Shown: piece after piece, positions 1 to 64,000 of the stretch
Position numbering within the stretch: position 1 is the stretch's first letter
How the letters are laid out: every line of letters begins with the position of its first letter
Virus record (IMG/VR): IMGVR_UViG_3300034190_001539
Span: 37,286 to 101,285 of that record
Strand: one strand, 5' to 3'
Source of the DNA: a virus
DNA length: 64,000 nt
The notes under the pieces: generated by a model
What the model saw: the letters and a program-made list of their open reading frames with translations, nothing else
Told to the model about the DNA's origin: nothing
Databases searched by the model: none
Program-made: the position numbers and the translations under genes

Positions 1-3000
1 AATGTTTGATGAGTGTCCACCAAAAATTGACATTTTTTGAAATACTTCAAGTTTGTCCTCTACACGAGCTTTACTTGATTCTAACCTACCAAACGAACCA
101 GTTGATGTTACTGAGCCACTTATGTTTCCAAGAGGCAACTCCAAATTACCTTCTTTAGTTAGTATAAAAGTATCTTGCATACCACCATCATTTTGTGATA
201 TAACAAACGATACACTTGTTTCATCAAATCTTACTTTATTTTCACCACCTAATTTTAATTGACCAGTGTTTACAACCTCAGTTGTCATCTGAGAGTTGTC
301 TACTTTAAATTTATCGTTTCCACCATTTCTATAAACTAATTGGTCATTATCATAAACTAATGAACCATTAGCATCAAAAACATAACTAAAAGATGTACCC
401 TCTGTCCTTCCAAACGAACCAGTTGATTCAAATGAACCACTTAAAAAAGTTCCATCAATAGTAAAGTTAGATTCAGCAGTTCCTGAACCATCACCATCTG
501 CAGTTAATATTCTGTTCTCTCCATCATTGGCGATTGCCATAAATCCACCAGTTCCGCCTGTTTGACCTGTGCCACCAGTTCCACCAGTAGCACCTGTTTG
601 TCCAGTTCCGCCTGTTCCACCAGTAGCACCTATACCACCAGTTCCACCAGTTCCAGTTCCACCAGTTCCGCCAGTAGCACCAGTTGCTCCAGTCTGTCCA
701 GTTCCTCCAGTTCCTCCAGTTTGACCTGTACCACCAGTTCCACCAGTTTCGCCTGTTCCTCCTGTACCACCAGTCGCTGTACTAGCTGCTCCAGTTCCAC
801 CTGTACCACCAGTACCAGTTCCACCAGTACCACCTGTGTGACCAGTTCCACCAGTTCCGCCTGTTTGTCCAGTTCCTCCTGTTCCGCCAGTTTGACCTGT
901 ACCACCAGTTCCACCAGTGCCTGTTCCACCAGTACCACCAGTTGCTCCAGTAGCACCAGTTGCTCCAGTTTGTCCAGTTCCTCCTGTTCCGCCAGTTTGA
1001 CCTGTACCACCAGTTCCACCAGTGCCTGTTCCACCAGTTCCACCAGTTCCGCCTGTAGCGCCTGTTTGTCCAGTTCCACCTGTTCCGCCTGTAGCGCCTT
1101 GCGCTCCAATTCCACCAGTTCCTCCAGTACCTGTTCCACCAGTTCCACCAGTCGCTCCAGTTGCTCCAGTTTCACCTGTTTGACCAGTTCCGCCTGTTCC
1201 GCCTGTAACACCTACTCCACCAGTACCACCAGTACCAGTTCCGCCAGTTCCACCAGTAGCGCCAGTCTGACCTGTACCACCAGTTCCGCCAGTTTGACCA
1301 GTTCCGCCTGTTCCACCTGTTTCGCCTGTACCACCAGTTCCGCCTGTTGCTGTACTAGCTGCTCCAGTTCCACCTGTTCCACCAGTACCTGTTCCACCAG
1401 TACCACCAGTAGCACCTGTTGCTCCAGTCTGTCCAGTTCCACCAGTTCCGCCTGTAGCGCCTTGCGCTCCAATTCCTCCAGTACCACCAGTTCCAGTTCC
1501 ACCTGTTCCGCCTGTTTGACCAGTACCACCTGTTCCACCAGTAGCACCTATACCACCAGTTCCTCCTGTAGCACCTACTCCACCAGTACCGCCAGTTCCA
1601 GTTCCACCTGTTCCGCCAGTTTGACCTGTTCCACCAGTACCGCCAGTACCTGTTCCACCAGTTCCGCCTGTGCCTCCTGTTGCACCTGTTTCTCCAGTTC
1701 CTCCAGTACCCCCAGTAGCGGTAGACGCAGCGCCAGTTCCGCCTGTTCCACCAGTTCCAGTTCCTCCTGTTCCGCCTGTTTCTCCAGTTCCACCAGTTCC
1801 GCCTGTTTGTCCAGTTCCGCCAGTTCCCCCTGTAACACCTACTCCACCAGTACCACCAGTGCCTGTTCCACCAGTTCCACCAGTTCCGCCTGTTGCTCCA
1901 GTAGCACCTGTTTGTCCAGTTCCTCCTGTTCCACCAGTTTGTCCAGTTCCTCCTGTACCACCAGTTCCAGTTCCACCAGTTCCGCCAGTAGCACCAGTTG
2001 CTCCAGTTTGTCCAGTTCCGCCAGTTCCGCCTGTCTCTCCATTACCGCCAGTACCACCAGTTCCAGTACCACCAGTTCCACCAGTTTGACCTGTTCCGCC
2101 AGTACCACCAGTTCCCTGACCACCAGTTCCGCCTGTTCCACCTGTATCTCCTACACCACCAGTACCACCAGTTCCAGTACCACCAGTTCCACCAGTTGCT
2201 CCAGTTGCTCCAGTTTGACCTGTTCCACCAGTACCACCAGTTGCTGTGCTAGCTGCTCCAGTACCACCAGTTCCACCAGTGCCAGTTCCACCAGTTCCGC
2301 CAGTACCACCAGTTGTTCCATCACCGCCAGTTCCTCCTGTAGAACCTACACCACCAGTTCCGCCAGTAACTCCTATACCACCAGTTCCGCCAGTACCTGT
2401 TCCGCCTGTTCCGCCAGTAGCACCAGTAGCTCCTGTTTGACCAGTTCCACCAGTTCCACCAGTTTCACCTGTTCCGCCTGTTCCGCCTGTTACTCCATCT
2501 CCACCTGTTCCACCAGTAACACCTATACCACCAGTTCCACCTGTGCCAGTTCCACCAGTTCCGCCTGTTTGACCAGTTCCACCTGTTCCTCCAGTTCCTT
2601 GTCCACCAGTTCCACCAGTTGCTCCAGTTTGTCCAGTTCCGCCAGTTCCACCAGTACCTGTACCACCAGTTCCACCTGTTGCACCTGCTCCACCAGTACC
2701 ACCAGTTCCAGTTCCGCCAGTTCCGCCTGTCTGCCCAGTTCCGCCTGTTCCACCAGTTTGACCTGTACCACCAGTTCCGCCTGTTTCGCCTGTTCCACCA
2801 GTTCCACCTGTGCCAGTTCCACCAGTTCCGCCTGTTTGACCAGTTCCACCTGTTCCACCAGTAACACCTATACCACCAGTACCACCAGTTCCTTGACCAC
2901 CAGTACCACCTGTGTGACCTGTTCCACCAGTTCCTCCAGTTCCAGTTCCGCCAGTTCCTCCAGTTTCGCCTGTAGCACCTGTTTGTCCAGTTGCTCCAGT

Positions 3001-4107
3001 AGCACCTGTTTGTCCAGTTCCACCAGTTCCGCCTGTTTGACCTGTGCCACCAGTACCGCCAGTTCCTTGTCCACCAGTTCCACCAGTTCCACCTGTAACA
3101 CCTACACCACCAGTTCCACCTGTGCCAGTTCCGCCAGTTCCACCAGTAGCACCTACACCACCAGTTCCGCCTGTCTGCCCAGTACCACCAGTTCCGCCTG
3201 TTTCACCTGTTCCACCAGTACCACCAGTTCCAGTTCCACCTGTTCCACCAGTTGCTCCAGTTGCTCCAGTTTGACCTGTACCGCCAGTTCCACCTGTCTG
3301 TCCAGTTCCACCAGTTCCGCCTGTAGCACCTACACCACCAGTTCCGCCAGTTCCAGTTCCGCCAGTTCCACCAGTAGCACCAGTTGCTCCAGTAGCGCCT
3401 GTTTGTCCAGTTCCACCTGTTCCGCCTGTCTGTCCAGTTCCACCTGTACCACCAGTACCAGTTCCACCAGTACCACCTGTTCCGCCTGTTGCTCCAGTAG
3501 CACCTGTTTGCCCAGTTCCACCAGTTCCGCCTGTCTGTCCAGTTCCACCAGTACCACCAGTACCAGTTCCGCCTGTTCCACCTGTTCCACCAGTAGCACC
3601 TACACCACCTGTTCCGCCAGTTTCACCTGTTCCACCAGTACCACCAGTACCAGTTCCACCAGTTCCACCAGTTGCTCCAGTAGCACCTGTTTGTCCAGTT
3701 CCGCCTGTTCCACCAGTAGCACCTATACCACCAGTTCCACCAGTTCCAGTTCCACCAGTTCCACCTGTTCCGCCTGTTGCTCCATCACCACCAGTTCCGC
3801 CAGTAGCACCTTCACCACCAGTTCCACCAGTAGCACCAGTAGCGCCAGTAGCGCCAGTAGCACCAGTTGCTCCAGTAGCTCCAGTTTGACCAGTTCCACC
3901 AGTTCCACCAGTTCCTACTGTATAATCTTCACCATTTATTTGTAAAACACCAAATGAACCAGTTGATATTGCTGAACCACTAATATTACCAGCTACTGAT
4001 ATATAACCAAAAGAACCCGATGTTTCGGATGAACCACTAATATTACCTTTCTTAACGATAATATCGTGATTAAATACATTTTTACCTATGTATTTGGGAT
4101 TAGACAT
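1..4107 (-). CDS. Gly-X-Thr (collagen-like/glycine-rich) fibre protein, >1369 aa, 3' end outside window
   Basis: ATG at 4107 ([34 protein letters not shown]...) directly follows the TAA of the upstream gene. The frame is open at both ends and in the internal stretches I translated, down to position 1 (...[20 protein letters not shown]). About 1124 aa of [12 protein letters not shown] triplets. Not in the ORF track because it has no stop inside the window. Confidence 0.9.
544..3915 (-). repeat. Coding 9-bp-period repeat encoding (Gly-X-Thr)n with periodic Gly-Thr interruptions
   Basis: + strand is a mosaic of ccagttcca/ccagtacca/cctgttccg units; minus translation e.g. [39 protein letters not shown]. 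Confidence 0.95.
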
Positions 4108-4108
4108 A

Positions 4109-4432
4109 TTATGTCATTTCCAATATACTTGCAAAGGCTTCTAAATCACCTGTAGCTGATGCAATTGCTTTCAATATATCACCAGCTTCTAAATTAATTG
4201 GTTTCTCTATTACCAAAGTTGAATCTGCTGGCACATCTACTGTTTTCATTATATGAAATGTAGTACCAGCGCTTGAATCTGTTACAGTAATATCTACTGT
4301 GGCATCGTTAGTTCCATCTATATTGCTAATATAAATTGCGTGAATAATTCCAGTTGTATTTGCTGGAGCAGTATAAATAGTTGTAGCACTATCACCAATT
4401 GCTACGCCTGCATTTTTAAAAGTATTAGCCAT
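4109..4432 (-). CDS. Small beta-rich hypothetical virion/fibre-associated protein
   Basis: 107-aa [12 protein letters not shown]...TTIYTAPA...[11 protein letters not shown], packed between fibre genes; resembles a common small protein of aquatic myoviruses (from memory). Confidence 0.7.
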
Positions 4433-4434
4433 TA

Positions 4435-4680
4435 TTATCCTCCAAAGACTATAGCCATCGCCGTAGCGTGGTCAATTACAGATGAACCTTGTTCAAAGAT
4501 TCTTCCCTCAGCATTAATGTCAGCACCAGCTTTTAGTGTTCCAAATGAACCTGTAGATGTAGAAGAACCAGACACCAAAGCAAAAGATCCAGTAGATGTA
4601 GAATCGCCTACAAAGCTACCTGAAATCGTAAATGAACCAGTCAGTTTTGGATTTAGTTGTTTACTTCGTTGTAAAGCCAT
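4435..4680 (-). CDS. Short fibre-like protein with TGSF/SGS repeats and C-terminal AMAIVFGG
   Basis: 81-aa ORF with five [ST]GS motifs; shares the SGSxxSTGSFG module with the fibres. Confidence 0.65.
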   Translation of the reverse strand: MALQRSKQLNPKLTGSFTISGSFVGDSTSTGSFALVSGSSTSTGSFGTLKAGADINAEGRIFEQGSSVIDHATAMAIVFGG

Positions 4681-4936
4681 ATCTTTTCTCTTCTTTTACA
4701 CTCTCCCAATGACTTTTCATTGAGCGAGAAATTCTTTTTTTATGCTCTAAAGACTTAGGTTGTTTCATTTTCTCTATAGTCTCTAAAGAAATCTTTCTGT
4801 CCATCTGTGCACAAGATTTACATGCACTATTATTACCAACTGCTCTGTCAAAAGCATCTTTTCTTGAGTATGTCAGCATCTTTTTACAAGATGGACACTT
4901 TCTATTTTTTCTATCTTCCCAATGCCTTTTTCTCAT
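4661..4936 (-). CDS. Zn-finger (CxxC...CxxC) + NUMOD3-like DNA-binding protein
   Basis: CPSC and CKSC pairs followed by RKISLETIEKM / KSLEHKKRISRS NUMOD3-like motifs; no nuclease motif. Confidence 0.6.
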   Translation of the reverse strand: MRKRHWEDRKNRKCPSCKKMLTYSRKDAFDRAVGNNSACKSCAQMDRKISLETIEKMKQPKSLEHKKRISRSMKSHWESVKEEKRYGFTTK

Positions 4937-4940
4937 AGTA

Positions 4941-4948
4941 ATAAATAT
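4941..4948 (-). promoter_or_regulatory. Putative late promoter ATATTTAT
   Basis: Recurrent intergenic octamer; 4 nt upstream of the ATG at 4936. Confidence 0.55.
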
Positions 4949-4974
4949 AAAGAAATAGTAAAAGAAAGGTGGAA

Positions 4975-6516
4975 CTACGAATTAAATTTTCCTTGCGCTA
5001 TTATTTCATCATCATCTTCTAAATCATAACCTATACTGGTTGTATTAACTATTAGGTGAAATGTAGAGCCTGCTTGTTGTATCGTAAGAGCATCATGTTC
5101 CATATACTGACCATTTATAAAAAATACAAAGTCTTGTTCATTAGTGGCAGTAAGTCCAGTTGGAGCAGAAGCTGTTACAGCAGTAAAACTAGCAGTTGAT
5201 GGTGCTGAAATAGAGTTAGCTTTTTTAACAAATTGTTTTCTCAAATAAGAGTTAGTATCACCTGTGGTTACTCCATCCACCGATAGAGATCCAGAAATAT
5301 TTACACTACCTGTAAATTGGTGCGTATCGTCTATTGTGTCACCAAATATAGTAGAACCACTTGATTGCATAACAGACATAGAAACAATGGATGATGATAC
5401 TATATAATTTTCTGCAAAAATATCACCTTTAACAACCCAATCAGTATTTACTTCAGCTTTACCATCATCTCTTTGTTTTATTTCAAATGATGTTGCTCCA
5501 ATATGAATTGCATTTGAAGCACTAACATTATTAAACTGAACTGTGCTTGTAGTTCCTACTTCTTGCCCAATAGAAAAGGTAAATTCTTTTTCCTGTGTTC
5601 CATCAAATTTTCCCTCACCGCCTATGCTGACTCCAGTTCCAGCTATTACCTGAAATGATTTATCCAAAGTACCACCAGCAGCACCTTGTTGTACGGATAT
5701 TTTTACATCTTTAGTCTTACTGTCTCCAACTAAGTTGGTTAGATTTACACTTACATCATCTCCTATTAAAATTCTTTTTGGTGTTAGTGTTTTTTGAGTT
5801 GTAAGAACTCTATTAAATTCTTCAGGTATTAAATAACCATTTAAAGTAACTGAAAAGTTTGTTCTAATCAGTCTTTCAGAATTTACAGAAACTTCACTAG
5901 CATCTGTATAATTATCTATTGTTGTTCTGAATTTAAATTTTCCATCTTCTCCCCAATAAGAACCCTCACTCCAAATAATCTTTTCTACAATCTTATTCAT
6001 TTGTTCTGTGTAGGTTGTCCATATAACAAAATCATAAGTCACACTAACATAATCAGGCACACCTACTGTGTATAATTCATTAACTTTATTTAAACCTTGT
6101 TGTACGGAAAATTTATCATAACGATTTTTTTCAGAATATTTTCTTTGGAATGTATAAAATAGTTTAGGGTCTTTAGGATCTAATTTATCAACAGACATAT
6201 TAGTATCTTTTTCAATAGATGTTCTTTTAAAAGCAATTAATGGTATTATTAATTGTTTTTTATTATCTACTAAATAACCATTTTTTTGTACCATAGCCCA
6301 TCTTTCAGGATTAGAATACATAAGAGGAACTTTAATAGATTCTCCATTTTCCTCAACCATTGGTTGGATTGTATTATTAAAGTAAAACATAATAGCTGCA
6401 TCAATATCCATCAACCCAACTGATATTTGTTTTACTGTATCGTCATCTCTCGACCTTAATCTACCACGATTTAATTTTTTCCTAGCAGAGCGAGGTATTG
6501 GTTTTTCACGAGCCAT
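4975..6516 (-). CDS. Tail completion/sheath stabiliser (T4 gp15-like) with C-terminal fibre-like extension
   Basis: Position after neck genes; N-terminal IKVPLMYSNPERW...PDYVSVTYDFVIWT...QMNKIVEKI...RTNFSVTLNGYL pattern. Confidence 0.6.
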   Translation of the reverse strand: MAREKPIPRSARKKLNRGRLRSRDDDTVKQISVGLMDIDAAIMFYFNNTIQPMVEENGESIKVPLMYSNPERWAMVQKNGYLVDNKKQLIIPLIAFKRTSIEKDTNMSVDKLDPKDPKLFYTFQRKYSEKNRYDKFSVQQGLNKVNELYTVGVPDYVSVTYDFVIWTTYTEQMNKIVEKIIWSEGSYWGEDGKFKFRTTIDNYTDASEVSVNSERLIRTNFSVTLNGYLIPEEFNRVLTTQKTLTPKRILIGDDVSVNLTNLVGDSKTKDVKISVQQGAAGGTLDKSFQVIAGTGVSIGGEGKFDGTQEKEFTFSIGQEVGTTSTVQFNNVSASNAIHIGATSFEIKQRDDGKAEVNTDWVVKGDIFAENYIVSSSIVSMSVMQSSGSTIFGDTIDDTHQFTGSVNISGSLSVDGVTTGDTNSYLRKQFVKKANSISAPSTASFTAVTASAPTGLTATNEQDFVFFINGQYMEHDALTIQQAGSTFHLIVNTTSIGYDLEDDDEIIAQGKFNS

Positions 6517-7004
6517 TAAATACTCCTAATTCTTTCTATCTGTATAGAACTCTTTCTGATTAAGAAAGTGTTTGCTATAACCGAATAGTTTTGGTCAAAT
6601 TGTCCACCTATTAACTGATTCTCATTTATAGTACCAACCTCAAAATACCCATAGTTCCAATCTATTAAATCGCCTATCTCTAATACCATTGAAGCATCTA
6701 TAAAAGATTGTCGTAAGAATGAAAATGTTGCTGTCTGTCCAGCATCAGGTCCAAATTCTTCTTGATTAAAATCAAAATCTTCAGCATCTATTAATGCATT
6801 CATTTGTACACCATTCTTATATACCTTCTTACCACCAGCAGCTTCACCATACATATTGGTTACAGACTCCTGAAGTGATGGTTTGTATACAATACATTCT
6901 TGATTTATAATACCATCTTTGTTATTCTGTTTATCCCCAACCAACTCACGTGTAACTCTTGTAATTAAGTTCACATCAGATTGAGGTAAAAATCTACCAG
7001 CCAT
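6516..7004 (-). CDS. Neck/head-closure protein (T4 gp14-like)
   Basis: Synteny gp23-gp13-gp14-gp15; NMYGEA...LEIGDLIDWNYGYFEV motifs. Confidence 0.6.
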   Translation of the reverse strand: MAGRFLPQSDVNLITRVTRELVGDKQNNKDGIINQECIVYKPSLQESVTNMYGEAAGGKKVYKNGVQMNALIDAEDFDFNQEEFGPDAGQTATFSFLRQSFIDASMVLEIGDLIDWNYGYFEVGTINENQLIGGQFDQNYSVIANTFLIRKSSIQIERIRSI

Positions 7005-7008
7005 ATGA

Positions 7009-8175
7009 TTATCCTATATATATTGGATAAGGAACTTTAGCCAACTTTTCTTGTAGATATTCAGCTTCATCTTTATCAGCTTCTAAAAGAGCTTTTCTAC
7101 TTGTTTGGTCTAACATTTCCCTAAGTTGAGTTACTAATATCTCCTTTTCAGTAGACGCCTCTGTTCGTAAGGTGTCTCCATCTAATGTTGTTTCAGCACC
7201 AGGTATTGGAAGTGAAGCATATTTACTTCTTATTGTTCCCAATAATTCTTTACAAAGAGCTAATCCATATTTCTTAATCCACTGTTTACCAACTTCGTTA
7301 ATATTCGCAAAAGTCATATTGTCAAAAGGAGCGTTTGAAAAATCTGTTATTACACCATCCGATTTTCCTTGCAGTGTATTATTTCTATCTTGCTTTACCA
7401 AATATCTAAAATGAAGTTTATATTCGCTTGTAGGATTTGGAAAAATTCTAAGTTTATTATTAACCAATTCAAATGAGTAAGCAGATTTTCTTATCTGGTC
7501 ATTGAACTCAATAGCTTGAACCTTTAATAAATCAGCATACATCGGCATCATCATAAACTGAACGGCTGGTGAGTTGTTGCCCCAACCAAAAGAATCTAAC
7601 ATATTGTAACTACCATCACCTGTACCAGCATAAGGATCGAAATATCTAGTAACTGCCGGAGAAGCCTCATAAAATACTTTTCTAATCTCTATGGCATTAC
7701 CACTTTCAGATGGTTGTGCCCAAAGAGCGTCTAAATCATAAACTTGCGAACCACTTGATACTGCTATAGAACCACTTTTAAAATCTACTGTACCACCGAC
7801 ACCTGCTTCTGTTCCGTATTGTTCAGCTAACTGAATACTTCTACCAATAGTGGGTGTTAGTTTTCTGTGTGTTAAATCTGTTTTTGTAGCACCAGAGCCT
7901 GTATTTTGTCCTTGTAGTGCCAACATATTATCCCTAATATTAAACTGATTTACTTGCGCACTGTATTCTGTGATAGCTTCTTCATAACAAGCATAAAATT
8001 GTTCTTTCTGTAATTCAACTGCTATTATGGGAAAGCCTAATCTTTTAGCTGCCCAATCTGAAAATTTATCCACATTATGATTACTAGATCCCGAAAAGTC
8101 TGTATCTGTATCGTAAAATCCATATGGAGTATCACCAGTTGAAAATGAACTACTACCTGGCCAAATTGCTTCCAT
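7009..8175 (-). CDS. gp13: Neck protein (T4 gp13-like)
   Basis: KRLGFPIIAVELQKEQF and WIKKYGLALCKELLGTIRSKY...PGAETTLDG motifs; directly downstream of MCP. Confidence 0.8.
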   Translation of the reverse strand: MEAIWPGSSSFSTGDTPYGFYDTDTDFSGSSNHNVDKFSDWAAKRLGFPIIAVELQKEQFYACYEEAITEYSAQVNQFNIRDNMLALQGQNTGSGATKTDLTHRKLTPTIGRSIQLAEQYGTEAGVGGTVDFKSGSIAVSSGSQVYDLDALWAQPSESGNAIEIRKVFYEASPAVTRYFDPYAGTGDGSYNMLDSFGWGNNSPAVQFMMMPMYADLLKVQAIEFNDQIRKSAYSFELVNNKLRIFPNPTSEYKLHFRYLVKQDRNNTLQGKSDGVITDFSNAPFDNMTFANINEVGKQWIKKYGLALCKELLGTIRSKYASLPIPGAETTLDGDTLRTEASTEKEILVTQLREMLDQTSRKALLEADKDEAEYLQEKLAKVPYPIYIG

Positions 8176-8210
8176 TATATTCTCCTAAAAAAAGGTGTAT
8201 TTATTCATTA

Positions 8211-8218
8211 ATAAATAT
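8211..8218 (-). promoter_or_regulatory. Putative late promoter ATATTTAT
   Basis: Octamer between the MCP terminator and gp13 (SD AGGAGA at 8181-8186). Confidence 0.6.
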
Positions 8219-8227
8219 ACAAGGCAC

Positions 8228-8260
8228 AAAAAAAGGGTGAGAAATCTCCCACCCTTTTTA
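8228..8260 (-). terminator. Rho-independent terminator after major capsid gene
   Basis: Minus strand AAAAAGGGTGGGAGATTTCTCACCCTTTTTTT: GC stem plus T7 tract. Confidence 0.85.
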
Positions 8261-8281
8261 AGTAGATTAATTGATATTCAA

Positions 8282-9904
8282 TTAAACTTGATCGATGTCG
8301 GTTACAACAACTTTTCCGTAGAATTCTGGACGAACCATCTTCTTAGCGTAACGAGTCATCACACCTTTACGTGGAGTAAAGTTTTGAGGATCGTATACTA
8401 ACGGAGTCATAATCATCGGTACATATGGAGCATATACAGCACCAGTTTCTAAGAAATTGCTTCCTCTGAAACCAATAAGTATAGAATTATCCAACATGTA
8501 AGGATTCTTATAAACAGTATATCTGTTATTGATTGAACCAACAGCTTCAACACCCATAGCATAAGTTTTACCTTCTGCATTACCAGTATTAGCAATATAT
8601 CCGCTAACTGATTCTAAGATTGTAGCAGTTTCAGGTGAAACAACAACAAAATTAGCACCACCACGAAGTGTTTTCTGATGGATAGCATTAGAAACAGATT
8701 GTATCTTAATACCTAATGTTTGAAACCATTGAGATTTCGTATAAGCATTAGAAGCACCACTTATTTGTGAAAAAGCAGGTGCACCTGTTCCAGAACCATC
8801 ATACTCATAGCCAACTTTAGCTGACCAGTATGCTGTCTTAGCAGAAGCATTAGCTTTTAACATATCAAGGATTTCTAAATCGATTTCCATTGCGATGTAC
8901 TCACTTAACATAGCAGTTAGTTCAGCTTCGGCATCAACAGAATGATAAGCATTAAGATCCTGAGCAAGCTCTGGTGTCCATACAGCTTTTAACTTTCTTG
9001 TTTTAGCAACGATAGCTTCACTTCTTAACTGAATGTCTACTTCTGGAATCTCAAGATCATCAGCAGATGATGGTCCAGGTGTAGTAAACGAGCTCTGTTC
9101 AAAATCACCACGTTGAGTAGCAATTGGAGCTTCGTGATACTTAACACCAAAAAGTTGTCCATCAGCAGGTGTAATCTTAGCAAAGAAACTAGCAGTAGTT
9201 ACATTATTGACATCATCAACTACACTATAAGCTGGATAAACAGCTGTTACTCCAGAACCACTAAGTTCCCAAGCACGTATGCCATTGTAGTCAGGTCTAG
9301 TAAATAAACCAGCACCAACTGATACTTTTAAAAGTGTTCCATCAGCAACAGAAGCACTTAAATCAGGCTCAAAGTCTACATCTTTCCATGTAGCAGAACC
9401 AGTAGTCATACCAAGTGGCGTAATACCTTCAGCTTTTTTATCGTTGATTGAATATCCAAATTTGCCTGCACCATACAAACCACCACTAGCATCGCCAGAA
9501 CCTGAAGTATTACCAAATACATCAGAATTTTGATCGATTTGTGAGGAAGCAGAACCATATTTGAAGTCCAAAAAGAAAATCAGACCTGATGGTAGATTCA
9601 TCGGTTGTACACTAACAAACTCTTGTGCTGACAATTCACCAAAGATTCTACGAACCAATGGTAATGCAACACCAGACCACTCTTCTCTATCACCACCAGT
9701 ACCTGTCGCTGAAGCTTCTTTAATAAGCTGCGTTGCCTGGTTTTCTAAAAGAACAGCCATTCCCTGTTTCTTAGTGGAGTCATCGATTTCATCTAACAAT
9801 CCGGTCGGTTCCCATTTGTCGACCAGTTTCCTAGTCTGTTTGAGAAGCTCTTTGTGTGGGTTGTGCCCAGTCATCAAAGAGTTTAGATTATCAAAGTTTG
9901 ACAT
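8282..9904 (-). CDS. gp23: Major capsid protein (T4 gp23 family)
   Basis: LPLVRR, VSVQPMNLPSGLIF, AKTRKLKAVWTPELAQDL, YAPYVP, DPQNFTPRKGVMTRYA; predicted cleavage LIKE63|A64. Confidence 0.97.
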   Translation of the reverse strand: MSNFDNLNSLMTGHNPHKELLKQTRKLVDKWEPTGLLDEIDDSTKKQGMAVLLENQATQLIKEASATGTGGDREEWSGVALPLVRRIFGELSAQEFVSVQPMNLPSGLIFFLDFKYGSASSQIDQNSDVFGNTSGSGDASGGLYGAGKFGYSINDKKAEGITPLGMTTGSATWKDVDFEPDLSASVADGTLLKVSVGAGLFTRPDYNGIRAWELSGSGVTAVYPAYSVVDDVNNVTTASFFAKITPADGQLFGVKYHEAPIATQRGDFEQSSFTTPGPSSADDLEIPEVDIQLRSEAIVAKTRKLKAVWTPELAQDLNAYHSVDAEAELTAMLSEYIAMEIDLEILDMLKANASAKTAYWSAKVGYEYDGSGTGAPAFSQISGASNAYTKSQWFQTLGIKIQSVSNAIHQKTLRGGANFVVVSPETATILESVSGYIANTGNAEGKTYAMGVEAVGSINNRYTVYKNPYMLDNSILIGFRGSNFLETGAVYAPYVPMIMTPLVYDPQNFTPRKGVMTRYAKKMVRPEFYGKVVVTDIDQV

Positions 9905-9918
9905 TATATGTCTCCCAA

Positions 9919-10977
9919 TTATATAAGGTTAGCTAACTTCTTAAACCTGTCTCTCAAATCTGAACTTTCAGTTATTACTTTCTTTTCAGATTTGGTAGAC
10001 GCTATTGGTTTAGATGCGCTTCCCTTATGTTCATTTATTTCATTTTTTCTAGCACCAAAAGATTCACCAAGTGTAGAATACACTAACTTGACTTCTCTAA
10101 GGTTACTAGCTCTATCGAATTGCTCAACGACTTTCATCTTCTGTTCATTGTTCAAACCATGCTTTCTGAATAGTTTGTTTGTGAATAAAAGTTTAGCATT
10201 TAGCAAGTTGACTTCATTTAGCTTTCCACGAAGTGTTTCGATTACGGAACGATGTTCTTCAAGATCAGATTTTAGTTCGGAAACTTCGTCTTTCTTTTCA
10301 TCTTCATCTTCTTCCTCAGAAAGTGCTTTAAGTACTTCGTCAAGATCGATGTCCTCATCCATCTCATCTTCGTCTTTATCTTCACCTTCTTTTAACTTCG
10401 CTTTTCCGTCACTTCCGACTCCAGATGAATCATTGGCTTTTTTATTGACTTTATTGTCACCATTACCAATATCAGAGGAAACGTCATTTTCATCCATTTC
10501 TTCTTTTTCATCTTTATCTTCACCTTCTTCAAGCTCAGACTCTAACTCTTTAATTACAGATTCTAAATCAAGATCTTCTTCCATATCTTCATCATCATCT
10601 TTAGCGATTTCATCCATTTCATCTTCATCTTCTTCTTCAGATACTACAGGTGCATATTTAACACCATCGATTTCGATTATTTTGGTTTCATCCACATCAG
10701 ACGGATCTTCATCAGCATCATCAGAAGGATCTTCGTCATCTTCTTTGTATGATATTTCATCAACATCATCATCAGAAGGATCTTCGTCATCTTCTTTGTA
10801 TGAGATTTCATCTACATCTTTCTCATCTTCATCTTCCATTTCTGTTTGAATCTTCTGAGATAGCATGTTCTGCAATCTTGGAGTGAAAGCCTCTTCTAAA
10901 GCCATCTTTGCGTTTTCTAAAGCAGTCTCACGAACAGCTTTTGCGTCAGCAATTGCTTCTTTTAAGAGATCATCCAT
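9919..10977 (-). CDS. Prohead core scaffolding protein (gp22-like)
   Basis: Very acidic coiled-coil protein immediately upstream of MCP; many xxE sites; NLLNAKLLFTNKLF C-terminal block. Confidence 0.8.
   Translation of the reverse strand: MDDLLKEAIADAKAVRETALENAKMALEEAFTPRLQNMLSQKIQTEMEDEDEKDVDEISYKEDDEDPSDDDVDEISYKEDDEDPSDDADEDPSDVDETKIIEIDGVKYAPVVSEEEDEDEMDEIAKDDDEDMEEDLDLESVIKELESELEEGEDKDEKEEMDENDVSSDIGNGDNKVNKKANDSSGVGSDGKAKLKEGEDKDEDEMDEDIDLDEVLKALSEEEDEDEKKDEVSELKSDLEEHRSVIETLRGKLNEVNLLNAKLLFTNKLFRKHGLNNEQKMKVVEQFDRASNLREVKLVYSTLGESFGARKNEINEHKGSASKPIASTKSEKKVITESSDLRDRFKKLANLI
10717..10818. repeat. 51-bp tandem duplication in scaffold gene (DVDEISYKEDDEDPSDD x2)
   Basis: Two near-identical 51-nt copies starting at 10717 and 10768. 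Confidence 0.85.
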
Positions 10978-10983
10978 TATTAT

Positions 10984-11069
10984 TCTCCTATTTAGGATTT
11001 AGTATAGTTATTGGGAACTATAATAGAATTATTATATTTCGGTTACACCGTATACGATAGGAACGGTGT
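10984..11069 (-). promoter_or_regulatory. Structured 5' leader of scaffold/capsid operon (three hairpins, last one covering the SD)
   Basis: Inverted repeats ACACCGT/ACGGTGT (11045-11069), TATAGTT/AACTATA (11003-11022), and TCCTA/TAGGA (10986-10997) overlapping SD AGGAGA. Confidence 0.5.
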
Positions 11070-11086
11070 GTTTAGTTTTGATATAT

Positions 11087-11094
11087 ATAAATAT
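11087..11094 (-). promoter_or_regulatory. Putative late promoter ATATTTAT
   Basis: Octamer just after the bS21 stop, upstream of the scaffold-MCP operon. Confidence 0.6.
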
Positions 11095-11100
11095 AAAAAG

Positions 11101-11328
11101 TTAAAATTTTCTTCCTCTTTTTCGTGAATCTTCTTCCATTAGTTTTATTTTTTTCCAATAATTACGAGCTTTAGCTTTACTTTTAGCTTCTTTTTTAACA
11201 TCGGATGGTTTTTTATAAAACTCACGTTCTCTTAAATCATACATTAAATTAGAATCTTTTACTTTTCTTTTAAAAATACTGAGAGCTTTCTCAACATTAT
11301 TATTTTTAACAACAACCTTTATTGCCAT
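11101..11328 (-). CDS. rpsU: Phage-encoded 30S ribosomal protein bS21
   Basis: VVVKNNNVEKALSIFKRKV...LREREFYKKPSDVKK matches the bS21 pattern (E. coli RRREFYEKPT); 75 aa, basic. Confidence 0.9.
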   Translation of the reverse strand: MAIKVVVKNNNVEKALSIFKRKVKDSNLMYDLREREFYKKPSDVKKEAKSKAKARNYWKKIKLMEEDSRKRGRKF

Positions 11329-11337
11329 ATTTACCTC

Positions 11338-11961
11338 TTAGTCTGTTTCTTTTTTTGCCTTATAATTTCTATCAACATAGTTAAAGAAATCATCCTTATC
11401 TTCTGGCTTTAAATCTTTTGGAGACTTAATTCCAAATTTTTTCATAGCTTTATTAAAAAATTCTTTGTATCCGTCATCCTCTCTAAACATCATATCCTTA
11501 CCTTCATTAGATTCGCTATCCTCATCATCATGACCTGGCACATGCTTTTCACCAATCTCATAGTATCTACCTAAGATATTCCCCATATCTTCGTATAAAC
11601 CACTCATTCTTTCCTGTAGAGAATTAGCTTCTTGTGAAACCTTACCAAATTGCTTTGATAAGCCTGTAAGTTCTTTCATATTACGGCTGACTGTAACCTT
11701 ATCAAACATATCTTCTGTTTCAGATAGAGTATGTTGAGCAGCACCTTCAGCAATCGATGAAAGACTTTCAGCTACTTCTTTTAAGCTACCTTTACCATAG
11801 ATGGATTCACCTATAGAGTTAAAGTTACGAATAGATTCTACTAATTCATTTACATTGATAGATGGTTTATCGTTTTCTTTCTTAGCCCACGGACTTTCTG
11901 AAATCATACCACCAGCTATTCTTATCTCTTTTAGTAAATCTTTTAATTTAACATTTGCCAT
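11338..11961 (-). CDS. Putative internal head/prohead core protein
   Basis: N-terminus VKLKDLLKE; lies in head module; several xxE linkers. Confidence 0.55.
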   Translation of the reverse strand: MANVKLKDLLKEIRIAGGMISESPWAKKENDKPSINVNELVESIRNFNSIGESIYGKGSLKEVAESLSSIAEGAAQHTLSETEDMFDKVTVSRNMKELTGLSKQFGKVSQEANSLQERMSGLYEDMGNILGRYYEIGEKHVPGHDDEDSESNEGKDMMFREDDGYKEFFNKAMKKFGIKSPKDLKPEDKDDFFNYVDRNYKAKKETD

Positions 11962-11979
11962 AATATTGTCTCCTTAGAT

Positions 11980-11987
11980 ATAAATAT
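11980..11987 (-). promoter_or_regulatory. Putative late promoter ATATTTAT
   Basis: Octamer within palindrome TAGATAT-AA-ATATCTA, upstream of SD AAGGAG of the 11961 gene. Confidence 0.6.
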
Positions 11988-11995
11988 CTACTTTC

Positions 11996-12253
11996 TTAAT
12001 TTTCTTTATTTTGAAATTTATCTTCTAAACCATCTTTACCATCAAAGTAATTGTACACACTCTGTAAGTAGTCCATAGACTTAGTTAGTTTGGATTGAAC
12101 CCAAGCCGGCATTTCAACTTCACCACCATTACCGACATTATCAACTATCTTATAAATCATTTTTGCATACTTCATAGAACGTTCTAATTGAGCTTTAGCC
12201 ATTTTACCTTCGTGGTCATCAGCTTCGTTTAATATATCCTTTAATTTTATCAT
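11996..12253 (-). CDS. Small putative internal head protein
   Basis: MIKLKDILNE|ADDHEGKMAKAQL...PAWVQSKLTKSMDYLQSVYNY; head module. Confidence 0.6.
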   Translation of the reverse strand: MIKLKDILNEADDHEGKMAKAQLERSMKYAKMIYKIVDNVGNGGEVEMPAWVQSKLTKSMDYLQSVYNYFDGKDGLEDKFQNKEN

Positions 12254-13401
12254 TTTACAAACTTCATAGCCATTTTAGCCATCTTTGGTATTGATAGATT
12301 TGCGAACTTTTTCTTATTAGATGTATTGATTTTATCATATACTTGAGTTATAGCAGATGCAGAATAACTATCAACTTTCATCTTTTTACCTGATACAGGA
12401 TCTTTAATGTTAGTAATACCATTCTTTAAAACATCTCTAATTTTAGCAATTATATCAGGATCTTTAGCTTCATTTACAGATTCAGATATTTGAGGATTCC
12501 TTTGTGTTCCACTATTCCAACTACTAATTAGTGAAATAAACGGAGTCATATGTTTTTTGTACATTTTTAAAATAATCTTTTCGTCTGTTTTATCACCTCT
12601 TATTTTAGTAGACATTTTAGCTAAAACAATAACTTCTTGTTCAAATTTTCTAACTGATTTCATAAAATCATCAGTTAATTTTTGAGCATATTGTTTTTGA
12701 CCTTCATTTACATCACCCTTACCAGTAAGTTTATATCCTAAAACTTCGGCATTCTCTTTTCTGGCTTTTTCAAATTTTTTCTTTTCAGAACCTTTTAAAT
12801 CTCCACCAAATCCTTCATCTTTCTTTTTCTTTTTAAATTTAGCCATAAATCTTTGAAATAAACTTTTTGCTTTTTTATGGTCTTTATGATTTCTATTACC
12901 TAAAGCAGTTTTAACTTTAACATTTTTTGCAATCTGTCTGTCCAACATAGCTTTGTAAGCTGCTGGATTAGTGACGGACATAGGTGGAACTAATTCTGTT
13001 ATTTGAGATTCTTTCTTCAAACGACTCTTTTCAGCCCTTCCTCTATTCTTAGACTCTGATTCAAATCCCACAATCTTTCCCCCTTTGTGTGAGGCGTCTT
13101 TGCCATCACCATTACCATAAGTACCTTTCTTACGATTGTACTTATTTAATTCTGCTCTATACTTTTTAGACTTTGTAGAAGATTGAAATTTCTTATACTC
13201 ATCCTTATAGTCTCTTTCTTCCTTTACCTTTTTAGGTAAGTCGTCATGCTTTGTTTTAGCATACTTTCTTACACTACCCTTTTCCATAGACTTAGCAGCC
13301 TTTTGAGCTGCTTTTGAAAATTTACCAGCGGGCGCTTCACCCTTCTGTATCGACCTTACTATACCCATAAACTTTTGTTGTTGTTTGGATTTAGATGGCA
13401 T
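12250..13401 (-). CDS. Basic multi-module protein (MPSKSKQQQKFMG module, degenerate HNH-like module, others); putative internal head protein
   Basis: Lys-rich modules separated by VKEE, ITE, VNE, ISE; GDGKDASH...SKNR HNH-like segment. Confidence 0.55.
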   Translation of the reverse strand: MPSKSKQQQKFMGIVRSIQKGEAPAGKFSKAAQKAAKSMEKGSVRKYAKTKHDDLPKKVKEERDYKDEYKKFQSSTKSKKYRAELNKYNRKKGTYGNGDGKDASHKGGKIVGFESESKNRGRAEKSRLKKESQITELVPPMSVTNPAAYKAMLDRQIAKNVKVKTALGNRNHKDHKKAKSLFQRFMAKFKKKKKDEGFGGDLKGSEKKKFEKARKENAEVLGYKLTGKGDVNEGQKQYAQKLTDDFMKSVRKFEQEVIVLAKMSTKIRGDKTDEKIILKMYKKHMTPFISLISSWNSGTQRNPQISESVNEAKDPDIIAKIRDVLKNGITNIKDPVSGKKMKVDSYSASAITQVYDKINTSNKKKFANLSIPKMAKMAMKFVK

Positions 13402-14004
13402 TTAGCCTCTCATTATATCGTTAATGACTGCTTCTACCTTACCATACTTTGTATTACGAACAGCAACGTTCTTATCAACACTCTCATTCATTGGATACAT
13501 AAAAGCACCATGTGTAGATGGATTAGATACGAAGTCAAATGCAATCAGTTCAAAGTCATCCTGCACTTCTTGAGCCCCACTCTCATTCACAGATTCAACC
13601 GAACCCATACCACGAGAACTAATACCCAATCTAATACCACTTTTAAATAATTCTTTTAGAATATTACCGCTCGGTGTTGGTAAAACCTCTACAGTTCCAA
13701 CTAAATCATCACCATTCCAATTCATTTCTGTAATATTATGTGATACGTTAGCTAAATTCACAACAGAAGATTCGGGATGGTCTAACTCACCCATAGCCCT
13801 TTTCTGTCCAATAAAATTTTCAAAATACTTTTTAGCTTCACGCATTAGTATTTCTTTTGGATACACCCTACCATTTTGGTTTTTAGTGTCTGCTCTTTGC
13901 AATACACCCTTAACAACTAACTTTCCGTTGTTCTCTTTCATAGCCTCGTTGATTTGGTCGGCTTGTATTTCAAATGGTAAATAATCTACTATTAATTGTT
14001 TCAT
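13402..14004 (-). CDS. gp21: Prohead core protease (T4 gp21 family)
   Basis: NQNGRVYPKEIL, GELDHP, VSHNIT, LGISSRGMGSV, FDFVSNPS. Confidence 0.95.
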   Translation of the reverse strand: MKQLIVDYLPFEIQADQINEAMKENNGKLVVKGVLQRADTKNQNGRVYPKEILMREAKKYFENFIGQKRAMGELDHPESSVVNLANVSHNITEMNWNGDDLVGTVEVLPTPSGNILKELFKSGIRLGISSRGMGSVESVNESGAQEVQDDFELIAFDFVSNPSTHGAFMYPMNESVDKNVAVRNTKYGKVEAVINDIMRG

Positions 14005-14783
14005 TTTCTACTCCTAAATATTCTATCGTAATTTTCTTTTAATATACGAGGATTCTTTTTTGATTCCTTTATTGCTTTATATTTTTTTCCATCGATTACT
14101 TTGATTTTTTCGTCTTTAACTTTTATAATGGAGTTAGCATAATCTCCTAAATCTGCTAATGTTCCATCACCTTCACCATCCATAGCCTTTCTAATTTTTT
14201 CATCATCTACCATTTTTTCAAGAGCTGCGTCTGCTTCTTCTTTACTACCAAAATACATTGGAGAAGATCCCATTCCCAATTCTATAGCATATTGAGGCTC
14301 GCCAGTCATATTTCCATCATCATCAAAATTTGGAGCAGCGTGAAATCCTAATACATTATCGGGATCATCATCTTTACCAACCAAGCTATGAATCTCTCCA
14401 CCATAGTTTGCATCTTCTGAGCCAACTGTTAGTCCTTTATCCTTTGCAATATTCTGTAATTCTTTTTCAATTTGTTCGTTTTCTTTTTCTGGTGCATTTT
14501 TTTCGTCATCACCATCATCAGAATCCATATCTGGCTCATCTCCACCATCTCTATCGAAATCACCACCACCTAGCTTATCGCCAGAATCCTTTTCACTATC
14601 ATCGCCACCATCATCTGACATTTTATTGTAAGCGACTTTTGCTGGGTGGTCATCTGGTTGCTTTTTAGCAGCACCAGCAGTCATTTCTTGAGACTCACCC
14701 TCTTTGTCTTTATACTTGATGATTTTATCATCATCGACATCAGCCTCATTCATATTTGTTGCAATTTCTAATAGTGAAATCAT
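14001..14783 (-). CDS. Acidic hypothetical protein, putative internal head protein
   Basis: 260 aa, D/E-rich, N-terminus MISLLEIATNMNE|A; between portal and protease. Confidence 0.55.
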   Translation of the reverse strand: MISLLEIATNMNEADVDDDKIIKYKDKEGESQEMTAGAAKKQPDDHPAKVAYNKMSDDGGDDSEKDSGDKLGGGDFDRDGGDEPDMDSDDGDDEKNAPEKENEQIEKELQNIAKDKGLTVGSEDANYGGEIHSLVGKDDDPDNVLGFHAAPNFDDDGNMTGEPQYAIELGMGSSPMYFGSKEEADAALEKMVDDEKIRKAMDGEGDGTLADLGDYANSIIKVKDEKIKVIDGKKYKAIKESKKNPRILKENYDRIFRSRK

Positions 14784-14968
14784 TAGTCTTTCTCCATCAT
14801 AATTTCGTGTTTAAGACTTTCCAGTTGTTCTATCCACTGTCCAAGTCTCCTTATCATATAATTCTTATCTACATCTTTTTTCTGTATTTCAATTTGCCAT
14901 CGTTTTAACAATGTTGAAATACTAAAAAGAGTATCCATATAGGATTTCTTCTTATCTTCAAACGGCAT
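14783..14968 (-). CDS. Hypothetical protein
   Basis: 61-aa ORF with SD GGAG; its stop overlaps the next start. Confidence 0.6.
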   Translation of the reverse strand: MPFEDKKKSYMDTLFSISTLLKRWQIEIQKKDVDKNYMIRRLGQWIEQLESLKHEIMMEKD

Positions 14969-14979
14969 AGTGACTCCGG

Positions 14980-15408
14980 TTACTGTAACTGACCTACTTT
15001 GCTTGCTAGTTTTACTAACCTCTCACTTATTTTATTTAAAGCCTTATGTGTATTTTTCCAATATGACCTAGAATCGACATTCAATTCATTTTTAAGACGA
15101 ACATTCATCTTTACCAATTTATCCAATTCATTGAGACTATCTCTAATCTCTCTCATAGAACGACCTATCTTTTGTTTTGGATTCATTGACTCATCATTTC
15201 TATAGTTGTGATACTTACCTTCAGTTACTTTGCTGTATCCAGTAGAGTTGGTAGCTATCTTCTTCTTTTTCTTCTTATCTTTCTTTCTACCACCACCAAA
15301 TGCATAAGGCGTTTGATAGCCAGCAATATCACCAGTTACAGAAGCTTCATCGAGCTCATTTTTGATTAACTCTCTGATTATTTCTTTGAGTTTATCCATT
15401 TTAGACAT
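14980..15408 (-). CDS. Hypothetical head-module protein
   Basis: KLKEIIRELIKNELDE|ASVTGDIAGYQTPYAF; coiled-coil C-terminus. Confidence 0.6.
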   Translation of the reverse strand: MSKMDKLKEIIRELIKNELDEASVTGDIAGYQTPYAFGGGRKKDKKKKKKIATNSTGYSKVTEGKYHNYRNDESMNPKQKIGRSMREIRDSLNELDKLVKMNVRLKNELNVDSRSYWKNTHKALNKISERLVKLASKVGQLQ

Positions 15409-16255
15409 TCTTTAGCTCCTTAACTAATTCATAATATCTCATTAATGTAACCACTTGCTTATCCTCAACTATTCTTCCCTTCATAAGAGTTTCTGCTTGA
15501 TTTATAGCCTCTTTTAGCTTAATCTTTGTAACTTTGTCTGAAACTTTAGGTAAATGCGATTGGAGTTGCTTTTTTACCTTAACTGTTTCACTTTCAATAA
15601 ACTCTTTAAGAGAATTGGTGTTAGAAATGTTATTTATGTACTCTTTTAACAAATTTCTTTGATTTGCGCTAAGAGAACTATATTTTTTGTTAAATTTTTC
15701 AACTAAAATTCCATAAGCAAGCAATCTCAAATCTTTTTCTTGCTTTTTGTAACCCTCTACCATAACATTCTCTTTCTTTTTGGTTGAAAGGTTCTTTCGT
15801 GTTATGTTTTCTACAATAGTAAAGCGACTTTCTGTTTCTGTCTGAGGATTCATAGCTTCTTTTGTTGAAAATAGCTTAAAGATTGAAGCATTTACTTTAT
15901 AGTTTGGTATTCTAGCCATAAAAAAGTTATTTATATCATAATGAGAACGAACCTCTTTAATTAGATTATATTTTTCTCTTTTTAGAGAAGCTTCGTTTAA
16001 TTTGATACGAGCAGTTAATACTGCATCTACTAAATGATTGGCTTTTGTTTCTGATTTGTAATTCTCAACAGTTAATACTCTATATAATTCGTACTCTTTA
16101 CCCAATTGAGTGTTCTTATTAAAAAACTCTTTTAATATTTTAGCCGCATAACCTTTCTTATCATTATTTAACACATCGACTGTAATCTGTCTAGTTAATA
16201 ACTCAAATAATATTCCGGTGTTACGGATTTTTGAGTGTTTTGTTTTTGAACTCAT
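15401..16255 (-). CDS. Hypothetical head-module protein downstream of portal
   Basis: KHSKIRNTGILFELL... helical protein; ATG at 16255 with SD GGAG preferred over TTG at 16267. Confidence 0.7.
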   Translation of the reverse strand: MSSKTKHSKIRNTGILFELLTRQITVDVLNNDKKGYAAKILKEFFNKNTQLGKEYELYRVLTVENYKSETKANHLVDAVLTARIKLNEASLKREKYNLIKEVRSHYDINNFFMARIPNYKVNASIFKLFSTKEAMNPQTETESRFTIVENITRKNLSTKKKENVMVEGYKKQEKDLRLLAYGILVEKFNKKYSSLSANQRNLLKEYINNISNTNSLKEFIESETVKVKKQLQSHLPKVSDKVTKIKLKEAINQAETLMKGRIVEDKQVVTLMRYYELVKELKNV

Positions 16256-16289
16256 ATTATACTCCAATCGTTTATATAATTCTTCATAT

Positions 16290-16297
16290 ATAAATAT
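16290..16297 (-). promoter_or_regulatory. Putative late promoter ATATTTAT
   Basis: Octamer in the gap between portal and the next gene. Confidence 0.6.
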
Positions 16298-16305
16298 ATG
16301 ATTAC

Positions 16306-18111
16306 TTAATTTTTCTTAGTATTAAGGGAAGATACTTCATCTTTATATTCAGTTTCTAAGTCACTAGCCTCTGAAAGCAAAGTTTTTGCATCTTTACCCA
16401 AATGTTTGAATAGATTTTCATAGTGTTTTGTAGCAACTCCACCATAAGCCTTCTTCTTATCATGAGCCCCTAACGGATCTCTACCCCTCGCACCACTATC
16501 CTTACTATATTTATTAGCTTCTTTAGGTCTCCCAGCGCCTGGTTGTCCACCTTCTTCTGAACCACCATTATTATCCAACTCATGACCTGTTCTACCAGCC
16601 GCCATATCCGATGGAGTACCAGCAGATTCTCCGCTCTTAGCAGGATCGTTTCCTTCCATTTCAATTTGTGAGCGTCTAAATTTATTCTTATAGTCAAATA
16701 CTATTTGTTCATCATTTTCTTTAATCTGTTCTTCTGTAAAATTAAAGATGTTTTTGTAAATCCATTCGGAAGATACTAAACCATCTTGTAGCATAGAAGA
16801 TGCTAAAGATGTTTTGTTATTCCATAGCTCTACTTTTTCCTGTTCATATATTGTAGATGGATTTGTTAAACCTAAATCAAAGTTTACAAGCTCTTGGTCT
16901 CTAAATCCTTGAGCATATAGATGAACTACTGCAATCTTTGTTAATTCACTAACAATGATTCTTTGTATTCTTTCAATTGTTCTAGCAAAGCGAACATCTT
17001 CAGCAGCCAATGTAGCTTTAGAACCTAATCCTTCTTCATATCCTAAGAAAGCCTTTGGAACTCTTAAAGATGCTAACATTTTGTTTTTTAAATATTCAAT
17101 ATCCTCTGTTGCTTCATAGGTTAAACCTGGAAGTGCATCAATACTTGTTCCACTATCTCCACCTCTTACAGGTAAAAAGAAATCTTCTGTAAGGTTTTGG
17201 ATATTATAACGAAGATTATAGTCACCTGTTTTCTCATCAATAACAGGAGCTTTTTTCATTTTATTAACTACTTGTTGCATATAATTATCAACTTCTGCTG
17301 GTGGAATGTTTCCAATATCCAACTTAAATACTCTCTTTTCAGGAGCTCTCATAATCCTATGAATCAACATAGCATCTTCCATAAGAGTTAATTGTTTCCA
17401 CACCTTTCTACCACCCTCTAATTGTGACCTACCATAAGGTACATAGTTAGAATCTGATAGAAGTCTAAAGTGAGCTACCTCATAGTTCTCAAATGTTTTT
17501 GTATCCTGCTTTTTAGAACTATGTCTACTACTATCTCCTTGTGGTGTTAGCATAAACTGAACTAAAGATGGATTATCAGGATCGTGTCCTTCCATTCTAG
17601 CAACATCGTAAGCAGACATAGGTGTTACATTCGTAATACCATACTTTTCAGCTACCTCTAATTGTAAAAAGAAATCACCATACTTATTCATATTACGAAT
17701 CCAAGGCCATAGATTAAATTCTATGTTTATAATATCATAAAATAGATTGTGTAGTATATCATATATTTGATCATTATCTGTTTTAATATCCAATACTTTA
17801 CCATACTCATTTTTCATTGTTGATTCATCTGAGTAAATATCTAAAGCTGAAGCAATAATAGGATCAGAATCCATTGACTCATAATCTCTAAATAATCCTA
17901 ATCGTAATTGTTGTGCATACAATTGGTCGTTATATCCAATCTGTTGCATATTAGAATACAACTTAGTATATCTATCTACTAAATTTGTTTGAACATTTGA
18001 TTGTAATTGTCCTGTATCAACTATTTTTAATTTTCTTCCACCTATATTTCTAACGATAGTGTTTGTTGAAAACAATCGTTTTAGTCTTGAAAATAAATCT
18101 TGTTCTGCCAT
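16306..18111 (-). CDS. gp20: Portal protein (T4 gp20 family)
   Basis: LMEDAMLIHRIMRAPEKRVFKLDIGNIP, EDFFLPVRGG, SLRVPKAFL, EDVRFARTIERIQ. Confidence 0.96.
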   Translation of the reverse strand: MAEQDLFSRLKRLFSTNTIVRNIGGRKLKIVDTGQLQSNVQTNLVDRYTKLYSNMQQIGYNDQLYAQQLRLGLFRDYESMDSDPIIASALDIYSDESTMKNEYGKVLDIKTDNDQIYDILHNLFYDIINIEFNLWPWIRNMNKYGDFFLQLEVAEKYGITNVTPMSAYDVARMEGHDPDNPSLVQFMLTPQGDSSRHSSKKQDTKTFENYEVAHFRLLSDSNYVPYGRSQLEGGRKVWKQLTLMEDAMLIHRIMRAPEKRVFKLDIGNIPPAEVDNYMQQVVNKMKKAPVIDEKTGDYNLRYNIQNLTEDFFLPVRGGDSGTSIDALPGLTYEATEDIEYLKNKMLASLRVPKAFLGYEEGLGSKATLAAEDVRFARTIERIQRIIVSELTKIAVVHLYAQGFRDQELVNFDLGLTNPSTIYEQEKVELWNNKTSLASSMLQDGLVSSEWIYKNIFNFTEEQIKENDEQIVFDYKNKFRRSQIEMEGNDPAKSGESAGTPSDMAAGRTGHELDNNGGSEEGGQPGAGRPKEANKYSKDSGARGRDPLGAHDKKKAYGGVATKHYENLFKHLGKDAKTLLSEASDLETEYKDEVSSLNTKKN

Positions 18112-18121
18112 AATTTGCCTC

Positions 18122-19699
18122 TTAGTTAATTAACCAATCTAACGATTCTTTTTCTCCATTGGGTCCTACTTCCATTTCCCAAGAATTATTTTGATTGGTT
18201 GGTGTTTGTGGCAACATCTGTGATGCTACTCCACTTAAAGTTCTCTTAGTTAATTCTATTCCCTCATTTTTGAGTCTTAATGCAGTATCTCTTACCCAAA
18301 GTGTAAGAGCAAAACTCATCACTAAATCATCGTTGTATCCTGTCATCGCTTCAGCTTTATTATTGTTATATATAAATACAAACAATTCATCAATTAATCT
18401 ATTTGAGCGAGCAATAACTGACTTTTCTCTGAAGTATTCTTCTAATTTAGCAATAACTAATGGTCGTGTTTTGGATGTCATACTAAATCCAGCTACCATA
18501 TTTCTATCTGCAATTCTATACTTATTAGTCATTTGATGTTCTGTATCTACATACTTTAAATCTTTACTTGTGTAAAATAAATTTTCATAACCCCTATCAA
18601 TACATTGTTGTAGTGTAGCCCAACCTATATTGTTGTTCTCTACTACCAACAAAGCATTATTATATTCTGTTGCTGTATTTACACATAAGTTTCCAAAATC
18701 TTTTGTTGATATTTTACCTTTATATTCTGCTACTTGTTCCATAGTTTCTATATCCATAACGTGAAATGCAGAATAATCAGAACCATCTCCTCTGCTGACA
18801 TCAGCACTTAGTACATAATCTTTAGTATAGTTTGCTGGTTGCCATACCCAAAGGTTACTATCTATCCCTCTCTTCTCTAATGGGTCTGTAACGTGTGTTT
18901 GTTTATACTCTTCTAAGATTACACCATCTATGACAGTCTGTCCTGAAGTTAAGAAGTCACAATCACATTCTTGAGCAGCTAAAGAAGGACCCAATAGTCT
19001 ATCTTGCTCTTTTCTCCATTCATCATTTCTTTCAGGATGTAAGTTCCAATGTAGTTTGATAAAGTTCCAATCGTTACTACCATCTTCTGCACCAACCCAA
19101 GTCTTATGAAACCAATTACCTATACCATTTGGTGTAGATAGTGCAATACATTGTCCACCAGTAGATAGTGTCTGTGAAGCAGCAGCCCATATCGGTTCAA
19201 TCTTATCAATGAAAGCAGCCTCATCTAATATCAAAAGAGACAAAGCCTCAGAACGACCACTATCCTCGCCGCTAGAAACAGCTTTTATCTGTGAACCATT
19301 ATTATATCGTAATGATAGTTTATTATCTTCTGTACATTTCTGTTTTAACCAACTTGGCAAATTAGCGTGCATTACCCTAACCTTTGTAACTAAGTTTTTA
19401 GCAGTATCTTGTTTGGTTGCAATCACTAATATATTTTTGTCTTGATGAAATGTCATCATCCAAAGGGAGTATCCGGCTGACAACGTAGACAAACCTAACT
19501 GACGAGCTTTTAGAATTACATTGAACCTATGTTCTTCAAATGTTTTAAGAGATTCTTCTTGAAACGGCCAAAGATGAAATGGAACTTTACCTTTAATTGG
19601 GTGCTGAACAACACAATACTTTTTTAAAAAGTATATAGGATCTTTAGCGCATTTCTTATATTCGCTTTTTATTACCTCTTTTAGTTGTCCTGGTTTCAT
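18122..19699 (-). CDS. gp17: Terminase large subunit (T4 gp17 family)
   Basis: Walker A LKARQLGLST, Walker B LLILDEAAF, STPNG, nuclease ADVSRGDGSDYS and NDDLVM; ATG at 19699 overlaps upstream TAA (TAATG). Confidence 0.96.
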   Translation of the reverse strand: MKPGQLKEVIKSEYKKCAKDPIYFLKKYCVVQHPIKGKVPFHLWPFQEESLKTFEEHRFNVILKARQLGLSTLSAGYSLWMMTFHQDKNILVIATKQDTAKNLVTKVRVMHANLPSWLKQKCTEDNKLSLRYNNGSQIKAVSSGEDSGRSEALSLLILDEAAFIDKIEPIWAAASQTLSTGGQCIALSTPNGIGNWFHKTWVGAEDGSNDWNFIKLHWNLHPERNDEWRKEQDRLLGPSLAAQECDCDFLTSGQTVIDGVILEEYKQTHVTDPLEKRGIDSNLWVWQPANYTKDYVLSADVSRGDGSDYSAFHVMDIETMEQVAEYKGKISTKDFGNLCVNTATEYNNALLVVENNNIGWATLQQCIDRGYENLFYTSKDLKYVDTEHQMTNKYRIADRNMVAGFSMTSKTRPLVIAKLEEYFREKSVIARSNRLIDELFVFIYNNNKAEAMTGYNDDLVMSFALTLWVRDTALRLKNEGIELTKRTLSGVASQMLPQTPTNQNNSWEMEVGPNGEKESLDWLIN

Positions 19700-20085
19700 T
19701 ATATTTTTCCTAAGATAAATCCTATTCCTAACCAAAGATATTGATTCTCATACCATTTTGGTTTAATTACTTCTACTAATTCTTCATTAGTTTTATCACG
19801 AATTTTTAATAAATCAATTTGTTTTCTCTGAGCAAGCATTAATAAAGAATCTAATTTTATTTGTTCTTCTAATTGATTAATTACATCGTCACAATCAACA
19901 ATCGATTCTTTGTAGCCTTCTATCAATGAATCTGCTTTAGCTAATTTGCCTTCCCATTGTGCATCACGAGCTTTCAACATTTCTAATGCTTGTTCTTTTG
20001 TAAAAGAAGTTATTTCTTTTCCATCTTTTTGAATTGATTGTCCAAGTAAAGGAACTATTAATAATAGTGATAAAAAATATTTCAT
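19699..20085 (-). CDS. Secreted/membrane coiled-coil protein (signal peptide + C-terminal hydrophobic anchor)
   Basis: MKYFLSLLLIVPLLG|Q signal-like N-terminus; coiled coil; C-terminal KWYENQYLWLGIGFILGKI. Confidence 0.6.
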   Translation of the reverse strand: MKYFLSLLLIVPLLGQSIQKDGKEITSFTKEQALEMLKARDAQWEGKLAKADSLIEGYKESIVDCDDVINQLEEQIKLDSLLMLAQRKQIDLLKIRDKTNEELVEVIKPKWYENQYLWLGIGFILGKI

Positions 20086-20086
20086 A

Positions 20087-20380
20087 CTAACCGTGTTTTT
20101 TAAGAACATAAATTACAGCACTACTTGCAGCTGTTATTTTACTTAATGATAAATCATATACTACACCTGCAGTTAGATTTGCAGCTGGAATTGTTCCACC
20201 ATCTGATAAATGAAATACAGCGCTTCCATGTGTTTTTACTATTACAGCACTTGCGCCATAATTTGATCCTGTATAAGCAGTCATTCCGTCTGATACTACT
20301 GATGCAGAAATATATGTTCCTGGATGTCCTTTTTTTTGAAAATCAGAATATTCTGATGGTGAGTCGTGCATATTTGACAT
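20087..20380 (-). CDS. Small hypothetical protein, possibly virion decoration
   Basis: 97-aa beta-rich ORF with SD GGGAG; contains SAS and TGS motifs. Confidence 0.55.
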   Translation of the reverse strand: MSNMHDSPSEYSDFQKKGHPGTYISASVVSDGMTAYTGSNYGASAVIVKTHGSAVFHLSDGGTIPAANLTAGVVYDLSLSKITAASSAVIYVLKKHG

Positions 20381-20391
20381 TTTGTTTCTCC

Positions 20392-20700
20392 CTATTTCTT
20401 AGCAAAGTTTCTTAAAAAATCTTCAGCTGATTCGACTTCATCATTGTCATAAGCTTCCTGCATTTTTTGAGTTTTCTTTTTGCTATTAGTTAATTTACGT
20501 TTAAGGTTTCCTATCTCTTTTTTGGAAGATTTTTTGTTTTCCTCCATTACCTTTATTTCTTTTTCAACTTTTTTCTCTTCTTTTTTGTTTACTTTTATAA
20601 CTTCTTTTAACTTTTCTACTTCTTTACTTTTAACTGATTTAGCAGCAAAGAGTGCGCCAACTACGCCAAAAAATCCGAGTATTAATTTCCAAATTTTCAT
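20392..20700 (-). CDS. N-terminal TM + basic coiled-coil protein (possible i-spanin-like)
   Basis: MKIWKLILGFFGVVGALFAA then K/E coiled coil. Confidence 0.5.
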   Translation of the reverse strand: MKIWKLILGFFGVVGALFAAKSVKSKEVEKLKEVIKVNKKEEKKVEKEIKVMEENKKSSKKEIGNLKRKLTNSKKKTQKMQEAYDNDEVESAEDFLRNFAKK

Positions 20701-21227
20701 TATTGTTTCTCCAGTTCGTTTAAAGCCTTTGTGTATTCTTCTAAGGCTTCGTCAGCCATAGTGTTTATTTGTGTCATATCAATATTCCATTTTTCTTTTT
20801 CCAATTCAGGATGATTAACACCAACTTGATTATAAAATTCAGGAGCTTTTTGATTTCTAAACTCATTTATTTTTTCTATAGAATCTTTTAGAAATGATAT
20901 TTTATTCTTCCTAATTTTTTCTTCAGCCCATTCATCATATTTGCCAGCTATTCTCATTTTGTTTTCTATTTTTACTTGACAATCAAAACAATGTCCAAAT
21001 AGTCTCCACATTTTATCATCTAAATTTTGTTTCATAACAGAATCACAGTTAGGACAAAACCAAGGCATTCTAACACCCTGCATTAGTTCTGTCATTTTAG
21101 GAATAACATCGCCCTTTTCTTTCTCCTTACCTTTGTAACCAACCATTACTCTTTTATCAGGAGTTCTACCTTTCAGTAAATCACCTAATGCTTTATTCTG
21201 TCTTTCTGCTTCTTTGCTGTATCCCAT
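20700..21227 (-). CDS. Hypothetical Zn-finger protein
   Basis: CPNC...CFDC pairs, 175 aa. Confidence 0.6.
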   Translation of the reverse strand: MGYSKEAERQNKALGDLLKGRTPDKRVMVGYKGKEKEKGDVIPKMTELMQGVRMPWFCPNCDSVMKQNLDDKMWRLFGHCFDCQVKIENKMRIAGKYDEWAEEKIRKNKISFLKDSIEKINEFRNQKAPEFYNQVGVNHPELEKEKWNIDMTQINTMADEALEEYTKALNELEKQ

Positions 21228-21229
21228 AA

Positions 21230-24200
21230 TTACCTCGTAAACTTTAACATACCTAGTATTTGATTAACAGGTGCAAATGCTCCTGTATATTTGAAAACCT
21301 TTCCTTTAAACACAAAAGTAATACCCTCACTCGGTATAATCTTTTTAAAGCCACCCAAAGCATTTAATCTATCTAATTGAGTTTTTAACATTTCTAATTT
21401 AGAAGGATCTTTAGCTTTTTTTACCTGAGCTATTACTTTTATCAAATCTTTTTTTATTTTTTGTACAGCCTTATCAGGATTAGCTGCTATAAAATCTTTC
21501 ATATTACTTAGTACCTCAGCACCTAATTCAAAGAAAAGAACTTCCCAATCTCTTATGTGCTTTTTCTGTAGCTTGGCATGATCGTTTTTATCAGTAGACA
21601 ATACCCAATCTAAAAACTTAGGATAATCCTTTAAGTCTTTTTTAATCTGTGGAATCTTATATGATTTATCAAAGAAAGCCCACCTCTTCAAAAGACCAGC
21701 CATAACATTATTTGTTACATTAGGATTGTCTGTTTGTTTTCCACCATTAAATATATACTCATACCAATATGCCTGATGATAATCTGATAATGTGTCTGTA
21801 TCTTTTAAATCAAATTCTTTTTTTAATTTGTTTAACTTACCTAAAAAGTAACTTTGTCTGGCAGAAAAGTCTTTTACCTTTGGTAGATTAGCAACAAATG
21901 GTTGTGTAATCTTAAATGCTTTTTGTACATTTTGATTAACTTGCTTTATCATACCAGCCAAAACTCTTGCACTTCCTCTATCTTCCCCTTGCGGAGAACC
22001 TGCGGAATCATATTCTATTGTTCCGTGAAACTGTAATAATGCTTTATCATATGGTATAACATTTACTGTCTTTGGATATATGACTTCTAAAGACATAAAC
22101 TTTTTACCTTCATCAAATATTTTATCCTTTTGCGCTTTACTTAATTTACTAACCGCTATCTGTAAATCTCTTATAGCATAAACAAAGGCTTTTTCAATAT
22201 CACCTCTACCCGCAAACATATTTTTAATACCATTAATATCTAATGCGTTAGCACCAAAATTTTTAATATGTCCTTTGTTACGAGCTGCGATAAGTTTATT
22301 ATTTTTCCAACTTACCATTATATTCTGTCCATCTGTTTTTTCAGTAACAGCGCCTTCACTACTAAGATTACCTTGTAATGTATTAATAATTAGTGTTTTA
22401 AAATCTGAAAATGTAAGATTTTTATCGTCAAATGGATGACTTAAATGACCATAAGCTCCGCCCATAAGCAGTAACTCCTTTTCTTTGTTTCTTTGTCTTA
22501 GTTTATTTTTACTATTTATTTGTTCTTTTAAATCTATTTCATCACCCTCATATGAATCACCATCAGCACCAGCTGCAAATAGAGTACCAATAATATTATC
22601 AATTGCTGCTGTACTTCCCATCCAATTTACTACTTCCCAACCTAATGGTTTTACTACCTGTTCCATCCAATTTTTGTACTTAGTAACTGCCATAGTAGAA
22701 CCATTTGCTTGTCCATGATCTAAATAAGTTAGTGGTACAGATCTATATTGATCTGTTATTGAATTTTTTGCATCGGAACTCAAAACATAATCTAAAACTT
22801 TCCAACCGGCATCTTTGTAAATTGAATCCAACCATTCTTTAGAAGTCTTTTTGTATGTTTCATAATCTGTATAAAATGTGGAAGGACCATCATCTAAGTT
22901 TCCAGCAGGTGTGGATGATGATTCTAATAAAAATTCTTCAATTAATTCATCCGTCAATATGTATGATTCAAATAACTTTTTGAAATTATTCGTCATCATA
23001 GTATACACAGCTTTATCATAATATCCAAATGATTTTTTAAATAGTTTTTCTCTGGCGCCATCATCAATTTTAGGATCACCTAATAACTTTCTCATCTGTG
23101 TTCCACTTATATTACCTGATTTTGGTGCTTGAACAAAATATCCGTGTTCTTCAAAACCCTTTATATCATTCTTATTTTTTTTATAATCTTGATAGTATGA
23201 TTTACTACCATCTTTCTTTTTACCACCTTTTAAACGACCAGCATCTTTTTCACCAAAAGCAAAAACAACTGCTGTATTATTACTATTAAATTTTTTCAAT
23301 AAATTATTTGGAACATATGGCGACTTTTCTTTAATGATACGATTTTTTGGAATACCCATTTTAATCATATGTGAAGCTTTTTCTTTAAAGTTCATCGGAT
23401 GCCGTGGTGGTTGTTTTATATCAGAAGTTGTTATATAAACATCATCAAAGTTTGATTTCATCCACTTATATGTAGCTAAATGTCCACTATGAAATGGTTG
23501 AAATCTTCCACCAAATACACCGATTAGTTTTTTATCTTTGTTTTCGTTCAAATTAGATGCACTATCCCCATTATCAACTATAGAATATACAACATTTTCC
23601 ATATACAAGTCAAGACTTTCTTTTATATTTTTTGCTTTTTTATAACCACTACCATATGGAACTGAAGTATTACCTTTCTTCTTCATTTTCTTAACCATCT
23701 TACGGCTTGGTGATGGTAATGTTCCTGCTGGTGCTCCAAATTCTTCATTCTTCTTTTTGGTTTTCTTTTTCATCTTATTTATGTAAGCTCTATAGACAGC
23801 TGCTTCCGAACTCTTGCCCATCTCTTTAGCTCTCTGTTCCATAGCTACAGCAGCTTGTATCTTATGTGCGTGTTTTTTACCACTTCCACTTATCTTACTA
23901 ACTGATGCTTTAGCATCTTTGACTGTAGCAAACTTTAATCCTTTAATTGTTCCTTTTGGATTCTCATCCGTATATAAATCTGAATGAGACTTTGAACCAC
24001 GATGTTGTCCTTTCTTACGAGGAACTCTTGGTTCTTCAGATACATTTTTTAAATAATCTTTATCTTTGGCCATTCTAAATTTTACAACTGGCTTTCCATT
24101 TATTGTTGGCATTCCGTGTTTGTCTTTTCCGATATTTTTAACAAATACCTTTTTGTTTTTAAATCTACCCACTTTAATTGTATCACCAACATTTACATCT

Positions 24201-25018
24201 ATCTTTATAGCCTCAAAGAAACGAGATTGGCCTGGATCTTTAAATACTTTTTGAAATTTCTTTTCTTTTCTTAACCAAGCTTTTGCTATTTTACTTTTTG
24301 GTTTTAATTTCATAAATTTATTTATACCCTTATCAACTAACATCTTAAATTTACTTTGTGCTTGTTTAGGGCTAAGAAATTTATTATTACCAACTACCAT
24401 AAAATTACTCATACCAAACAAACCTTGAAAAAATGCTAAATTGTTTTGAACATCTTGCCAACTTTGACGAACAATCTTTTCAGGAACAACCCTTGCCCTT
24501 TCTTCATTTCTCTGTAAAGCAACTTCTAAAGAGGTATTGACAAAAACCATAAAACAATCGTAACCCAATGCTTCTAATTTCTGTTTCTTTTCTTTTACAG
24601 AACCATATTTGTGTCCAGTTCCATCTATGATTACACCCAATCTACCATTGGTATATAATCTCAATCTTTCTTTACTTAAAGATTTAGCAAATTTTCTTAA
24701 ACCGCTTGTATCATAATCTACAGGATCGCCATTTCTATCTACACCTGTCAAATCAGCAAACAATTCATCTGGCATAATGTCTAAGTCTGTAGTACCATAA
24801 TATTTTTTTAATAACATTTCCAATTCAGAATCTTGATTTACCATCTTCAAACCTGTTTTAGAAACATTTATCTTTTCAGGTATACCGAATAATTGAGAAG
24901 CTACATATGATTTACCACTTCCAGGCCCTCCAGCTAAAAAGATAGCTTTAAATATGCCAGGATCCCTAGCTCCTTCGTTTAGAAATGGTTTTGTTAAAAA
25001 TTCTGTAAGTTTATCCAT
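21230..25018 (-). CDS. Multi-domain protein: P-loop kinase + small basic modules + HxGH cytidylyltransferase-like + C-terminal KxDG ligase/nucleotidyltransferase-like domain
   Basis: AGGPGSGKS / VIIDGTG / VALQRNEER (AAA_33/zeta-like); GGRFQPFHSGH...ISGTQMR; GGAYGHLSHPFDD...TEKTDGQN...SEGITF. Confidence 0.8.
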   Translation of the reverse strand: MDKLTEFLTKPFLNEGARDPGIFKAIFLAGGPGSGKSYVASQLFGIPEKINVSKTGLKMVNQDSELEMLLKKYYGTTDLDIMPDELFADLTGVDRNGDPVDYDTSGLRKFAKSLSKERLRLYTNGRLGVIIDGTGHKYGSVKEKKQKLEALGYDCFMVFVNTSLEVALQRNEERARVVPEKIVRQSWQDVQNNLAFFQGLFGMSNFMVVGNNKFLSPKQAQSKFKMLVDKGINKFMKLKPKSKIAKAWLRKEKKFQKVFKDPGQSRFFEAIKIDVNVGDTIKVGRFKNKKVFVKNIGKDKHGMPTINGKPVVKFRMAKDKDYLKNVSEEPRVPRKKGQHRGSKSHSDLYTDENPKGTIKGLKFATVKDAKASVSKISGSGKKHAHKIQAAVAMEQRAKEMGKSSEAAVYRAYINKMKKKTKKKNEEFGAPAGTLPSPSRKMVKKMKKKGNTSVPYGSGYKKAKNIKESLDLYMENVVYSIVDNGDSASNLNENKDKKLIGVFGGRFQPFHSGHLATYKWMKSNFDDVYITTSDIKQPPRHPMNFKEKASHMIKMGIPKNRIIKEKSPYVPNNLLKKFNSNNTAVVFAFGEKDAGRLKGGKKKDGSKSYYQDYKKNKNDIKGFEEHGYFVQAPKSGNISGTQMRKLLGDPKIDDGAREKLFKKSFGYYDKAVYTMMTNNFKKLFESYILTDELIEEFLLESSSTPAGNLDDGPSTFYTDYETYKKTSKEWLDSIYKDAGWKVLDYVLSSDAKNSITDQYRSVPLTYLDHGQANGSTMAVTKYKNWMEQVVKPLGWEVVNWMGSTAAIDNIIGTLFAAGADGDSYEGDEIDLKEQINSKNKLRQRNKEKELLLMGGAYGHLSHPFDDKNLTFSDFKTLIINTLQGNLSSEGAVTEKTDGQNIMVSWKNNKLIAARNKGHIKNFGANALDINGIKNMFAGRGDIEKAFVYAIRDLQIAVSKLSKAQKDKIFDEGKKFMSLEVIYPKTVNVIPYDKALLQFHGTIEYDSAGSPQGEDRGSARVLAGMIKQVNQNVQKAFKITQPFVANLPKVKDFSARQSYFLGKLNKLKKEFDLKDTDTLSDYHQAYWYEYIFNGGKQTDNPNVTNNVMAGLLKRWAFFDKSYKIPQIKKDLKDYPKFLDWVLSTDKNDHAKLQKKHIRDWEVLFFELGAEVLSNMKDFIAANPDKAVQKIKKDLIKVIAQVKKAKDPSKLEMLKTQLDRLNALGGFKKIIPSEGITFVFKGKVFKYTGAFAPVNQILGMLKFTR

Positions 25019-25042
25019 AATTTCCTATGTTCTTATTCATAT

Positions 25043-25050
25043 ATAAATAT
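25043..25050 (-). promoter_or_regulatory. Putative late promoter ATATTTAT
   Basis: Octamer 24 nt upstream of the 1262-aa gene. Confidence 0.6.
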
Positions 25051-25062
25051 AAAGTTTGTGAA

Positions 25063-26859
25063 TTATCCATTATCGGTGAGTGTAGTTTTTAAAGCGTTGA
25101 AGTCACCACTACCACTTATCTGTGCTTTTAGAGTCTCTACCTGTGAAGATAATTCTTGTATAGCTTTTATCATCGGTGATAGGAATTCATTATATCGTAA
25201 ACTCAACTCAGGATTTGGAATAGCAGTAAAGTTTTCCATTTCCCAATCAGCAGTATCTCTTATATCTTTTTCACTTCCACTTACGCTTGCACTAACAAAC
25301 ATTCTATTTTCAACATATCCTGCAAAGTTGTCTGTGTGGACAGAGGACTTAGCTAATGAGGAAGAAACTTCTTGTGCTATTAAACCATAATGTGGTCTAC
25401 CTTCTGACAACCATTGATACTTTACAGGATTTAAATCATTTATAAAATCTAAACCTAAATCTGAACCACTTATCTGCGTTTTAAGATTTCTATCTGATGT
25501 CTGTATCGTTCCATTTGTAGCTCGAACATCATCCCATCTAAAACTAGAATTACCCAAATCATAAAGATTATCTGTTTGAGGTTGGCAATGACCAAAAACC
25601 TCTATTGCTCTAGTTCCTCTAGGTATTGTGATTTGTTTGTAAAAAGTATTATTGTTCATTGTTCCCAAATGAAAATCATCAGAATCTTCATCATAAACTA
25701 TTTTTGCTCCGTATTGTGGAGCACTTACACTAAAAGTACCTGTTTCGTACCAAGTTATACCACTTCCATTGGTTTCAGCGCCGTCTTGAGCCCGAATGCT
25801 TATCCAATTTTCGTGGTTACTTGTTGTGTCACCTAATCTAAGAACTGTGCCAGCTGAGTTTTTAGTAGTTAAGTGGACATAACCAGGAGTATTAGCTGAA
25901 GAACCATCGCCGCCTACTCCAGGTATTAATTCCACATTTCCACCAGCTGCTTGGCTTAAATAAGAAGCCCCACCTTGTATTCTTACTGAACCACCGGTTC
26001 CAATTGGTGCAGTCTGCCCATTAATTAGAGTAGACACTCCATTATCGGCACCAGAAGCTGAAAGGTGGGTTAATGTTAATTCCGTATCAGCGGCTCTGGG
26101 TCTTAGTTGGTCTCCTAAAAAAGCATTACCAGTTCCTGTCGCAGTAACAGTACTACCAACTATAGCGTTTGCAGCTAGCTGATTTTTACAACTAACAGAA
26201 CCAGAGATTTGAAGTGGATTTGCATTGCTAGTGTCATAATAAAATATTTGATAAGCATCCTTTACATCATCGTAACCGATAGACAATTTATTAACACTAC
26301 CACTAACCCATTTTACATAACCATCACCAAATTGTTCATCCCACATCAAAGAACTTCTCATTCTTCCTTGTGGTGCCATTTTGAAAGATTGTGCTACTGT
26401 TACACCGTTAGCTATAACATCTCCTGATAAGTAATTGGTAGGGTCATTAGTATCATCAGATAATTTAAAATTTTCTGTATATATTGGTATACCCTCTGGC
26501 AAACCTAAAACACTGCAAACTTTTGAACCCCAAAATGTGTAAGATTTAAGACCACCATTTGTAGTGGTTTCTGTATCAGTAAAAGTTATACTACCTGTAT
26601 GTGGTTCTGTAAAGGAGGCTGAGATATAGTCTATACCCATAGTTCCTGCATTAGAGTTTGCATAAAATTTAGAAGCATGCATGCTGACAGCTTCTTCACT
26701 TTGAATATAAGGACTACCCACTGGTATAATATTTATCCTATCAACTATATTTGAAGAACTTATTTGTAAATCAGCATCCGTAGCGAATGATGATGTATAG
26801 TAACTATATTGATCTCCATCTCCTGTTTCTATATTTACTTTAAATGGATAATTTGCCAT
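25063..26859 (-). CDS. Tail fibre/spike with C-terminal intramolecular chaperone (peptidase S74)
   Basis: TSDRNLKTQI...LNPVKYQW...HYGLIAQEV...LRYNEFLSPMIKAIQELS autocleaving chaperone signature. Confidence 0.85.
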   Translation of the reverse strand: MANYPFKVNIETGDGDQYSYYTSSFATDADLQISSSNIVDRINIIPVGSPYIQSEEAVSMHASKFYANSNAGTMGIDYISASFTEPHTGSITFTDTETTTNGGLKSYTFWGSKVCSVLGLPEGIPIYTENFKLSDDTNDPTNYLSGDVIANGVTVAQSFKMAPQGRMRSSLMWDEQFGDGYVKWVSGSVNKLSIGYDDVKDAYQIFYYDTSNANPLQISGSVSCKNQLAANAIVGSTVTATGTGNAFLGDQLRPRAADTELTLTHLSASGADNGVSTLINGQTAPIGTGGSVRIQGGASYLSQAAGGNVELIPGVGGDGSSANTPGYVHLTTKNSAGTVLRLGDTTSNHENWISIRAQDGAETNGSGITWYETGTFSVSAPQYGAKIVYDEDSDDFHLGTMNNNTFYKQITIPRGTRAIEVFGHCQPQTDNLYDLGNSSFRWDDVRATNGTIQTSDRNLKTQISGSDLGLDFINDLNPVKYQWLSEGRPHYGLIAQEVSSSLAKSSVHTDNFAGYVENRMFVSASVSGSEKDIRDTADWEMENFTAIPNPELSLRYNEFLSPMIKAIQELSSQVETLKAQISGSGDFNALKTTLTDNG

Positions 26860-26883
26860 TTTATTTTACTCCTATTATTAACC

Positions 26884-29800
26884 TTATGTTGTGATATTAC
26901 CTGGTACTGGTGCTTTTGAAGGATCGAATTGAGTAGAGCCACCAGCCGGTGGTGCTATAGTACCACCAGCATTGAATGAAAATTTACCTACCGAAGTTAC
27001 TGTAGTGTGTACTTCATTTCCATATCCTCTAATTGATACGCCTGGTTCTATTTTTATTCCACGCTTTGCATTATTAGAATTTGAATCAATACTACCTGAT
27101 GCTATAGAAAATGTTGCAATATTACCACCAGTTGCTGTAACAGCACCTGACATTGATACATTACCACTAGCATCCACATTAAAATTATCTGTTACGACAA
27201 CTATTTTTCCACTTACGGATTGAATATATCCTGCGTTAGTACCACCATTTTTGATTAAAACATCCCCATCAGCATCTACAAAGAATCCTTTTTCTGTACT
27301 TGCCGTATCTGTAACACTATCTACTGTTCCTAATTTAAGTGATGTCTGTGTAAGCTTAAAGTTTGTTGAACCTAATGAAAAAACTTCAGATTTAATATTA
27401 AGTACTGGATTTGCGTCTGAAGCAAAGATTATTGCATTATCACCGGAATCATCACTTATTTCAAATTTAGGAATGTCATCGTCTATACCAAGAACAAAAC
27501 CAATTTGGTCATTATCAAATGCATTAAAAGGATCATCAAAATGTGCACCACCAGCTATGAAACTATCAGTACCACCCGCTATCTTTACCTTATTACCTAA
27601 AGACATTGAAGCTTGTGTTGCAGATATTCCAATACCAGAAGCTACGCTTGTTGATTCTATTGAGCCAGACTTTATCGTAAATCCACCTATTGTACCTTCT
27701 ACAGCATTTACTTTTCTAACTATCACATCTCCATCAGTTTTTATGTGAAATTTAGATGAACTTACTTCAAAACCAGTACCAGTATCAAATTTTAAAAAGG
27801 CAGTAGAACTACCTACTCTAAATACACTTCTACTTCCATCGTCTCTTGTACCAAGTATTATAGGTATAGAAGTATTTGATTCTAACGCTACACCACCGCC
27901 TACATTATTACCTATGAGTATACCAAGAGCGTCATCACCATCTATTTGTAGATTACCAGAATTAGCATCTATTCTTATTCTTTCTGTAGATGATTGATTA
28001 AAATTTATATTAGAATCACCGATTGACCAACCACCTACTTTTAATACATTACTTTCATACTTAAAATTACTTCCAATAGACATTCTGTTGCCAGGTCCAT
28101 CAATAAAAGTTCTATTACTTTGACCAAAGTTATGTGTACCAGTTCCTAATGAAAGAACACCACTACCACTTAATATTGCATTTGGTACATTTGAAGTTTG
28201 TTTTGAAGATGATATAACCCCACCACCAATAGTCCAACCACCAGCAGTTAATGTATCGTCTACATAAGAAAATGTCGAACCTACATAAAATACAGGTTTA
28301 GTAGAAGCACTAACGAAGAACAATCCATCGGTTGGTGTACCAGTTGCTGTTGTAGCACCAGTTCCGAGTGCGATTGAAGCGTTATTACCATTTATATCCG
28401 CTACAGTTCCACTACTTAATCTACCAGGTATTAATTCCCAACCAGCTAATTTAGCTTTATTTGCTGTTATTAATACCGAAGCACTATCTTGACTTCCCGA
28501 TACTTGACCTGTTCCACTAAATACTGCAAATCCATATGGTGAATCTACTGTTCCGTCATTTAGTGGTAATTTTCCTAATACTAATTTTGGTTCTCCATAA
28601 TCTATACTACCAGTCCAAATTGTTAGGGATTGACTAAAAGCACTAAGAGCCACACTACCACCAGCATTGTCACTCTTTATTGTTCCTGGCATCAAATCCC
28701 AACCAGCAATCATATTTTGACCTTGACCAAGTTCTGCTATTAGATTTCCATCAGCAGTTCCACCACCATTAAATATTTTTAATCCATAAACACTACCACC
28801 ATCAACTTCACCTAAGTATATTCTATCATTACTTCCATCGTTAATTGTAATTCTTTTTGCAGCTGCACTTATTGTTATTATATCAGATGGACTTGTTATA
28901 GCTGCTGTTGATATTGTCCATCCAGCGATTGTATTTCCACCCTCACCTAATTCTACAAGTATATCACTATCGGCTGTACCAGTTCCATCAAATATTTTTA
29001 GTCCATAAACAGTACCATCATCAACCTCACCCAAATGAATCATCTCAGTACCATTGGTTTTAGAGATAGTAATTCTCTCAGTAGCAGCGTCTATATTTAT
29101 TGTATTGCCAGAACTACTTATAGCAGTTGCTCCTATTCCCCAACCACCGATATTACCTGTTTTAGCATTTATAGCACCCTCTAAGTAAACAGAACCTGAT
29201 GCCCATAATCCAAAATTACTATTATCTCCAGAATCTCCGTCTTTATCTAAACTACCAAATCTAGGAGAAGTTATTCCAGCTAAATTACCAAGCCTCACTA
29301 CAGCAGAACCACTATTTGAGTTTACATCTATAAAAGGGCTATTAGGTGAAGAAGCATCAATAGCTACTGTACCACCATTTATTCTGGCAGCCGTTGAACC
29401 AACATTTATATTATCTAAATCTCCTATTACATTGTCCACATTGTATGTATCAAAATCTCCACTTGTAGTTTTACTTCCAGCTATTTGAAATTGTACAGCA
29501 TTTATATTTCCAGCATCATTCGCATCTTTGAAAAGTAAAATATCATTGTCGCTGAATGTAGCAGATTTAGTATTATCAAATGTAACAGTACCACCACTTT
29601 GAGAAGAGCCTGATACGACACCACTATCTGATACGAATAAAATACCATTAGTTGCTTTGACAATATCTTTTTGGAATATATGTGTTCTTAAAGTATTTCT
29701 TACTACTATATTATCTACCTCTAACAATGTTCCATTGGAAGCATTATCTTGTATTCTAAATCCATCACCAGTTATACCTGATATAAAAGTTGAAGTTCCT

Positions 29801-32800
29801 AAAGTTTTTGTGTCAGCAAATGTAACATCACCAGTTACGGCTAATGTACTTCCATCAAAAGTAAGATTAGCTTCAGCGTTCATAGCGTCTGTACCAGTAG
29901 CAGTTACAACCCTATTGTTTGAACCATTTGCCATAAAGTCTGAGACATCTACTGAAATTGCATCTGCGGCAACATCAATTCCTGTTCCAGCACCTACTGC
30001 GAGAGTTCTATTAGCTGCTATAGTTCCACCGCCTGTTAAACCATCGCCTGATATAACCGATACTGCTGAGTGGTCAATGTGTTCATTAGCAACAAATCCA
30101 CTTAAATTATCGTGTACGATTTCACTATCTGTAGTTGTTATTTCATTAGCGTTAGCAGTTATACCTGTTCCGCCAACTACATTTATTGTTCTATTTGCAG
30201 CTATTGTTCCACCGCCGGTTAATCCGGCACCTGCTATAACACTTACTGAACTATGGTCTATATGTTCATTTGATACAAATCCACTTAAATTATCGTGAAC
30301 GATCTCACCATCTGTGGTTGTTATTTCATTAGCGCCGACAGTTATACCTGTTCCACCTATAACATTTAAAACTGAGTTGGTGGCAGTCATACCAGCTCCA
30401 GCTAATAAGGTTGCTACATCAGCAAATGCTTCTTTTTTAAGAGTACCAGTTGCCCCACCATCTAAAAATAATACATAATCCCCATTTGCTAAAGTTTCTT
30501 CACCAGCCTCAGACAAATCAACATCTATCTGATTTGCTTGGACATCTACAAAATTACCAGCTATAGCATTTACTGTAATCGAACCACCTAATGTTACAGT
30601 ACCCCCACCAGTCAAACCTGTTCCAGCAGTTACTGTCACAGCATCTTCTGCTAATCGACTAATTGGTATTTCATCATTATCAATTTCAGCAACTATTGCT
30701 GCGGCTAATTCATCTGATATACCACTAGCTTCAAGCCTACCAAACGAACCTGTTGAGGTTGATGAACCACTTATTGCATGTCCAGTTCCCACGAACTCAA
30801 TTCCTGTTCCTGTGCTATCATTTCTGATTTTTAATGCTGTTGTACCAGTAGCACTTGCATGGTCATTTACTATTTCAACCAGATTCCTTGTACCTGTGTC
30901 TGAACTATTTGAACCAAAATACGCTATTCTTCCAGTTGTTAAACTATCTGCTCCATCTACCATTAAAACAGAACCACCAGTATTAGCTGGAGTTGGAATA
31001 TAAATAGTTGAGTTTGAAGTTGCTTCTGAATCTATGTAAAGTGCAGCATTATTACCATCCTGATCTATTTCCAATCCATACTGACCTTGATCCTGTTCAA
31101 TTTTTATTCCAGATTCTGCTCCAGTTGCATTATGGACAACCAATGTTGCTTCAGCTGAAGCCAACGATGCCCCAATTCCTGCTCTTTTTGTAGCGTTTAC
31201 CATACCAAACGAACCGGTTGAAGCAGCTGAACCACTTATTATATTACCTGTTAAATTTAAAAGTTCTGTATTATTTACATCGAAGTGTATTTCGTTTGCT
31301 GTTTCAAAATCTATTTTAGTTTGAGCATCTTCACCAATAACTAAATCAGTTTTATAGATAGATTCAATAGTTGTTTGAGCTGCTGTGATAGCAATATCAT
31401 TTGCGTTTGCAGTAATTCCATCCCCACCAATTACATTTATTGTTCGATTAGCTGCTATTGTTCCACCACCAGTCAATCCAGTACCAGCTACAACTGATAC
31501 AGATGAATGGTCTATATGTTCATTAGCAACAAATCCACTTAGATTGTCATGAACTATTTCTGAATCGTTTGTTGTTATGTCATTTGCGTTTGCCGTAATA
31601 CCAGTTCCACCAACTACATTGATAGTTCTGTTAGCTGCGATTGTTCCACCGCCAGTTAATCCGGCACCTGCTATAACACTTACTGAACTATGGTCTATGT
31701 GCTCGTTTGCAACAAATCCACTTAAATTATCGTGAACAATCGCTGAATCATCAGTTGTAACCTCATTAGCTCCTACACTAATACCAGTTCCACCTATAAC
31801 ATTTAAAACCGAATTAGTAGCCGTCATACCAGCTCCAGCTAATAGTGTAGCTACATCAGCAAATGCTTCCTTTTTCAAAGTACCAGTAGCACCACCATCT
31901 AAGAAAAGAACATAATCACCATTTGCTAAGGTTTCTTCGCCAGCTTCTGATAAATCTACATCTATCTGATTTGCTTGAACATCTACAAAATTTCCAGCTA
32001 TAGCATTGACTGTGATTGAGCCACCTAATGTTACAGTACCCCCACCAGTCAAACCTGTTCCAGCAGTAACAGTAACTGCATCCTCTGCTAACTTAGCTAT
32101 TGGGATTTCGTCATCATCTATTTCAGCAACTATCGCTGCGGCTAATCCATCTGATATACCACTAGCTTCAATTCTACCAAATGAGCCTGTAGAAGCAGCT
32201 GAACCGCTTACTATATCGCCTGTTAAGTTTAATAATTCTTTATTGTTTACATCAAAATGTATTTCGTTTGCTGTTTCAAAATCTATCTTAGTTTGGGAAT
32301 CTTCTCCAATTACTAAGTCTGCTTTGTATATAGACTCTATTGTAGTCTGAGCTGCTGTAATAGCAATATCGTTGGCATTTGCAGTTATACCATCTCCACC
32401 AACGACATTAATAGTTCTTGTTGAGGCTATTGTTCCACCGCCTGTTAAACCATCACCAGCAGTTATAGAAACTCCACTGTGGTCTATGTGTTCGTTTGCT
32501 ACAAAACCACTTAAATTATCGTGTACGATTTCTGAATCATTAGTTGTTATATCATTTGAATTTGCAGTAATACCTGTACCACCAACTACATTTATTGTTC
32601 TATTTGCAGCTATTGTACCGCCACCTGTTAAACCAGCACCTGCTGTGATTGAAACAGATGAATGGTCTATGTGTTCGTTTGCTACGAATCCACTTAAATC
32701 ATCGTGAACTATTTCTGAATCGTTTGTTGCTATATCGTTTGCGTTTGCCGTAATACCAGTTCCACCAACTACATTAAAAGTTCTATCACTAGCTAATGTA

Positions 32801-35800
32801 CCACCGCCTGTTAAACCAGCTCCAGCAGTTAATGTCCTACCTTGTAATGTATCTACATTACCTTCTTCGGTTGTTACTCTAGTAGCTAATGATGATGAAA
32901 CAGCAGTGAACGAACCACTAATATTTGAGGCTAATGTCGAATCTGAAAAGTCTACTGCTAAATTTTCTGAACCTTCATCTTTAAGTCCAGTCCCTGCAAA
33001 GTCACTAACATCTACTCCTATATTTTCTGAACCAAGGTCTTGTAAACCATCTCCTACAAAATCACTTACATCTACATTTAATGTTACTGAACCACCTAAT
33101 GTTACAGAACCACCAGTTTTTAAACCATCACCAGCAGTTATTGTTACAGCATCCTCTGCTAGTTTTGCTATCGGAATTTCATCATCATCAATTTCTGCTA
33201 CAATCGCTGCGGCTAATCCATCCGATATACCGCTAGCTTCTATTCTTCCAAATGAACCAGTCGAAGCAGCTGAGCCACTTACTATGTCGCCAGTTAAATT
33301 TAATAATTCTTTATTGTTTACATCGAAGTGTATTTCGTTTGCTGTTTCAAAATCTATTTTAGTTTGAGCATCTTCACCTATAACCAAATCAGCTTTATAA
33401 ATGGATTCAATAGTTGTCTGAGCTGCTGTGATAGCAATATCATTTGCGTTTGCAGTAATTCCATCCCCACCCACAACGTTAATAGTTCTGTTAGCCGCTA
33501 TAGTACCGCCACCTGTTAAACCAGCACCTGCTGTGACTGATACACTACTATGGTCTATATGCTCATTTGCTACGAACCCACTTAAATCATCGTGTACTAT
33601 TTCAGAATCGTTTGTTGCTATGTCATTTGCGTTTGCAGTAATACCAGTTCCGCCAACCACATTAAAAGTTCTATCGGAAGCTAATGTTCCACCGCCAGTT
33701 AAACCTGCACCAGCAGTCAATGTTCTACCTTGTAATGTGTCTACATTACCTTCTTCGGTTGTGACTCTACTAGCTAATGAGGATGATAAAGCAGTAGAAG
33801 AACCAGTGACATTTGAGGCTAATGTGGAATCCGAAAAATCGACATTGAAAGTTCTACTAGCTGCTATAGTACCACCACCACTTAAACCAGTACCAGCAGT
33901 CAATGTTACTCCACTATGGTCTATGTGTTCGTTTGCTACGAAGCCACTTAAATTATCGTGTACAATCTCACTATCTGTGGTTGTAATCTCATTAGCATTA
34001 GCAGTTATTCCAGTCCCACCAACAACGTTTAGTGTGACTGCGCCAGTATCACCACCACCTGTTAAACCATCACCAGCAGTTACACTCGTAATGTCTCCCT
34101 CACTAACTTGAAGTCTAGATGAAATAGAAGCTGAAAAGTCTGTTAGGTTGGTTGATGCTCCACCAAATCCAGCAACATTAACTGCGCCAAATGAACCTGT
34201 AGAAGCAGCTGAACCACTTATTATATCACCAGTTAAGTTAAGAAGTTCTGTGTTGTTTACATCAAAGTGTATTTCGTTTGCTGTTTCAAAGTCTATCTGA
34301 GTTTGAGAATCTTCACCAATTACTAAGTCTGCTTTATAAATTGATTCAATAGTTGTTTGAGCTGCTGTAATGGCTATATCATTGGCATTAGCCGTAATTC
34401 CATCACCACCAACTACATTTATTGTTCTATTTGCAGCTATAGTTCCACCACCAGTCAATCCAGCACCAGCCGTAACTGATACAGATGAGTGATCGATATG
34501 CTCATTAGCAACGAACCCACTTAAATTATCGTGTACGATTTCAGAATCGTTTGTAGCAATATCATTTGCATTTGCTGTAATACCAGTTCCGCCAACTACG
34601 TTAAAAGTTCTATCAGAAGCTAATGTTCCACCGCCTGTTAAACCAGCACCAGCAGTTAAAGTTAATGATTGAAAAGAACCACTAATATCATCACCAGCAT
34701 CAGAACCAAATGATGAATTCCAAACACCATTGGATATTGTTGTACCATCTATTGCACTATTTATTGTACTTCCTGCTATGATATGTACGTGATTTCCTTT
34801 AGCAAACTCTCCAACATTTCCATCACTAGCAGTAGTTCCTATCGCTTCGGGATCGGCTGTGTAAGCCTGTAAGGCTGGAGCACCTAATGTTCCAGCAACT
34901 TGACTATCGTTTGTAAAACTTTCTCTGTTTATAGCAGTTCCAAAATTAGCTACTCCACTACCACCTCTAATCTCAATACCAGCTCCAGTCATTTTAATAA
35001 AACTATCTTCTGAGTTGTATATTAATAAACCTTGTGGTGTTAATTCTACTTTTCTCGTATTACTACGAACAGAAAAATTATCGAATGTTATTTCAGTTTC
35101 AGGATTCTCTGCGGTTGTACTTCCAACTACTGTTTTGGTAAATGTTTTCTTACCTAAACCTGTATTTACAGTTCCCTTATTACCTGCAAAAAGTGGTTTT
35201 TCTACAGTAAAACCAGTATCATCATTAATACTTCCTGTTAATACAAGCTTTATATAAACGGCAGCTTCTGGTAATTCAGCCGAAGCACCAAAACTATTGT
35301 ATTGTCCACTTCCTAAAAAGTATTCACCATAACCATTTGAAGCAGTATATTCATTTTCAGGTAAAAATGGAATCCAACCATTACCGCCTGAAGCACTATA
35401 TTCTGCTCTAAAATATTGTGGGCCTAATGCCCTATCTTTTCCAATTTTATTAAATGATGAACTAAATCTAGCAACCGAACTAAAACTTATAGTATCACCA
35501 GCTGCAAAAGATTCTGTCATAATGTTTTCTAATAGGTACTGATTACTTCCTGTATAATTAACTGCTCCGCTTGGTACAACAATGTCTAAAGTATTGTCTC
35601 CACTTACTGCTTGATCGTCACCTGAATAACCACTCCTATCGGTTAATGAAACAAAAACAGCATCGGTTGTAGAGAAAGACCAACTGGTAATATTAGAACC
35701 AGACCTTACATTTCTACCAGCTGCTATTGTTTGATCTTCAAAACTTTTATTTCCTATATATTGTTGTCCACCACCTATTGTTTGAAATGAACCTGATTTT

Positions 35801-38800
35801 ATAGATACTCTTTCAACACCAAGATTATCCTTTACATTTAGCCCATGCGTAACACTACTCAATTCAACTGTTTCTTCTTCGTTTATAAGTTTATCAGATT
35901 CTATATTAAATCCACCTATTTTTCCACCACTAAATAAAACTTGTGAGCCTGTAATTTCTCCAGTACTTTTTAATATTAATTTATCGTTTGATGAATTTAT
36001 TTGAGTTTGTGCTATTTCAAATCCACCAATAGTACCTGTTCCTGTAACATCAATATTTCCATCAAATAATGCTGATGAGCCTGTTATATCTCCATTTTCT
36101 TTAATATTAAATTTTGAAGTACTAATAAACATATGTTCATCTAATGGTAATCCACCTGTCTTTGGGCTACCACTTATGAATATATTAGCACTATGAAATG
36201 AATGACTATCGGTAGTAAACCCTCCGATTAAACCAGCGCTAGCAGTAATTGTACCAATAAATGTGGCACCACTTGCTATAAGAATACCATCTTTGTCAAC
36301 TGTAAAGTTTGGTCCGAATTTAACATAAGCATTATCAGGGTTTTCAACTGTTGGTGAAAAATCTATATAGTACTCATCTTTTAAAGATAAATTACTCTCA
36401 CCAGTGTCGGTGCCTGGACCTTGGTCTGATTTAAATATAGTAGAGTTGTTAGCATCCATTGTAATATTACTACCACTAATTCTACCATTATCTATTGTAA
36501 AGTTTCCAATATTACCACCCTCAGCAGTTATAATACCACTCATAGTAACATTACCTTCTGGTGTTAGATGAAAATTAGAAGAACTTATTTCTATATTACC
36601 CTCAGAACCACTAACAAATTGTCCAGCACCACCTAAGAAAAATTTAGATGAACTCATAATCAAATCAGTTCCATCAAATTGTATTCTACTACCAGTTGGT
36701 TGTCCTACACTAAAAATTTCGTTTTTACTATCTACGTGAAATTTAGATGAACTTATTTCTATATTACCGCTAGAACCACTTAAAAATTGTAAACCCTCTC
36801 TACCGACAAAGAAAGCATCTGCTTGTACATCAAATACGCTTGGGCTAGTTCTAAATTTTAAAGAACCACTTTCTCCAACTAATTCTAAACCAACACCTTT
36901 GTAATTATCCCCACTGTCTGGCAATACAGAACCACTATAAATCATAAATCCATAAGAGCCAGATTGTGCTGATGCTGATACAAATCCTTGGTAGCCTATA
37001 GAACGAATGAAACCAGATCCTTCAGCACCATCTTTACCAGTTTCAGGTAGTTTTGAATCAACACCACCAAAGTGAATACCACTTCCAGTAGTGTCTCCAC
37101 CTAAGAACATATCACCACTTTGAATATTATCATTACCACTTATTACTATGTTAGCACCAGTAAATACAGAGCCAGTTGTGAAAGCAATCTCATCTGCAAT
37201 ATTATTATTTATATCATAAAACTCAGTTAAAAACTCTAAAGTCTCAGGTCTTTTATGTTGTAATGGAGCAGGAAGTTCTTGTTTAAATTGAATAAACGAT
37301 GGTGAGAATCCTGTATCCGATGATGGTCTAATAGATACATCTGATATATTCCACTTTCCTGATATAACTCTAAACTGAACATTACCATCTCCAGTTAAAT
37401 CAGAGTTGAAATTATGAGTTACTGTTCTAAAATCTTTTTGACTATCTTCATCCGATTCTATTTCTAAAACTCCCAATCTTTTTCCATATTGAGGTGGCTC
37501 TGCTATTTGTTTATTCGTAACATCATCAGTAAATAAATTTATTGCTTTAGTCATTGAAGAACCTGATACATATAATAACATCAATGCTCTACTATCAGTT
37601 CCTTTTTCTGCTCTAGCCTTAAAAGATAAAGTATAATCTATACCAGTTGTTAAATCAAATTTGTATTTGTCTTTTAATTGAAATTTTATTTGGTCTGTGA
37701 ATGTCGATATACTTCCTGATAGCATAACAGAATCCAACATCGAATCATTATCAAAAGAAGCTGTAGTAGTTGCTGTCGGACCTGACAATCCATTTGTGCT
37801 ACCCGACACAACCCAATATGTATCTTTATCTGTTTCGGATACGAAGTAACCTGTTCGTTCTCCGATGCCTACTGAATCAGAGTTTACCAATAACTCAGGA
37901 GATTCTAACGGAACTTCTGCTAGTAATTTAAAATCATCAAAAGCTCCCTCAGCTCTTACATAAACTTTTGCTTTGAATACATCACCTGAAAAAGTTCTCA
38001 TATTACCTAACCTAATGTCGGCATAAGAAACTATATTCTTTAAACTATAAGAAGCGCTAGGTTCTACTTCGTAAAATATTTGAGCATTTGCCCGTACAGG
38101 TAATACTATGTATTCTCCCTCTCTGTTTTGTTTTGTAAAAGGTGTACTTACATATGCTGTTCTACTGTTTTCTAATTGTGCGATAGATCCTGTGTAATGT
38201 GTTGGATGATTTCTATCTTTCGTATCGGTTACTATCTGAAAAGAAACATCACTAGCACGACCTAATCCAACATCTTCTAAAGTTCTATCATTATAAATAG
38301 AAGAAGTAATATCAGAAAATAAAATATCACCACCTATTTGAGTAGTATCAAATTTGTGGTCTCCGCCGGTTATTGTAAAACTATATGGATATTCAATAGG
38401 AGAATTTCTACGTTTTATTCTTTTAGATCTTTTAGTTCTACTATCACCCCTAACACTTTGTTTTTTAGTAGATCGTTTATTTAATTCTTTATCTGCCTTA
38501 TCACCCTTTACATCACCTTTTGGAGGACCTTCTCTTTTTACATCTCTCTGTTCTTTTATTCCAGCACCCTTTGCTAAAAGTTCATCTTCTCCACTTGTAA
38601 ATGGTCTGAATTCAAATCCTGATGCTGGTCTACCCTCAATTTGAAATATTGAAGATGATGCTATAGGAGAACCACCTTCTCTTTCTAAAGTACCAAATCT
38701 TTGTTCTATAGCTCTTAGTTGTGGAGAAGCATAAAATTTTATAGGTTGTATGTTTATTTCTGCTGGATTTATAATAACTTCACGAGTAAGTCTTATATTG

Positions 38801-39195
38801 TATGCACCTTGAAATTCTTTAGGTACAGGTCTTACATCACTAAATTGACCAGGATCATCAGGCACATATTCTAATTCACCAACTATTATTAACGTAGCAA
38901 TTCCAGCTGCTGTATCATCATACACCTCAACTGATATTGTTCTCGAAGTACCCTCTAAATAATTTTGTACAGGCTCTGAATAAATACTCTGTCCTTTTGA
39001 ATCGATAAAATCCATCTGTAACTCTGTACCTTCTTTAAGGTATGGAGAAACCTCTATAAGAAAAGAGCTCTTTCCTTGAGGTAGACTTTGGGGCATATCA
39101 GTTATAGTTATATATCTAGAGGTTTCTCTATCGTCAATTAATACATCTATTTCTTCAAGCCCGAGTAATTTATTGAATCGTTTGACTGCAGCCAT
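26884..39195 (-). CDS. Giant tail fibre/virion adhesin, 4103 aa
   Basis: Single 12.3-kb ORF, G/S/T-rich; central modular repeats; IGG[FW]xI repeats; adjacent to fibre and baseplate genes. Confidence 0.85.
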   Translation of the reverse strand: MAAVKRFNKLLGLEEIDVLIDDRETSRYITITDMPQSLPQGKSSFLIEVSPYLKEGTELQMDFIDSKGQSIYSEPVQNYLEGTSRTISVEVYDDTAAGIATLIIVGELEYVPDDPGQFSDVRPVPKEFQGAYNIRLTREVIINPAEINIQPIKFYASPQLRAIEQRFGTLEREGGSPIASSSIFQIEGRPASGFEFRPFTSGEDELLAKGAGIKEQRDVKREGPPKGDVKGDKADKELNKRSTKKQSVRGDSRTKRSKRIKRRNSPIEYPYSFTITGGDHKFDTTQIGGDILFSDITSSIYNDRTLEDVGLGRASDVSFQIVTDTKDRNHPTHYTGSIAQLENSRTAYVSTPFTKQNREGEYIVLPVRANAQIFYEVEPSASYSLKNIVSYADIRLGNMRTFSGDVFKAKVYVRAEGAFDDFKLLAEVPLESPELLVNSDSVGIGERTGYFVSETDKDTYWVVSGSTNGLSGPTATTTASFDNDSMLDSVMLSGSISTFTDQIKFQLKDKYKFDLTTGIDYTLSFKARAEKGTDSRALMLLYVSGSSMTKAINLFTDDVTNKQIAEPPQYGKRLGVLEIESDEDSQKDFRTVTHNFNSDLTGDGNVQFRVISGKWNISDVSIRPSSDTGFSPSFIQFKQELPAPLQHKRPETLEFLTEFYDINNNIADEIAFTTGSVFTGANIVISGNDNIQSGDMFLGGDTTGSGIHFGGVDSKLPETGKDGAEGSGFIRSIGYQGFVSASAQSGSYGFMIYSGSVLPDSGDNYKGVGLELVGESGSLKFRTSPSVFDVQADAFFVGREGLQFLSGSSGNIEISSSKFHVDSKNEIFSVGQPTGSRIQFDGTDLIMSSSKFFLGGAGQFVSGSEGNIEISSSNFHLTPEGNVTMSGIITAEGGNIGNFTIDNGRISGSNITMDANNSTIFKSDQGPGTDTGESNLSLKDEYYIDFSPTVENPDNAYVKFGPNFTVDKDGILIASGATFIGTITASAGLIGGFTTDSHSFHSANIFISGSPKTGGLPLDEHMFISTSKFNIKENGDITGSSALFDGNIDVTGTGTIGGFEIAQTQINSSNDKLILKSTGEITGSQVLFSGGKIGGFNIESDKLINEEETVELSSVTHGLNVKDNLGVERVSIKSGSFQTIGGGQQYIGNKSFEDQTIAAGRNVRSGSNITSWSFSTTDAVFVSLTDRSGYSGDDQAVSGDNTLDIVVPSGAVNYTGSNQYLLENIMTESFAAGDTISFSSVARFSSSFNKIGKDRALGPQYFRAEYSASGGNGWIPFLPENEYTASNGYGEYFLGSGQYNSFGASAELPEAAVYIKLVLTGSINDDTGFTVEKPLFAGNKGTVNTGLGKKTFTKTVVGSTTAENPETEITFDNFSVRSNTRKVELTPQGLLIYNSEDSFIKMTGAGIEIRGGSGVANFGTAINRESFTNDSQVAGTLGAPALQAYTADPEAIGTTASDGNVGEFAKGNHVHIIAGSTINSAIDGTTISNGVWNSSFGSDAGDDISGSFQSLTLTAGAGLTGGGTLASDRTFNVVGGTGITANANDIATNDSEIVHDNLSGFVANEHIDHSSVSVTAGAGLTGGGTIAANRTINVVGGDGITANANDIAITAAQTTIESIYKADLVIGEDSQTQIDFETANEIHFDVNNTELLNLTGDIISGSAASTGSFGAVNVAGFGGASTNLTDFSASISSRLQVSEGDITSVTAGDGLTGGGDTGAVTLNVVGGTGITANANEITTTDSEIVHDNLSGFVANEHIDHSGVTLTAGTGLSGGGTIAASRTFNVDFSDSTLASNVTGSSTALSSSLASRVTTEEGNVDTLQGRTLTAGAGLTGGGTLASDRTFNVVGGTGITANANDIATNDSEIVHDDLSGFVANEHIDHSSVSVTAGAGLTGGGTIAANRTINVVGGDGITANANDIAITAAQTTIESIYKADLVIGEDAQTKIDFETANEIHFDVNNKELLNLTGDIVSGSAASTGSFGRIEASGISDGLAAAIVAEIDDDEIPIAKLAEDAVTITAGDGLKTGGSVTLGGSVTLNVDVSDFVGDGLQDLGSENIGVDVSDFAGTGLKDEGSENLAVDFSDSTLASNISGSFTAVSSSLATRVTTEEGNVDTLQGRTLTAGAGLTGGGTLASDRTFNVVGGTGITANANDIATNDSEIVHDDLSGFVANEHIDHSSVSITAGAGLTGGGTIAANRTINVVGGTGITANSNDITTNDSEIVHDNLSGFVANEHIDHSGVSITAGDGLTGGGTIASTRTINVVGGDGITANANDIAITAAQTTIESIYKADLVIGEDSQTKIDFETANEIHFDVNNKELLNLTGDIVSGSAASTGSFGRIEASGISDGLAAAIVAEIDDDEIPIAKLAEDAVTVTAGTGLTGGGTVTLGGSITVNAIAGNFVDVQANQIDVDLSEAGEETLANGDYVLFLDGGATGTLKKEAFADVATLLAGAGMTATNSVLNVIGGTGISVGANEVTTDDSAIVHDNLSGFVANEHIDHSSVSVIAGAGLTGGGTIAANRTINVVGGTGITANANDITTNDSEIVHDNLSGFVANEHIDHSSVSVVAGTGLTGGGTIAANRTINVIGGDGITANANDIAITAAQTTIESIYKTDLVIGEDAQTKIDFETANEIHFDVNNTELLNLTGNIISGSAASTGSFGMVNATKRAGIGASLASAEATLVVHNATGAESGIKIEQDQGQYGLEIDQDGNNAALYIDSEATSNSTIYIPTPANTGGSVLMVDGADSLTTGRIAYFGSNSSDTGTRNLVEIVNDHASATGTTALKIRNDSTGTGIEFVGTGHAISGSSTSTGSFGRLEASGISDELAAAIVAEIDNDEIPISRLAEDAVTVTAGTGLTGGGTVTLGGSITVNAIAGNFVDVQANQIDVDLSEAGEETLANGDYVLFLDGGATGTLKKEAFADVATLLAGAGMTATNSVLNVIGGTGITVGANEITTTDGEIVHDNLSGFVSNEHIDHSSVSVIAGAGLTGGGTIAANRTINVVGGTGITANANEITTTDSEIVHDNLSGFVANEHIDHSAVSVISGDGLTGGGTIAANRTLAVGAGTGIDVAADAISVDVSDFMANGSNNRVVTATGTDAMNAEANLTFDGSTLAVTGDVTFADTKTLGTSTFISGITGDGFRIQDNASNGTLLEVDNIVVRNTLRTHIFQKDIVKATNGILFVSDSGVVSGSSQSGGTVTFDNTKSATFSDNDILLFKDANDAGNINAVQFQIAGSKTTSGDFDTYNVDNVIGDLDNINVGSTAARINGGTVAIDASSPNSPFIDVNSNSGSAVVRLGNLAGITSPRFGSLDKDGDSGDNSNFGLWASGSVYLEGAINAKTGNIGGWGIGATAISSSGNTINIDAATERITISKTNGTEMIHLGEVDDGTVYGLKIFDGTGTADSDILVELGEGGNTIAGWTISTAAITSPSDIITISAAAKRITINDGSNDRIYLGEVDGGSVYGLKIFNGGGTADGNLIAELGQGQNMIAGWDLMPGTIKSDNAGGSVALSAFSQSLTIWTGSIDYGEPKLVLGKLPLNDGTVDSPYGFAVFSGTGQVSGSQDSASVLITANKAKLAGWELIPGRLSSGTVADINGNNASIALGTGATTATGTPTDGLFFVSASTKPVFYVGSTFSYVDDTLTAGGWTIGGGVISSSKQTSNVPNAILSGSGVLSLGTGTHNFGQSNRTFIDGPGNRMSIGSNFKYESNVLKVGGWSIGDSNINFNQSSTERIRIDANSGNLQIDGDDALGILIGNNVGGGVALESNTSIPIILGTRDDGSRSVFRVGSSTAFLKFDTGTGFEVSSSKFHIKTDGDVIVRKVNAVEGTIGGFTIKSGSIESTSVASGIGISATQASMSLGNKVKIAGGTDSFIAGGAHFDDPFNAFDNDQIGFVLGIDDDIPKFEISDDSGDNAIIFASDANPVLNIKSEVFSLGSTNFKLTQTSLKLGTVDSVTDTASTEKGFFVDADGDVLIKNGGTNAGYIQSVSGKIVVVTDNFNVDASGNVSMSGAVTATGGNIATFSIASGSIDSNSNNAKRGIKIEPGVSIRGYGNEVHTTVTSVGKFSFNAGGTIAPPAGGSTQFDPSKAPVPGNITT
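29960..34680 (-). repeat. Modular internal repeat array of the giant fibre
   Basis: 9x IVHD[ND]LSGFV[AS]NEHIDH; 4x AAQTTIESIYK.DLVIGED...STGSFG; 3x EASGISD.LAAAIVAEID; 2x AGNFVDVQANQID...; many AGxGLTGGG. Confidence 0.9.
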
Positions 39196-39221
39196 TAAAA
39201 GTTCCTATTTATTGGTTGTTA

Positions 39222-39229
39222 ATAAATAT
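39222..39229 (-). promoter_or_regulatory. Putative late promoter ATATTTAT
   Basis: Octamer upstream of the giant fibre gene. Confidence 0.6.
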
Positions 39230-39247
39230 CATTATTTTAATATTTTA

Positions 39248-39255
39248 ATATTTAT
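39248..39255 (+). promoter_or_regulatory. Putative late promoter ATATTTAT (plus strand, divergent)
   Basis: Same octamer, flipped, upstream of the only plus-strand gene. Confidence 0.55.
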
Positions 39256-39284
39256 TATATGTACAATGTATGGAGAATATCGGT

Positions 39285-39458
39285 ATGAAAAAGAAATATT
39301 CATTTACTATAGAAGAGAGCCTAATGGAATGGTTTAGAGTGCATGTTAAAGAAGAAAGCACTACGATGAGCGCAGTCCTGAATCAATATGTATTAAGTTT
39401 AAAGAGAGGTGAAACTAAACCCAAAAGAATTATGTACTCTAATCAAATGAAACGTTAG
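39285..39458 (+). CDS. Ribbon-helix-helix (CopG/Arc-like) DNA-binding protein
   Basis: MKKKYSFTIEESLMEWFRVHVKEESTTMSAVLNQYV: beta strand + two helices with the xSxxl RHH pattern; SD GGAGA before ATG 39285. Confidence 0.65.
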   Translation: MKKKYSFTIEESLMEWFRVHVKEESTTMSAVLNQYVLSLKRGETKPKRIMYSNQMKR

Positions 39459-42400
39459 AGAATTTATCTTCCTTCTTTATTTCCAACAGAGTATCTACAG
39501 CATCTCTCATAGAATCTATATGTGAAACAATCATTGTAAATTGAAACTGAGTCTTTAAATATTGAAATAGATTATAAACTGAATTTAGATTATCCGAATC
39601 CATTGTACCCCAACCCTCATCAATAGCTAAAAAGTTAGCTGCTGGTAGATTAGAAACGTTTATCAATCCTACTCTCATAGCTAATGAAGATATGAACCTT
39701 TCCATTCCACTACTTAATTCAAGCGGCCAGACATTATCATTATCATAAACAATATAACAATTAACATTCTTACCATCCATTTCTAGTATCATAGAGAAGT
39801 CTACAATTTGTGCTAGTATATCATTTACAGCGCCTTCAATTGTTGGGAGAGCTTTAGAAATAAGTTCATAAGGTATACCATCACGCTTTACAGCATCTAA
39901 ATAATACTGATAAGCAGCATACTTACCTTCTAATTCTTCTACTTTTTTAATATTATCCAATATAGTTTTACGATTTGTTTCTAATACTTTAATCTCACCA
40001 TTTACTGATTGTAGTTTCTTATCTAACTCCTCTATTTCTATTTCTAAATTATCAGATTTATTTTGTGAGCTATCTATATCACTATACAAACCCATATTGA
40101 AGATAATATCTTTTTCTTGTTCGTGATACAAATTAATCTTATCTTCTAAAATAGCTAATTGATTTATTAAGTTTTTTCTTTTTTCTGTATTTAACTTTGT
40201 CTCACTATCTAATTTACTTATATTTGTAGTTAGTAAACTTAAACTCTGTATTGAGGAATCCATTTGTTCTTTATGAGCCGTAATATGAGACAGCCCAGTT
40301 ATAATATTTTCTAAATTATTAGATTGTTTTACAAAAGTATCGGCTAACATTTTATCATCATTTAACTTTTTCTTTGTTTCCATAGCATCTAATGTAAAAG
40401 GATTACTCATACAATAAGAACAATCAGAATCATATTCTAAATTACCAAGCTTATCAATCTTATCTAATTTGTTCTTAACTTCTATTTTAAGTTTATCTAT
40501 TTCAATTTGATTGTTTGATTTTTCTAATTTGTATTGTTCTAGTTGTGCATACTTTTTATCTATTTTATTTTCTTTATAGATTTTAATCTTTTCATTTAGC
40601 TCAGTTTTTTCTGAAGAAAACTTTTCTGATTGTGCAACTATCTCACCAACTCTCTCATCTACCTTTGTCAAAGCATTAGTTAGATTAACTTTTCTTTCTT
40701 CCAACTCATCTAAACTATCAGCAGTTTCATCTACTTTTCTGAGTTGTTTTGTGAGATGAATTATTTTTCTATCTTCACGTTTTTTATTAGCTATCATTTC
40801 TTTTTTAGAAGAAGTTTTTTCTTTTGATTTTTTTCTAAAATCAGCTAGACTTTCTTTTATATCAGCTAAATCTTTATCGTAGTTGTTATTTTTAAAAGAT
40901 TTTAGAAGAGAGGATACGTCGTGTATTTCATCTGCGGCTAATTTCCAAAGATCGTCAAATACACCAATACCCATAAATTGTGCAAGTAAGTCTTTTCTTT
41001 CTTTTTGTGTCTTATCAATAAATACAGTTGAGTTTGTTTGTAGAGAAAGTGCTGTCATTACAAAATCATCATAAGTACCAATCAATCTACGAATATTTAC
41101 ATCTGTAGTTCTTCTTTGGTCTCCGTTCATAGAAACCTTTTCACCATCATCAGCAAATGTATAGAAATCTACATTTACCTTAACGTGACCATTTGATTGC
41201 TTTTTAGCATTTCTTTCTATAAAGTATTCTACACCCTCAACCTCTAAAGTAGCTTTACATTTGAACCAATCTTTTTTATTATTAAGTACATTGATTGCTT
41301 TATAAGCTCTTGAAGATCTATCAAATAGACAGAATGATAGGGCATCTAATAAAGAAGATTTACCACTAGCATTAGGAGCAAACATTCCAATAATACCACT
41401 CAGCTTTGTAAAGTCTACAACATTATCTTCTCCATAAGAAAACATATTATCAAACTCAAACTTTTTAACTTGCCAGCTAACTCCCCTATTTACATCATCT
41501 TCTGGCAATCTACTATTTAATTCTTCATTTATCTTTTTAATATCTATTAGAGTTTCATTATCTACAAAGTGATTTGCTTTTAAATATTCTTCTATTAGAT
41601 TATATTGATAATCAGAATCTCTGACATTACCAACTGCTATGTGTTGTCCTCTTACTTTATCGGTAGAATATATAGAGTCTGTTTTTGTAACTGTAACTTC
41701 TTTGATTCCATATTTACTATGAATTAAACTCATAGCTTTTTTTAATTCAGATGGTTTTGTGTTTGATACTCTAACCCTTAAACGAGCTTTCTTTGGAATA
41801 TCAGGACAATCTGGCACCTTACCATTATCAATATTTATAGTGTAATAGCCGTAGTCATTCGGTATTTCTATATACTCAGACTTTCTCTTTGGAACATCCC
41901 ACAATAAATAACCATGACTTAATCCTTCTCCGTGATTCTGTTGTACCAATGAACCACAATAAGAAATGGTTTCCTCTTTATTGAGATGCTGTCTTTTGTG
42001 GATGTCGCCAAGCAATCCCATATCATAACCTTTAAATTTAGCAATCTTTACATCCGATGGAAGAAAGAATCCTAAATCTGTTTCCGACTTATCTACTGTT
42101 CCGTGAAAGAGAACTACCTTTGTATCACCCTCAAAGTCTTTAGCCTCAATATAGTCATCTTCTTTTTCCCATACATCCCAAACAACGAACTTTACATCAG
42201 CACATTTATATACACCACTATCTTTTAGGTAATGTAAATCTTTGTGTTTTAGGTTGTTTACAATTGGAGAAAGAACATCCATTCTCGAACGATTATTTAA
42301 GTTACAATCGTGGTTTCCAGCAATCAAAATCGTTGGACATATATCCGCAAGATTCTTAAATAAACGAGAGAGTTGATCGACTAATTCAGGTGACATTTCG

Positions 42401-42594
42401 GTTTTTGAATGAGCTATATCGCCACCAATATAGACTACGGCATTATCTTTATGTTTTTTTACCTGTTCGTATGTACGTTCAAAAACTTCTTCGTATTCTA
42501 TATGTCTTTTTAGATTACGAATCTGTATATCTGAAATGTGGTGTATGTATTTTAATTTACGAAATGGTACTTTTACAACATTTTCTTTAATCAA
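39439..42594 (-). CDS. Fused Mre11/SbcD nuclease + Rad50/SbcC ATPase (gp47-gp46 fusion)
   Basis: HISDIQ, GGDIAH, AGNHD, LFHG, LGDIH metallophosphoesterase motifs; Walker A APNASGKSS; Zn-hook CSYC; signature SSGME; Walker B AIDEG; VSH. Confidence 0.93.
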   Translation of the reverse strand: MIKENVVKVPFRKLKYIHHISDIQIRNLKRHIEYEEVFERTYEQVKKHKDNAVVYIGGDIAHSKTEMSPELVDQLSRLFKNLADICPTILIAGNHDCNLNNRSRMDVLSPIVNNLKHKDLHYLKDSGVYKCADVKFVVWDVWEKEDDYIEAKDFEGDTKVVLFHGTVDKSETDLGFFLPSDVKIAKFKGYDMGLLGDIHKRQHLNKEETISYCGSLVQQNHGEGLSHGYLLWDVPKRKSEYIEIPNDYGYYTINIDNGKVPDCPDIPKKARLRVRVSNTKPSELKKAMSLIHSKYGIKEVTVTKTDSIYSTDKVRGQHIAVGNVRDSDYQYNLIEEYLKANHFVDNETLIDIKKINEELNSRLPEDDVNRGVSWQVKKFEFDNMFSYGEDNVVDFTKLSGIIGMFAPNASGKSSLLDALSFCLFDRSSRAYKAINVLNNKKDWFKCKATLEVEGVEYFIERNAKKQSNGHVKVNVDFYTFADDGEKVSMNGDQRRTTDVNIRRLIGTYDDFVMTALSLQTNSTVFIDKTQKERKDLLAQFMGIGVFDDLWKLAADEIHDVSSLLKSFKNNNYDKDLADIKESLADFRKKSKEKTSSKKEMIANKKREDRKIIHLTKQLRKVDETADSLDELEERKVNLTNALTKVDERVGEIVAQSEKFSSEKTELNEKIKIYKENKIDKKYAQLEQYKLEKSNNQIEIDKLKIEVKNKLDKIDKLGNLEYDSDCSYCMSNPFTLDAMETKKKLNDDKMLADTFVKQSNNLENIITGLSHITAHKEQMDSSIQSLSLLTTNISKLDSETKLNTEKRKNLINQLAILEDKINLYHEQEKDIIFNMGLYSDIDSSQNKSDNLEIEIEELDKKLQSVNGEIKVLETNRKTILDNIKKVEELEGKYAAYQYYLDAVKRDGIPYELISKALPTIEGAVNDILAQIVDFSMILEMDGKNVNCYIVYDNDNVWPLELSSGMERFISSLAMRVGLINVSNLPAANFLAIDEGWGTMDSDNLNSVYNLFQYLKTQFQFTMIVSHIDSMRDAVDTLLEIKKEDKFSNVSFD

Positions 42595-42812
42595 GTATTA
42601 TCCTCTATAAATTTTTTGACTTCTTCTAATTTATCGTTTGGTACTACAATATCCCAAGAAGTTTCTTCTGAAAGACTTCCACTTTCATAATAAATAGTAG
42701 TTGAATTCTTCAAATCAAATTTTATTTTTACTTTGTTTAGCAGCTCGCTGTCTGTAAAATGAACTTTCCATTCATCGTCATTAAATTTCCATATATTTTC
42801 GTTTTTTGCCAT
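42591..42812 (-). CDS. Hypothetical protein
   Basis: 73-aa ORF overlapping its neighbours in the operon. Confidence 0.55.
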   Translation of the reverse strand: MAKNENIWKFNDDEWKVHFTDSELLNKVKIKFDLKNSTTIYYESGSLSEETSWDIVVPNDKLEEVKKFIEDNT

Positions 42813-43722
42813 TTAATTTCATCCTCATCAAATCAGAAAAAGAAGTTTGCTTTGTTTCTTTTATAAGATTGATTACCTTTTTAAATCCCATATCTGAAGG
42901 ATCTTCTTCTTTAAGATTAACAAAATATACATCAATGCCATTTCTCATCAAATCATCGGTTATTTTTATAGAATCTTTAATCGCATCGCTATCTAATAAT
43001 ATATATATCTGCTTAACTCTTTTTTCGTAGATTTTCATCTTTAATTTTTTTGGTATAGTTTTACCAAATAATGGTATTGCATTTCTTCTAATAGCCATAG
43101 CATCAAATGAACCCTCACATAATACAATAGGTTCATCCCAATTAACAAATAATTCAAATCCTATAACATCTTTAGATACAGGTGGATTTTTATATTTCAT
43201 ACCACCACTGTAAATATCTCTACCAACAAAATAATTAATCTCTCCATCGCTGTTATATGATGGTATTATAATTCTGTTTCCATATACACCATCTTCACAA
43301 TAACCAACATTATAACGAATCACATCACCCATTGTAATTCCACGCTTTTTTAAATAATTCATAGCGTGTCTTTTAATTATACTATCTTTGCTATTCCACA
43401 GAGGTTTGAATTCTTTTGGTAATCTTACAACATTTTCCTTGACTTTCTCACGATTTGATGATAGTGATTGGCGTGGTTTTCCTACTATGTCTGCTAATTC
43501 ATCGAATTGTTCTCTACTTGCTTTTAGCTTTTTGAATAATTGAAATAGGTTATGACCACCTTGATTAGAAATCCAACAATGCCATTTCTGAGTTTTTGTA
43601 TTTATCTGTAATTTAGGTTTATGGTGATGTACGAATGGTGACCAATACATATACTCATTAGCTTTATTTAAAAGCCTACCATTGTTTCCAATTACCCTAT
43701 TTAGAAGATTTATTATTTTCAT
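42781..43722 (-). CDS. DnaG-type DNA primase (TOPRIM)
   Basis: YLKKRGI, NRIIIP, YFVGR, KYKNP, LCEGSFDA, LLDSDA, EDPSD. Confidence 0.88.
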   Translation of the reverse strand: MKIINLLNRVIGNNGRLLNKANEYMYWSPFVHHHKPKLQINTKTQKWHCWISNQGGHNLFQLFKKLKASREQFDELADIVGKPRQSLSSNREKVKENVVRLPKEFKPLWNSKDSIIKRHAMNYLKKRGITMGDVIRYNVGYCEDGVYGNRIIIPSYNSDGEINYFVGRDIYSGGMKYKNPPVSKDVIGFELFVNWDEPIVLCEGSFDAMAIRRNAIPLFGKTIPKKLKMKIYEKRVKQIYILLDSDAIKDSIKITDDLMRNGIDVYFVNLKEEDPSDMGFKKVINLIKETKQTSFSDLMRMKLNGKKRKYMEI

Positions 43723-44050
43723 TTATTAGTTCTATAAATTTATCTATGTTAATGACAGCATAAGTTTTACTTCTGTTTCTTTTAAATATCAGAACAGGAT
43801 CGTAATCACCACTATTTTCTTCAGCTTGTTTTAATGATGACCATATATTTAATGCTTCTTGATTTTTACATTCAAATGAATAAGGGATTAGTTTTCGAGC
43901 CGCTGGAGATAATTTAATATCTTCTCCTGATTCACCCATAATAGCAGATTTAATATCATCCGGCTCTAACTGATTAAATGTTTCTAGCAAAAGGTCTCTT
44001 ACATTGTTTTGAAGTCTTTTACCTTTATTCTTAGCACTTCTTGATTTCAT
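43697..44050 (-). CDS. Holliday junction resolvase-like PD-(D/E)xK nuclease
   Basis: SAKNKGKRLQ...GEDI...FECKNQE...QA...PVLIFKRN. Confidence 0.75.
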   Translation of the reverse strand: MKSRSAKNKGKRLQNNVRDLLLETFNQLEPDDIKSAIMGESGEDIKLSPAARKLIPYSFECKNQEALNIWSSLKQAEENSGDYDPVLIFKRNRSKTYAVINIDKFIELINENNKSSK

Positions 44051-44056
44051 AGTTGA

Positions 44057-44092
44057 TACTTGTTACTTGTTATACTTGTACTTGTTACTTGT
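44057..44092. repeat. Five direct TACTTGT repeats in an AT-rich intergenic region
   Basis: Copies at 44057, 44064, 44073, 44079, 44086. Confidence 0.8.
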
Positions 44093-44219
44093 TAATTATT
44101 AATATCTAATTTAAGGATTATAAAAAACAAGGCAAAAAGATTTTATTAAAAAACCTATACAGAATTTTTTATAACCAAATTAAATACTAGTATTAATATC
44201 GACAGTAATATATATAAGA

Positions 44220-45047
44220 TTAAAATCTTTTATTCAAATATTTTTTCACTTCTTTTTGAGCCCACCTTTCAGCTCTCTCTTCCCATTTATTATCATCGTG
44301 AGGATCTAATCCATCATAAGCAGCCATAGTTCCTGCCTGTGTATATTTTTTAATATATTTTCTGACTCCTAACTGTTTTGCATCCAGTGCATGTTTTATT
44401 TCGTGCAGTACAGTTATTAAGAACTCTTTTACGCTTGGATAGGATGGTCTCAATGTTACAGTATCGGTTTCGGGTATATACTCCCCCATATCTTTTCCAC
44501 TACCTATTTTCACTTTAGATTTCAGTTTATACTTCTTAATCATTCTCTGTGCAGTATCTAAGTAGTCTATTCTTTCTACTAATAAATAACCCATAGCTTT
44601 TTTATAAAAAGAAGCCATCGATTTATTTCTTTTCTTAAATTCATCAGAATCCTTTAGAAAAGCAGCATATCCCTTTGGACCAGGCGAATCACCTGTAACA
44701 GTAGATTCTTCTAATCCCTCTGTATTTTGTGAATTAAAATCTTTATCTATAACCCAATCCTCCCAATTTTCAAAATGTGCTTCAAAGTCTTTATCTATCT
44801 GAGCCACATAGGCAGTTTTTATTACTGAATAATCTTCTTCCTCACCTTTACCATAGATATAATCAGCTTTAGGAAAATCAATCTGTTCATATCCACCTCT
44901 TTCAAACCAAGGTTCAGGTTTACCTGCTAGTGTTCCTAATTTTCTCTTTCTATCACCTCTGATAAAACCTGTATCCGGCTCACCTTCGTCAGCACCATAT
45001 CCACCGATATTAGAAGATACTTCCATCATTTTTTTAAATTTACCCAT
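44220..45047 (-). CDS. Multi-module protein with C-terminal HExxH zinc metallopeptidase-like domain
   Basis: MGEY...TVLHEIKHALD...WEERAE; N-terminus MGKFKKMME. Confidence 0.65.
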   Translation of the reverse strand: MGKFKKMMEVSSNIGGYGADEGEPDTGFIRGDRKRKLGTLAGKPEPWFERGGYEQIDFPKADYIYGKGEEEDYSVIKTAYVAQIDKDFEAHFENWEDWVIDKDFNSQNTEGLEESTVTGDSPGPKGYAAFLKDSDEFKKRNKSMASFYKKAMGYLLVERIDYLDTAQRMIKKYKLKSKVKIGSGKDMGEYIPETDTVTLRPSYPSVKEFLITVLHEIKHALDAKQLGVRKYIKKYTQAGTMAAYDGLDPHDDNKWEERAERWAQKEVKKYLNKRF

Positions 45048-46036
45048 TATACATCAAACCTCACTTGAATACCTAACAATAATTCTTTATCGTTTTTTAC
45101 AGGCTTTGCTAATTGTCCTATTGCCAATAATTCATTAAAATCATTATATAAACCAATCTTTGTAATATATGGTGCAAATAAAGAGTGTGTTGTAAAGTTA
45201 TTATATCTATCTGCTTGTCCATAGTAGTGTTTATAAGAGCCTGATTTAGCTGATGCATGACCAGGTGGAAATAGCCTCCAGCTTTCGGAACCTGAAACGT
45301 TTATGCTACCACTCCTATCAGGTGTAACTGATATATTTGTAGATGTATTATACTCATTTTCACCAACTATACAAGTATATGAATGTTCTTTAATTGTTAC
45401 TTGAGATTTGTATGTTAGACTATAACCATTAGCCGCACTTCCTGTTCCAATAGCATTGTATTGAGAAGTATCAGCCGAACCTGTATTTGTGAATACTAAT
45501 ATTCCTTGTTCGTAAAATGCGTTTCCAACAAAACTACCAGTTTTATCGATACTAGCGGTAAAATTACTAGCAGCAAATCTTGCAAAGCTAGAAGAAAAAT
45601 CATTATCATATAGATTTCCATTTCCATCATCTACAATTGTTAAAGTTGTAGGACCGCTATCGTCTTTTAATGTTATTGATTTTGGTTTAATTCTTTCACC
45701 ATATAAACTTTGTGGTACAGATATTACTGTAGCATTAGAATGTAACTCTCTAAATTGTTTACCATTACTCAAACCAAAGTTATTGAAATTATTATCAACA
45801 TCTTTATAGTATCTGTGATTTAACATAAACCAAGTTGGTACTGCATAAAAACTAGCAGTTGTTGGACTACCAAAGTTAGTAACAGTAGCAGTAGATGGAA
45901 TAAAGTTATGTAAACTAGAACTTGTTGCGGCGAAACCATAAACACCACTACCGCTATCCGTATTGGTTACAGTAAACTCTTTATAAGCTTTGAACGGCGT
46001 TATATTGATGTCTCTTGGGTCGAGTCTTTTAAACAT
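45047..46036 (-). CDS. Baseplate/tail-collar-like structural protein
   Basis: YGERIKPKSITL, DDGNGNL, GNAFYEQG; C-terminal YITKIGLYNDFNELLAIGQLAKPVK; paralogue of the next gene. Confidence 0.65.
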   Translation of the reverse strand: MFKRLDPRDINITPFKAYKEFTVTNTDSGSGVYGFAATSSSLHNFIPSTATVTNFGSPTTASFYAVPTWFMLNHRYYKDVDNNFNNFGLSNGKQFRELHSNATVISVPQSLYGERIKPKSITLKDDSGPTTLTIVDDGNGNLYDNDFSSSFARFAASNFTASIDKTGSFVGNAFYEQGILVFTNTGSADTSQYNAIGTGSAANGYSLTYKSQVTIKEHSYTCIVGENEYNTSTNISVTPDRSGSINVSGSESWRLFPPGHASAKSGSYKHYYGQADRYNNFTTHSLFAPYITKIGLYNDFNELLAIGQLAKPVKNDKELLLGIQVRFDV

Positions 46037-46054
46037 GACCTATATCTCCCAAGC

Positions 46055-47122
46055 TTAGAAGTCTAATTTAACTTTAATTATAGCTTCTCTCGAATAAGAT
46101 TTCATCAGCGGTTTACTTAATTTAGCAATTGCTAACAGTTCATTATCATCATTATACAATCCAACTTGAGTTATAAATACTTTTGGATTTTTATAAAACG
46201 TTGGTACAGTAAAATTACCACTTGAACCAGAAGTAAATGTTGGATTTGAACTAAAGTTAAATTCCTTATTAGGTACTCTACAAAAATAATGCTGTGAAGT
46301 AATTACCTCTTCTCTTCTTGCCTGAAAGTATGAACCACCAGAAAGTTTATTGAAAAATTTTGCTGTATTTCCACCTTCTGAATTTGAAGCAACGGAAGCT
46401 GACAGTGAAGCAGAACCAGCACCACCTAAAACAGGTCCATTGAATATCAATATACCAGTATCAGGATAAAATAATCCAATTCCACCACCTGGTTGTAAAT
46501 TTGCGGCTGTTTTTACTGTCGCTTGTCCACTTGATATTGAACCACTAACTATGTTGAATACCCTACCACCTTGATTTACAGTTGGATTTGTTGTAGCATC
46601 ACTATCGTCAATATATTTTAATATTTGTGGACCTGAACCACCACCACTACCACTAAAGTGTAGTTCCCAATTACCTGGATCCATCTTCTCACGAAGTTGT
46701 TGTCTAGCAATTGAAATAGCATATATATAAGATGGTGTAGTATGAGCCCCATCGGAAGCTTCAAAAGTAAATCTATCTTCATTTGGCCCTAAAAGGATAT
46801 TAGACAATTGTCTGTATATGGTAGCAGACTCTCTATTTCCATCAACACCTAAAGCACCAGCACTACCACTTCCGTGTACGTGTCCATAAGCAACTGAAAA
46901 TTGTGTTGTGGCTGTAGCATCTGTTGTAGGATTCTTATCCCAAACATCTAAGTAATAAGTTCCATAAGATGCCTCAGCTGCAGAAGATGTGAAGAAAGAA
47001 GTTAATGTTCCTGCTCCATCTGCCCACATTCCCGAAGATACAGTGTCTTTGACATTTGTTACAACGTCACTTGATAGAGGACTATCGGGATCTTGAATGT
47101 TAAAATCTTTATATACTGACAT
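46055..47122 (-). CDS. Baseplate/tail-collar-like structural protein
   Basis: REKMDPGNWEL, GLFYPDTG; C-terminal FITQVGLYNDDNELLAIAKLSKPL. Confidence 0.65.
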   Translation of the reverse strand: MSVYKDFNIQDPDSPLSSDVVTNVKDTVSSGMWADGAGTLTSFFTSSAAEASYGTYYLDVWDKNPTTDATATTQFSVAYGHVHGSGSAGALGVDGNRESATIYRQLSNILLGPNEDRFTFEASDGAHTTPSYIYAISIARQQLREKMDPGNWELHFSGSGGGSGPQILKYIDDSDATTNPTVNQGGRVFNIVSGSISSGQATVKTAANLQPGGGIGLFYPDTGILIFNGPVLGGAGSASLSASVASNSEGGNTAKFFNKLSGGSYFQARREEVITSQHYFCRVPNKEFNFSSNPTFTSGSSGNFTVPTFYKNPKVFITQVGLYNDDNELLAIAKLSKPLMKSYSREAIIKVKLDF

Positions 47123-47136
47123 TTGTTACTCCTATA

Positions 47137-47805
47137 TTATCCTGCCGCTCCTGCGCCGCCTATTAAACTATTTAAAGTTACATTATTAGTAATATTGATA
47201 GATGTCGTAGCACCAGTATCATTACCAATAATTGTTAATTGAGTTGCTCTCGATGCATCTTGTGGAATAACACCAAGTTTAACTGTTTGTGCAACAACTG
47301 TTTTACTATTTGGTGCATCATCATCACCTAAAAAGTATGGTGTAGTTGCTCCCACACCAGCACCAGCAGCTATATCTACATTCATCGAACAAACCGATTG
47401 ATTGTGCAGAATAAATGTGTATGACGCATCACTAACATTAGCAGTATTTACTACAATAGTTGGATTTGGTTGATTTACACCACCAGCAGCTGCAAAAGTA
47501 ACTGAACCTGGTGTAACATTTATTACTGGCATTCTAATTGTATTCTTAGGAAGAGTTACTAACTTATATCTCATCACATGATTCTCATCAGGTATTGCTT
47601 CTAAAAGTGGCATATTTTCTATTACTTTTCCATAATAGTCACTCCCATTTGGATGTGTCACATCCCATAAGTTATAATCTACTTCGTCATCAGCTAATGC
47701 AAATTTAGTAATATTGAAAGCATCAGTTCCCTGCGCTAACAATTCACGTCCCTTTTTGGTTAATATAGCATCTACTGTTACATTAGTGTTGTTTAAAAAT
47801 CCCAT
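47137..47805 (-). CDS. Baseplate/tail-collar-like structural protein
   Basis: DAILTKKGRELLAQG...ITKFALADDEVDY resembles the N-terminus of tail-collar fibre domains. Confidence 0.65.
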   Translation of the reverse strand: MGFLNNTNVTVDAILTKKGRELLAQGTDAFNITKFALADDEVDYNLWDVTHPNGSDYYGKVIENMPLLEAIPDENHVMRYKLVTLPKNTIRMPVINVTPGSVTFAAAGGVNQPNPTIVVNTANVSDASYTFILHNQSVCSMNVDIAAGAGVGATTPYFLGDDDAPNSKTVVAQTVKLGVIPQDASRATQLTIIGNDTGATTSINITNNVTLNSLIGGAGAAG

Positions 47806-47856
47806 AATGAACTCCTAATTATAAATTTAAATATTTGGTATGAATGTGATTCATAT

Positions 47857-47864
47857 ATAAATAT
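47857..47864 (-). promoter_or_regulatory. Putative late promoter ATATTTAT
   Basis: Octamer in the intergenic gap upstream of the 47805 gene. Confidence 0.6.
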
Positions 47865-47882
47865 CATCTATTTAAGTTTTTA

Positions 47883-50800
47883 TTACTTTTTCTTTTGTTT
47901 CTTACTTTTCTTTCCTTTTATCGTCATTTTTTTCTGAGCTTTACCTTTAGACTCTATAGGTGAACTTTCAAATTTTGCTTCTTCTGCTATTTTTCTTCTT
48001 TCTTTTTCTTGAGTCTCTCTTATAATCATAGCATCTGTTATTGGTTTTTCTGGCGTACCACGTTTCTTCTTAGCTAAACCTTTAAGACCTCTTAATTTCT
48101 TTCCCTTTATTGTTAATGGTTTACCTGGAATCAATACTTCTTCAGAGGCTTGAGGTTCTTCTATTATGTTCGGATCGAATTTATCTTTTTCAGGTTCCTT
48201 TTCTTTAAATTCAGATACTATACCCTCTCCTGTTTTTAATGTAGAATCACTATCTTTAGTGGTTACTAACTTAGATGGTGCAGTTATAATTATTTCAACT
48301 GGTGAACCCCCATCTATAGTAGTTTTTTTAGTATTTTTAACTCCAGCATAAACTCTATTAAACAAAGCAGTATCTTGTTCTACCTGATTATCCAAATCAA
48401 CATTAAAGAGGGAAGAAGAATAAGCTATAAATAAAGAAGCACTTAATGATGAAGAGTAGTGTGGCATTATTTGTTGATTTCTACCATATATTCTAGATCC
48501 AGTTACTACAGGTTGAAATACTTCAGAATAGTGAATATCACCCGACTGAATAGATGCTGTCGCATAATATTTATCTCTACTCATACCATCACGCTTGTTT
48601 ATTCTTTGCCACATACTTAATTCTACAAATCCATCTCCAAGTGAAGCAGAAGCTTCTTTTAGTAAATTTTCACCGCTTGAAGATATAACTATTGATTCGG
48701 TTGAGTAACCATATATTTGAATTTCACCATCGTAAGCGTCATATTTTGAAATAGAAGCACCCGCATTAAATGAACCAGTTACAACAACCAATCCATCAAC
48801 TACATTCCCAATATCTATAGAAGAAGTAAAGAATGTATCCTCAACTTCAGGCTTTTTACCAACTACTACTTTTGGTCTTTCAAAAATATTAGGTTCTATT
48901 AGTAAACCAATATCCGGCTTTGCTCTAGCAGGAATCATCTTTCTTAATTGTGGATATAAAGATTGGTCATAATATTTTATCAATCTCATATAATCCCAAA
49001 AGTTATTTGTAGATGTATATTTTTTCCAATAAATATCTGTTACTCTTTCTAATCCTCTATATGAATTTTGTAATAAGTCTCTCGGGTCACCTAAATAATC
49101 ATTAAAATCCATATTACCAACTGAATTAATAATATCATTATTTACAACATCGGTTGGTGCAAAGAAAATACCGACTTTATTTGAATCTAAAGGTGCATTA
49201 TCATATGCGGGAGAAGTAGACCTTTTAGTTCTAGAAAGTATCTCACCAGGTTTTAAAGGATTATCCTCAACCCTTATTTTATTAGTAGTTCTTCTAAGTG
49301 CGCCTATACTTGGTATAAAAGATTTTTGTTCATCAACCACACTCCTAAAAAAGTTTCCTGTAAATCCACTATGTGAACCTGATAATGTAGAGGTTTGGTT
49401 AGAACTAACATCTCTAATACCCTCAGTATCGGAACTTAAATCTTTATTATCATTCATTGAATATCGTAAAACTAAATTTTCATAAGAAGATGATACAGAA
49501 TTACCATCGTAAGCCTTTGGATTAGCTATATGATTTTTAAATGATGATGTATTTAGTGTCTCTGTCCAATGTCTGTACTCCATAATTGAACCTGTAAGTG
49601 GTGCACCAATAAAACCATCTTTACTCGAACTAAAATTAGTCTCACCGCCGATATAAATATCACCATTGGATGAAAAATTTTCATTATTATCACCACTGCT
49701 GCCTGTTATAAGCATAGTTGTACTACTAAATAAATTTATCTTACTTCTACTACTATCATATTTACCAACGTTTAATTCGTATGATTGTGATATGTGTTCA
49801 CTATTACTTCCAGATTTTCTAGCCAACATAACAGAATAAAAATCACCATCATAAATAGGAAAAGAAGTAGATTCTATTTCATCATATCCACCAGAACCTG
49901 ACAACATAAATGCCACAGAACCATAATCATCCACAGAATCATTGTCTTTTAATCTTATTATAAAATCATTATCTTTATTTACCAAAATCTGATTAGAACT
50001 ACTTACTGCTCTAAATCTAAACTCAATCGTATCCGGCTTTCTACCTGAATCTGTATCATCAGCCCAAGCAACTTTTACATATTGATTTCCTTTAAAATCT
50101 AAAGCCTTTGTAAACTTCTTTGTGACTTCAAATTCTGGCGAAGCATCATCTGGTAAATTAGGCCCACCATATTCTTTAACTCTTAAAATAGTTGATGGTA
50201 TACCATAAATATTTATCAACCCTTTCAAAGCTCTAATAGTACCCTTATTCTTTAAGAAGAAAGGCATATTGTTTATTATACGACTCCAAATTTCTCTTGA
50301 TATATCACGTTCAGATGTCGCTGAGTAATCAGAGTAAGCTGAACCAGTAACTTCTTTACCTAAAGCATATCTTGGTAAATCAATTAAATCTTTCCCATCA
50401 TCCAAATTCCAACCTAAAGAACGACCAACAGAATATAATAAATCTTTTGAAATACCCTCTGTTAATTTTTCTCTTCTATCAAAAGTATCTGTTATTCCAT
50501 TTATATAAACCCATATAGAATCAAAATGTTGTCCAATCATATCTATAAATTTTAAGTATACATCGTTCTCTACATTTTCTATTATGTGTTGAGGAAGTAA
50601 ACTGCTTAATTTACTTGAGTTTTCTTCATCATAAAGTGAGCCAGAAGTTATTGCTTTATTGAACCAAGCTATACCATTGGTAGAGTTAGTAGTTTCTAAA
50701 ACATAAGGACTTCTTAAATTTCCCTCACCACTAGCTTTTGGCCATGCATTATCATATTCAATTCCTAACGAAGCGCTACTATAAGAAGAACTCTGATAGT

Positions 50801-53800
50801 ACATATATTTTTCAAATTGGTCAAAGTTATTTTTTACTTCCAATACTCCAACTTCAGCAGCATTAATAGAAGCATCTGAACCACTAATTCCAATAAACGA
50901 AGAACTTACTGCATTAAAATCCTCAATCTGTTTTAATTTAAGTTTAAAATTTCTTATTCTTTTTTCAACAGAACTAAATTTGATAAAATTTTCATACCTA
51001 CTATGGTCTATATTTAATTCAACACTATCTATACTCTGACTTAAAAATTCATTTTTTAATTCAGTTGATATTGTAACATCATCTGTTAATATTTCATTTT
51101 CATTTTTAAAGTCTGTTTTTCTACCTCTTATTGGACTTTCCACATTTTTCAAATCAGGTGATTTTAAAACTAATTGTGGTTCTTCTGCTGGAATAAAATC
51201 TAATATTTTTACCTTTTCTACTACAGGTTCTGCCATTTCTTTAACTATGATACACTCATCAAATTCAGCAAAGCTATCTGGCAAAGGTTCGTATAATTTA
51301 TAGACGACAGCGTGTGGGTAGTTTGAAACGTTTATCTTGTCTTGTTTAAAGTTAGTTGTTAAAAATAACTGATTATTGAATTTCAGATAAGTTCGTAAGT
51401 CTAATGGATTTAAATTTAAGTAAGTAACTCTAAAGTTTGGAAAACCAATGTCGGGTGGATTGTCTATATCATAAACTTCAGTATCAGGATTGTCATCTTC
51501 TACTCCTATGTCAATAGCATTTTGCTTATAACTTCTATCTAAAGTAACAAACAAACCATCGGGAGATACTTCTTCAATCTGTGCAGTAAATGGTCTGTAT
51601 ATTTTTTGAGTTACTGATTCATCTACTAATGTAAAATCCATATAAAGATTATCTACCCAAGTTATACCAAACTCTTGATTTCCATTACCCCTTATATGTC
51701 CGTAGAAATATATGTACCAATCTTGGTCTAAAATCCAATCATTTGGAATTAATATTTCTACATTTTTAGTTTCCCATTTACCAGCTGCGTCTGTAGGAAT
51801 AAATTCATATTGGTGTGCATAACTATATCTTGGTGGTGCTATAACATTTTCTTCCCATATTGCTAGTACACCATTCCATTTCCATAAACTACCTGGACTT
51901 AGAGTTCCATCTTTAGTTGGATTTGGATCGAAACTATAGACAGAGCTTCCATTATCATAATATGGTTCATTTACATTAATAACCTCACCATCTTCGTTTT
52001 GAATACCATAATTATCTGCGCCAGGATTTCTAGACCCAAAGGTTAAATCGATTCCCTCTGAACCAACCTCTCCTGCGCCATAAAAGTATTCATTGACTGG
52101 AAACCTTTCTGAAACTCCTTCTGATTCATCTTCTTTTAAATTAATCCACTGTCCACCATTTTCTGCAGTTACACCATAAATTCCACTATAATTAGAGAAG
52201 TGACCACTTGTGTGTCCTTGAGAAAACCAAACATCAAAATAGTTTCCATCTACGCCAGCAAAGCCATTACTAAAAGAACCTGCCTCTCCATTCTCATCTT
52301 CCTCAAACCAAGTATCTTGATTGGTAGAGAATATATCACCATCACCATCATTCGTTCTCCATCTTTTATTTGTACCCTTTACACAGGCATAATGGTGCCA
52401 AGTACCACCACTTCTTTGTTTTCCAGAAAAAGCCCATTCCATTTCACCACCTTGAGCATTAACAGTATCATTAAAAGCACCATCTAAATCTTTTAAGTAA
52501 AAGAAATCTACAAAATCTTCTGCTCCGATTTCAGCCATAAATACTTTATTTGAATCTTCATTTCCACGGCCATCTGTATAAAACAAAACAAAGAAATTAT
52601 CTCTGTTGTGATCGTTATTTGTAGCCCTTGTTCTTGTTATACTTTGTATTCTACCGTGTTCAAATATATCGTTATAGACTGTGTGTGTTTTTATTTGATT
52701 TCCATCACTATCTGTCTTAGATATTGTTTGGCTGTGTAACTGAGGAAACATAGTGTCAATTGTGGTTAAACCAATCTTTTCTTTATTTGTAGTATATCCA
52801 ACATCACCAACAACCCAAACTAAATCATTCTTTATTAAAATAACAGCATTGTTGTTTACAAGTTCCGCTGGCACACCACAAACAGTAGTCATTTTAGTAT
52901 CTTCGCCATCCAATGTTGTACCTGTTTGCCATCCTCTATTTTCACCAGGATAAATATCTCTTTTGAAGCGTGGTGTTCCTTGTCCTTCTAATTGATAAGG
53001 ATGAGTATTCACCGCTTCTGGATATTCAAAATCATTTACTGTTCCTACCGGTGCTGTTGGAAATGAAGGGAAAAAATCAGGATTCGCACCCCAAGCAGTG
53101 CCATCCCATTTCCACTCTTGCTCTAAACTTAAAGTACCTGCTTTACTATATTCTACACCAACTAAATTTGGACTCCAAGTAAAAATTGGATTTTGTCCAC
53201 CAGTGCTTTGAGTTATTATCCAAGCGCCTTCCCCACCCCAAAATGTTGTCGAATCACCTACACTTATATCTACTTCAGGTGCACCTGATAAATACAGACT
53301 GACAACAGTAGAGTATTTAGATGGTGGTTGATCCTCAATGTCTGAAGCATTTGAAGCTGTATTCGCAATATATCCCTGTGGAGGATCATTTGGAACTTCT
53401 TCACCTGGTGGTGGATTATTAGGATTGTAATATCCTATAGGCGGAGCATCAGGAATATTTTCTGTTATTAATTCATTTGGATAATATAAAGATACTAAAA
53501 TACCCCTTCCTGCAACACTAGCCTTTAAATCTAATGTTAAATTAACAAAGTCAAAATGTTTAACTCCCTGACCTATAAGAGCTCCCATCTTTTGATTTAT
53601 ACCCAACCAACGACTTGCATACTCCGTTGGCCATTCGTCTAATTCTCTAAAGATTTCATTTTGGTCGGGAAATTTCATACAAACACCACCAGTAACGCCC
53701 TCACCTCTTACAAAATGTGCGTGGTAGCCTAAGTGCGCTGTTCCAGCAAAAACTCCATTAGGATTGGACATACTATTGTAACCAGGACTAAAACCATCCA

Positions 53801-54683
53801 CCCTCACAGCTTTAGAATGTAAACTTGCATCCCAACCATAATAATTAGCTAAACTGACTTCATTACCATAAGAATCTCTTTCAGTAATTTCAAGGTCTGG
53901 ATTAGTTATAAAATTTATTCCTGTTTTTACAGGTGTTTGAACTTCGTTTACTAAGAAAACATTTGGTATGGTAATAGTACCATTCTTCATTTTTTGTGTA
54001 AATAAAAATCCATTTTCAGCTGGTGATATATTTAAAACATTAGATTCAAATAAATCAGCGTTGCTTCCATCTGGTGCAACAAAATTAATAGTTTCCTCAA
54101 TATCATTTGCTGTTACAGCAGTTTGTATATTTATAAAATCATCTGTATAAGAACCTTTTATATTTTTTGCTTTTAATCTAACTTCGGTTCTATTTGGAGA
54201 TATAGTATCAATTGAATATTTTAAATCCTCTACGCTTAATTGTTCAGCAGTTCCAGGACTTGATCTAAAAGACTCTTCTGTTCCTGTGTATACCTTACCA
54301 TCGGGTTGAATATTAAAATTAGCAGTATAAACATCTCCTTCAAATCCTGCTTTATTTCTAACTAAAACTGCTCTTTCATCACCAGCTAATTTTCTAAAAA
54401 AATTATAATTTACATTAAATATTCCATTATTAAATCCGAGCTCTCTTAAATGATTTCCTACATAAAATTCTATATTTCCATTATCAGCGTTATTTATAAA
54501 TTTATCACTAGGTAAATTTGTAAAATCTATTAAATTATTTGAATCATCATAAATTTCTAAATAAGCAAAATCATTATGACCTTGAGTTCCCCACAAACCA
54601 TTTTCATATGGTTTTTCTCCAACCCTTTTAGTTTGAAAAGCATTGAGTAGTTGTTTATCTCTTTCGTTTAATTTACTAGCCAT
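47883..54683 (-). CDS. Large baseplate wedge protein (gp7-like) with LamG/carbohydrate-binding-like domains, 2266 aa
   Basis: FIDMIGQHFD...KNKGTIRALKGLINIYGIP wedge motif; IMEYRHWTETL...LVLRYSMND LamG-like; follows gp6. Confidence 0.65.
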   Translation of the reverse strand: MASKLNERDKQLLNAFQTKRVGEKPYENGLWGTQGHNDFAYLEIYDDSNNLIDFTNLPSDKFINNADNGNIEFYVGNHLRELGFNNGIFNVNYNFFRKLAGDERAVLVRNKAGFEGDVYTANFNIQPDGKVYTGTEESFRSSPGTAEQLSVEDLKYSIDTISPNRTEVRLKAKNIKGSYTDDFINIQTAVTANDIEETINFVAPDGSNADLFESNVLNISPAENGFLFTQKMKNGTITIPNVFLVNEVQTPVKTGINFITNPDLEITERDSYGNEVSLANYYGWDASLHSKAVRVDGFSPGYNSMSNPNGVFAGTAHLGYHAHFVRGEGVTGGVCMKFPDQNEIFRELDEWPTEYASRWLGINQKMGALIGQGVKHFDFVNLTLDLKASVAGRGILVSLYYPNELITENIPDAPPIGYYNPNNPPPGEEVPNDPPQGYIANTASNASDIEDQPPSKYSTVVSLYLSGAPEVDISVGDSTTFWGGEGAWIITQSTGGQNPIFTWSPNLVGVEYSKAGTLSLEQEWKWDGTAWGANPDFFPSFPTAPVGTVNDFEYPEAVNTHPYQLEGQGTPRFKRDIYPGENRGWQTGTTLDGEDTKMTTVCGVPAELVNNNAVILIKNDLVWVVGDVGYTTNKEKIGLTTIDTMFPQLHSQTISKTDSDGNQIKTHTVYNDIFEHGRIQSITRTRATNNDHNRDNFFVLFYTDGRGNEDSNKVFMAEIGAEDFVDFFYLKDLDGAFNDTVNAQGGEMEWAFSGKQRSGGTWHHYACVKGTNKRWRTNDGDGDIFSTNQDTWFEEDENGEAGSFSNGFAGVDGNYFDVWFSQGHTSGHFSNYSGIYGVTAENGGQWINLKEDESEGVSERFPVNEYFYGAGEVGSEGIDLTFGSRNPGADNYGIQNEDGEVINVNEPYYDNGSSVYSFDPNPTKDGTLSPGSLWKWNGVLAIWEENVIAPPRYSYAHQYEFIPTDAAGKWETKNVEILIPNDWILDQDWYIYFYGHIRGNGNQEFGITWVDNLYMDFTLVDESVTQKIYRPFTAQIEEVSPDGLFVTLDRSYKQNAIDIGVEDDNPDTEVYDIDNPPDIGFPNFRVTYLNLNPLDLRTYLKFNNQLFLTTNFKQDKINVSNYPHAVVYKLYEPLPDSFAEFDECIIVKEMAEPVVEKVKILDFIPAEEPQLVLKSPDLKNVESPIRGRKTDFKNENEILTDDVTISTELKNEFLSQSIDSVELNIDHSRYENFIKFSSVEKRIRNFKLKLKQIEDFNAVSSSFIGISGSDASINAAEVGVLEVKNNFDQFEKYMYYQSSSYSSASLGIEYDNAWPKASGEGNLRSPYVLETTNSTNGIAWFNKAITSGSLYDEENSSKLSSLLPQHIIENVENDVYLKFIDMIGQHFDSIWVYINGITDTFDRREKLTEGISKDLLYSVGRSLGWNLDDGKDLIDLPRYALGKEVTGSAYSDYSATSERDISREIWSRIINNMPFFLKNKGTIRALKGLINIYGIPSTILRVKEYGGPNLPDDASPEFEVTKKFTKALDFKGNQYVKVAWADDTDSGRKPDTIEFRFRAVSSSNQILVNKDNDFIIRLKDNDSVDDYGSVAFMLSGSGGYDEIESTSFPIYDGDFYSVMLARKSGSNSEHISQSYELNVGKYDSSRSKINLFSSTTMLITGSSGDNNENFSSNGDIYIGGETNFSSSKDGFIGAPLTGSIMEYRHWTETLNTSSFKNHIANPKAYDGNSVSSSYENLVLRYSMNDNKDLSSDTEGIRDVSSNQTSTLSGSHSGFTGNFFRSVVDEQKSFIPSIGALRRTTNKIRVEDNPLKPGEILSRTKRSTSPAYDNAPLDSNKVGIFFAPTDVVNNDIINSVGNMDFNDYLGDPRDLLQNSYRGLERVTDIYWKKYTSTNNFWDYMRLIKYYDQSLYPQLRKMIPARAKPDIGLLIEPNIFERPKVVVGKKPEVEDTFFTSSIDIGNVVDGLVVVTGSFNAGASISKYDAYDGEIQIYGYSTESIVISSSGENLLKEASASLGDGFVELSMWQRINKRDGMSRDKYYATASIQSGDIHYSEVFQPVVTGSRIYGRNQQIMPHYSSSLSASLFIAYSSSLFNVDLDNQVEQDTALFNRVYAGVKNTKKTTIDGGSPVEIIITAPSKLVTTKDSDSTLKTGEGIVSEFKEKEPEKDKFDPNIIEEPQASEEVLIPGKPLTIKGKKLRGLKGLAKKKRGTPEKPITDAMIIRETQEKERRKIAEEAKFESSPIESKGKAQKKMTIKGKKSKKQKKK

Positions 54684-54991
54684 TATAATTCCTCAAAATC
54701 TCTGTCTAATGTGCTATTAATACTAGCTTCATCATCTCTTAATTTATTTACAATTGAAGTGTGTACTATCTTTGTAGAAGGATCTTCTGGCAATACACCT
54801 GTGTATGGATTTTCAAATATTAAAATTGTACCATCACTATCTCTGACTAACAAAGAACCATCATTTGATGAGCCTGAAATAGAAGCTTGCGCTTCTAAAA
54901 TATCTTTATTAGCAAGGTACGCTTGTTCATCTTCATCGATTAAATTCTGGTACCAGGATAAATTTTTTAATTCCTCTTGTGTATATGGCAT
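54683..54991 (-). CDS. Hypothetical baseplate-module protein
   Basis: 102-aa ORF coupled to the next gene. Confidence 0.6.
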   Translation of the reverse strand: MPYTQEELKNLSWYQNLIDEDEQAYLANKDILEAQASISGSSNDGSLLVRDSDGTILIFENPYTGVLPEDPSTKIVHTSIVNKLRDDEASINSTLDRDFEEL

Positions 54992-54995
54992 TTTT

Positions 54996-56135
54996 TTATC
55001 TCACAACTTTAAATACGAAATCTTCATCAAAATATTGTATTGTCTCCTCGTCTGTTCCACTACCACTAACAACCTTAAATTCAAATTTATAATATCTTTC
55101 TGATTGAAACCCATTCATCCATAGATTAAAATAGTTTCCTGTGGAATCGCAACTTATAGCAGAGCCTGAACCAAATGGAATAATAACATCATCTGTCTGA
55201 TCGTCTATTACCGAATAGTAAGCACCATCACCACCAATCTGTTCTTTACTTGCGCTTGGAAAATATTTTACTGTCAAATATTCAGAGGCTGTATTTGAAT
55301 ATGATTTTGTAGGATAGCGACCTCTTCCAACTATTCTAAATTTTATTTTAGATTTTTCTTTATATTCAGGTCTTAAACTTTTCATATAGAAAACAGCATC
55401 TTCTAATTCAGCTGACGATAGTGGACTTAAAGAACCTGTACTAAATTTTGTATCATACCACTCAACTTCTAATTTTGGTGGGTAAATTGTATTGGTTTCT
55501 CTCGAAAAGAAAGAAAAGTTTCCTAACCTATCTTTACTTCCCTCATCTGTATTACTATCTAAATTTCCCAAACTACCACTTCTTTTGATTATAAAGCCGT
55601 TATTTGGATAAACTTTTGTTAGCCAATCACCTACTATAGGCGTAACATCCATTCTCATATCTCTCGTTTCAAATTCAAAAGATTGAGATGCGTATGATGA
55701 TGAGAACCAAGCACCACCTGAAGAAGAAACTGCGGCATCTTCTGCTCTTCCCCAATAAGTTTTCTCTGTAATACCATCTCTAAACTCCCAAGTTGCTCCT
55801 TCTTGAGTCTTTGGATTATCAGCTCTATATCCTTCACCTGGAACCCAACTAGCACTTATAGGATAAGCAAATAAAGATTGACTATATGATAATTCAGTTG
55901 GATTTGCATCATACATATTTAAATAAAATTTGGCATCACTAGCTATCTGTCCTCTAACCATTGACCTAGAAACTTCAGCTAAATCAAATTTAATTAGTAT
56001 TCGAGAAACTCTTACATTTCCACCTGACTGATTCATAGTTTTTTCTATTTCTAATATCTCATCAAGTCCTGTGTTTCTACTAGCAGAAGCTTGATATAAT
56101 GTAGTATCAAACTCTGGAAAAATAAAATAATGCAT
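54996..56135 (-). CDS. Baseplate-associated beta-sandwich protein (DNRLRE-like N-domain)
   Basis: DTTLY...RNTGLDEILEI...SRILIKFDL...NNGFIIK...FFSRETNTIYPPKLEV. Confidence 0.6.
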   Translation of the reverse strand: MHYFIFPEFDTTLYQASASRNTGLDEILEIEKTMNQSGGNVRVSRILIKFDLAEVSRSMVRGQIASDAKFYLNMYDANPTELSYSQSLFAYPISASWVPGEGYRADNPKTQEGATWEFRDGITEKTYWGRAEDAAVSSSGGAWFSSSYASQSFEFETRDMRMDVTPIVGDWLTKVYPNNGFIIKRSGSLGNLDSNTDEGSKDRLGNFSFFSRETNTIYPPKLEVEWYDTKFSTGSLSPLSSAELEDAVFYMKSLRPEYKEKSKIKFRIVGRGRYPTKSYSNTASEYLTVKYFPSASKEQIGGDGAYYSVIDDQTDDVIIPFGSGSAISCDSTGNYFNLWMNGFQSERYYKFEFKVVSGSGTDEETIQYFDEDFVFKVVR

Positions 56136-58084
56136 TAACTACCTCCCGCTGAATCACCAATTACTCTTCCCTCAATATCTATATTAGGATATTTTAGTTC
56201 AAAGCAACTTGGATCTAATGATGGATACACTATGCCATCTTGTGTGGCGCTCTTTATATCATAAAGGTTTCCAGAGTAACCACCTGATTCTAAAAATTTA
56301 TTTTCAATTAATACTGGTAAACCATCTGAATTATTTTCTTCAGGAGCAACTACAGCAGAAACTCCATCTGTCAAAGATATTTGATAAGCCAAATCAGCTA
56401 TTACAATTGGTTGTCCGATTTGCCACTTATCAACATCAAAGAAGTCTTTAACTTTTTGTATAGCTCTCAGAACAACTTCATCTTTATTATATCCTGCTTT
56501 AGTTAATAAATTAAATTTAACCCCTATGTTTATTACAAAAGCGTTTTGTATATTTACGGCATCAGTAACCATTCTGAATTGAGTTAGGTAAGTTTGTATA
56601 TTTTCTTTAACAGCTTTATTTACATTAGTCAATTTTTTACTAGCATCAAATCCTAATACATATAGATTAAGAGCTAATGGATTTATAACTCTATTATTAG
56701 AGTTTGCTCCTGCTTTACTATCTAATTGTGTGTCTTGAACAATGTAAGCCTTAGCAATATTTCCATATTTAGTTGGTAAAGCATACACTCTTGTTATATA
56801 ATCTTCTTTAGTTACTGCTCTTTGTTGTGCTTGAAAATATGCTAATGTATTATTTTTAACTTCTATAATACTCTCAGAGTCTTTACCACCAGTAGCTGGT
56901 ATGTTATTGTTTACAGCTATGGAAGCTCTTGTACTAGCTACTAATGATGAATTTAAACCTGATGTGTCTGTATTTACATTTATAGATTGTATACTTCTTA
57001 AAGTATTTGAATTTACATTATGTGAAAGACCACCACCATATCTATATGTGATTGTCAATTGAGTATTAGATGGCGCTTGTCCATACGCTTTTGTTGATAA
57101 AAAGTTAGAAGGATCAAAAGCAGTATTTAAATAAGTTGGAGAGCCAGGTAAAGATGAACCCACACTATCAGGATTTGGAATTATCTCTTCATCAGGGCTA
57201 TCCGATGTTCCAGCACCAAACCTTAATTCAGTTTTACCATCTTCTCTAATAAATGTTGTAAATCGTCTTGTTGTTTTTACTAACTTTAGCAAGTAAGGTG
57301 CTTGGTCTGCATAAGAATATAAATCATCATCATTTTCTTCTGTATTTTGCATATCATCAAACACTGTATCTTGCGCTAGAAAAGGAACTTCGTACCAACT
57401 ATTACCATCACTATCCGTACAAGAAATTATTTCTGTTATGTTAGAATTTGCTAAAGCTATTCTTGTATACTTTTCAGCCGTGTTAAATGTAAAAAATTCC
57501 TCAGCTATTGTACCGCTACTAGCTTTAACAGATTTTTTTAATAAGTAAGTTACAGGAACATTATTAGAACTTTCATAGATACTAATATCTAAAGGATCGT
57601 AAGAACTTGAAAATTTAAAATTACAATCTTCTTGCGTAATAAATGTTATACCTGTATCTGAAGTAACTTCCATTCCAGATTTGATTACCATAGAATATCT
57701 TAAATCAGGCACTGTGGTGTAACTACCACCTGCGCCAGCTGATAATGCAGGTACTGTTTGAAATACATCTAAATCTGTGACGCCTGGCGAAGATAATTTT
57801 GGTTTGTATCCTAACGACTGAGCCATATTGTATACAGTTCTTTTTTCTTCAGCAAAGGCTAATAAACTTTCTTTAAATTGATTATCTATATAGTAAGAAA
57901 GTACATCTCCAACATAAGATGCCATTTCTATAAACATCATACCTGGTGATGATTCATTAAAATCATTATATTCTTTTGGAAAATATATTTTAGTAAATTC
58001 AATCAGATTGTCTTTAAAAGATGTAAAATCTTTATTTAAGTATCTAACTTCCTTTACTGATTTTTTAGGTGTAGAATATGGCAT
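56135..58084 (-). CDS. gp6: Baseplate wedge subunit (T4 gp6 / baseplate J-like)
   Basis: YLNKDF, YNDFNESSPGMMFIEMASYVGDVLSYY, AQSLGYKP, ATGGKDSES, QRAVTKEDY. Confidence 0.9.
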   Translation of the reverse strand: MPYSTPKKSVKEVRYLNKDFTSFKDNLIEFTKIYFPKEYNDFNESSPGMMFIEMASYVGDVLSYYIDNQFKESLLAFAEEKRTVYNMAQSLGYKPKLSSPGVTDLDVFQTVPALSAGAGGSYTTVPDLRYSMVIKSGMEVTSDTGITFITQEDCNFKFSSSYDPLDISIYESSNNVPVTYLLKKSVKASSGTIAEEFFTFNTAEKYTRIALANSNITEIISCTDSDGNSWYEVPFLAQDTVFDDMQNTEENDDDLYSYADQAPYLLKLVKTTRRFTTFIREDGKTELRFGAGTSDSPDEEIIPNPDSVGSSLPGSPTYLNTAFDPSNFLSTKAYGQAPSNTQLTITYRYGGGLSHNVNSNTLRSIQSINVNTDTSGLNSSLVASTRASIAVNNNIPATGGKDSESIIEVKNNTLAYFQAQQRAVTKEDYITRVYALPTKYGNIAKAYIVQDTQLDSKAGANSNNRVINPLALNLYVLGFDASKKLTNVNKAVKENIQTYLTQFRMVTDAVNIQNAFVINIGVKFNLLTKAGYNKDEVVLRAIQKVKDFFDVDKWQIGQPIVIADLAYQISLTDGVSAVVAPEENNSDGLPVLIENKFLESGGYSGNLYDIKSATQDGIVYPSLDPSCFELKYPNIDIEGRVIGDSAGGS

Positions 58085-58096
58085 TACTCATCTCCA

Positions 58097-58522
58097 TTAA
58101 ATTATTTGTACTGCTTCATAGTTTCCAAAATCTAATGCCAGTTGTTCTTCTTCACTAACATCTGTAGCTAAACTAAATCTAATAGAAACATTTACAATAT
58201 TTTGATTAGCTTCAGAAAAGAGACTTTTTATTTCTATAATATTTACAAATGGTAAAAATTCATCTATAGCTGAAGTTATAGCTTCTTCTATCGCACTTTC
58301 TACATCACCCTCTTTTTCAAATAACACTCTTCTCAAATCACAACCAAATGTGGGATTACCTAACCTCTCACCTTTGTTTGTTGATAGAAGATTTTTGATA
58401 TTAGATCTTGTTTGCTCTAAAGAAGTTTTAGTTCTATTAAAGAATCCCGAATTACCATATGTTAGTGGTAATTCTATTCCAATATAAGTATCTGGATCTA
58501 AATCGTTTTGAAGTGCTCCCAT
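58097..58522 (-). CDS. gp25: Baseplate wedge subunit gp25
   Basis: NIKNLLSTNKGERLGNPTFGCDLRRVLFE...FLPFV. Confidence 0.92.
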   Translation of the reverse strand: MGALQNDLDPDTYIGIELPLTYGNSGFFNRTKTSLEQTRSNIKNLLSTNKGERLGNPTFGCDLRRVLFEKEGDVESAIEEAITSAIDEFLPFVNIIEIKSLFSEANQNIVNVSIRFSLATDVSEEEQLALDFGNYEAVQII

Positions 58523-59007
58523 TATTTATTGTCTCTCTTTTTTAAAGCTTTCATCACTCCACTATAATCTTTAGTCAAATCTTTCATTACTTCTTGTACT
58601 ACAGGATTTGATGTGTCAGCACCTGCTGCTTGTGCAGTTTGTACTGCGGCTACTTCTCTTCTAACTTTCTTATCACCGCCCATCATATTACCATATCCCA
58701 TAGCCTCAGCCATTTTTGTACTATCAAATGTTCCACCACCCATTGTCGGATACTCATCCATTTCTTGAGGATTGTTTGCTGTCTCATTTAAAATATCATT
58801 TAACACTGGATTGTTTGTGTATGTGACTTTTTTCTTCGGTTTTGGTTTTCGTTCAGGTAGAACTTCTATAACTGTATCCTCTACTAATGTAGACTTTTGA
58901 GCCATAGATTTCATTCCTTCCTTAATAAATATCTGCTTAACCTCTTTTTGTACTTCTTGTCGTACTATTTCTCTGATTAAACTTATTATTTTTTTAGTGT
59001 TTGCCAT
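58522..59007 (-). CDS. Hypothetical protein (LIREIVRQEV N-terminus; DYSGVMKAL C-terminus)
   Basis: 161-aa ORF with SD AGGAG and its own promoter motif. Confidence 0.65.
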   Translation of the reverse strand: MANTKKIISLIREIVRQEVQKEVKQIFIKEGMKSMAQKSTLVEDTVIEVLPERKPKPKKKVTYTNNPVLNDILNETANNPQEMDEYPTMGGGTFDSTKMAEAMGYGNMMGGDKKVRREVAAVQTAQAAGADTSNPVVQEVMKDLTKDYSGVMKALKKRDNK

Positions 59008-59024
59008 AGTAACTCCTGTTTTAT

Positions 59025-59032
59025 ATAAATAT
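59025..59032 (-). promoter_or_regulatory. Putative late promoter ATATTTAT
   Basis: Octamer upstream of the 59007 gene. Confidence 0.6.
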
Positions 59033-59033
59033 G

Positions 59034-59540
59034 CTAACTTAGCATCTTTTTGTTTTCTTCAGCAATTCTTTTTTGCGCTGCTCTTCTTGCTTTTTCTTTT
59101 CTAATTTTATTTCTTGTTCTTGTAAAAAATTTATCAAAATTGTCTAATATCTGTGGTGCAACATTTAATTCATCTCCTATATCTTTTATTTCTATTTTAA
59201 GTCTATCTATTATAAATTTTTGAGCAAATGCTATAGCTGCAGCTGCTGGATTTAAAGCCGAACCAATAGTAGAAGCCTTCTCTGTTGCTTCAGCAGCTTT
59301 TCTGCCTGAATCAAAGGATAATCGGATAGATTTAATTCTATCTATTGCATCTGAAACTTTTTGTTTAGCATCTTTAGCTTTTTCTATACTTACTTCAATT
59401 TCATTCACCGCCCCATCAGCTGCTTCACTTCCATTTCTATAAAGAGTTAGAGCGTTGTCTACTTTCTTATCTAATTTTTGTTTTTCTTTTTCAATAGAAT
59501 CATCTATAAGTTTCTTTAATGCGTCTGATGCTTTACTCAT
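59034..59540 (-). CDS. Hypothetical coiled-coil protein
   Basis: 168-aa helical ORF downstream of the gp5-like gene. Confidence 0.6.
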   Translation of the reverse strand: MSKASDALKKLIDDSIEKEKQKLDKKVDNALTLYRNGSEAADGAVNEIEVSIEKAKDAKQKVSDAIDRIKSIRLSFDSGRKAAEATEKASTIGSALNPAAAAIAFAQKFIIDRLKIEIKDIGDELNVAPQILDNFDKFFTRTRNKIRKEKARRAAQKRIAEENKKMLS

Positions 59541-59542
59541 AA

Positions 59543-60736
59543 TTATCCTTCTGTTTGAATATTTGGAACTTCTGTTCCTAAATCTTCTTTATCATCAGCT
59601 ATGAACACTGTTTTGCTAGATATTTTTGGTAATTGTTTTTGTTTAAGCACACCCAATTCTTCATTTAAAGTTTTAGCTGCTGCTCCTATTTGTTTTGGGT
59701 CTGATGATTTTTCTAACGTACTTAAAAAATCTTCTAAACTATCAAACACCCCTTCTAATAATTCTTCCAATTCGTTACTTTTTACCACACTATTAATAGC
59801 ATCAGGATCTCCTAAATTTATAGCTCCGCCTGATTCACCACCTGCTCCTATATTAATTTCATAGTTAGAAGCTAAATTTATATTTCTTGCAGCAAAAATA
59901 TGTATGTCACTATTATTACCTTTTCCATCACCCTTCGCATTAAAAACTAATTTATCAGAATTTAATGTAATCATATCTCCGCTCATAGAATTTCCAGCAA
60001 CAAGTGGTGGCCATCTCTTTGAGTCAGCGGATGGTTCTAATGACTCTATTTCTTTTAATTCACCTGATGTCACAAAAATAGAAGAACCATCTGAGTTTAT
60101 ATCTTGTTCGTGTGGAAAATGTTCATCAGCCACTTTTATATCAGGAACTGATTGTCTATTTGTAATTTTTATATTTGGGTACATATACTCTTTATCACTT
60201 CCCAATCTTAATCCATTACCAAATCTACCATTAAGAGAAACATCACCTTGCTCTGAATAAATTTTTCTGTTGTATTTAGTTCTCTGTGGTAAAACCAACC
60301 CCTCACCACCTTTTCCTGTAGCTCGATTCATATTTACTTTACCATACAAATTCAATGGTGGTGCATAATACAATTTTCCATCGTGAACAGTTACATTTAC
60401 CACCTCACCTTTTAGGGGATATGTTATTAAGTGGCTTGATAAAGGTTTTATAAAGCCATCTATTAAATCTCCTTCACTTTGACTATGTATAAACCTAGCC
60501 TTTATACAACCATAGAAAGACCAATCAGGAATATCTCTCAATGGATTTTGTTGTTTTATTTTAGGAAGATTATTTGAATCAATTAGAACTTGTTCAACAA
60601 TCGCAGGTTCTATTTCATAAAATTCAGAACTGTCATCTATATTATCTTTTAGTATTCTATATACATCTGAATAAGTGGTAAATCCTACATTTTCTGTTTC
60701 TCTATTTAAAGTTAAACTTGAATTACGAAATGCCAT
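59543..60736 (-). CDS. Baseplate hub/spike protein (gp5/VgrG-like OB-fold + beta repeats)
   Basis: YPLKGEVV OB-fold motif; QGDVSLNGRFGNGLRLGS; ITLNSDKLVFNAK; upstream of gp25-gp6. Confidence 0.65.
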   Translation of the reverse strand: MAFRNSSLTLNRETENVGFTTYSDVYRILKDNIDDSSEFYEIEPAIVEQVLIDSNNLPKIKQQNPLRDIPDWSFYGCIKARFIHSQSEGDLIDGFIKPLSSHLITYPLKGEVVNVTVHDGKLYYAPPLNLYGKVNMNRATGKGGEGLVLPQRTKYNRKIYSEQGDVSLNGRFGNGLRLGSDKEYMYPNIKITNRQSVPDIKVADEHFPHEQDINSDGSSIFVTSGELKEIESLEPSADSKRWPPLVAGNSMSGDMITLNSDKLVFNAKGDGKGNNSDIHIFAARNINLASNYEINIGAGGESGGAINLGDPDAINSVVKSNELEELLEGVFDSLEDFLSTLEKSSDPKQIGAAAKTLNEELGVLKQKQLPKISSKTVFIADDKEDLGTEVPNIQTEG

Positions 60737-61125
60737 TAGTTCTCAACTCTTTTAATATCTTCTTGTATCTCATCTGAATGACTTTGTAAGTCTGTAGCAG
60801 CATCTTCTATTGCTCCCATAAGTTGTTCTTTTTCAGCTTCAGATAAACCGAACTCTTCTTCAGAACCACCTTTAGATTCGGAAGCTATTATACGTTGTAC
60901 TATAGCGGCTACCTTTACTAATTGGTCATCATTTTTTACATTGATTTCTAAGTACTCTTTCAACATAGGAATAATCTGCACAGCCGTATCGCCGTCTTTT
61001 ATAAAGCCAGTAACCTCTTTCATAAGAACTTCTAATTGAGTTTTATTTCTTGTCGTATTGTCGTATATATCTTTGAATAAATCAGATAATGATTTACCAT
61101 CAAATATTTCATAGTCATTAGCCAT
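60736..61125 (-). CDS. Hypothetical helical protein (possibly small terminase-like)
   Basis: 129 aa, SD GAGG, late-promoter motif upstream; function is only a guess from size and helical pattern. Confidence 0.5.
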   Translation of the reverse strand: MANDYEIFDGKSLSDLFKDIYDNTTRNKTQLEVLMKEVTGFIKDGDTAVQIIPMLKEYLEINVKNDDQLVKVAAIVQRIIASESKGGSEEEFGLSEAEKEQLMGAIEDAATDLQSHSDEIQEDIKRVEN

Positions 61126-61168
61126 AATGTACCTCTTTATTGTAAAAAATTTAGATTTGTAGTTATAT

Positions 61169-61202
61169 ATAAATATTGATGTTTTTAACTTTTAATAAAT
61201 AT
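61169..61202 (-). promoter_or_regulatory. Two putative late promoter octamers ATATTTAT (61169-61176, 61195-61202)
   Basis: Octamers downstream of a terminator, at the start of the structural block. Confidence 0.55.
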
Positions 61203-61225
61203 ATATTAAATTTAATAAAGGGCAC

Positions 61226-61256
61226 AAAAAAAGGGAGTTTTTACTCCCTTTTTTTT
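61226..61256. terminator. Bidirectional Rho-independent terminator after the late sigma gene
   Basis: AAAAAAAGGGAGT-TTTT-ACTCCCTTTTTTT. Confidence 0.85.
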
Positions 61257-62061
61257 ATTGATTCTCTCTCATAAGAGAACCTGTGTAACTCACATCAACC
61301 ATACCAACCTTATCAAATTCGGATTGCAACCTTTTATTATATTTCTTCATAACATTTATGATTCGAGTGATATGCTGTGTGTTTGATCCTGTCATCTCAC
61401 GGATAAGAATATAAAGAGCTTTCTTATTAAAGTTCTCTATATTCTCTTTTATACGGAATATATGTAAAACTGCATCAGCAACTCTGATGTCTTTGTCTCT
61501 ACGGAAGATGTTAGTTAGGTTTGTATCCCAAAACCTATGTAACTCATCTATAAATAAAACCGACTTTTCAGAAGTTTCTGATGTGGAATTCTCACCCATA
61601 AGATTTCTTTTGTAATCTAATACCTTCATTTCAGAATGTATCTTACCCATTTTATAGTTCTTATTGTTATTAAGGATAAGATAGTTCTTAGCTACAATAC
61701 TAAAGTAGGAGAATGCTTTACCCTTACCCTCTTTAAATTTGTGCATATTCATAACTAAGAATGAGACTACTTCGTGTTTTACTTCAATAGAACCCACATC
61801 AAAGTAATAAAACTTAAATGTATGAATAATATTCTCAGCCAACTTATCAAAAGCAGCTCGAATATGTTCATTGTAAATTTTATTTCTTACATTTGCATCA
61901 TCCGTTTTATTGTATAGGATAATAGCATCTTCAGTTCCCTGATTGAAGTAATAATTTTTACCTTTCTTCTTTCTTTTCCTTTTGACAGGAGGTTTCTTTT
62001 TTGTTGCAACTTTTGTTGCCTTTGCTATTTCTGAACCTGATACTGTTGCTGTTGTAGCCAT
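61255..62061 (-). CDS. Late-transcription sigma factor (T4 gp55-like)
   Basis: NYYFN...KLAENIIHTFKFYY...HKFKEGKGKAFSYFSIVAKNYLI matches the sigma region-2 pattern of gp55 homologues. Confidence 0.75.
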   Translation of the reverse strand: MATTATVSGSEIAKATKVATKKKPPVKRKRKKKGKNYYFNQGTEDAIILYNKTDDANVRNKIYNEHIRAAFDKLAENIIHTFKFYYFDVGSIEVKHEVVSFLVMNMHKFKEGKGKAFSYFSIVAKNYLILNNNKNYKMGKIHSEMKVLDYKRNLMGENSTSETSEKSVLFIDELHRFWDTNLTNIFRRDKDIRVADAVLHIFRIKENIENFNKKALYILIREMTGSNTQHITRIINVMKKYNKRLQSEFDKVGMVDVSYTGSLMRENQ

Positions 62062-62321
62062 TATTGCTCTTCTCCTTTGAACCTATCTAACTGTTTGATT
62101 GTGTTTTTTATTTCATTAAAGATTACGCCGACCTCATCATCTGCTTCAAAATAACCTTTGTAATCTAATTTTTTTAAATCTATATTTACTTTATTAACTG
62201 TATTGATAAAATCTTCTACCCAATTCTCTAATAATTCTAACTTTCTAATTACATTCCATATTCCATAACACGAAGTTACGAATAAAAGTGATATAATTAC
62301 AAGACTTATTTCTAAAAACAT
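62061..62321 (-). CDS. Membrane-anchored hypothetical protein
   Basis: N-terminal hydrophobic helix; GYFEADDEVG motif. Confidence 0.6.
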   Translation of the reverse strand: MFLEISLVIISLLFVTSCYGIWNVIRKLELLENWVEDFINTVNKVNIDLKKLDYKGYFEADDEVGVIFNEIKNTIKQLDRFKGEEQ

Positions 62322-63083
62322 TTACTTATCTCCAAATAATTCTTCAAAAAGATCTTGTGATTTCGCACTTAACTTTGGTGATTGCTTAGGTTTCTCTTCG
62401 GTAGTAACCGCTTTCTTAAAGTTGTTACTTACTTCTTCATCTTCCCTTTGCCACTCATCAAACTCAATGTGTGTCGCCATCATATCTGCTTGGTGAAGTA
62501 TGTACGCTATATTGCTTTTTAAACTCCAATCGGGGTTGTAAGACATATAGTAAGATTTGTTCGCTTCTTCGTACATACCATCAGTTAATCGTAATCCGAT
62601 ATACTCCCATTGTGACATCGTAATACCGAAGTGATTTAAAATAAAAATAGCTCGGTCGGTGACTGTCATATATTGGAGATTCGGATTGTGTTTAAAGATT
62701 TCGCCTCTATTCTTACGATGCCATTCGGAGTCTTGTGGGATATAATAATCTTGATTTAAGTCACCTACTTTACCTAAGTCGTGGTGCATCGCAGCGAATA
62801 TGAGTTCTTCATCGGTAAAGTTAATCATAGCGCCATTAGACTCCCACAGCTTTTTAATTTGAATAGCACAATCAGTTACGTGTAGGACGTGTTCTACATA
62901 ACCACCAATCATAGCGTTATGGTAGGCAGCTTTTCCGCTTGCTGGCGCTGTAACCATCCTATCTTCAAAGTACTTATACATCTCTAAGAGTTTGTCTTTA
63001 CGCTCTCCCTCAAATGTATCCTCAATAAGTTTCATTAACTTATTCCAATTATCTACTATCTGTTGTTCTGTAAGTTGTTTCAT
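62322..63083 (-). CDS. HD-domain phosphohydrolase (YhaM-like)
   Basis: APAS...YHNA..GGYVEHVLHV; MHHDLGKVG; LHQADMMA. Confidence 0.85.
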   Translation of the reverse strand: MKQLTEQQIVDNWNKLMKLIEDTFEGERKDKLLEMYKYFEDRMVTAPASGKAAYHNAMIGGYVEHVLHVTDCAIQIKKLWESNGAMINFTDEELIFAAMHHDLGKVGDLNQDYYIPQDSEWHRKNRGEIFKHNPNLQYMTVTDRAIFILNHFGITMSQWEYIGLRLTDGMYEEANKSYYMSYNPDWSLKSNIAYILHQADMMATHIEFDEWQREDEEVSNNFKKAVTTEEKPKQSPKLSAKSQDLFEELFGDK

Positions 63084-63311
63084 TACTGACTCCTAAATCT
63101 TTCAAACCAATTATTGAATTCATCCATTCGGAAAAATACTCTTCTACTAATTTTAAAGTAAGGTAGCCCTTCTTCTAACATCCATCTTCTGAGTGTGGAT
63201 TTACTTATACCAAGTGTTTCAAGAATTACCTTCCTATCCATATACTCCATATCTTTAGAATATTTTAGAGTTGGTTTTCTGACAAGATCTTTTTCTGTAA
63301 GTTGTTTCATT
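63066..63311. repeat. 19-bp direct repeat TTCTGTAAGTTGTTTCATT at 63066-63084 and 63293-63311
   Basis: Both copies encode the start MKQLTE of adjacent genes. Confidence 0.85.
63083..63310 (-). CDS. Excisionase/AlpA-like HTH DNA-binding protein
   Basis: YMDRKVILETLGISKSTLRRWMLEEGLPYFKISRRVFFRMDEFNNW. Confidence 0.85.
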   Translation of the reverse strand: MKQLTEKDLVRKPTLKYSKDMEYMDRKVILETLGISKSTLRRWMLEEGLPYFKISRRVFFRMDEFNNWFERFRSQ

Positions 63312-64000
63312 TATCTAACCTCATATCTGTTTTTTGTAAATTTAATTGTTGATTCTGTTCTAAGTCTATTTCTGTATGGACTAAAGGAAATCCGCACACC
63401 CCAACCAAGATAGTCTAATATTTCTTTTTTAGTAACCGATTTTCTTTTGTGTATGAAATCTACTATCTTAGGATAAGCCTCACTCTTTTCTCCAATCATA
63501 TCGAACTTATCAGGTTGTAAGAAATCCCACCCATTAAACCAATCCGGCACTCTACTAGCCCACGGAAATTCTTCTATCTTTGTTTTGAGATAAGCCTTAG
63601 CTTTATCTACGCTTCCATCATCATCTAATGCTCCATTTATCTTTTGTAAGAATTCATCTTTACCATTGTATAATAATGGATAGTCACCACCAACCATTTC
63701 AGGATAGCATAATTTATTTGGTAAGATATAAGGAACACCCATACTGAGTGAATCTGTAGTTGATATAGACCAAGCTGAATACTTTTGGAATGTTCCAACA
63801 CCAACATGCATTGAACGGATAAAATCTAAGTACTCATCTCTGTCACTTATTTTTACACGTTTAGCATATGGTCTATCTAAATCAGCTAGTGTAGTATAAA
63901 CAGTGAAGTCTTGCCTTTGCTTGTAAAGTTCATCCATTCTATCTATAAACCAAGTCCAACCTGTATAGTAATTGTCTCTATGATTGAAGATGATGGTTTT
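63311..64000 (-). CDS. GT-B (GT4-like) glycosyltransferase, 5' end outside window
   Basis: Frame open to 64000 (KTIIFNHRDNYYTG...); SAWSISTTDSLSMGVPYILP...YPEMVG resembles the GT4 ExFGxxxxEAxxxGxP region; basic HTH-like C-terminus. Confidence 0.7.
   Translation of the reverse strand, partial: KTIIFNHRDNYYTGWTWFIDRMDELYKQRQDFTVYTTLADLDRPYAKRVKISDRDEYLDFIRSMHVGVGTFQKYSAWSISTTDSLSMGVPYILPNKLCYPEMVGGDYPLLYNGKDEFLQKINGALDDDGSVDKAKAYLKTKIEEFPWASRVPDWFNGWDFLQPDKFDMIGEKSEAYPKIVDFIHKRKSVTKKEILDYLGWGVRISFSPYRNRLRTESTIKFTKNRYEVR

Follow-up and report, generated by a model that had tools for sequence, protein, structure and literature searches.

The window, by which we mean the whole stretch of 64,000 nucleotides analysed here, encodes capsid, neck, baseplate and fibre proteins of an uncultured marine T4-like phage in which one tripeptide, [ST][GAS]S, recurs. 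This raises the question of whether the tripeptide is a true motif and, if it is, what keeps it in place. A first-pass annotation of this DNA had proposed that it is a sequon for a phage-encoded enzyme that glycosylates the virion surface. The features that bear on this question are as follows:

1..4107, minus strand: giant (Gly-Gly-Thr)n fibre, N-terminal 1369 of 2704 aa, proline-free
4435..4680, minus strand: 81-aa protein, 5 sites (TGSF, SGSF, TGSF, SGSS, TGSF), the highest motif density in the window
4975..6516, minus strand: gp15-like tail-sheath stabiliser, 7 sites
7009..8175, minus strand: gp13-like neck protein, 5 sites (~1.5 expected)
8282..9904, minus strand: major capsid protein, gp23-like, 6 sites
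16306..19735, minus strand: portal and large terminase, 0 sites each, negative examples
25063..26859, minus strand: 598-aa tail fibre with a Peptidase_S74 (endosialidase-chaperone) C-terminus, 12 sites (3.3 expected)
26884..39195, minus strand: 4103-aa giant fibre, 63 sites (~30 expected)
45047..46036, minus strand: 329-aa outer baseplate protein, fold not recognised, 12 sites (2.5 expected)
46055..47122, minus strand: 355-aa paralogue of the 329-aa protein, 7 sites (~3 expected)
47883..54683, minus strand: 2266-aa wedge protein, 25 sites (~9.5 expected)
54996..56135, minus strand: 379-aa baseplate protein, 10 sites (~3 expected)
56135..58084, minus strand: gp6-like inner baseplate wedge, 1 site (~2.6 expected), negative example
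63311..64000, minus strand: right-edge open reading frame without a Pfam, PHROG or PDB-sequence match

The hand counts on which the proposal was built are almost exact for the 329-, 355-, 598- and 81-aa proteins, the gp13-like protein, the capsid protein and the giant fibre, as well as for the 379-aa protein (10 sites, claimed ~9), and the six capsid peptides that had been listed are all present. Terminase, portal and primase indeed have no site, and the 1051-aa protein and gp6 have one each.

Across all proteins of the window we counted 166 sites. Shuffling was done over whole proteins and within blocks of 30, 15 and 10 aa: whole-protein shuffles gave 65 expected sites and 10-residue-block shuffles ~80 (z ~10), with the highest shuffle total at most 110. 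The excess over shuffled controls, which the first-pass annotation had put forward as a check, is present. Particle proteins that face outward carry the tripeptide at two to six times chance level, and the rest of the window, beyond ten enriched proteins, shows no excess (~14 sites, ~18 expected). Ser, Gly and Thr abound in the enriched proteins, which would favour composition, low-complexity sequence, repeats within proteins or a DNA motif as the source of an artefact, an explanation to which we give almost no weight. Composition and low complexity are ruled out as the cause by the shuffles in 30-, 15- and 10-aa blocks (80 in the 10-aa blocks, which keep local composition, against the 166 observed). 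Many different 9-mers, with diverse codons, encode the tripeptide, so the signal lies at the protein level and a DNA motif is ruled out as well. All-against-all BLAST and Pfam searches were negative for internal repeats and shared domains, which removes these as a cause: no Pfam domain or BLAST homology was found to link the enriched regions, the sole paralogues are the 329- and 355-aa proteins, and the 4103-aa giant fibre has no internal BLAST repeats at E<1e-3. When all regions shared between proteins are excluded, 139 sites remain against 57 expected, and the claim that unrelated proteins share the tripeptide therefore stands.

The enrichment is specific to certain residues in a certain order. 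SGS occurs 56 times in the window against 13 expected (4.4-fold) and TGS 31 times against 10; the alanine variants SAS (20 against 9) and TAS (13 against 6) are enriched as well. SGT (4 against 10), SGG (11 against 12), SGA (7 against 8) and NGS (3 against 7) are not, and neither is SGN. Position 3 is Ser-specific, and Thr opens one third of the sites. The residue at position -1 is hydrophobic at 56-65% of sites against a background of 30%, a flank preference that is absent from control tripeptides and so specific to the full motif, whose shape is hydrophobic - Ser/Thr - Gly/Ala (sometimes Ser) - Ser - hydrophobic. The spacing between neighbouring motifs peaks at 6-7 residues (16 cases, ~1 expected). 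By these measures [ST][GAS]S is a real, ordered short linear motif common to proteins that have no detectable homology to one another.

Within single proteins the motif is confined to particular regions, as had been claimed for the gp15-like and wedge proteins. In the gp15-like protein the C-terminal extension (residues 332-450) holds all 7 sites and the Pfam core (55-181) none, and 24 of the sites of the 2266-aa wedge fall in residues 1200-2200, with 1 in the first 1200. The 6 sites of the gp23-like capsid protein are all at residues 118-240, a variable insertion region, and the conserved HK97-type core has 0. The 4103-aa giant fibre has sites along its whole length, densest at residues 400-1400, and the 2704-aa (Gly-Gly-Thr)n fibre has 4 motifs in its first 60 residues (ISGSS, TSGSF, ISGSA, STGSF), ahead of the repeat. 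The regions that bear the motif are the capsid insertion, the outer sheath (residues 100-250 and 400-550), the neck, the gp15 C-terminal extension, the C-terminal half of the wedge, the outer baseplate and the fibres. It is absent from the tube and the enzymes, and no excess is seen in this phage's beta-rich inner proteins.

Relatives of this phage differ in where the motif stands. Flavobacterium phage immuto, whose genome is complete, is equally enriched (130 sites, 63 expected). The sheath of this phage has 9 sites and that of immuto 10, with no column shared, and 49 sheaths together use 99 alignment columns for their motif sites. The immuto homologue of the 355-aa protein also has 7 sites with 0 columns in common; for the 379-aa protein, 5 of the 10 motif columns are shared with the immuto homologue. 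Three of the 5 gp13-like sites are shared with Microcystis phage Mel-JY01 and none with immuto, and T4 gp13 has none. In the capsid region that carries the 6 sites, immuto has 3 and Mel-JY01 5, each sharing one column with this phage, and T4 gp23 has 0. Among 120 marine homologues of the 329-aa protein (mean identity 0.71), 7 sites never vary, save that their middle residue may be S, A or G. Alignments such as these indicate that the number of sites is kept while positions turn over among distant homologues, and that close homologues strongly conserve the sites. The T4 family is depleted of the motif (25 sites against 55 expected overall, 2 against 11 in sheaths); 28 T4 proteins and 21 T4-like loci lack it as a feature, which rules out a generic property of T4-like virions or fibres.

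An AF2 model of the sheath places several sites at the ends of strands. Sites 100 and 139 each end a strand just ahead of a loop of 2-3 residues; 131 and 153 stand at strand starts. SGS 551 caps a conserved helix (N-cap), a site that reads GS, GT or DY in other sheaths, and SSS 747 is inside a helix. The sites fall in the least conserved regions of capsid and sheath, at hairpin boundaries in the sheath model, with exposure judged from T4 homologues. We propose that the motif marks strand-to-loop boundaries where virion domains face outward and evolve fast, in many non-homologous proteins of this phage and of a very large aquatic T4-like group.

Such a placement would also fit a purely structural role, in which hydrophobic-S-G-S-hydrophobic is the tight hairpin or short-rung turn of one kind of surface beta domain that has spread among outer virion proteins of this clade, possibly as a decoration module or as rungs of a hexapeptide-like beta-helix, and carries no modification. 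We regard this as a real possibility, if not the one we would choose. Besides the strand/loop boundaries and the conserved helix N-cap, it is favoured by the peak in spacing, by the invariance of sites among close homologues, by the full-strength motif of immuto, which lacks the glyco enzymes of this phage, and by a module, HQFTGSV-x-I-[ST]GSL, found both in the gp15 extension and in the giant fibre of an unrelated contig: the extension contains the double unit QFTGSVNISGSL, and the giant fibre of locus L106 the near-identical HQFTGSVSITGSL. A turn would not, however, explain the strict Ser at position 3, given that the turn-favouring SGT, SGG, SGN and NGS are not enriched, nor why neither beta-rich inner proteins nor any T4 virion protein shows an excess. 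The turnover of positions at constant density and the lack of a Pfam or BLAST link between the enriched regions also count against it. LR756508 and L100 have sheaths of this family with no site at all; together with the variable residues at the helix N-cap, this means that the fold does not need the motif. The structural turn had been raised as an alternative in the first-pass annotation itself, and two sheath sites, the N-cap at 551 and the helix interior at 747, do take ordinary positions in the structure.

We then turn to the enzyme that might read the motif. For the glycosyltransferase that had been placed at the right edge, searches of Pfam, PHROG and PDB with the open reading frame at 63311-64000 gave no supporting match. 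A glyco cassette does lie 5 kb left of the window, and it includes a 1277-aa enzyme with a BAHT (bacterial autotransporter heptosyltransferase) domain of the Aah/TibC type; an FkbM methyltransferase and a TobZ/NodU-like carbamoyltransferase domain are part of the same protein. The BAHT enzymes of bacterial adhesin systems form a dodecameric ring and move heptose from ADP-heptose onto Ser. The cassette also has GT2 and sulfotransferase genes; around the BAHT gene are the giant (Gly-Gly-Thr)n fibre, a 257-aa protein and the 81-aa protein at 4435..4680, which belongs to this glyco/fibre cassette. The latter has no homologue in immuto or Mel-JY01 and no PHROG or Pfam match, and a second motif-rich 81-aa protein (4 sites) is encoded left of the window. 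No autotransporter is present next to the BAHT gene in the cassette neighbourhood, and no gene for ADP-heptose synthesis was seen in the 101 kb of this contig.

The 1277-aa protein scores 257.9 bits on TIGR04414 (equivalog cut-off 200), compared with 29.6 bits for RfaQ and 18.5 bits for heptosyltransferase III among LPS-type models, and a PDB search returned TibC (4RAP, E=4e-51) and no match to WaaC/WaaF at E<1. In TibC the catalytic base is Asp110, the sugar is bound by Lys230, Arg286 and Trp305, and the iron finger is formed by Cys339, 342, 358 and 370 (PMC4358343). An HMMER alignment to 4RAP shows that Asp110, Lys230, Arg286 and Trp305 are all kept; Thr226 is replaced by Ser, and Pro300 by Ser as in Aah. 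The LGD motif and the Trp of SGLxW are invariant across 9 phage homologues, as are the four iron-finger Cys residues, all of which align. The phage BAHT domain begins at TibC residue 67, leaving out ~65 residues of the N-terminal beta-barrel; residues 1-97 of TibC form a flattened beta-barrel that touches the partner protomer. Judged by its sequence, the 1277-aa enzyme is a bona fide, intact Aah/TibC-type protein O-glycosyltransferase accompanied by tailoring enzymes. DNA hypermodification is a less likely job for the cassette because the enzyme is an Aah/TibC equivalog and not T4 beta-GT-like, although phage glycosyltransferases can place heptose on 5hmC (bioRxiv 2023.12.21.572611).

The Aah/AIDA-I and TibC/TibA pairs of E. 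coli are the closest known systems: the acceptor is a Ser that opens the loop of a strand-loop-strand in a beta-rich surface protein (PMC4358343, PMC3835316). The phage enzyme resembles them in being a TIGR04414 equivalog of the cytoplasmic type with catalytic and iron-finger residues kept, and in both cases the substrate gene, a candidate one in the phage, adjoins the enzyme gene and the substrate has an over-represented Ser-Gly tripeptide, SGG in AIDA-I. It differs in having fibres nearby rather than an autotransporter, in its fused domains and in the loss of most of the N-terminal beta-barrel; further, the phage tripeptide is [ST]-[GA]-S, not SGG, and motif and enzyme occur separately.

Is the motif, then, the sequon of the phage's own Aah/TibC-like heptosyltransferase, which would coat the whole virion? 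Several observations would agree with this: the enzyme is intact and an equivalog, and its own cassette holds the proteins in which the motif is densest genome-wide, namely the 81-aa proteins and the N-terminus of the giant fibre. In 80 BAHT loci the genes adjacent to BAHT are the most enriched, with an [ST]GS excess by gene distance of 3.4, 2.6, 2.6, 1.8, 1.3 and 0.8, and sheaths of one family average 7.2 sites when adjacent to BAHT and 5.4 when not, a weak trend; phylogeny and the structural module are confounders of both the gradient and this difference. Fibre-like genes beside BAHT are enriched in other lineages too: those of L004, L005 and L008 have 16 sites (4.5 expected), and a 508-aa protein of Mel-JY01, of a BAHT lineage, has 13 [ST]GS (2.4 expected). 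Yet the complete genome of immuto encodes neither a GT9/BAHT protein nor a homologue of even one of the five enzymes of the cassette, and the sheaths of five BAHT-bearing jumbo/huge phages have 0-3 [ST]GS against ~1 expected. As immuto is enriched without BAHT and the jumbo phages have BAHT with motif-free sheaths, the enzyme is neither necessary nor sufficient, and we rejected it as the cause of the clade-wide motif. Many other enriched contigs also lack BAHT, although most viral contigs compared are 6-42% complete and absence calls on them are weak. AIDA-I, a genuine BAHT substrate, is enriched in SGG (27 against 4 expected) and NSG and not in [ST][GAS]S, and the ~65 missing residues of the TibC beta-barrel count against this explanation too, which we consider improbable.

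What the enzyme does travel with is a fibre. Proline-free Gly-X-Ser/Thr repeat fibres occur in 37 of 80 BAHT loci against 1 of 80, and the clearest genomic partner of BAHT is this repeat fibre, not the dispersed motifs. In this phage the first targets of the Aah/TibC-like enzyme are probably products of its own cassette, the (Gly-Gly-Thr)n fibre and the two 81-aa proteins, with the 2704-aa fibre the likeliest primary substrate. The fibre next to BAHT is Thr-based and Thr opens one third of the motif sites, which speaks against glycosylation, as TibC acts on Ser, not Thr (PMC4358343).

A second candidate is the gp90-type glycosyltransferase of immuto. Both immuto and Mel-JY01, which are complete and motif-rich, have multi-glycosyltransferase islands, and the gp90-type gene is found in these two, in the near-complete G030 and in LR756508, whose sheaths have 0 sites; it has no match on the 55%-complete contig of this phage. 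Since the motif-free LR756508 carries it, it is insufficient as a shared reader. In the PDB, gp90 comes closest to the PBCV-1 glycosyltransferase B736L, though weakly (E=0.0016), and as a GtfA/GtfB-like pair gp90 and gp91 also have weak PDB matches only. The co-occurrence of motif and glycosyltransferase that the proposal called for thus fails for BAHT and is not supplied by gp90. Of the proposed sequon, the ordered motif of outer or variable virion parts and an encoded protein O-glycosyltransferase stand, and its link to a particular enzyme does not, given that neither BAHT nor the gp90-type enzyme tracks the motif and that AIDA-I uses SGG/NSG.

Variation between lineages that is independent of any single enzyme, together with apparent restriction to the surface, could also mean that the motif has a non-covalent role (in hydration, against aggregation, in binding polysaccharide or mucus weakly, or in evading a host sensor, for instance), with no modification. 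This role would hardly account for the strict third Ser and the hydrophobic flanks, and we think it distinctly unlikely.

Our tentative preference is for the motif as a set of acceptor loops for phage-directed glycosylation by an enzyme other than BAHT. Selection would keep the motif as an acceptor or recognition site for post-translational modification directed by the phage, the candidate chemistry being O-glycosylation of exposed Ser by soluble phage glycosyltransferases. Modification would take place in the cytoplasm, before or during assembly, and give the particle a glycan coat; the Aah/TibC-like enzyme would not have shaped the clade-wide motif. Two parts of this mechanism, the attachment of a sugar and the identity of the enzyme that would recognise the motif, we infer. 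Glycosylation is plausible but unproven, because relatives without BAHT are equally dense in the motif and phages with BAHT can lack it. In a broader version, a very large and abundant group of T4-like phages of sea and fresh water would use their own soluble glycosyltransferases to put O-linked glycans on the outside of the particle, from capsid and neck to sheath, baseplate and fibres. The hairpin loops of the form hydrophobic-[ST]-[GA]-S-hydrophobic would be the places of attachment, the sites would drift like viral glycan-shield sequons, and some lineages, among them that of this phage, would add an Aah/TibC-derived cassette for proline-free Gly-X-Ser/Thr giant fibres. This version is somewhat unlikely to hold in all its parts.

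Acceptor-loop glycosylation of this kind would have partial parallels elsewhere. GtfA/GtfB carry out cytoplasmic O-glycosylation of Ser in the short Ser-small-Ser repeats of serine-rich-repeat surface adhesins; they differ in being of the GT4 family, in their Gram-positive hosts and in acting on long low-complexity repeats rather than isolated loop motifs. Glycosylation of mycobacteriophage virions by enzymes of the phage is the subject of Freeman et al. (2023, cited in PMC12582341). Glycans are reported there to have been shown chemically on C-terminal extensions of siphovirus capsid and tail-tube subunits. As proposed here, soluble glycosyltransferases encoded by the phage would act on the parts of virion proteins that are exposed, but the present loops are candidates, dispersed over many proteins of a myovirus. 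In chlorovirus PBCV-1, virus-encoded enzymes glycosylate the capsid at atypical sequons (PMC4691112, PMC7019647). Virus-encoded cytoplasmic machinery and non-canonical acceptor motifs on the major capsid protein are points of likeness; the PBCV-1 glycans are, however, N-linked on Asn, the virus is eukaryotic and its enzymes are unrelated in sequence to those of the cassette.

If the motif is a sugar site, a large share of ocean and lake T4-like phages would be glycoprotein over their whole outer surface, virion glycosylation would reach beyond a few mycobacteriophages into a group that is abundant worldwide, and models of environmental phage adsorption, stability, aggregation, grazing and decay would change. 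Whatever the chemistry, three residues suffice to tell outer from inner virion regions in these phages, a help in annotation. Our literature search found no paper on phage Aah/TibC-type enzymes or on an outer-virion tripeptide, and to our knowledge such enzymes are otherwise known only from adhesin operons of proteobacterial pathogens. Aah/TibC-type glycosyltransferases were found in at least 584 IMG/VR stretches and in 4 of 50,697 deposited phage genomes; they are common in environmental phages, where they accompany giant collagen-like Gly-X-Ser/Thr fibres.

The window comprises the right-hand 64 kb of one viral contig of 101,285 bp (G+C 33%; completeness 55% by CheckV estimate), whose genes are all on the minus strand. 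PHROG and Pfam matches identify the virus as a T4-like myovirus: they cover a capsid protein of the gp23 type, neck proteins resembling gp13 and gp15, a wedge resembling gp6, and a fibre that ends in an endosialidase chaperone. Among deposited phages the closest to it are Flavobacterium phage immuto and Microcystis phage Mel-JY01, whose capsid genes share only ~68% nucleotide identity with its own. Homologues of its 329-aa baseplate protein number 477, many of them in Tara and other marine assemblies. ORFs are simple longest-ORF calls, and the viral contigs compared are mostly fragments.

The first-pass annotation had counted the tripeptide [ST][GAS]S by hand and read it as a candidate phage-wide glycosylation/modification sequon of the external virion proteins. 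On recount its numbers are essentially exact, and what it said of separate domains within the gp15-like protein and the 2266-aa wedge also holds. Proteins of the window contain 166 sites, while 73-80 are expected (z ~10-11) from shuffling within blocks of 30, 15 or 10 residues, which preserves local composition and ignores secondary structure; taken singly, each enriched protein is significant or nearly so. A scan of all tripeptides returned SGS (56 vs 12.7 expected) and TGS (31 vs 9.5) at the top, plus a few giant-fibre words. SAS and TAS are ~2-fold over expectation, and SGT, SGG, SGA, AGS and NGS are at or under expectation in the window proteins. In 56-65% of sites the preceding residue is one of V, I, L, F, M, Y and W (background 30%), and the following one is hydrophobic in 44-57%; the control tripeptides [ST]G[not S] and [not ST]GS display no such preference. 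Motif pairs with a spacing of 6-7 residues are ~16-fold over-represented. The motif is encoded with every Ser codon family and three Gly codons, and is thus selected at the protein level. As had been claimed, it is common to proteins without mutual similarity: BLAST among the ten enriched proteins matched only the 329- and 355-aa baseplate proteins, which are paralogues (window 45047-47122), and with this pair set aside there are still 139 sites vs 57 expected. No Pfam family covers any of the enriched regions.

The motif is real and ordered; it is confined to outer regions and varies from lineage to lineage. The capsid protein has six sites in this phage, three in immuto and five in Mel-JY01, all in poorly conserved residues 110-250 and none in the conserved core, with one column common to this phage and each relative; T4 gp23 has no motif sites. 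When 49 sheath proteins are aligned, 246 of their 442 sites fall between residues 100 and 250 and 135 between residues 400 and 550, where conservation is lowest, with near-zero sites in the conserved N- and C-terminal core and 99 different columns used. These variable sheath and capsid regions presumably face outward, as judged from the T4 gp18 and gp23/gp24 structures. The 329-aa protein has 12 sites, of which 7 do not vary across 120 homologues (mean identity 0.71), and S, A and G are the only residues seen in the middle position.

In an AF2 model of the sheath (pLDDT 75), sites 100 and 139 are the final strand residue ahead of a 2-3-residue loop, sites 131 and 153 are at strand starts, site 747 is inside a helix, and site 551 caps a conserved helix, a position occupied by GS, GT or DY in other sheath family members. 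A purely structural role as a hairpin element is possible, and nearly as likely as the role as a post-translational acceptor that we tentatively regard as the best explanation. The acceptor role is favoured because the Ser is strict, the sites are restricted to outer domains and turn over at kept density, and the motif is dispensable for the fold. T4 virion proteins (n=28) have no excess (motif 39 vs 46, [ST]GS 8 vs 16), and 21 T4-like loci hold fewer copies of the motif than expected (25 vs 55 in total; sheaths 2 vs 11); it is therefore not general to beta-rich proteins of myoviruses. Full-length sheaths of this phage's own family (n=71) have 309 [ST]GS vs 92 expected, and a second sheath family (~575 aa) has 4-6x expectation. 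LR756508, an uncultured 484-kb phage, encodes two tandem 824-aa sheath paralogues of this phage's family (L305, 202514-208420) with no [ST]GS in either, and together with the sheaths of viral locus L100 these show that the sheath fold does not need the motif. The capsid gene region of LR756508 matches the window at 75% nucleotide identity over 200 bases. The motif of immuto is slightly different, with SGT and DGS also enriched, which, speculatively, would fit different enzymes in different lineages.

The ORF that had been proposed as a glycosyltransferase at the right edge of the window matches nothing in the searches run. A cassette of ~21.6 kb, absent from immuto and Mel-JY01, encodes the enzymes described here:

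Cassette features (all minus strand)
Genome 20573-42221 (L002, L022): cassette inserted between the sheath and gp15-like genes
Genome 20,940-32,013, left of the window: packed five-gene set of GT2 + DUF5672; carbamoyltransferase; sulfotransferase-containing protein; carbamoyltransferase N-domain protein; 1277-aa fusion
Window 1-4107, on leftward to genome 33278: 2704-aa proline-free (Gly-Gly-Thr)n fibre (G 42%, T 25%)

The cassette holds GT2 + DUF5672, three carbamoyltransferase units, a sulfotransferase, an FkbM methyltransferase, an Aah/TibC-like domain, the giant fibre and small proteins, among them two motif-rich 81-aa proteins. Its GT2 and carbamoyl-, sulfo- and methyl-transferases resemble Nod-factor tailoring, with NodU at 150 bits, well under the 1000-bit cut-off. 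The fibre triplets are mostly GGT, GAT and GQT with GT register breaks, and the C-terminal 330 aa form an ordinary globular or coiled end; the gene lifts G+C locally to 53%, vs 33% for the genome.

Residues 1-325 of the 1277-aa fusion match TibC (4RAP, E=4e-51), with no LPS heptosyltransferase structure among the matches of the PDB search, and the protein passes the NCBIfam equivalog model "autotransporter strand-loop-strand O-heptosyltransferase" (BAHT; 257.9 bits, cut-off 200). It is without ~65 residues of the N-terminal barrel. The catalytic Asp, the sugar-pocket Lys/Arg/Trp and the four iron-finger Cys (residues per PMC4358343) are all kept, and are invariant in nine phage BAHT homologues. 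The acceptor sites of TibC are the Ser in QN-S-GG-AV and NT-S-AA-V (PMC4358343), which broadly resemble the phage motif. In an 812-aa protein (L002:940-3378), residues ~43-237, ahead of the GT2 domain, form a second, partial BAHT-like N-lobe, with weak tblastn matches to the BAHT regions of Mel-JY01, L003, L006 and L007 and 19.5 bits to TIGR04414.

It is improbable that this BAHT reads the motif across the virion; the evidence on such a link points in both directions. Among ordinary (not low-complexity) proteins of 80 BAHT loci, the excess drops from 3.4-fold to 0.8-fold as genes lie further from BAHT. Fibre-like genes adjoining BAHT in other contigs (L004, L005, L008) are enriched (16 vs 4.5 and 14 vs 4), as is a 508-aa Mel-JY01 protein near BAHT (13 [ST]GS vs 2.4), and BAHT-adjacent sheaths have 7.2 sites vs 5.4 in non-adjacent ones (p=4e-4, phylogeny ignored). 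An AIDA-I gene beside aah displays the same kind of signal in SGG (27 vs 4), but not in [ST][GAS]S (13 vs 11.5). Yet the complete genome of immuto, which lacks GT9/BAHT and homologues of all the cassette enzymes, is equally enriched (130 vs 63; [ST]GS 66 vs 20), the most strongly enriched sheath loci have no BAHT in the assembled sequence, and five BAHT-bearing jumbo/huge phages (three 84-100% complete) have sheaths with 0-3 [ST]GS vs ~1 expected and no excess nearby. These cross-phage comparisons are few and phylogenetically non-independent. More probably, the Aah/TibC-like enzyme serves its own fibre cassette rather than the whole virion. What accompanies BAHT is a giant, proline-free protein of Gly-X-Ser/Thr triplet repeats (mostly GTS, GSS and GTN), present in 37 of 80 BAHT loci vs 1 of 80 sheath loci.

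BAHT is common in IMG/VR (at least 584 stretches) and rare in deposited phages (4 of 50,697); a literature search turned up nothing on phage BAHT enzymes or the [ST][GAS]S motif. In uncultured viruses (loci L103-L182) Aah/TibC-like genes are often directly beside a tail-sheath gene. A 1204-aa neighbour of BAHT in L152 has 33 [ST]GS vs 4.8 expected and NNAFG-x-x-AL repeats, which may resemble YadA-type head repeats.

Immuto is not a clean negative, since it carries an 11-kb island of five glycosyltransferases and amino-sugar enzymes. Its gp90-type enzyme, a candidate reader of the motif, is also present in Mel-JY01 and in the motif-rich, near-complete viral genome G030, and equally in LR756508, with its motif-free sheaths.

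Two further ORFs of the window relate to Mel-JY01. A basic 75-aa ORF (11101-11328, starting MAIKVVVKNNN...), flanked by the prohead genes and the scaffold/capsid operon, lies, as judged by eye, where Mel-JY01 annotates ribosomal protein S21; tblastn against Mel-JY01 gave no match at E<1e-5. The C-terminal part of a 1262-aa protein (21230-25018) is 39% identical to the Mel-JY01 'cytidylyltransferase like protein', whose gene is ~3 kb downstream of the Mel-JY01 BAHT fusion gene.

Follow-up and report, generated by a model that had tools for sequence, protein, structure and literature searches.

A multi-domain protein with a C-terminal RNA-ligase fold and a leader resembling T4 head-targeting leaders in marine T4-like phages: a candidate packaged RNA-repair polyprotein

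We analysed a window of 64,000 nucleotides (IMGVR_UViG_3300034190_001539:37286-101285) from an uncultured marine T4-like phage, in which a 1262-aa ORF (P0001) lies open at 21230-25018 on the minus strand. All modules and neighbouring genes given below are on that same strand. A preliminary description had listed this ORF and a series of motifs within it, all of which were found where it had placed them. It had also given the gene its own late-promoter motif, and as a T4 late promoter this did not hold on the coding strand. The exact TATAAATA at 25042-25049 is on the plus strand and the coding strand reads TATTTATA, the reverse complement of the T4 late box, so that a canonical T4 late promoter was rejected. 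Read on the coding strand, the upstream region contains an AT-rich motif, TTTATATTTATATATGAA (25036-25053, minus strand); motifs similar to it also stand ahead of several other late genes.

The first enzymatic module is a P-loop kinase resembling polynucleotide kinases (24233-24973; residues 16-262), with the P-loop GGPGSGKS at residues 30-37. Pfam AAA_33/Zeta_toxin was matched above cut-offs at residues 26-202, together with PHROG 12810, 2071 and 505, the last annotated as "polynucleotide kinase" and matched at 7e-6. When the kinase profile was compared with the PDB, the kinase domain of C. thermocellum Pnkp came first, at an E-value of only 7.5e-4, followed by PSTK. The predicted P-loop kinase is real and possibly of the Pnkp type, its nearest solved relative being the CthPnkp kinase domain. 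The second is an NMNAT-like HxGH (HIGH) nucleotidyltransferase, hereafter CT (22967-23542), which carries GRFQPFHSGH and SGTxxR motifs; HSGH occupies residues 510-513 (23480-23491). Pfam CTP_transf_like was matched above cut-off at residues 501-643, the HxGH residues H510-H513 are present, and S638, G639, T640 and R643 are invariant (n = 17 relatives). The best PDB match of the CT profile was archaeal NMNAT (E 5.6e-6, alignment mainly at positions 5-59), and the archaeal NMNAT structures 4yp5, 1ej2 and 1f9a and the NadM-Nudix structure 2qjo were matched as well. Pfam and the PDB profile thus bear out the NMNAT-like nucleotidyltransferase first proposed, and the domain may use other HIGH-family substrates. 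Neither NadV nor KptA was found in the phage fragment, an absence that is uninformative since the fragment is only 55% complete.

Smaller modules surround these enzymes. The basic module B (VGDT...GRFKNKK; 24059-24211), possibly a beta-barrel, gave no Pfam match, which leaves its earlier label "KOW-like" without Pfam support. The HSDLYTDENP (HSD) module C (23744-24034; motif from residue 345) matches, at 73-77% identity, a section of a cyanophage protein whose gene stands between gp3 and the capsid gene, and a search of the ESM Atlas with this module returned only unnamed viral clusters. It is followed by a Lys-rich linker, D (23543-23743), with an I-K-E site at residue 467 and an L-N-E site at residue 492. 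Module F (22523-22921) carries the motif DDGPSTFY from residue 709. An AlphaFold2 model of residues 1-860, built on a 9-row alignment, had a mean pLDDT of 43, too poor to judge the exposure of joints or for a fold search with modules B, C and F.

The C-terminal domain G (residues 853-1262; 21233-22462) was identified by fold comparison alone, because residues 836-1262 had no Pfam or PHROG match and the domain G profile gave only spurious matches among PDB sequences. Its predicted model reached a pLDDT of 90. In a search of 48,161 chains, independent of Foldseek, the nine best matches were all ATP-dependent RNA ligases, with middling Z scores of 7.0-8.5 over 186-211 aligned residues (rmsd 4.0-4.9). 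NgrRnl (Z 8.5 over 186 aa) and Trl1 (Z 8.2 over 211 aa) were among them, and REL1, T4 Rnl1, T4 Rnl2 and Rnl3 were further top matches; DNA ligases (Z 5-7) and capping enzymes ranked below. Foldseek also placed Trl1 first (probability 0.96). The motif TEKTDG (residues 892-897; 22328-22345) provides the motif I lysine, K894. Motifs III (E978, in LEVIY), IV (E1231-G1232, in SEGITF) and V (K1243, in FKYTG) were assigned by order and conservation rather than by residue-level structural superposition. The D and G of motif I, the E of motif III, the EG of motif IV and the K of motif V are invariant columns; of 22 aligned relatives, 90% or more keep the motif I lysine, and no variation in K, D or G was seen among 39 long relatives. 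In two relatives an intein lies directly after this lysine. In the model, a helical insert of about 180 residues separates motifs III and IV. The KxDG domain described as ligase-like is consequently real: by its model, domain G is an ATP-dependent RNA-ligase fold with four catalytic motifs, and a putative sealing enzyme. As it lacks sequence membership in Rnl1-Rnl5, it is best treated as a separate clade.

This very large, unannotated clade comprises 1795 or more clusters at 50% identity and was found in 572 IMG/VR stretches. Within the family, domain G is nearly always C-terminal, behind shuffled cargo. Among 150 relatives of 203-1930 aa, CT, the usual partner of domain G, was present in 100, B (at shuffled positions) in 50, F in 31, the kinase in 7 and HSD in 5, and their orders differed; this comparison revealed the mix-and-match of modules that had been anticipated. 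Cargo in relatives also includes CCA-adding head domains (E 1e-64), HD and 2H domains, KTI12/AAA_33 kinases and an RNA-binding domain. Most of the N-terminal cargo belongs to the enzymes of tRNA and RNA repair (kinase, CCA-adding enzyme, HD, 2H phosphoesterases). Judged by their sequences, the CCA-adding, HD and 2H modules strengthen the suggestion, made before relatives were compared, that the protein would act in RNA repair.

The gene, first described as lying upstream of terminase and portal, belongs to a block of head genes. Directly downstream of it lie genes for the large terminase TerL (18122-19735) and a T4-type portal (16306-18111), together spanning 16306-19735. A prohead protease of the T4 gp21 family (Peptidase_S77, E 2e-29; 13402-14004) is the proposed processing enzyme, and the Gp23-type major capsid protein (8282-9904) has L-I-K-E followed by A-S at residue 63, its expected maturation site. 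In 79 of 80 related IMG/VR loci the gene is found shortly upstream of those for TerL, portal and S77 protease; portal, p288 and protease follow TerL on every contig that extends far enough. This gene order also surrounds the homologue of Microcystis phage Mel-JY01, for which a literature search returned no paper; the search likewise turned up neither a proteome nor an isolate of this clade. The two genes upstream of that homologue were considered as kinase or other modules and rejected, neither being one. A place directly upstream of the terminase gene would also suit an accessory of DNA packaging, in which kinase and ligase heal ends and nicks in concatemeric DNA and have no role in RNA repair or counter-defence. 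The fold is shared with DNA ligases at the Z scores given above, and NgrRnl-type ligases seal duplex nicks (PMC4408790). However, RNA ligases ranked above DNA ligases in both fold searches, neither an OB nor a DNA-binding domain of the kind usual in DNA ligases was found, and the CCA-adding enzyme, RNA-binding domain, HD, 2H and KTI12-type kinases of relatives act on tRNA. We regard this explanation as very improbable.

The ORF starts with a 15-residue leader, MDKLTEFLTKPFLNE (24974-25018), followed by G, exactly as reported before. This leader, which ends in L-x-E, is conserved in the family irrespective of the module behind it, and five different first modules follow it (kinase, B, HSD, CT and F). 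Of 121 multi-domain relatives, 66 matched a loose regular expression for the leader and 21 a strict one; among 497 control ORFs the matches numbered 12 and none. In relatives L022 and L027 the leader is separable from the module joint. The leader of T4 IPII/IPIII, taken from NC_000866 (MKTYQEFIAE, then A), follows a similar pattern, x-K-x-x-x-E-F-[IL]. Within the 101-kb contig the specific pattern is unique to this ORF. By comparison, the generic rule "hydrophobic-x-Glu within the first 22 residues" matches nearly half of the phage's ORFs and is therefore unusable for finding further cargo; only the specific pattern discriminates.

Similar tripeptides occur between the modules. All the junction tripeptides listed in the preliminary description exist, with Glu at residues 15, 269, 328, 467, 492, 684, 699 and 832, but the family site directly before the ligase reads LLLM then GG in this ORF, with Met instead of Glu. 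Across relatives, shuffled ones included, all six module types have hydrophobic-x-Glu ahead of them. Glu stands 8 residues ahead of VGDT in 97% of module B cases; L-x-E then [AS] precedes F in the instances listed, and the kinase, HSD and CT modules are likewise preceded by hydrophobic-x-Glu. Ahead of the ligase GG, Glu is found in 75% of relatives and Leu or Ile at P3 in 95%. The Glu linkers, whose lack of conservation would by the preliminary description have refuted its reading, are thus conserved in homologues, as is the leader, and since relatives share ancestry this per-module conservation amounts to about six independent observations. The number of [LI]-x-E sites in the ORF is 11, compared with 7.7 +/- 2.6 in shuffles (p ~0.14); the signal lies in the placement of the sites and their conservation in relatives, not in their count.

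A site number at chance level, and the Met before the ligase, fit a multi-domain RNA-repair enzyme that remains in the cytoplasm, never enters the head and works as a single chain late in the infection that produced it, comparable to a fusion of T4 Pnkp and Rnl1. The leader would then be an N-terminal helix of some other role, and hydrophobic-x-Glu a linker habit inherited with each cassette. The domain content fits known cytoplasmic repair systems, and T4 Rnl1 and Pnkp themselves stay out of the head and work in the cytoplasm, which counts against packaging here. Such an enzyme would not account for one leader, resembling the T4 capsid-targeting leader, on five unrelated first modules, for an N-terminal boundary motif common to six unrelated folds, or for a gene that keeps its place among the head genes in 79 of 80 loci. 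Produced only late, a repair enzyme would presumably also miss the early window of anticodon-nuclease action. We consider this explanation rather unlikely.

The joints also bear on whether a packaged protein would be cut. In about 22% of relatives the position before the ligase holds Met or Cys rather than Glu, so that cutting there cannot be universal, and in relatives P0058, P0061 and P0139 the CT and ligase modules are joined with almost no linker. Both observations would suit a protein that loses only its leader and is injected with its modules still joined, like the N4 virion RNA polymerase or polyvalent proteins, whose uncut delivery is documented (PMC5512222); the leader and head-gene setting fit this as well. 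Against it, the P1 Glu is kept ahead of every module type even when modules are shuffled, and natural gene splits give each piece its own short leader: stand-alone kinase and ligase genes begin with an N-terminal peptide of 8-35 residues ending in hydrophobic-x-Glu. In addition, 135 ligase domains contain fewer [LI]-x-E sites than expected (observed/expected 0.45; controls LxD 1.06, ExL 1.86 and TerL 1.22), and the motif is enriched 1.5-fold ahead of these domains. This last argument is weak, because the protease-exposed portal shows no clear depletion (0.89), and depletion as a mark of protease exposure is not validated. Injection of the intact protein appears unlikely to us.

The explanation that we prefer is a late polyprotein that is loaded into the prohead, cut at its leader and some of its joints, and injected with the DNA as separate RNA-repair enzymes; on the analysis above we see an even chance that it is right. 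An injected repair kit gains its probability from the resemblance of the leader and module joints to the head-loading tag and cut sites of T4. The protein would be made late, together with the head proteins, as cargo arranged like beads on a string. Its leader would direct it to the core of the prohead, in the manner of the capsid-targeting sequence on T4 internal proteins, and the gp21-type (S77) prohead protease would take off the leader and cut at least some of the hydrophobic-x-Glu joints. The freed enzymes would leave with the DNA at the next infection and act before any phage gene is expressed, healing and sealing tRNAs cut by host anticodon nucleases and perhaps restoring NAD+. For a large group of marine T4-like phages, it is a little short of evenly balanced that the head protease doubles as a polyprotein processor, freeing inside the capsid a kinase, a ligase of the new clade and, where relatives carry them, CCA-adding, HD and 2H enzymes for injection, so that tRNA repair would precede the reading of phage genes. 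Chemistry might even link the nearly constant NMNAT-like partner to the ligase, either as a source of NAD+ for 2'-phosphate removal or as an AMP donor, which we think doubtful.

To our knowledge, phage RNA repair is known solely as a cytoplasmic, expression-dependent answer to anticodon nucleases, and the packaged phage proteins that we know of are mainly restriction inhibitors, ADP-ribosyltransferases and polymerases. A pre-loaded RNA-repair kit released by a protease, if real, would join these two fields and account for a repair gene among head genes. The leader and the hydrophobic-x-Glu joints would then form a simple sequence rule for injected cargo in uncultured T4-like phages, and the leader could double as a packaging tag for engineering T4-like phages.

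Four known systems invite comparison. Phage NAD+ salvage pairs NadV with NadM or NadR (PMC9503650). The CT domain shares the GRFQPFHxGH and SGTxxR motifs of NadM and archaeal NMNAT, but the match covers mainly the N-terminal half, a Nudix or kinase partner of the NadM/NadR type is lacking, and CT is fused to an RNA-ligase-fold domain; our literature search found no paper describing such an NMNAT-ligase fusion or a packaged RNA ligase. With RNA healing-and-sealing systems (T4 Pnkp and Rnl1, bacterial Pnkp/Hen1, fungal Trl1), the protein shares the predicted pairing of a polynucleotide 5'-kinase with an ATP-dependent RNA-ligase-fold enzyme, and relatives add 3'-end healing (HD, 2H) and CCA-adding modules. 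It differs from them in that domain G resembles no Pfam or PDB ligase in sequence and contains the long helical insert, in its usual NMNAT-like partner, in its presumably late, head-linked setting, and in that no phosphatase module is recognisable in this ORF.

Polyvalent proteins of phages and conjugative elements combine 2-15 shuffled conflict-related domains (Iyer et al. 2017, PMC5512222). The protein resembles them in its size, its shuffled domains, the position of its gene beside portal and terminase, and the prediction that it enters the capsid and is injected. In contrast to them, it is anchored by a C-terminal RNA-ligase fold and carries neither a peptidase nor a MuF or portal fusion; processing would occur in trans, by the prohead protease acting through a T4-type leader and sites. 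In the polyvalent survey, 2H domains of the polyvalent type were not found linked to RNA ligases (PMC5512222). The T4 internal proteins IPI, IPII and IPIII and Alt carry a capsid-targeting sequence, are processed by gp21 and are ejected with the DNA (PMC3012670). Unlike these, the protein described here would string many enzymes along a single chain, the cut motif recurring at every joint. Its gene lies beside terminase and portal, and its cargo would consist of enzymes for RNA repair and NAD, in place of the restriction inhibitors or ADP-ribosyltransferase of T4. As in the T4 system, a short N-terminal leader ending in hydrophobic-x-Glu before a small residue is common to unrelated cargo, the phage encodes an S77 protease, and the cargo is predicted to be of a counter-defence nature.

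The minus-strand reading frame at positions 21230-25018 is uninterrupted over 1262 residues, and every motif named in the preliminary description of this putative polyprotein was found in place. These are the N-terminus MDKLTEFLTKPFLNE↓G (arrows mark proposed cut points), a P-loop (residues 30-37), HSDLYTDENP (residue 345), HSGH (residues 510-513), DDGPSTFY (residue 709), TEKTDG (residues 892-897) and hydrophobic-x-Glu tripeptides with Glu at residues 15, 269, 328, 467, 492, 684, 699 and 832. By itself, for this protein alone, such a list would not be convincing; the number of [LI]-x-E tripeptides is no higher than in shuffled sequences (11 versus 7.7 +/- 2.6). The protein was divided into a kinase (module A), a small basic module (B), the HSD module carrying HSDLYTDENP (C), a Lys-rich linker (D), an NMNAT-like HxGH module (E), the DDGPSTFY module (F) and a C-terminal ligase-fold domain (G). 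Residues 26-202 matched the Pfam families AAA_33 and Zeta_toxin, and PHROGs matches included "polynucleotide kinase". With a profile of 14 kinase relatives, the best solved match was the Clostridium thermocellum Pnkp kinase domain (E 7.5e-4) and the next best was seryl-tRNA(Sec) kinase; with modest support, this module is predicted to be an RNA-end or tRNA-type kinase. The HxGH module matched CTP_transf_like in Pfam, and its profile retrieved archaeal NMNATs (E 5.6e-6) as well as NadM-Nudix enzymes. The segments GRFQPFHxGH and SGTxxR are invariant in this module, whose substrate may be of the NMNAT type.

The 427 C-terminal residues (domain G) had no sequence match in Pfam, PHROG or PDB. An AlphaFold2 model built from 22 sequences had a mean pLDDT of 90, and its best Foldseek matches were RNA ligases (Trl1, probability 0.96). 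In a Foldseek-independent search of 48,161 chains, the top nine were all ATP-dependent RNA ligases, including NgrRnl (Z 8.5 over 186 aa), Trl1 (8.2 over 211 aa), REL1 (8.0), T4 Rnl1 (7.7), T4 Rnl2 (7.5) and Rnl3 (7.0), with DNA ligases and capping enzymes lower (Z 5-6.8). The aligned portion covers domain residues 14-210 and 395-420, with a helical insert between them. Conserved columns correspond to motif I (K894 in at least 90% of sequences, D896 and G897 invariant), motif III (E978), motif IV (E1231 and G1232) and motif V (K1243). In two relatives, P0038 (residues ~735-870) and P0136 (at the N-terminus), an intein interrupts motif I precisely between its Lys and the next Thr, starting with CIDGDS after QEK and ending with ILIHN before TDGQN, a position that suits a catalytic site. 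Because of the fold matches, the conserved motif columns and the intein position, we read G as a predicted new clade of RNA-ligase-like covalent nucleotidyltransferases. In two other relatives (P0049 and P0064), the NMNAT-like module runs straight into the ligase domain at an AARNKG segment and the GGxxGH and motif I region is missing, so these proteins would be catalytically dead, or else are mis-assembled.

Searching 1.84 billion representative proteins with G returned 1795 proteins at E <= 0.001, 588 of them at E <= 1e-30. Among the best 150 relatives, which range from 203 to 1930 residues, G is nearly always the last domain, and stand-alone G proteins of ~410-440 residues also occur. The NMNAT-like module is present in 100 of these relatives, B in 50, F in 31, the kinase in seven and the HSD module in five, and module order varies (e.g., C-B-A-D-E-F-G, E-A-B-G, E-B-F-G). 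Close relatives differ by whole cassettes, gained or lost between hydrophobic-x-Glu sites. In 39 long relatives, Pfam also identified HD, 2H phosphoesterase, DUF5661, KTI12/AAA_33 kinases and the head domain of CCA-adding enzymes (E 1e-64) together with the RNA-binding domain of the latter; the cargo is thus mainly of kinds that heal and seal tRNA/RNA. The 1930-residue relative combines, in order, NMNAT-like, DUF5661, kinase, HD, CCA-adding enzyme and ligase domains. Among cultured phages, Pelagibacter phage HTVC008M and Methylophilales phage Melnitz have the kinase on its own, and Microcystis phage Mel-JY01 has an NMNAT-like-ligase pair. This Mel-JY01 relative is 639 aa long, has an N-terminus like the leader described below and reads I-A-E↓GG at the start of the ligase. 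The very strongly conserved HSD module (~100 residues, window positions 23744-24034) is 73-77% identical to part of a 373-aa cyanophage protein, whose gene lies between those for the major capsid protein and gp3 in Prochlorococcus phage P-TIM68 (positions 2782-3903 of locus L003). A 1203-aa relative (locus L083, 1450-5061) has a Pol-beta-type nucleotidyltransferase signature (GS...DVDLH) between F and the ligase, perhaps an RNA-ligase partner of the RlaP type. Locus L040 has a lysozyme-like ORF (HEGGYVNDPKDPGG motif; 2056-2532) between separate kinase and NMNAT-like-F-ligase genes.

The first 15 residues form a leader, M-[ND]-[KE]-L-[TS]-x-[FWY]-L-[VT]-x-[PS]-[FI]-L-x-E, which occurs in relatives whose first module is the kinase, B, HSD, NMNAT-like or F. 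A loose form of this pattern was found in 66 of 121 multi-domain relatives versus 12 of 497 other ORFs from those loci, and a strict form in 21 versus none. In loci L022 and L027, a second short motif, I-L-N-E↓G, comes between the leader (...PFLEE) and the kinase; the leader and the boundary of the module itself are therefore separate elements. The leader shares an x-x-x-x-E-F-[IL] core with the T4 internal proteins, of which IPII and IPIII start with MKTYQEFIAE↓A and IPI with MKTFKEF (NC_000866), and several stand-alone ligases start with MRFKEF, MGFKQY or MKTFLDF.

A hydrophobic-x-Glu tripeptide also lies directly ahead of each module type. The boundary reads x-x-E↓G-[VA]-x-D-P-G for the kinase (7/7), x-x-E↓[DEA]-I for B (Glu in 97%, hydrophobic at P3, the third residue before the cut, in 82%), x-x-E↓A-P-R for HSD (5/5), x-x-E↓[QN]-K for the NMNAT-like module (Glu in 43% at the commonest offset, with variable spacing), L-x-E↓[AS] for F and [LI]-x-E↓G-G for the ligase (Glu 75%, Cys 12%, Met 10%; Leu/Ile at P3 in 95%). 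Because the relatives share ancestry, this amounts to about six observations and not hundreds. One boundary motif common to six unrelated folds is hard to account for by folding requirements. Modules encoded as separate genes retain a short peptide ending in the motif, such as MIKLIDLLNE↓G (L040) and MIPFILKE↓G (HTVC008M). [LI]-x-E is rarer than expected within 135 ligase domains (observed/expected 0.45; LxD 1.06, LxQ 1.12, ExL 1.86), and ahead of the ligase it is enriched 1.52-fold. It is not depleted in the terminase (1.22), p175 (1.18) or the portal (0.89), and since the portal is undepleted we place little weight on this test. In the studied protein, the site directly ahead of the ligase is LLLM↓GG, and a cut separating F from the ligase would require the L-K-E↓Q site at residue 832.

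The source record is a 101-kb IMG/VR fragment, estimated to be 55% complete, and all genes in the window lie on the minus strand. Downstream from the ORF are, in order, four small genes, the large terminase and a T4-type portal, and beyond these a number of small proteins that are acidic or helical, a prohead protease of the gp21 family (Peptidase_S77), a protein resembling a scaffold and a Gp23-type capsid protein. The cleavage preference of T4 gp21 is established. The capsid protein carries L-I-K-E↓A-S at residue 63, and small proteins flanking the protease have N-terminal helices ending in L-D-E↓A, M-N-E↓A or I-N-E↓A, as would be expected if the S77 protease retained that preference. Among the best 80 of 572 confirmed IMG/VR loci, the terminase lies 0.5-3 kb downstream from the ligase gene in 79, and contigs that extend far enough go on to the portal, p288 and the S77 protease. 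The same neighbourhood occurs in Mel-JY01 and in a 484-kb metagenomic phage. The best rationale for expressing a repair enzyme with head genes would be its loading into the head in preparation for the next infection. Upstream of the ORF are a tail-fibre gene that encodes an S74 chaperone domain, and a gene for a 4103-aa protein (26884-39195, minus strand) that had no match at all in a Pfam search. A second giant ORF encodes 2266 aa (47883-54683, minus strand). In a single 1051-aa ORF (39439-42594, minus strand), a calcineurin-like phosphoesterase (Mre11/gp47-like) is joined to an SbcC/Rad50-like ATPase (gp46-like), so that two T4 recombination nuclease subunits appear fused.

The polyprotein gene had also been credited with its own late-promoter motif. 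The exact TATAAATA upstream of the ORF is on the plus strand, the coding strand reading TATTTATA within TTTATATTTATATATGAA, and the window has 15 exact copies on the plus strand versus 6 on the minus strand. This is not the canonical T4 late box, but a directional AT-rich motif, approximately (T)ATATTTAT(A/T)(T/A)A on the coding strand, was found at 25036-25053 (minus strand), as ahead of many late genes, including the minus-strand genes starting at 16267, 8175, 61125, 59007, 11961, 39195 and 4936. It is therefore a shared upstream element, and may be the late promoter of this phage lineage, unlike the T4 box.

Domain identities (each at the strength stated), a shuffled family, a conserved leader and boundary motif, a position among head genes and a gene for the S77 protease are all observed here. 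Of the original interpretation, a packaged and cleaved set of enzymes, the enzyme and family parts are solid, and packaging and cleavage are well-motivated predictions from comparative evidence. We propose that the polyprotein would be synthesised late and targeted by its leader to the prohead core, where the S77 protease would remove the leader and cut some or all of the joints. The resulting enzymes would be ejected with the DNA and would heal and seal tRNAs cut by host nucleases early in infection, the kinase phosphorylating 5'-OH ends before the ligase seals them; no 3'-end healing module is recognisable in the studied protein. Possible roles of the NMNAT-like module are to restore NAD+ where defences deplete it, to supply the NAD+-dependent 2'-phosphotransferase reaction in Trl1-type repair (KptA/Tpt1; PMC9503650) or to act in closer coupling with the ligase, options that we leave unranked. 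We consider the full model, a packaged, cut and injected repair polyprotein, to be evenly poised, and find it fairly probable that the polyprotein is at least capsid-targeted.

Within the incomplete journal coverage of our literature search, we found no account of a ligase-anchored, leader-tagged repair polyprotein, nor any description of an NMNAT-ligase fusion. Surveys of jumbo-phage RNA repair and viral NAD systems regard the genes for RNA ligases, kinases, CCA-adding enzymes and NadM/NadR as expressed in the usual way (PMC7824862, PMC9503650). Among known systems, T4 internal proteins and Alt resemble the polyprotein most closely; they carry a capsid-targeting sequence, are trimmed by gp21 and are ejected (PMC3012670). 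Polyvalent proteins are another close parallel, and Iyer et al., who surveyed them, noted that their polyvalent-type 2H domains did not occur alongside RNA ligases (PMC5512222).
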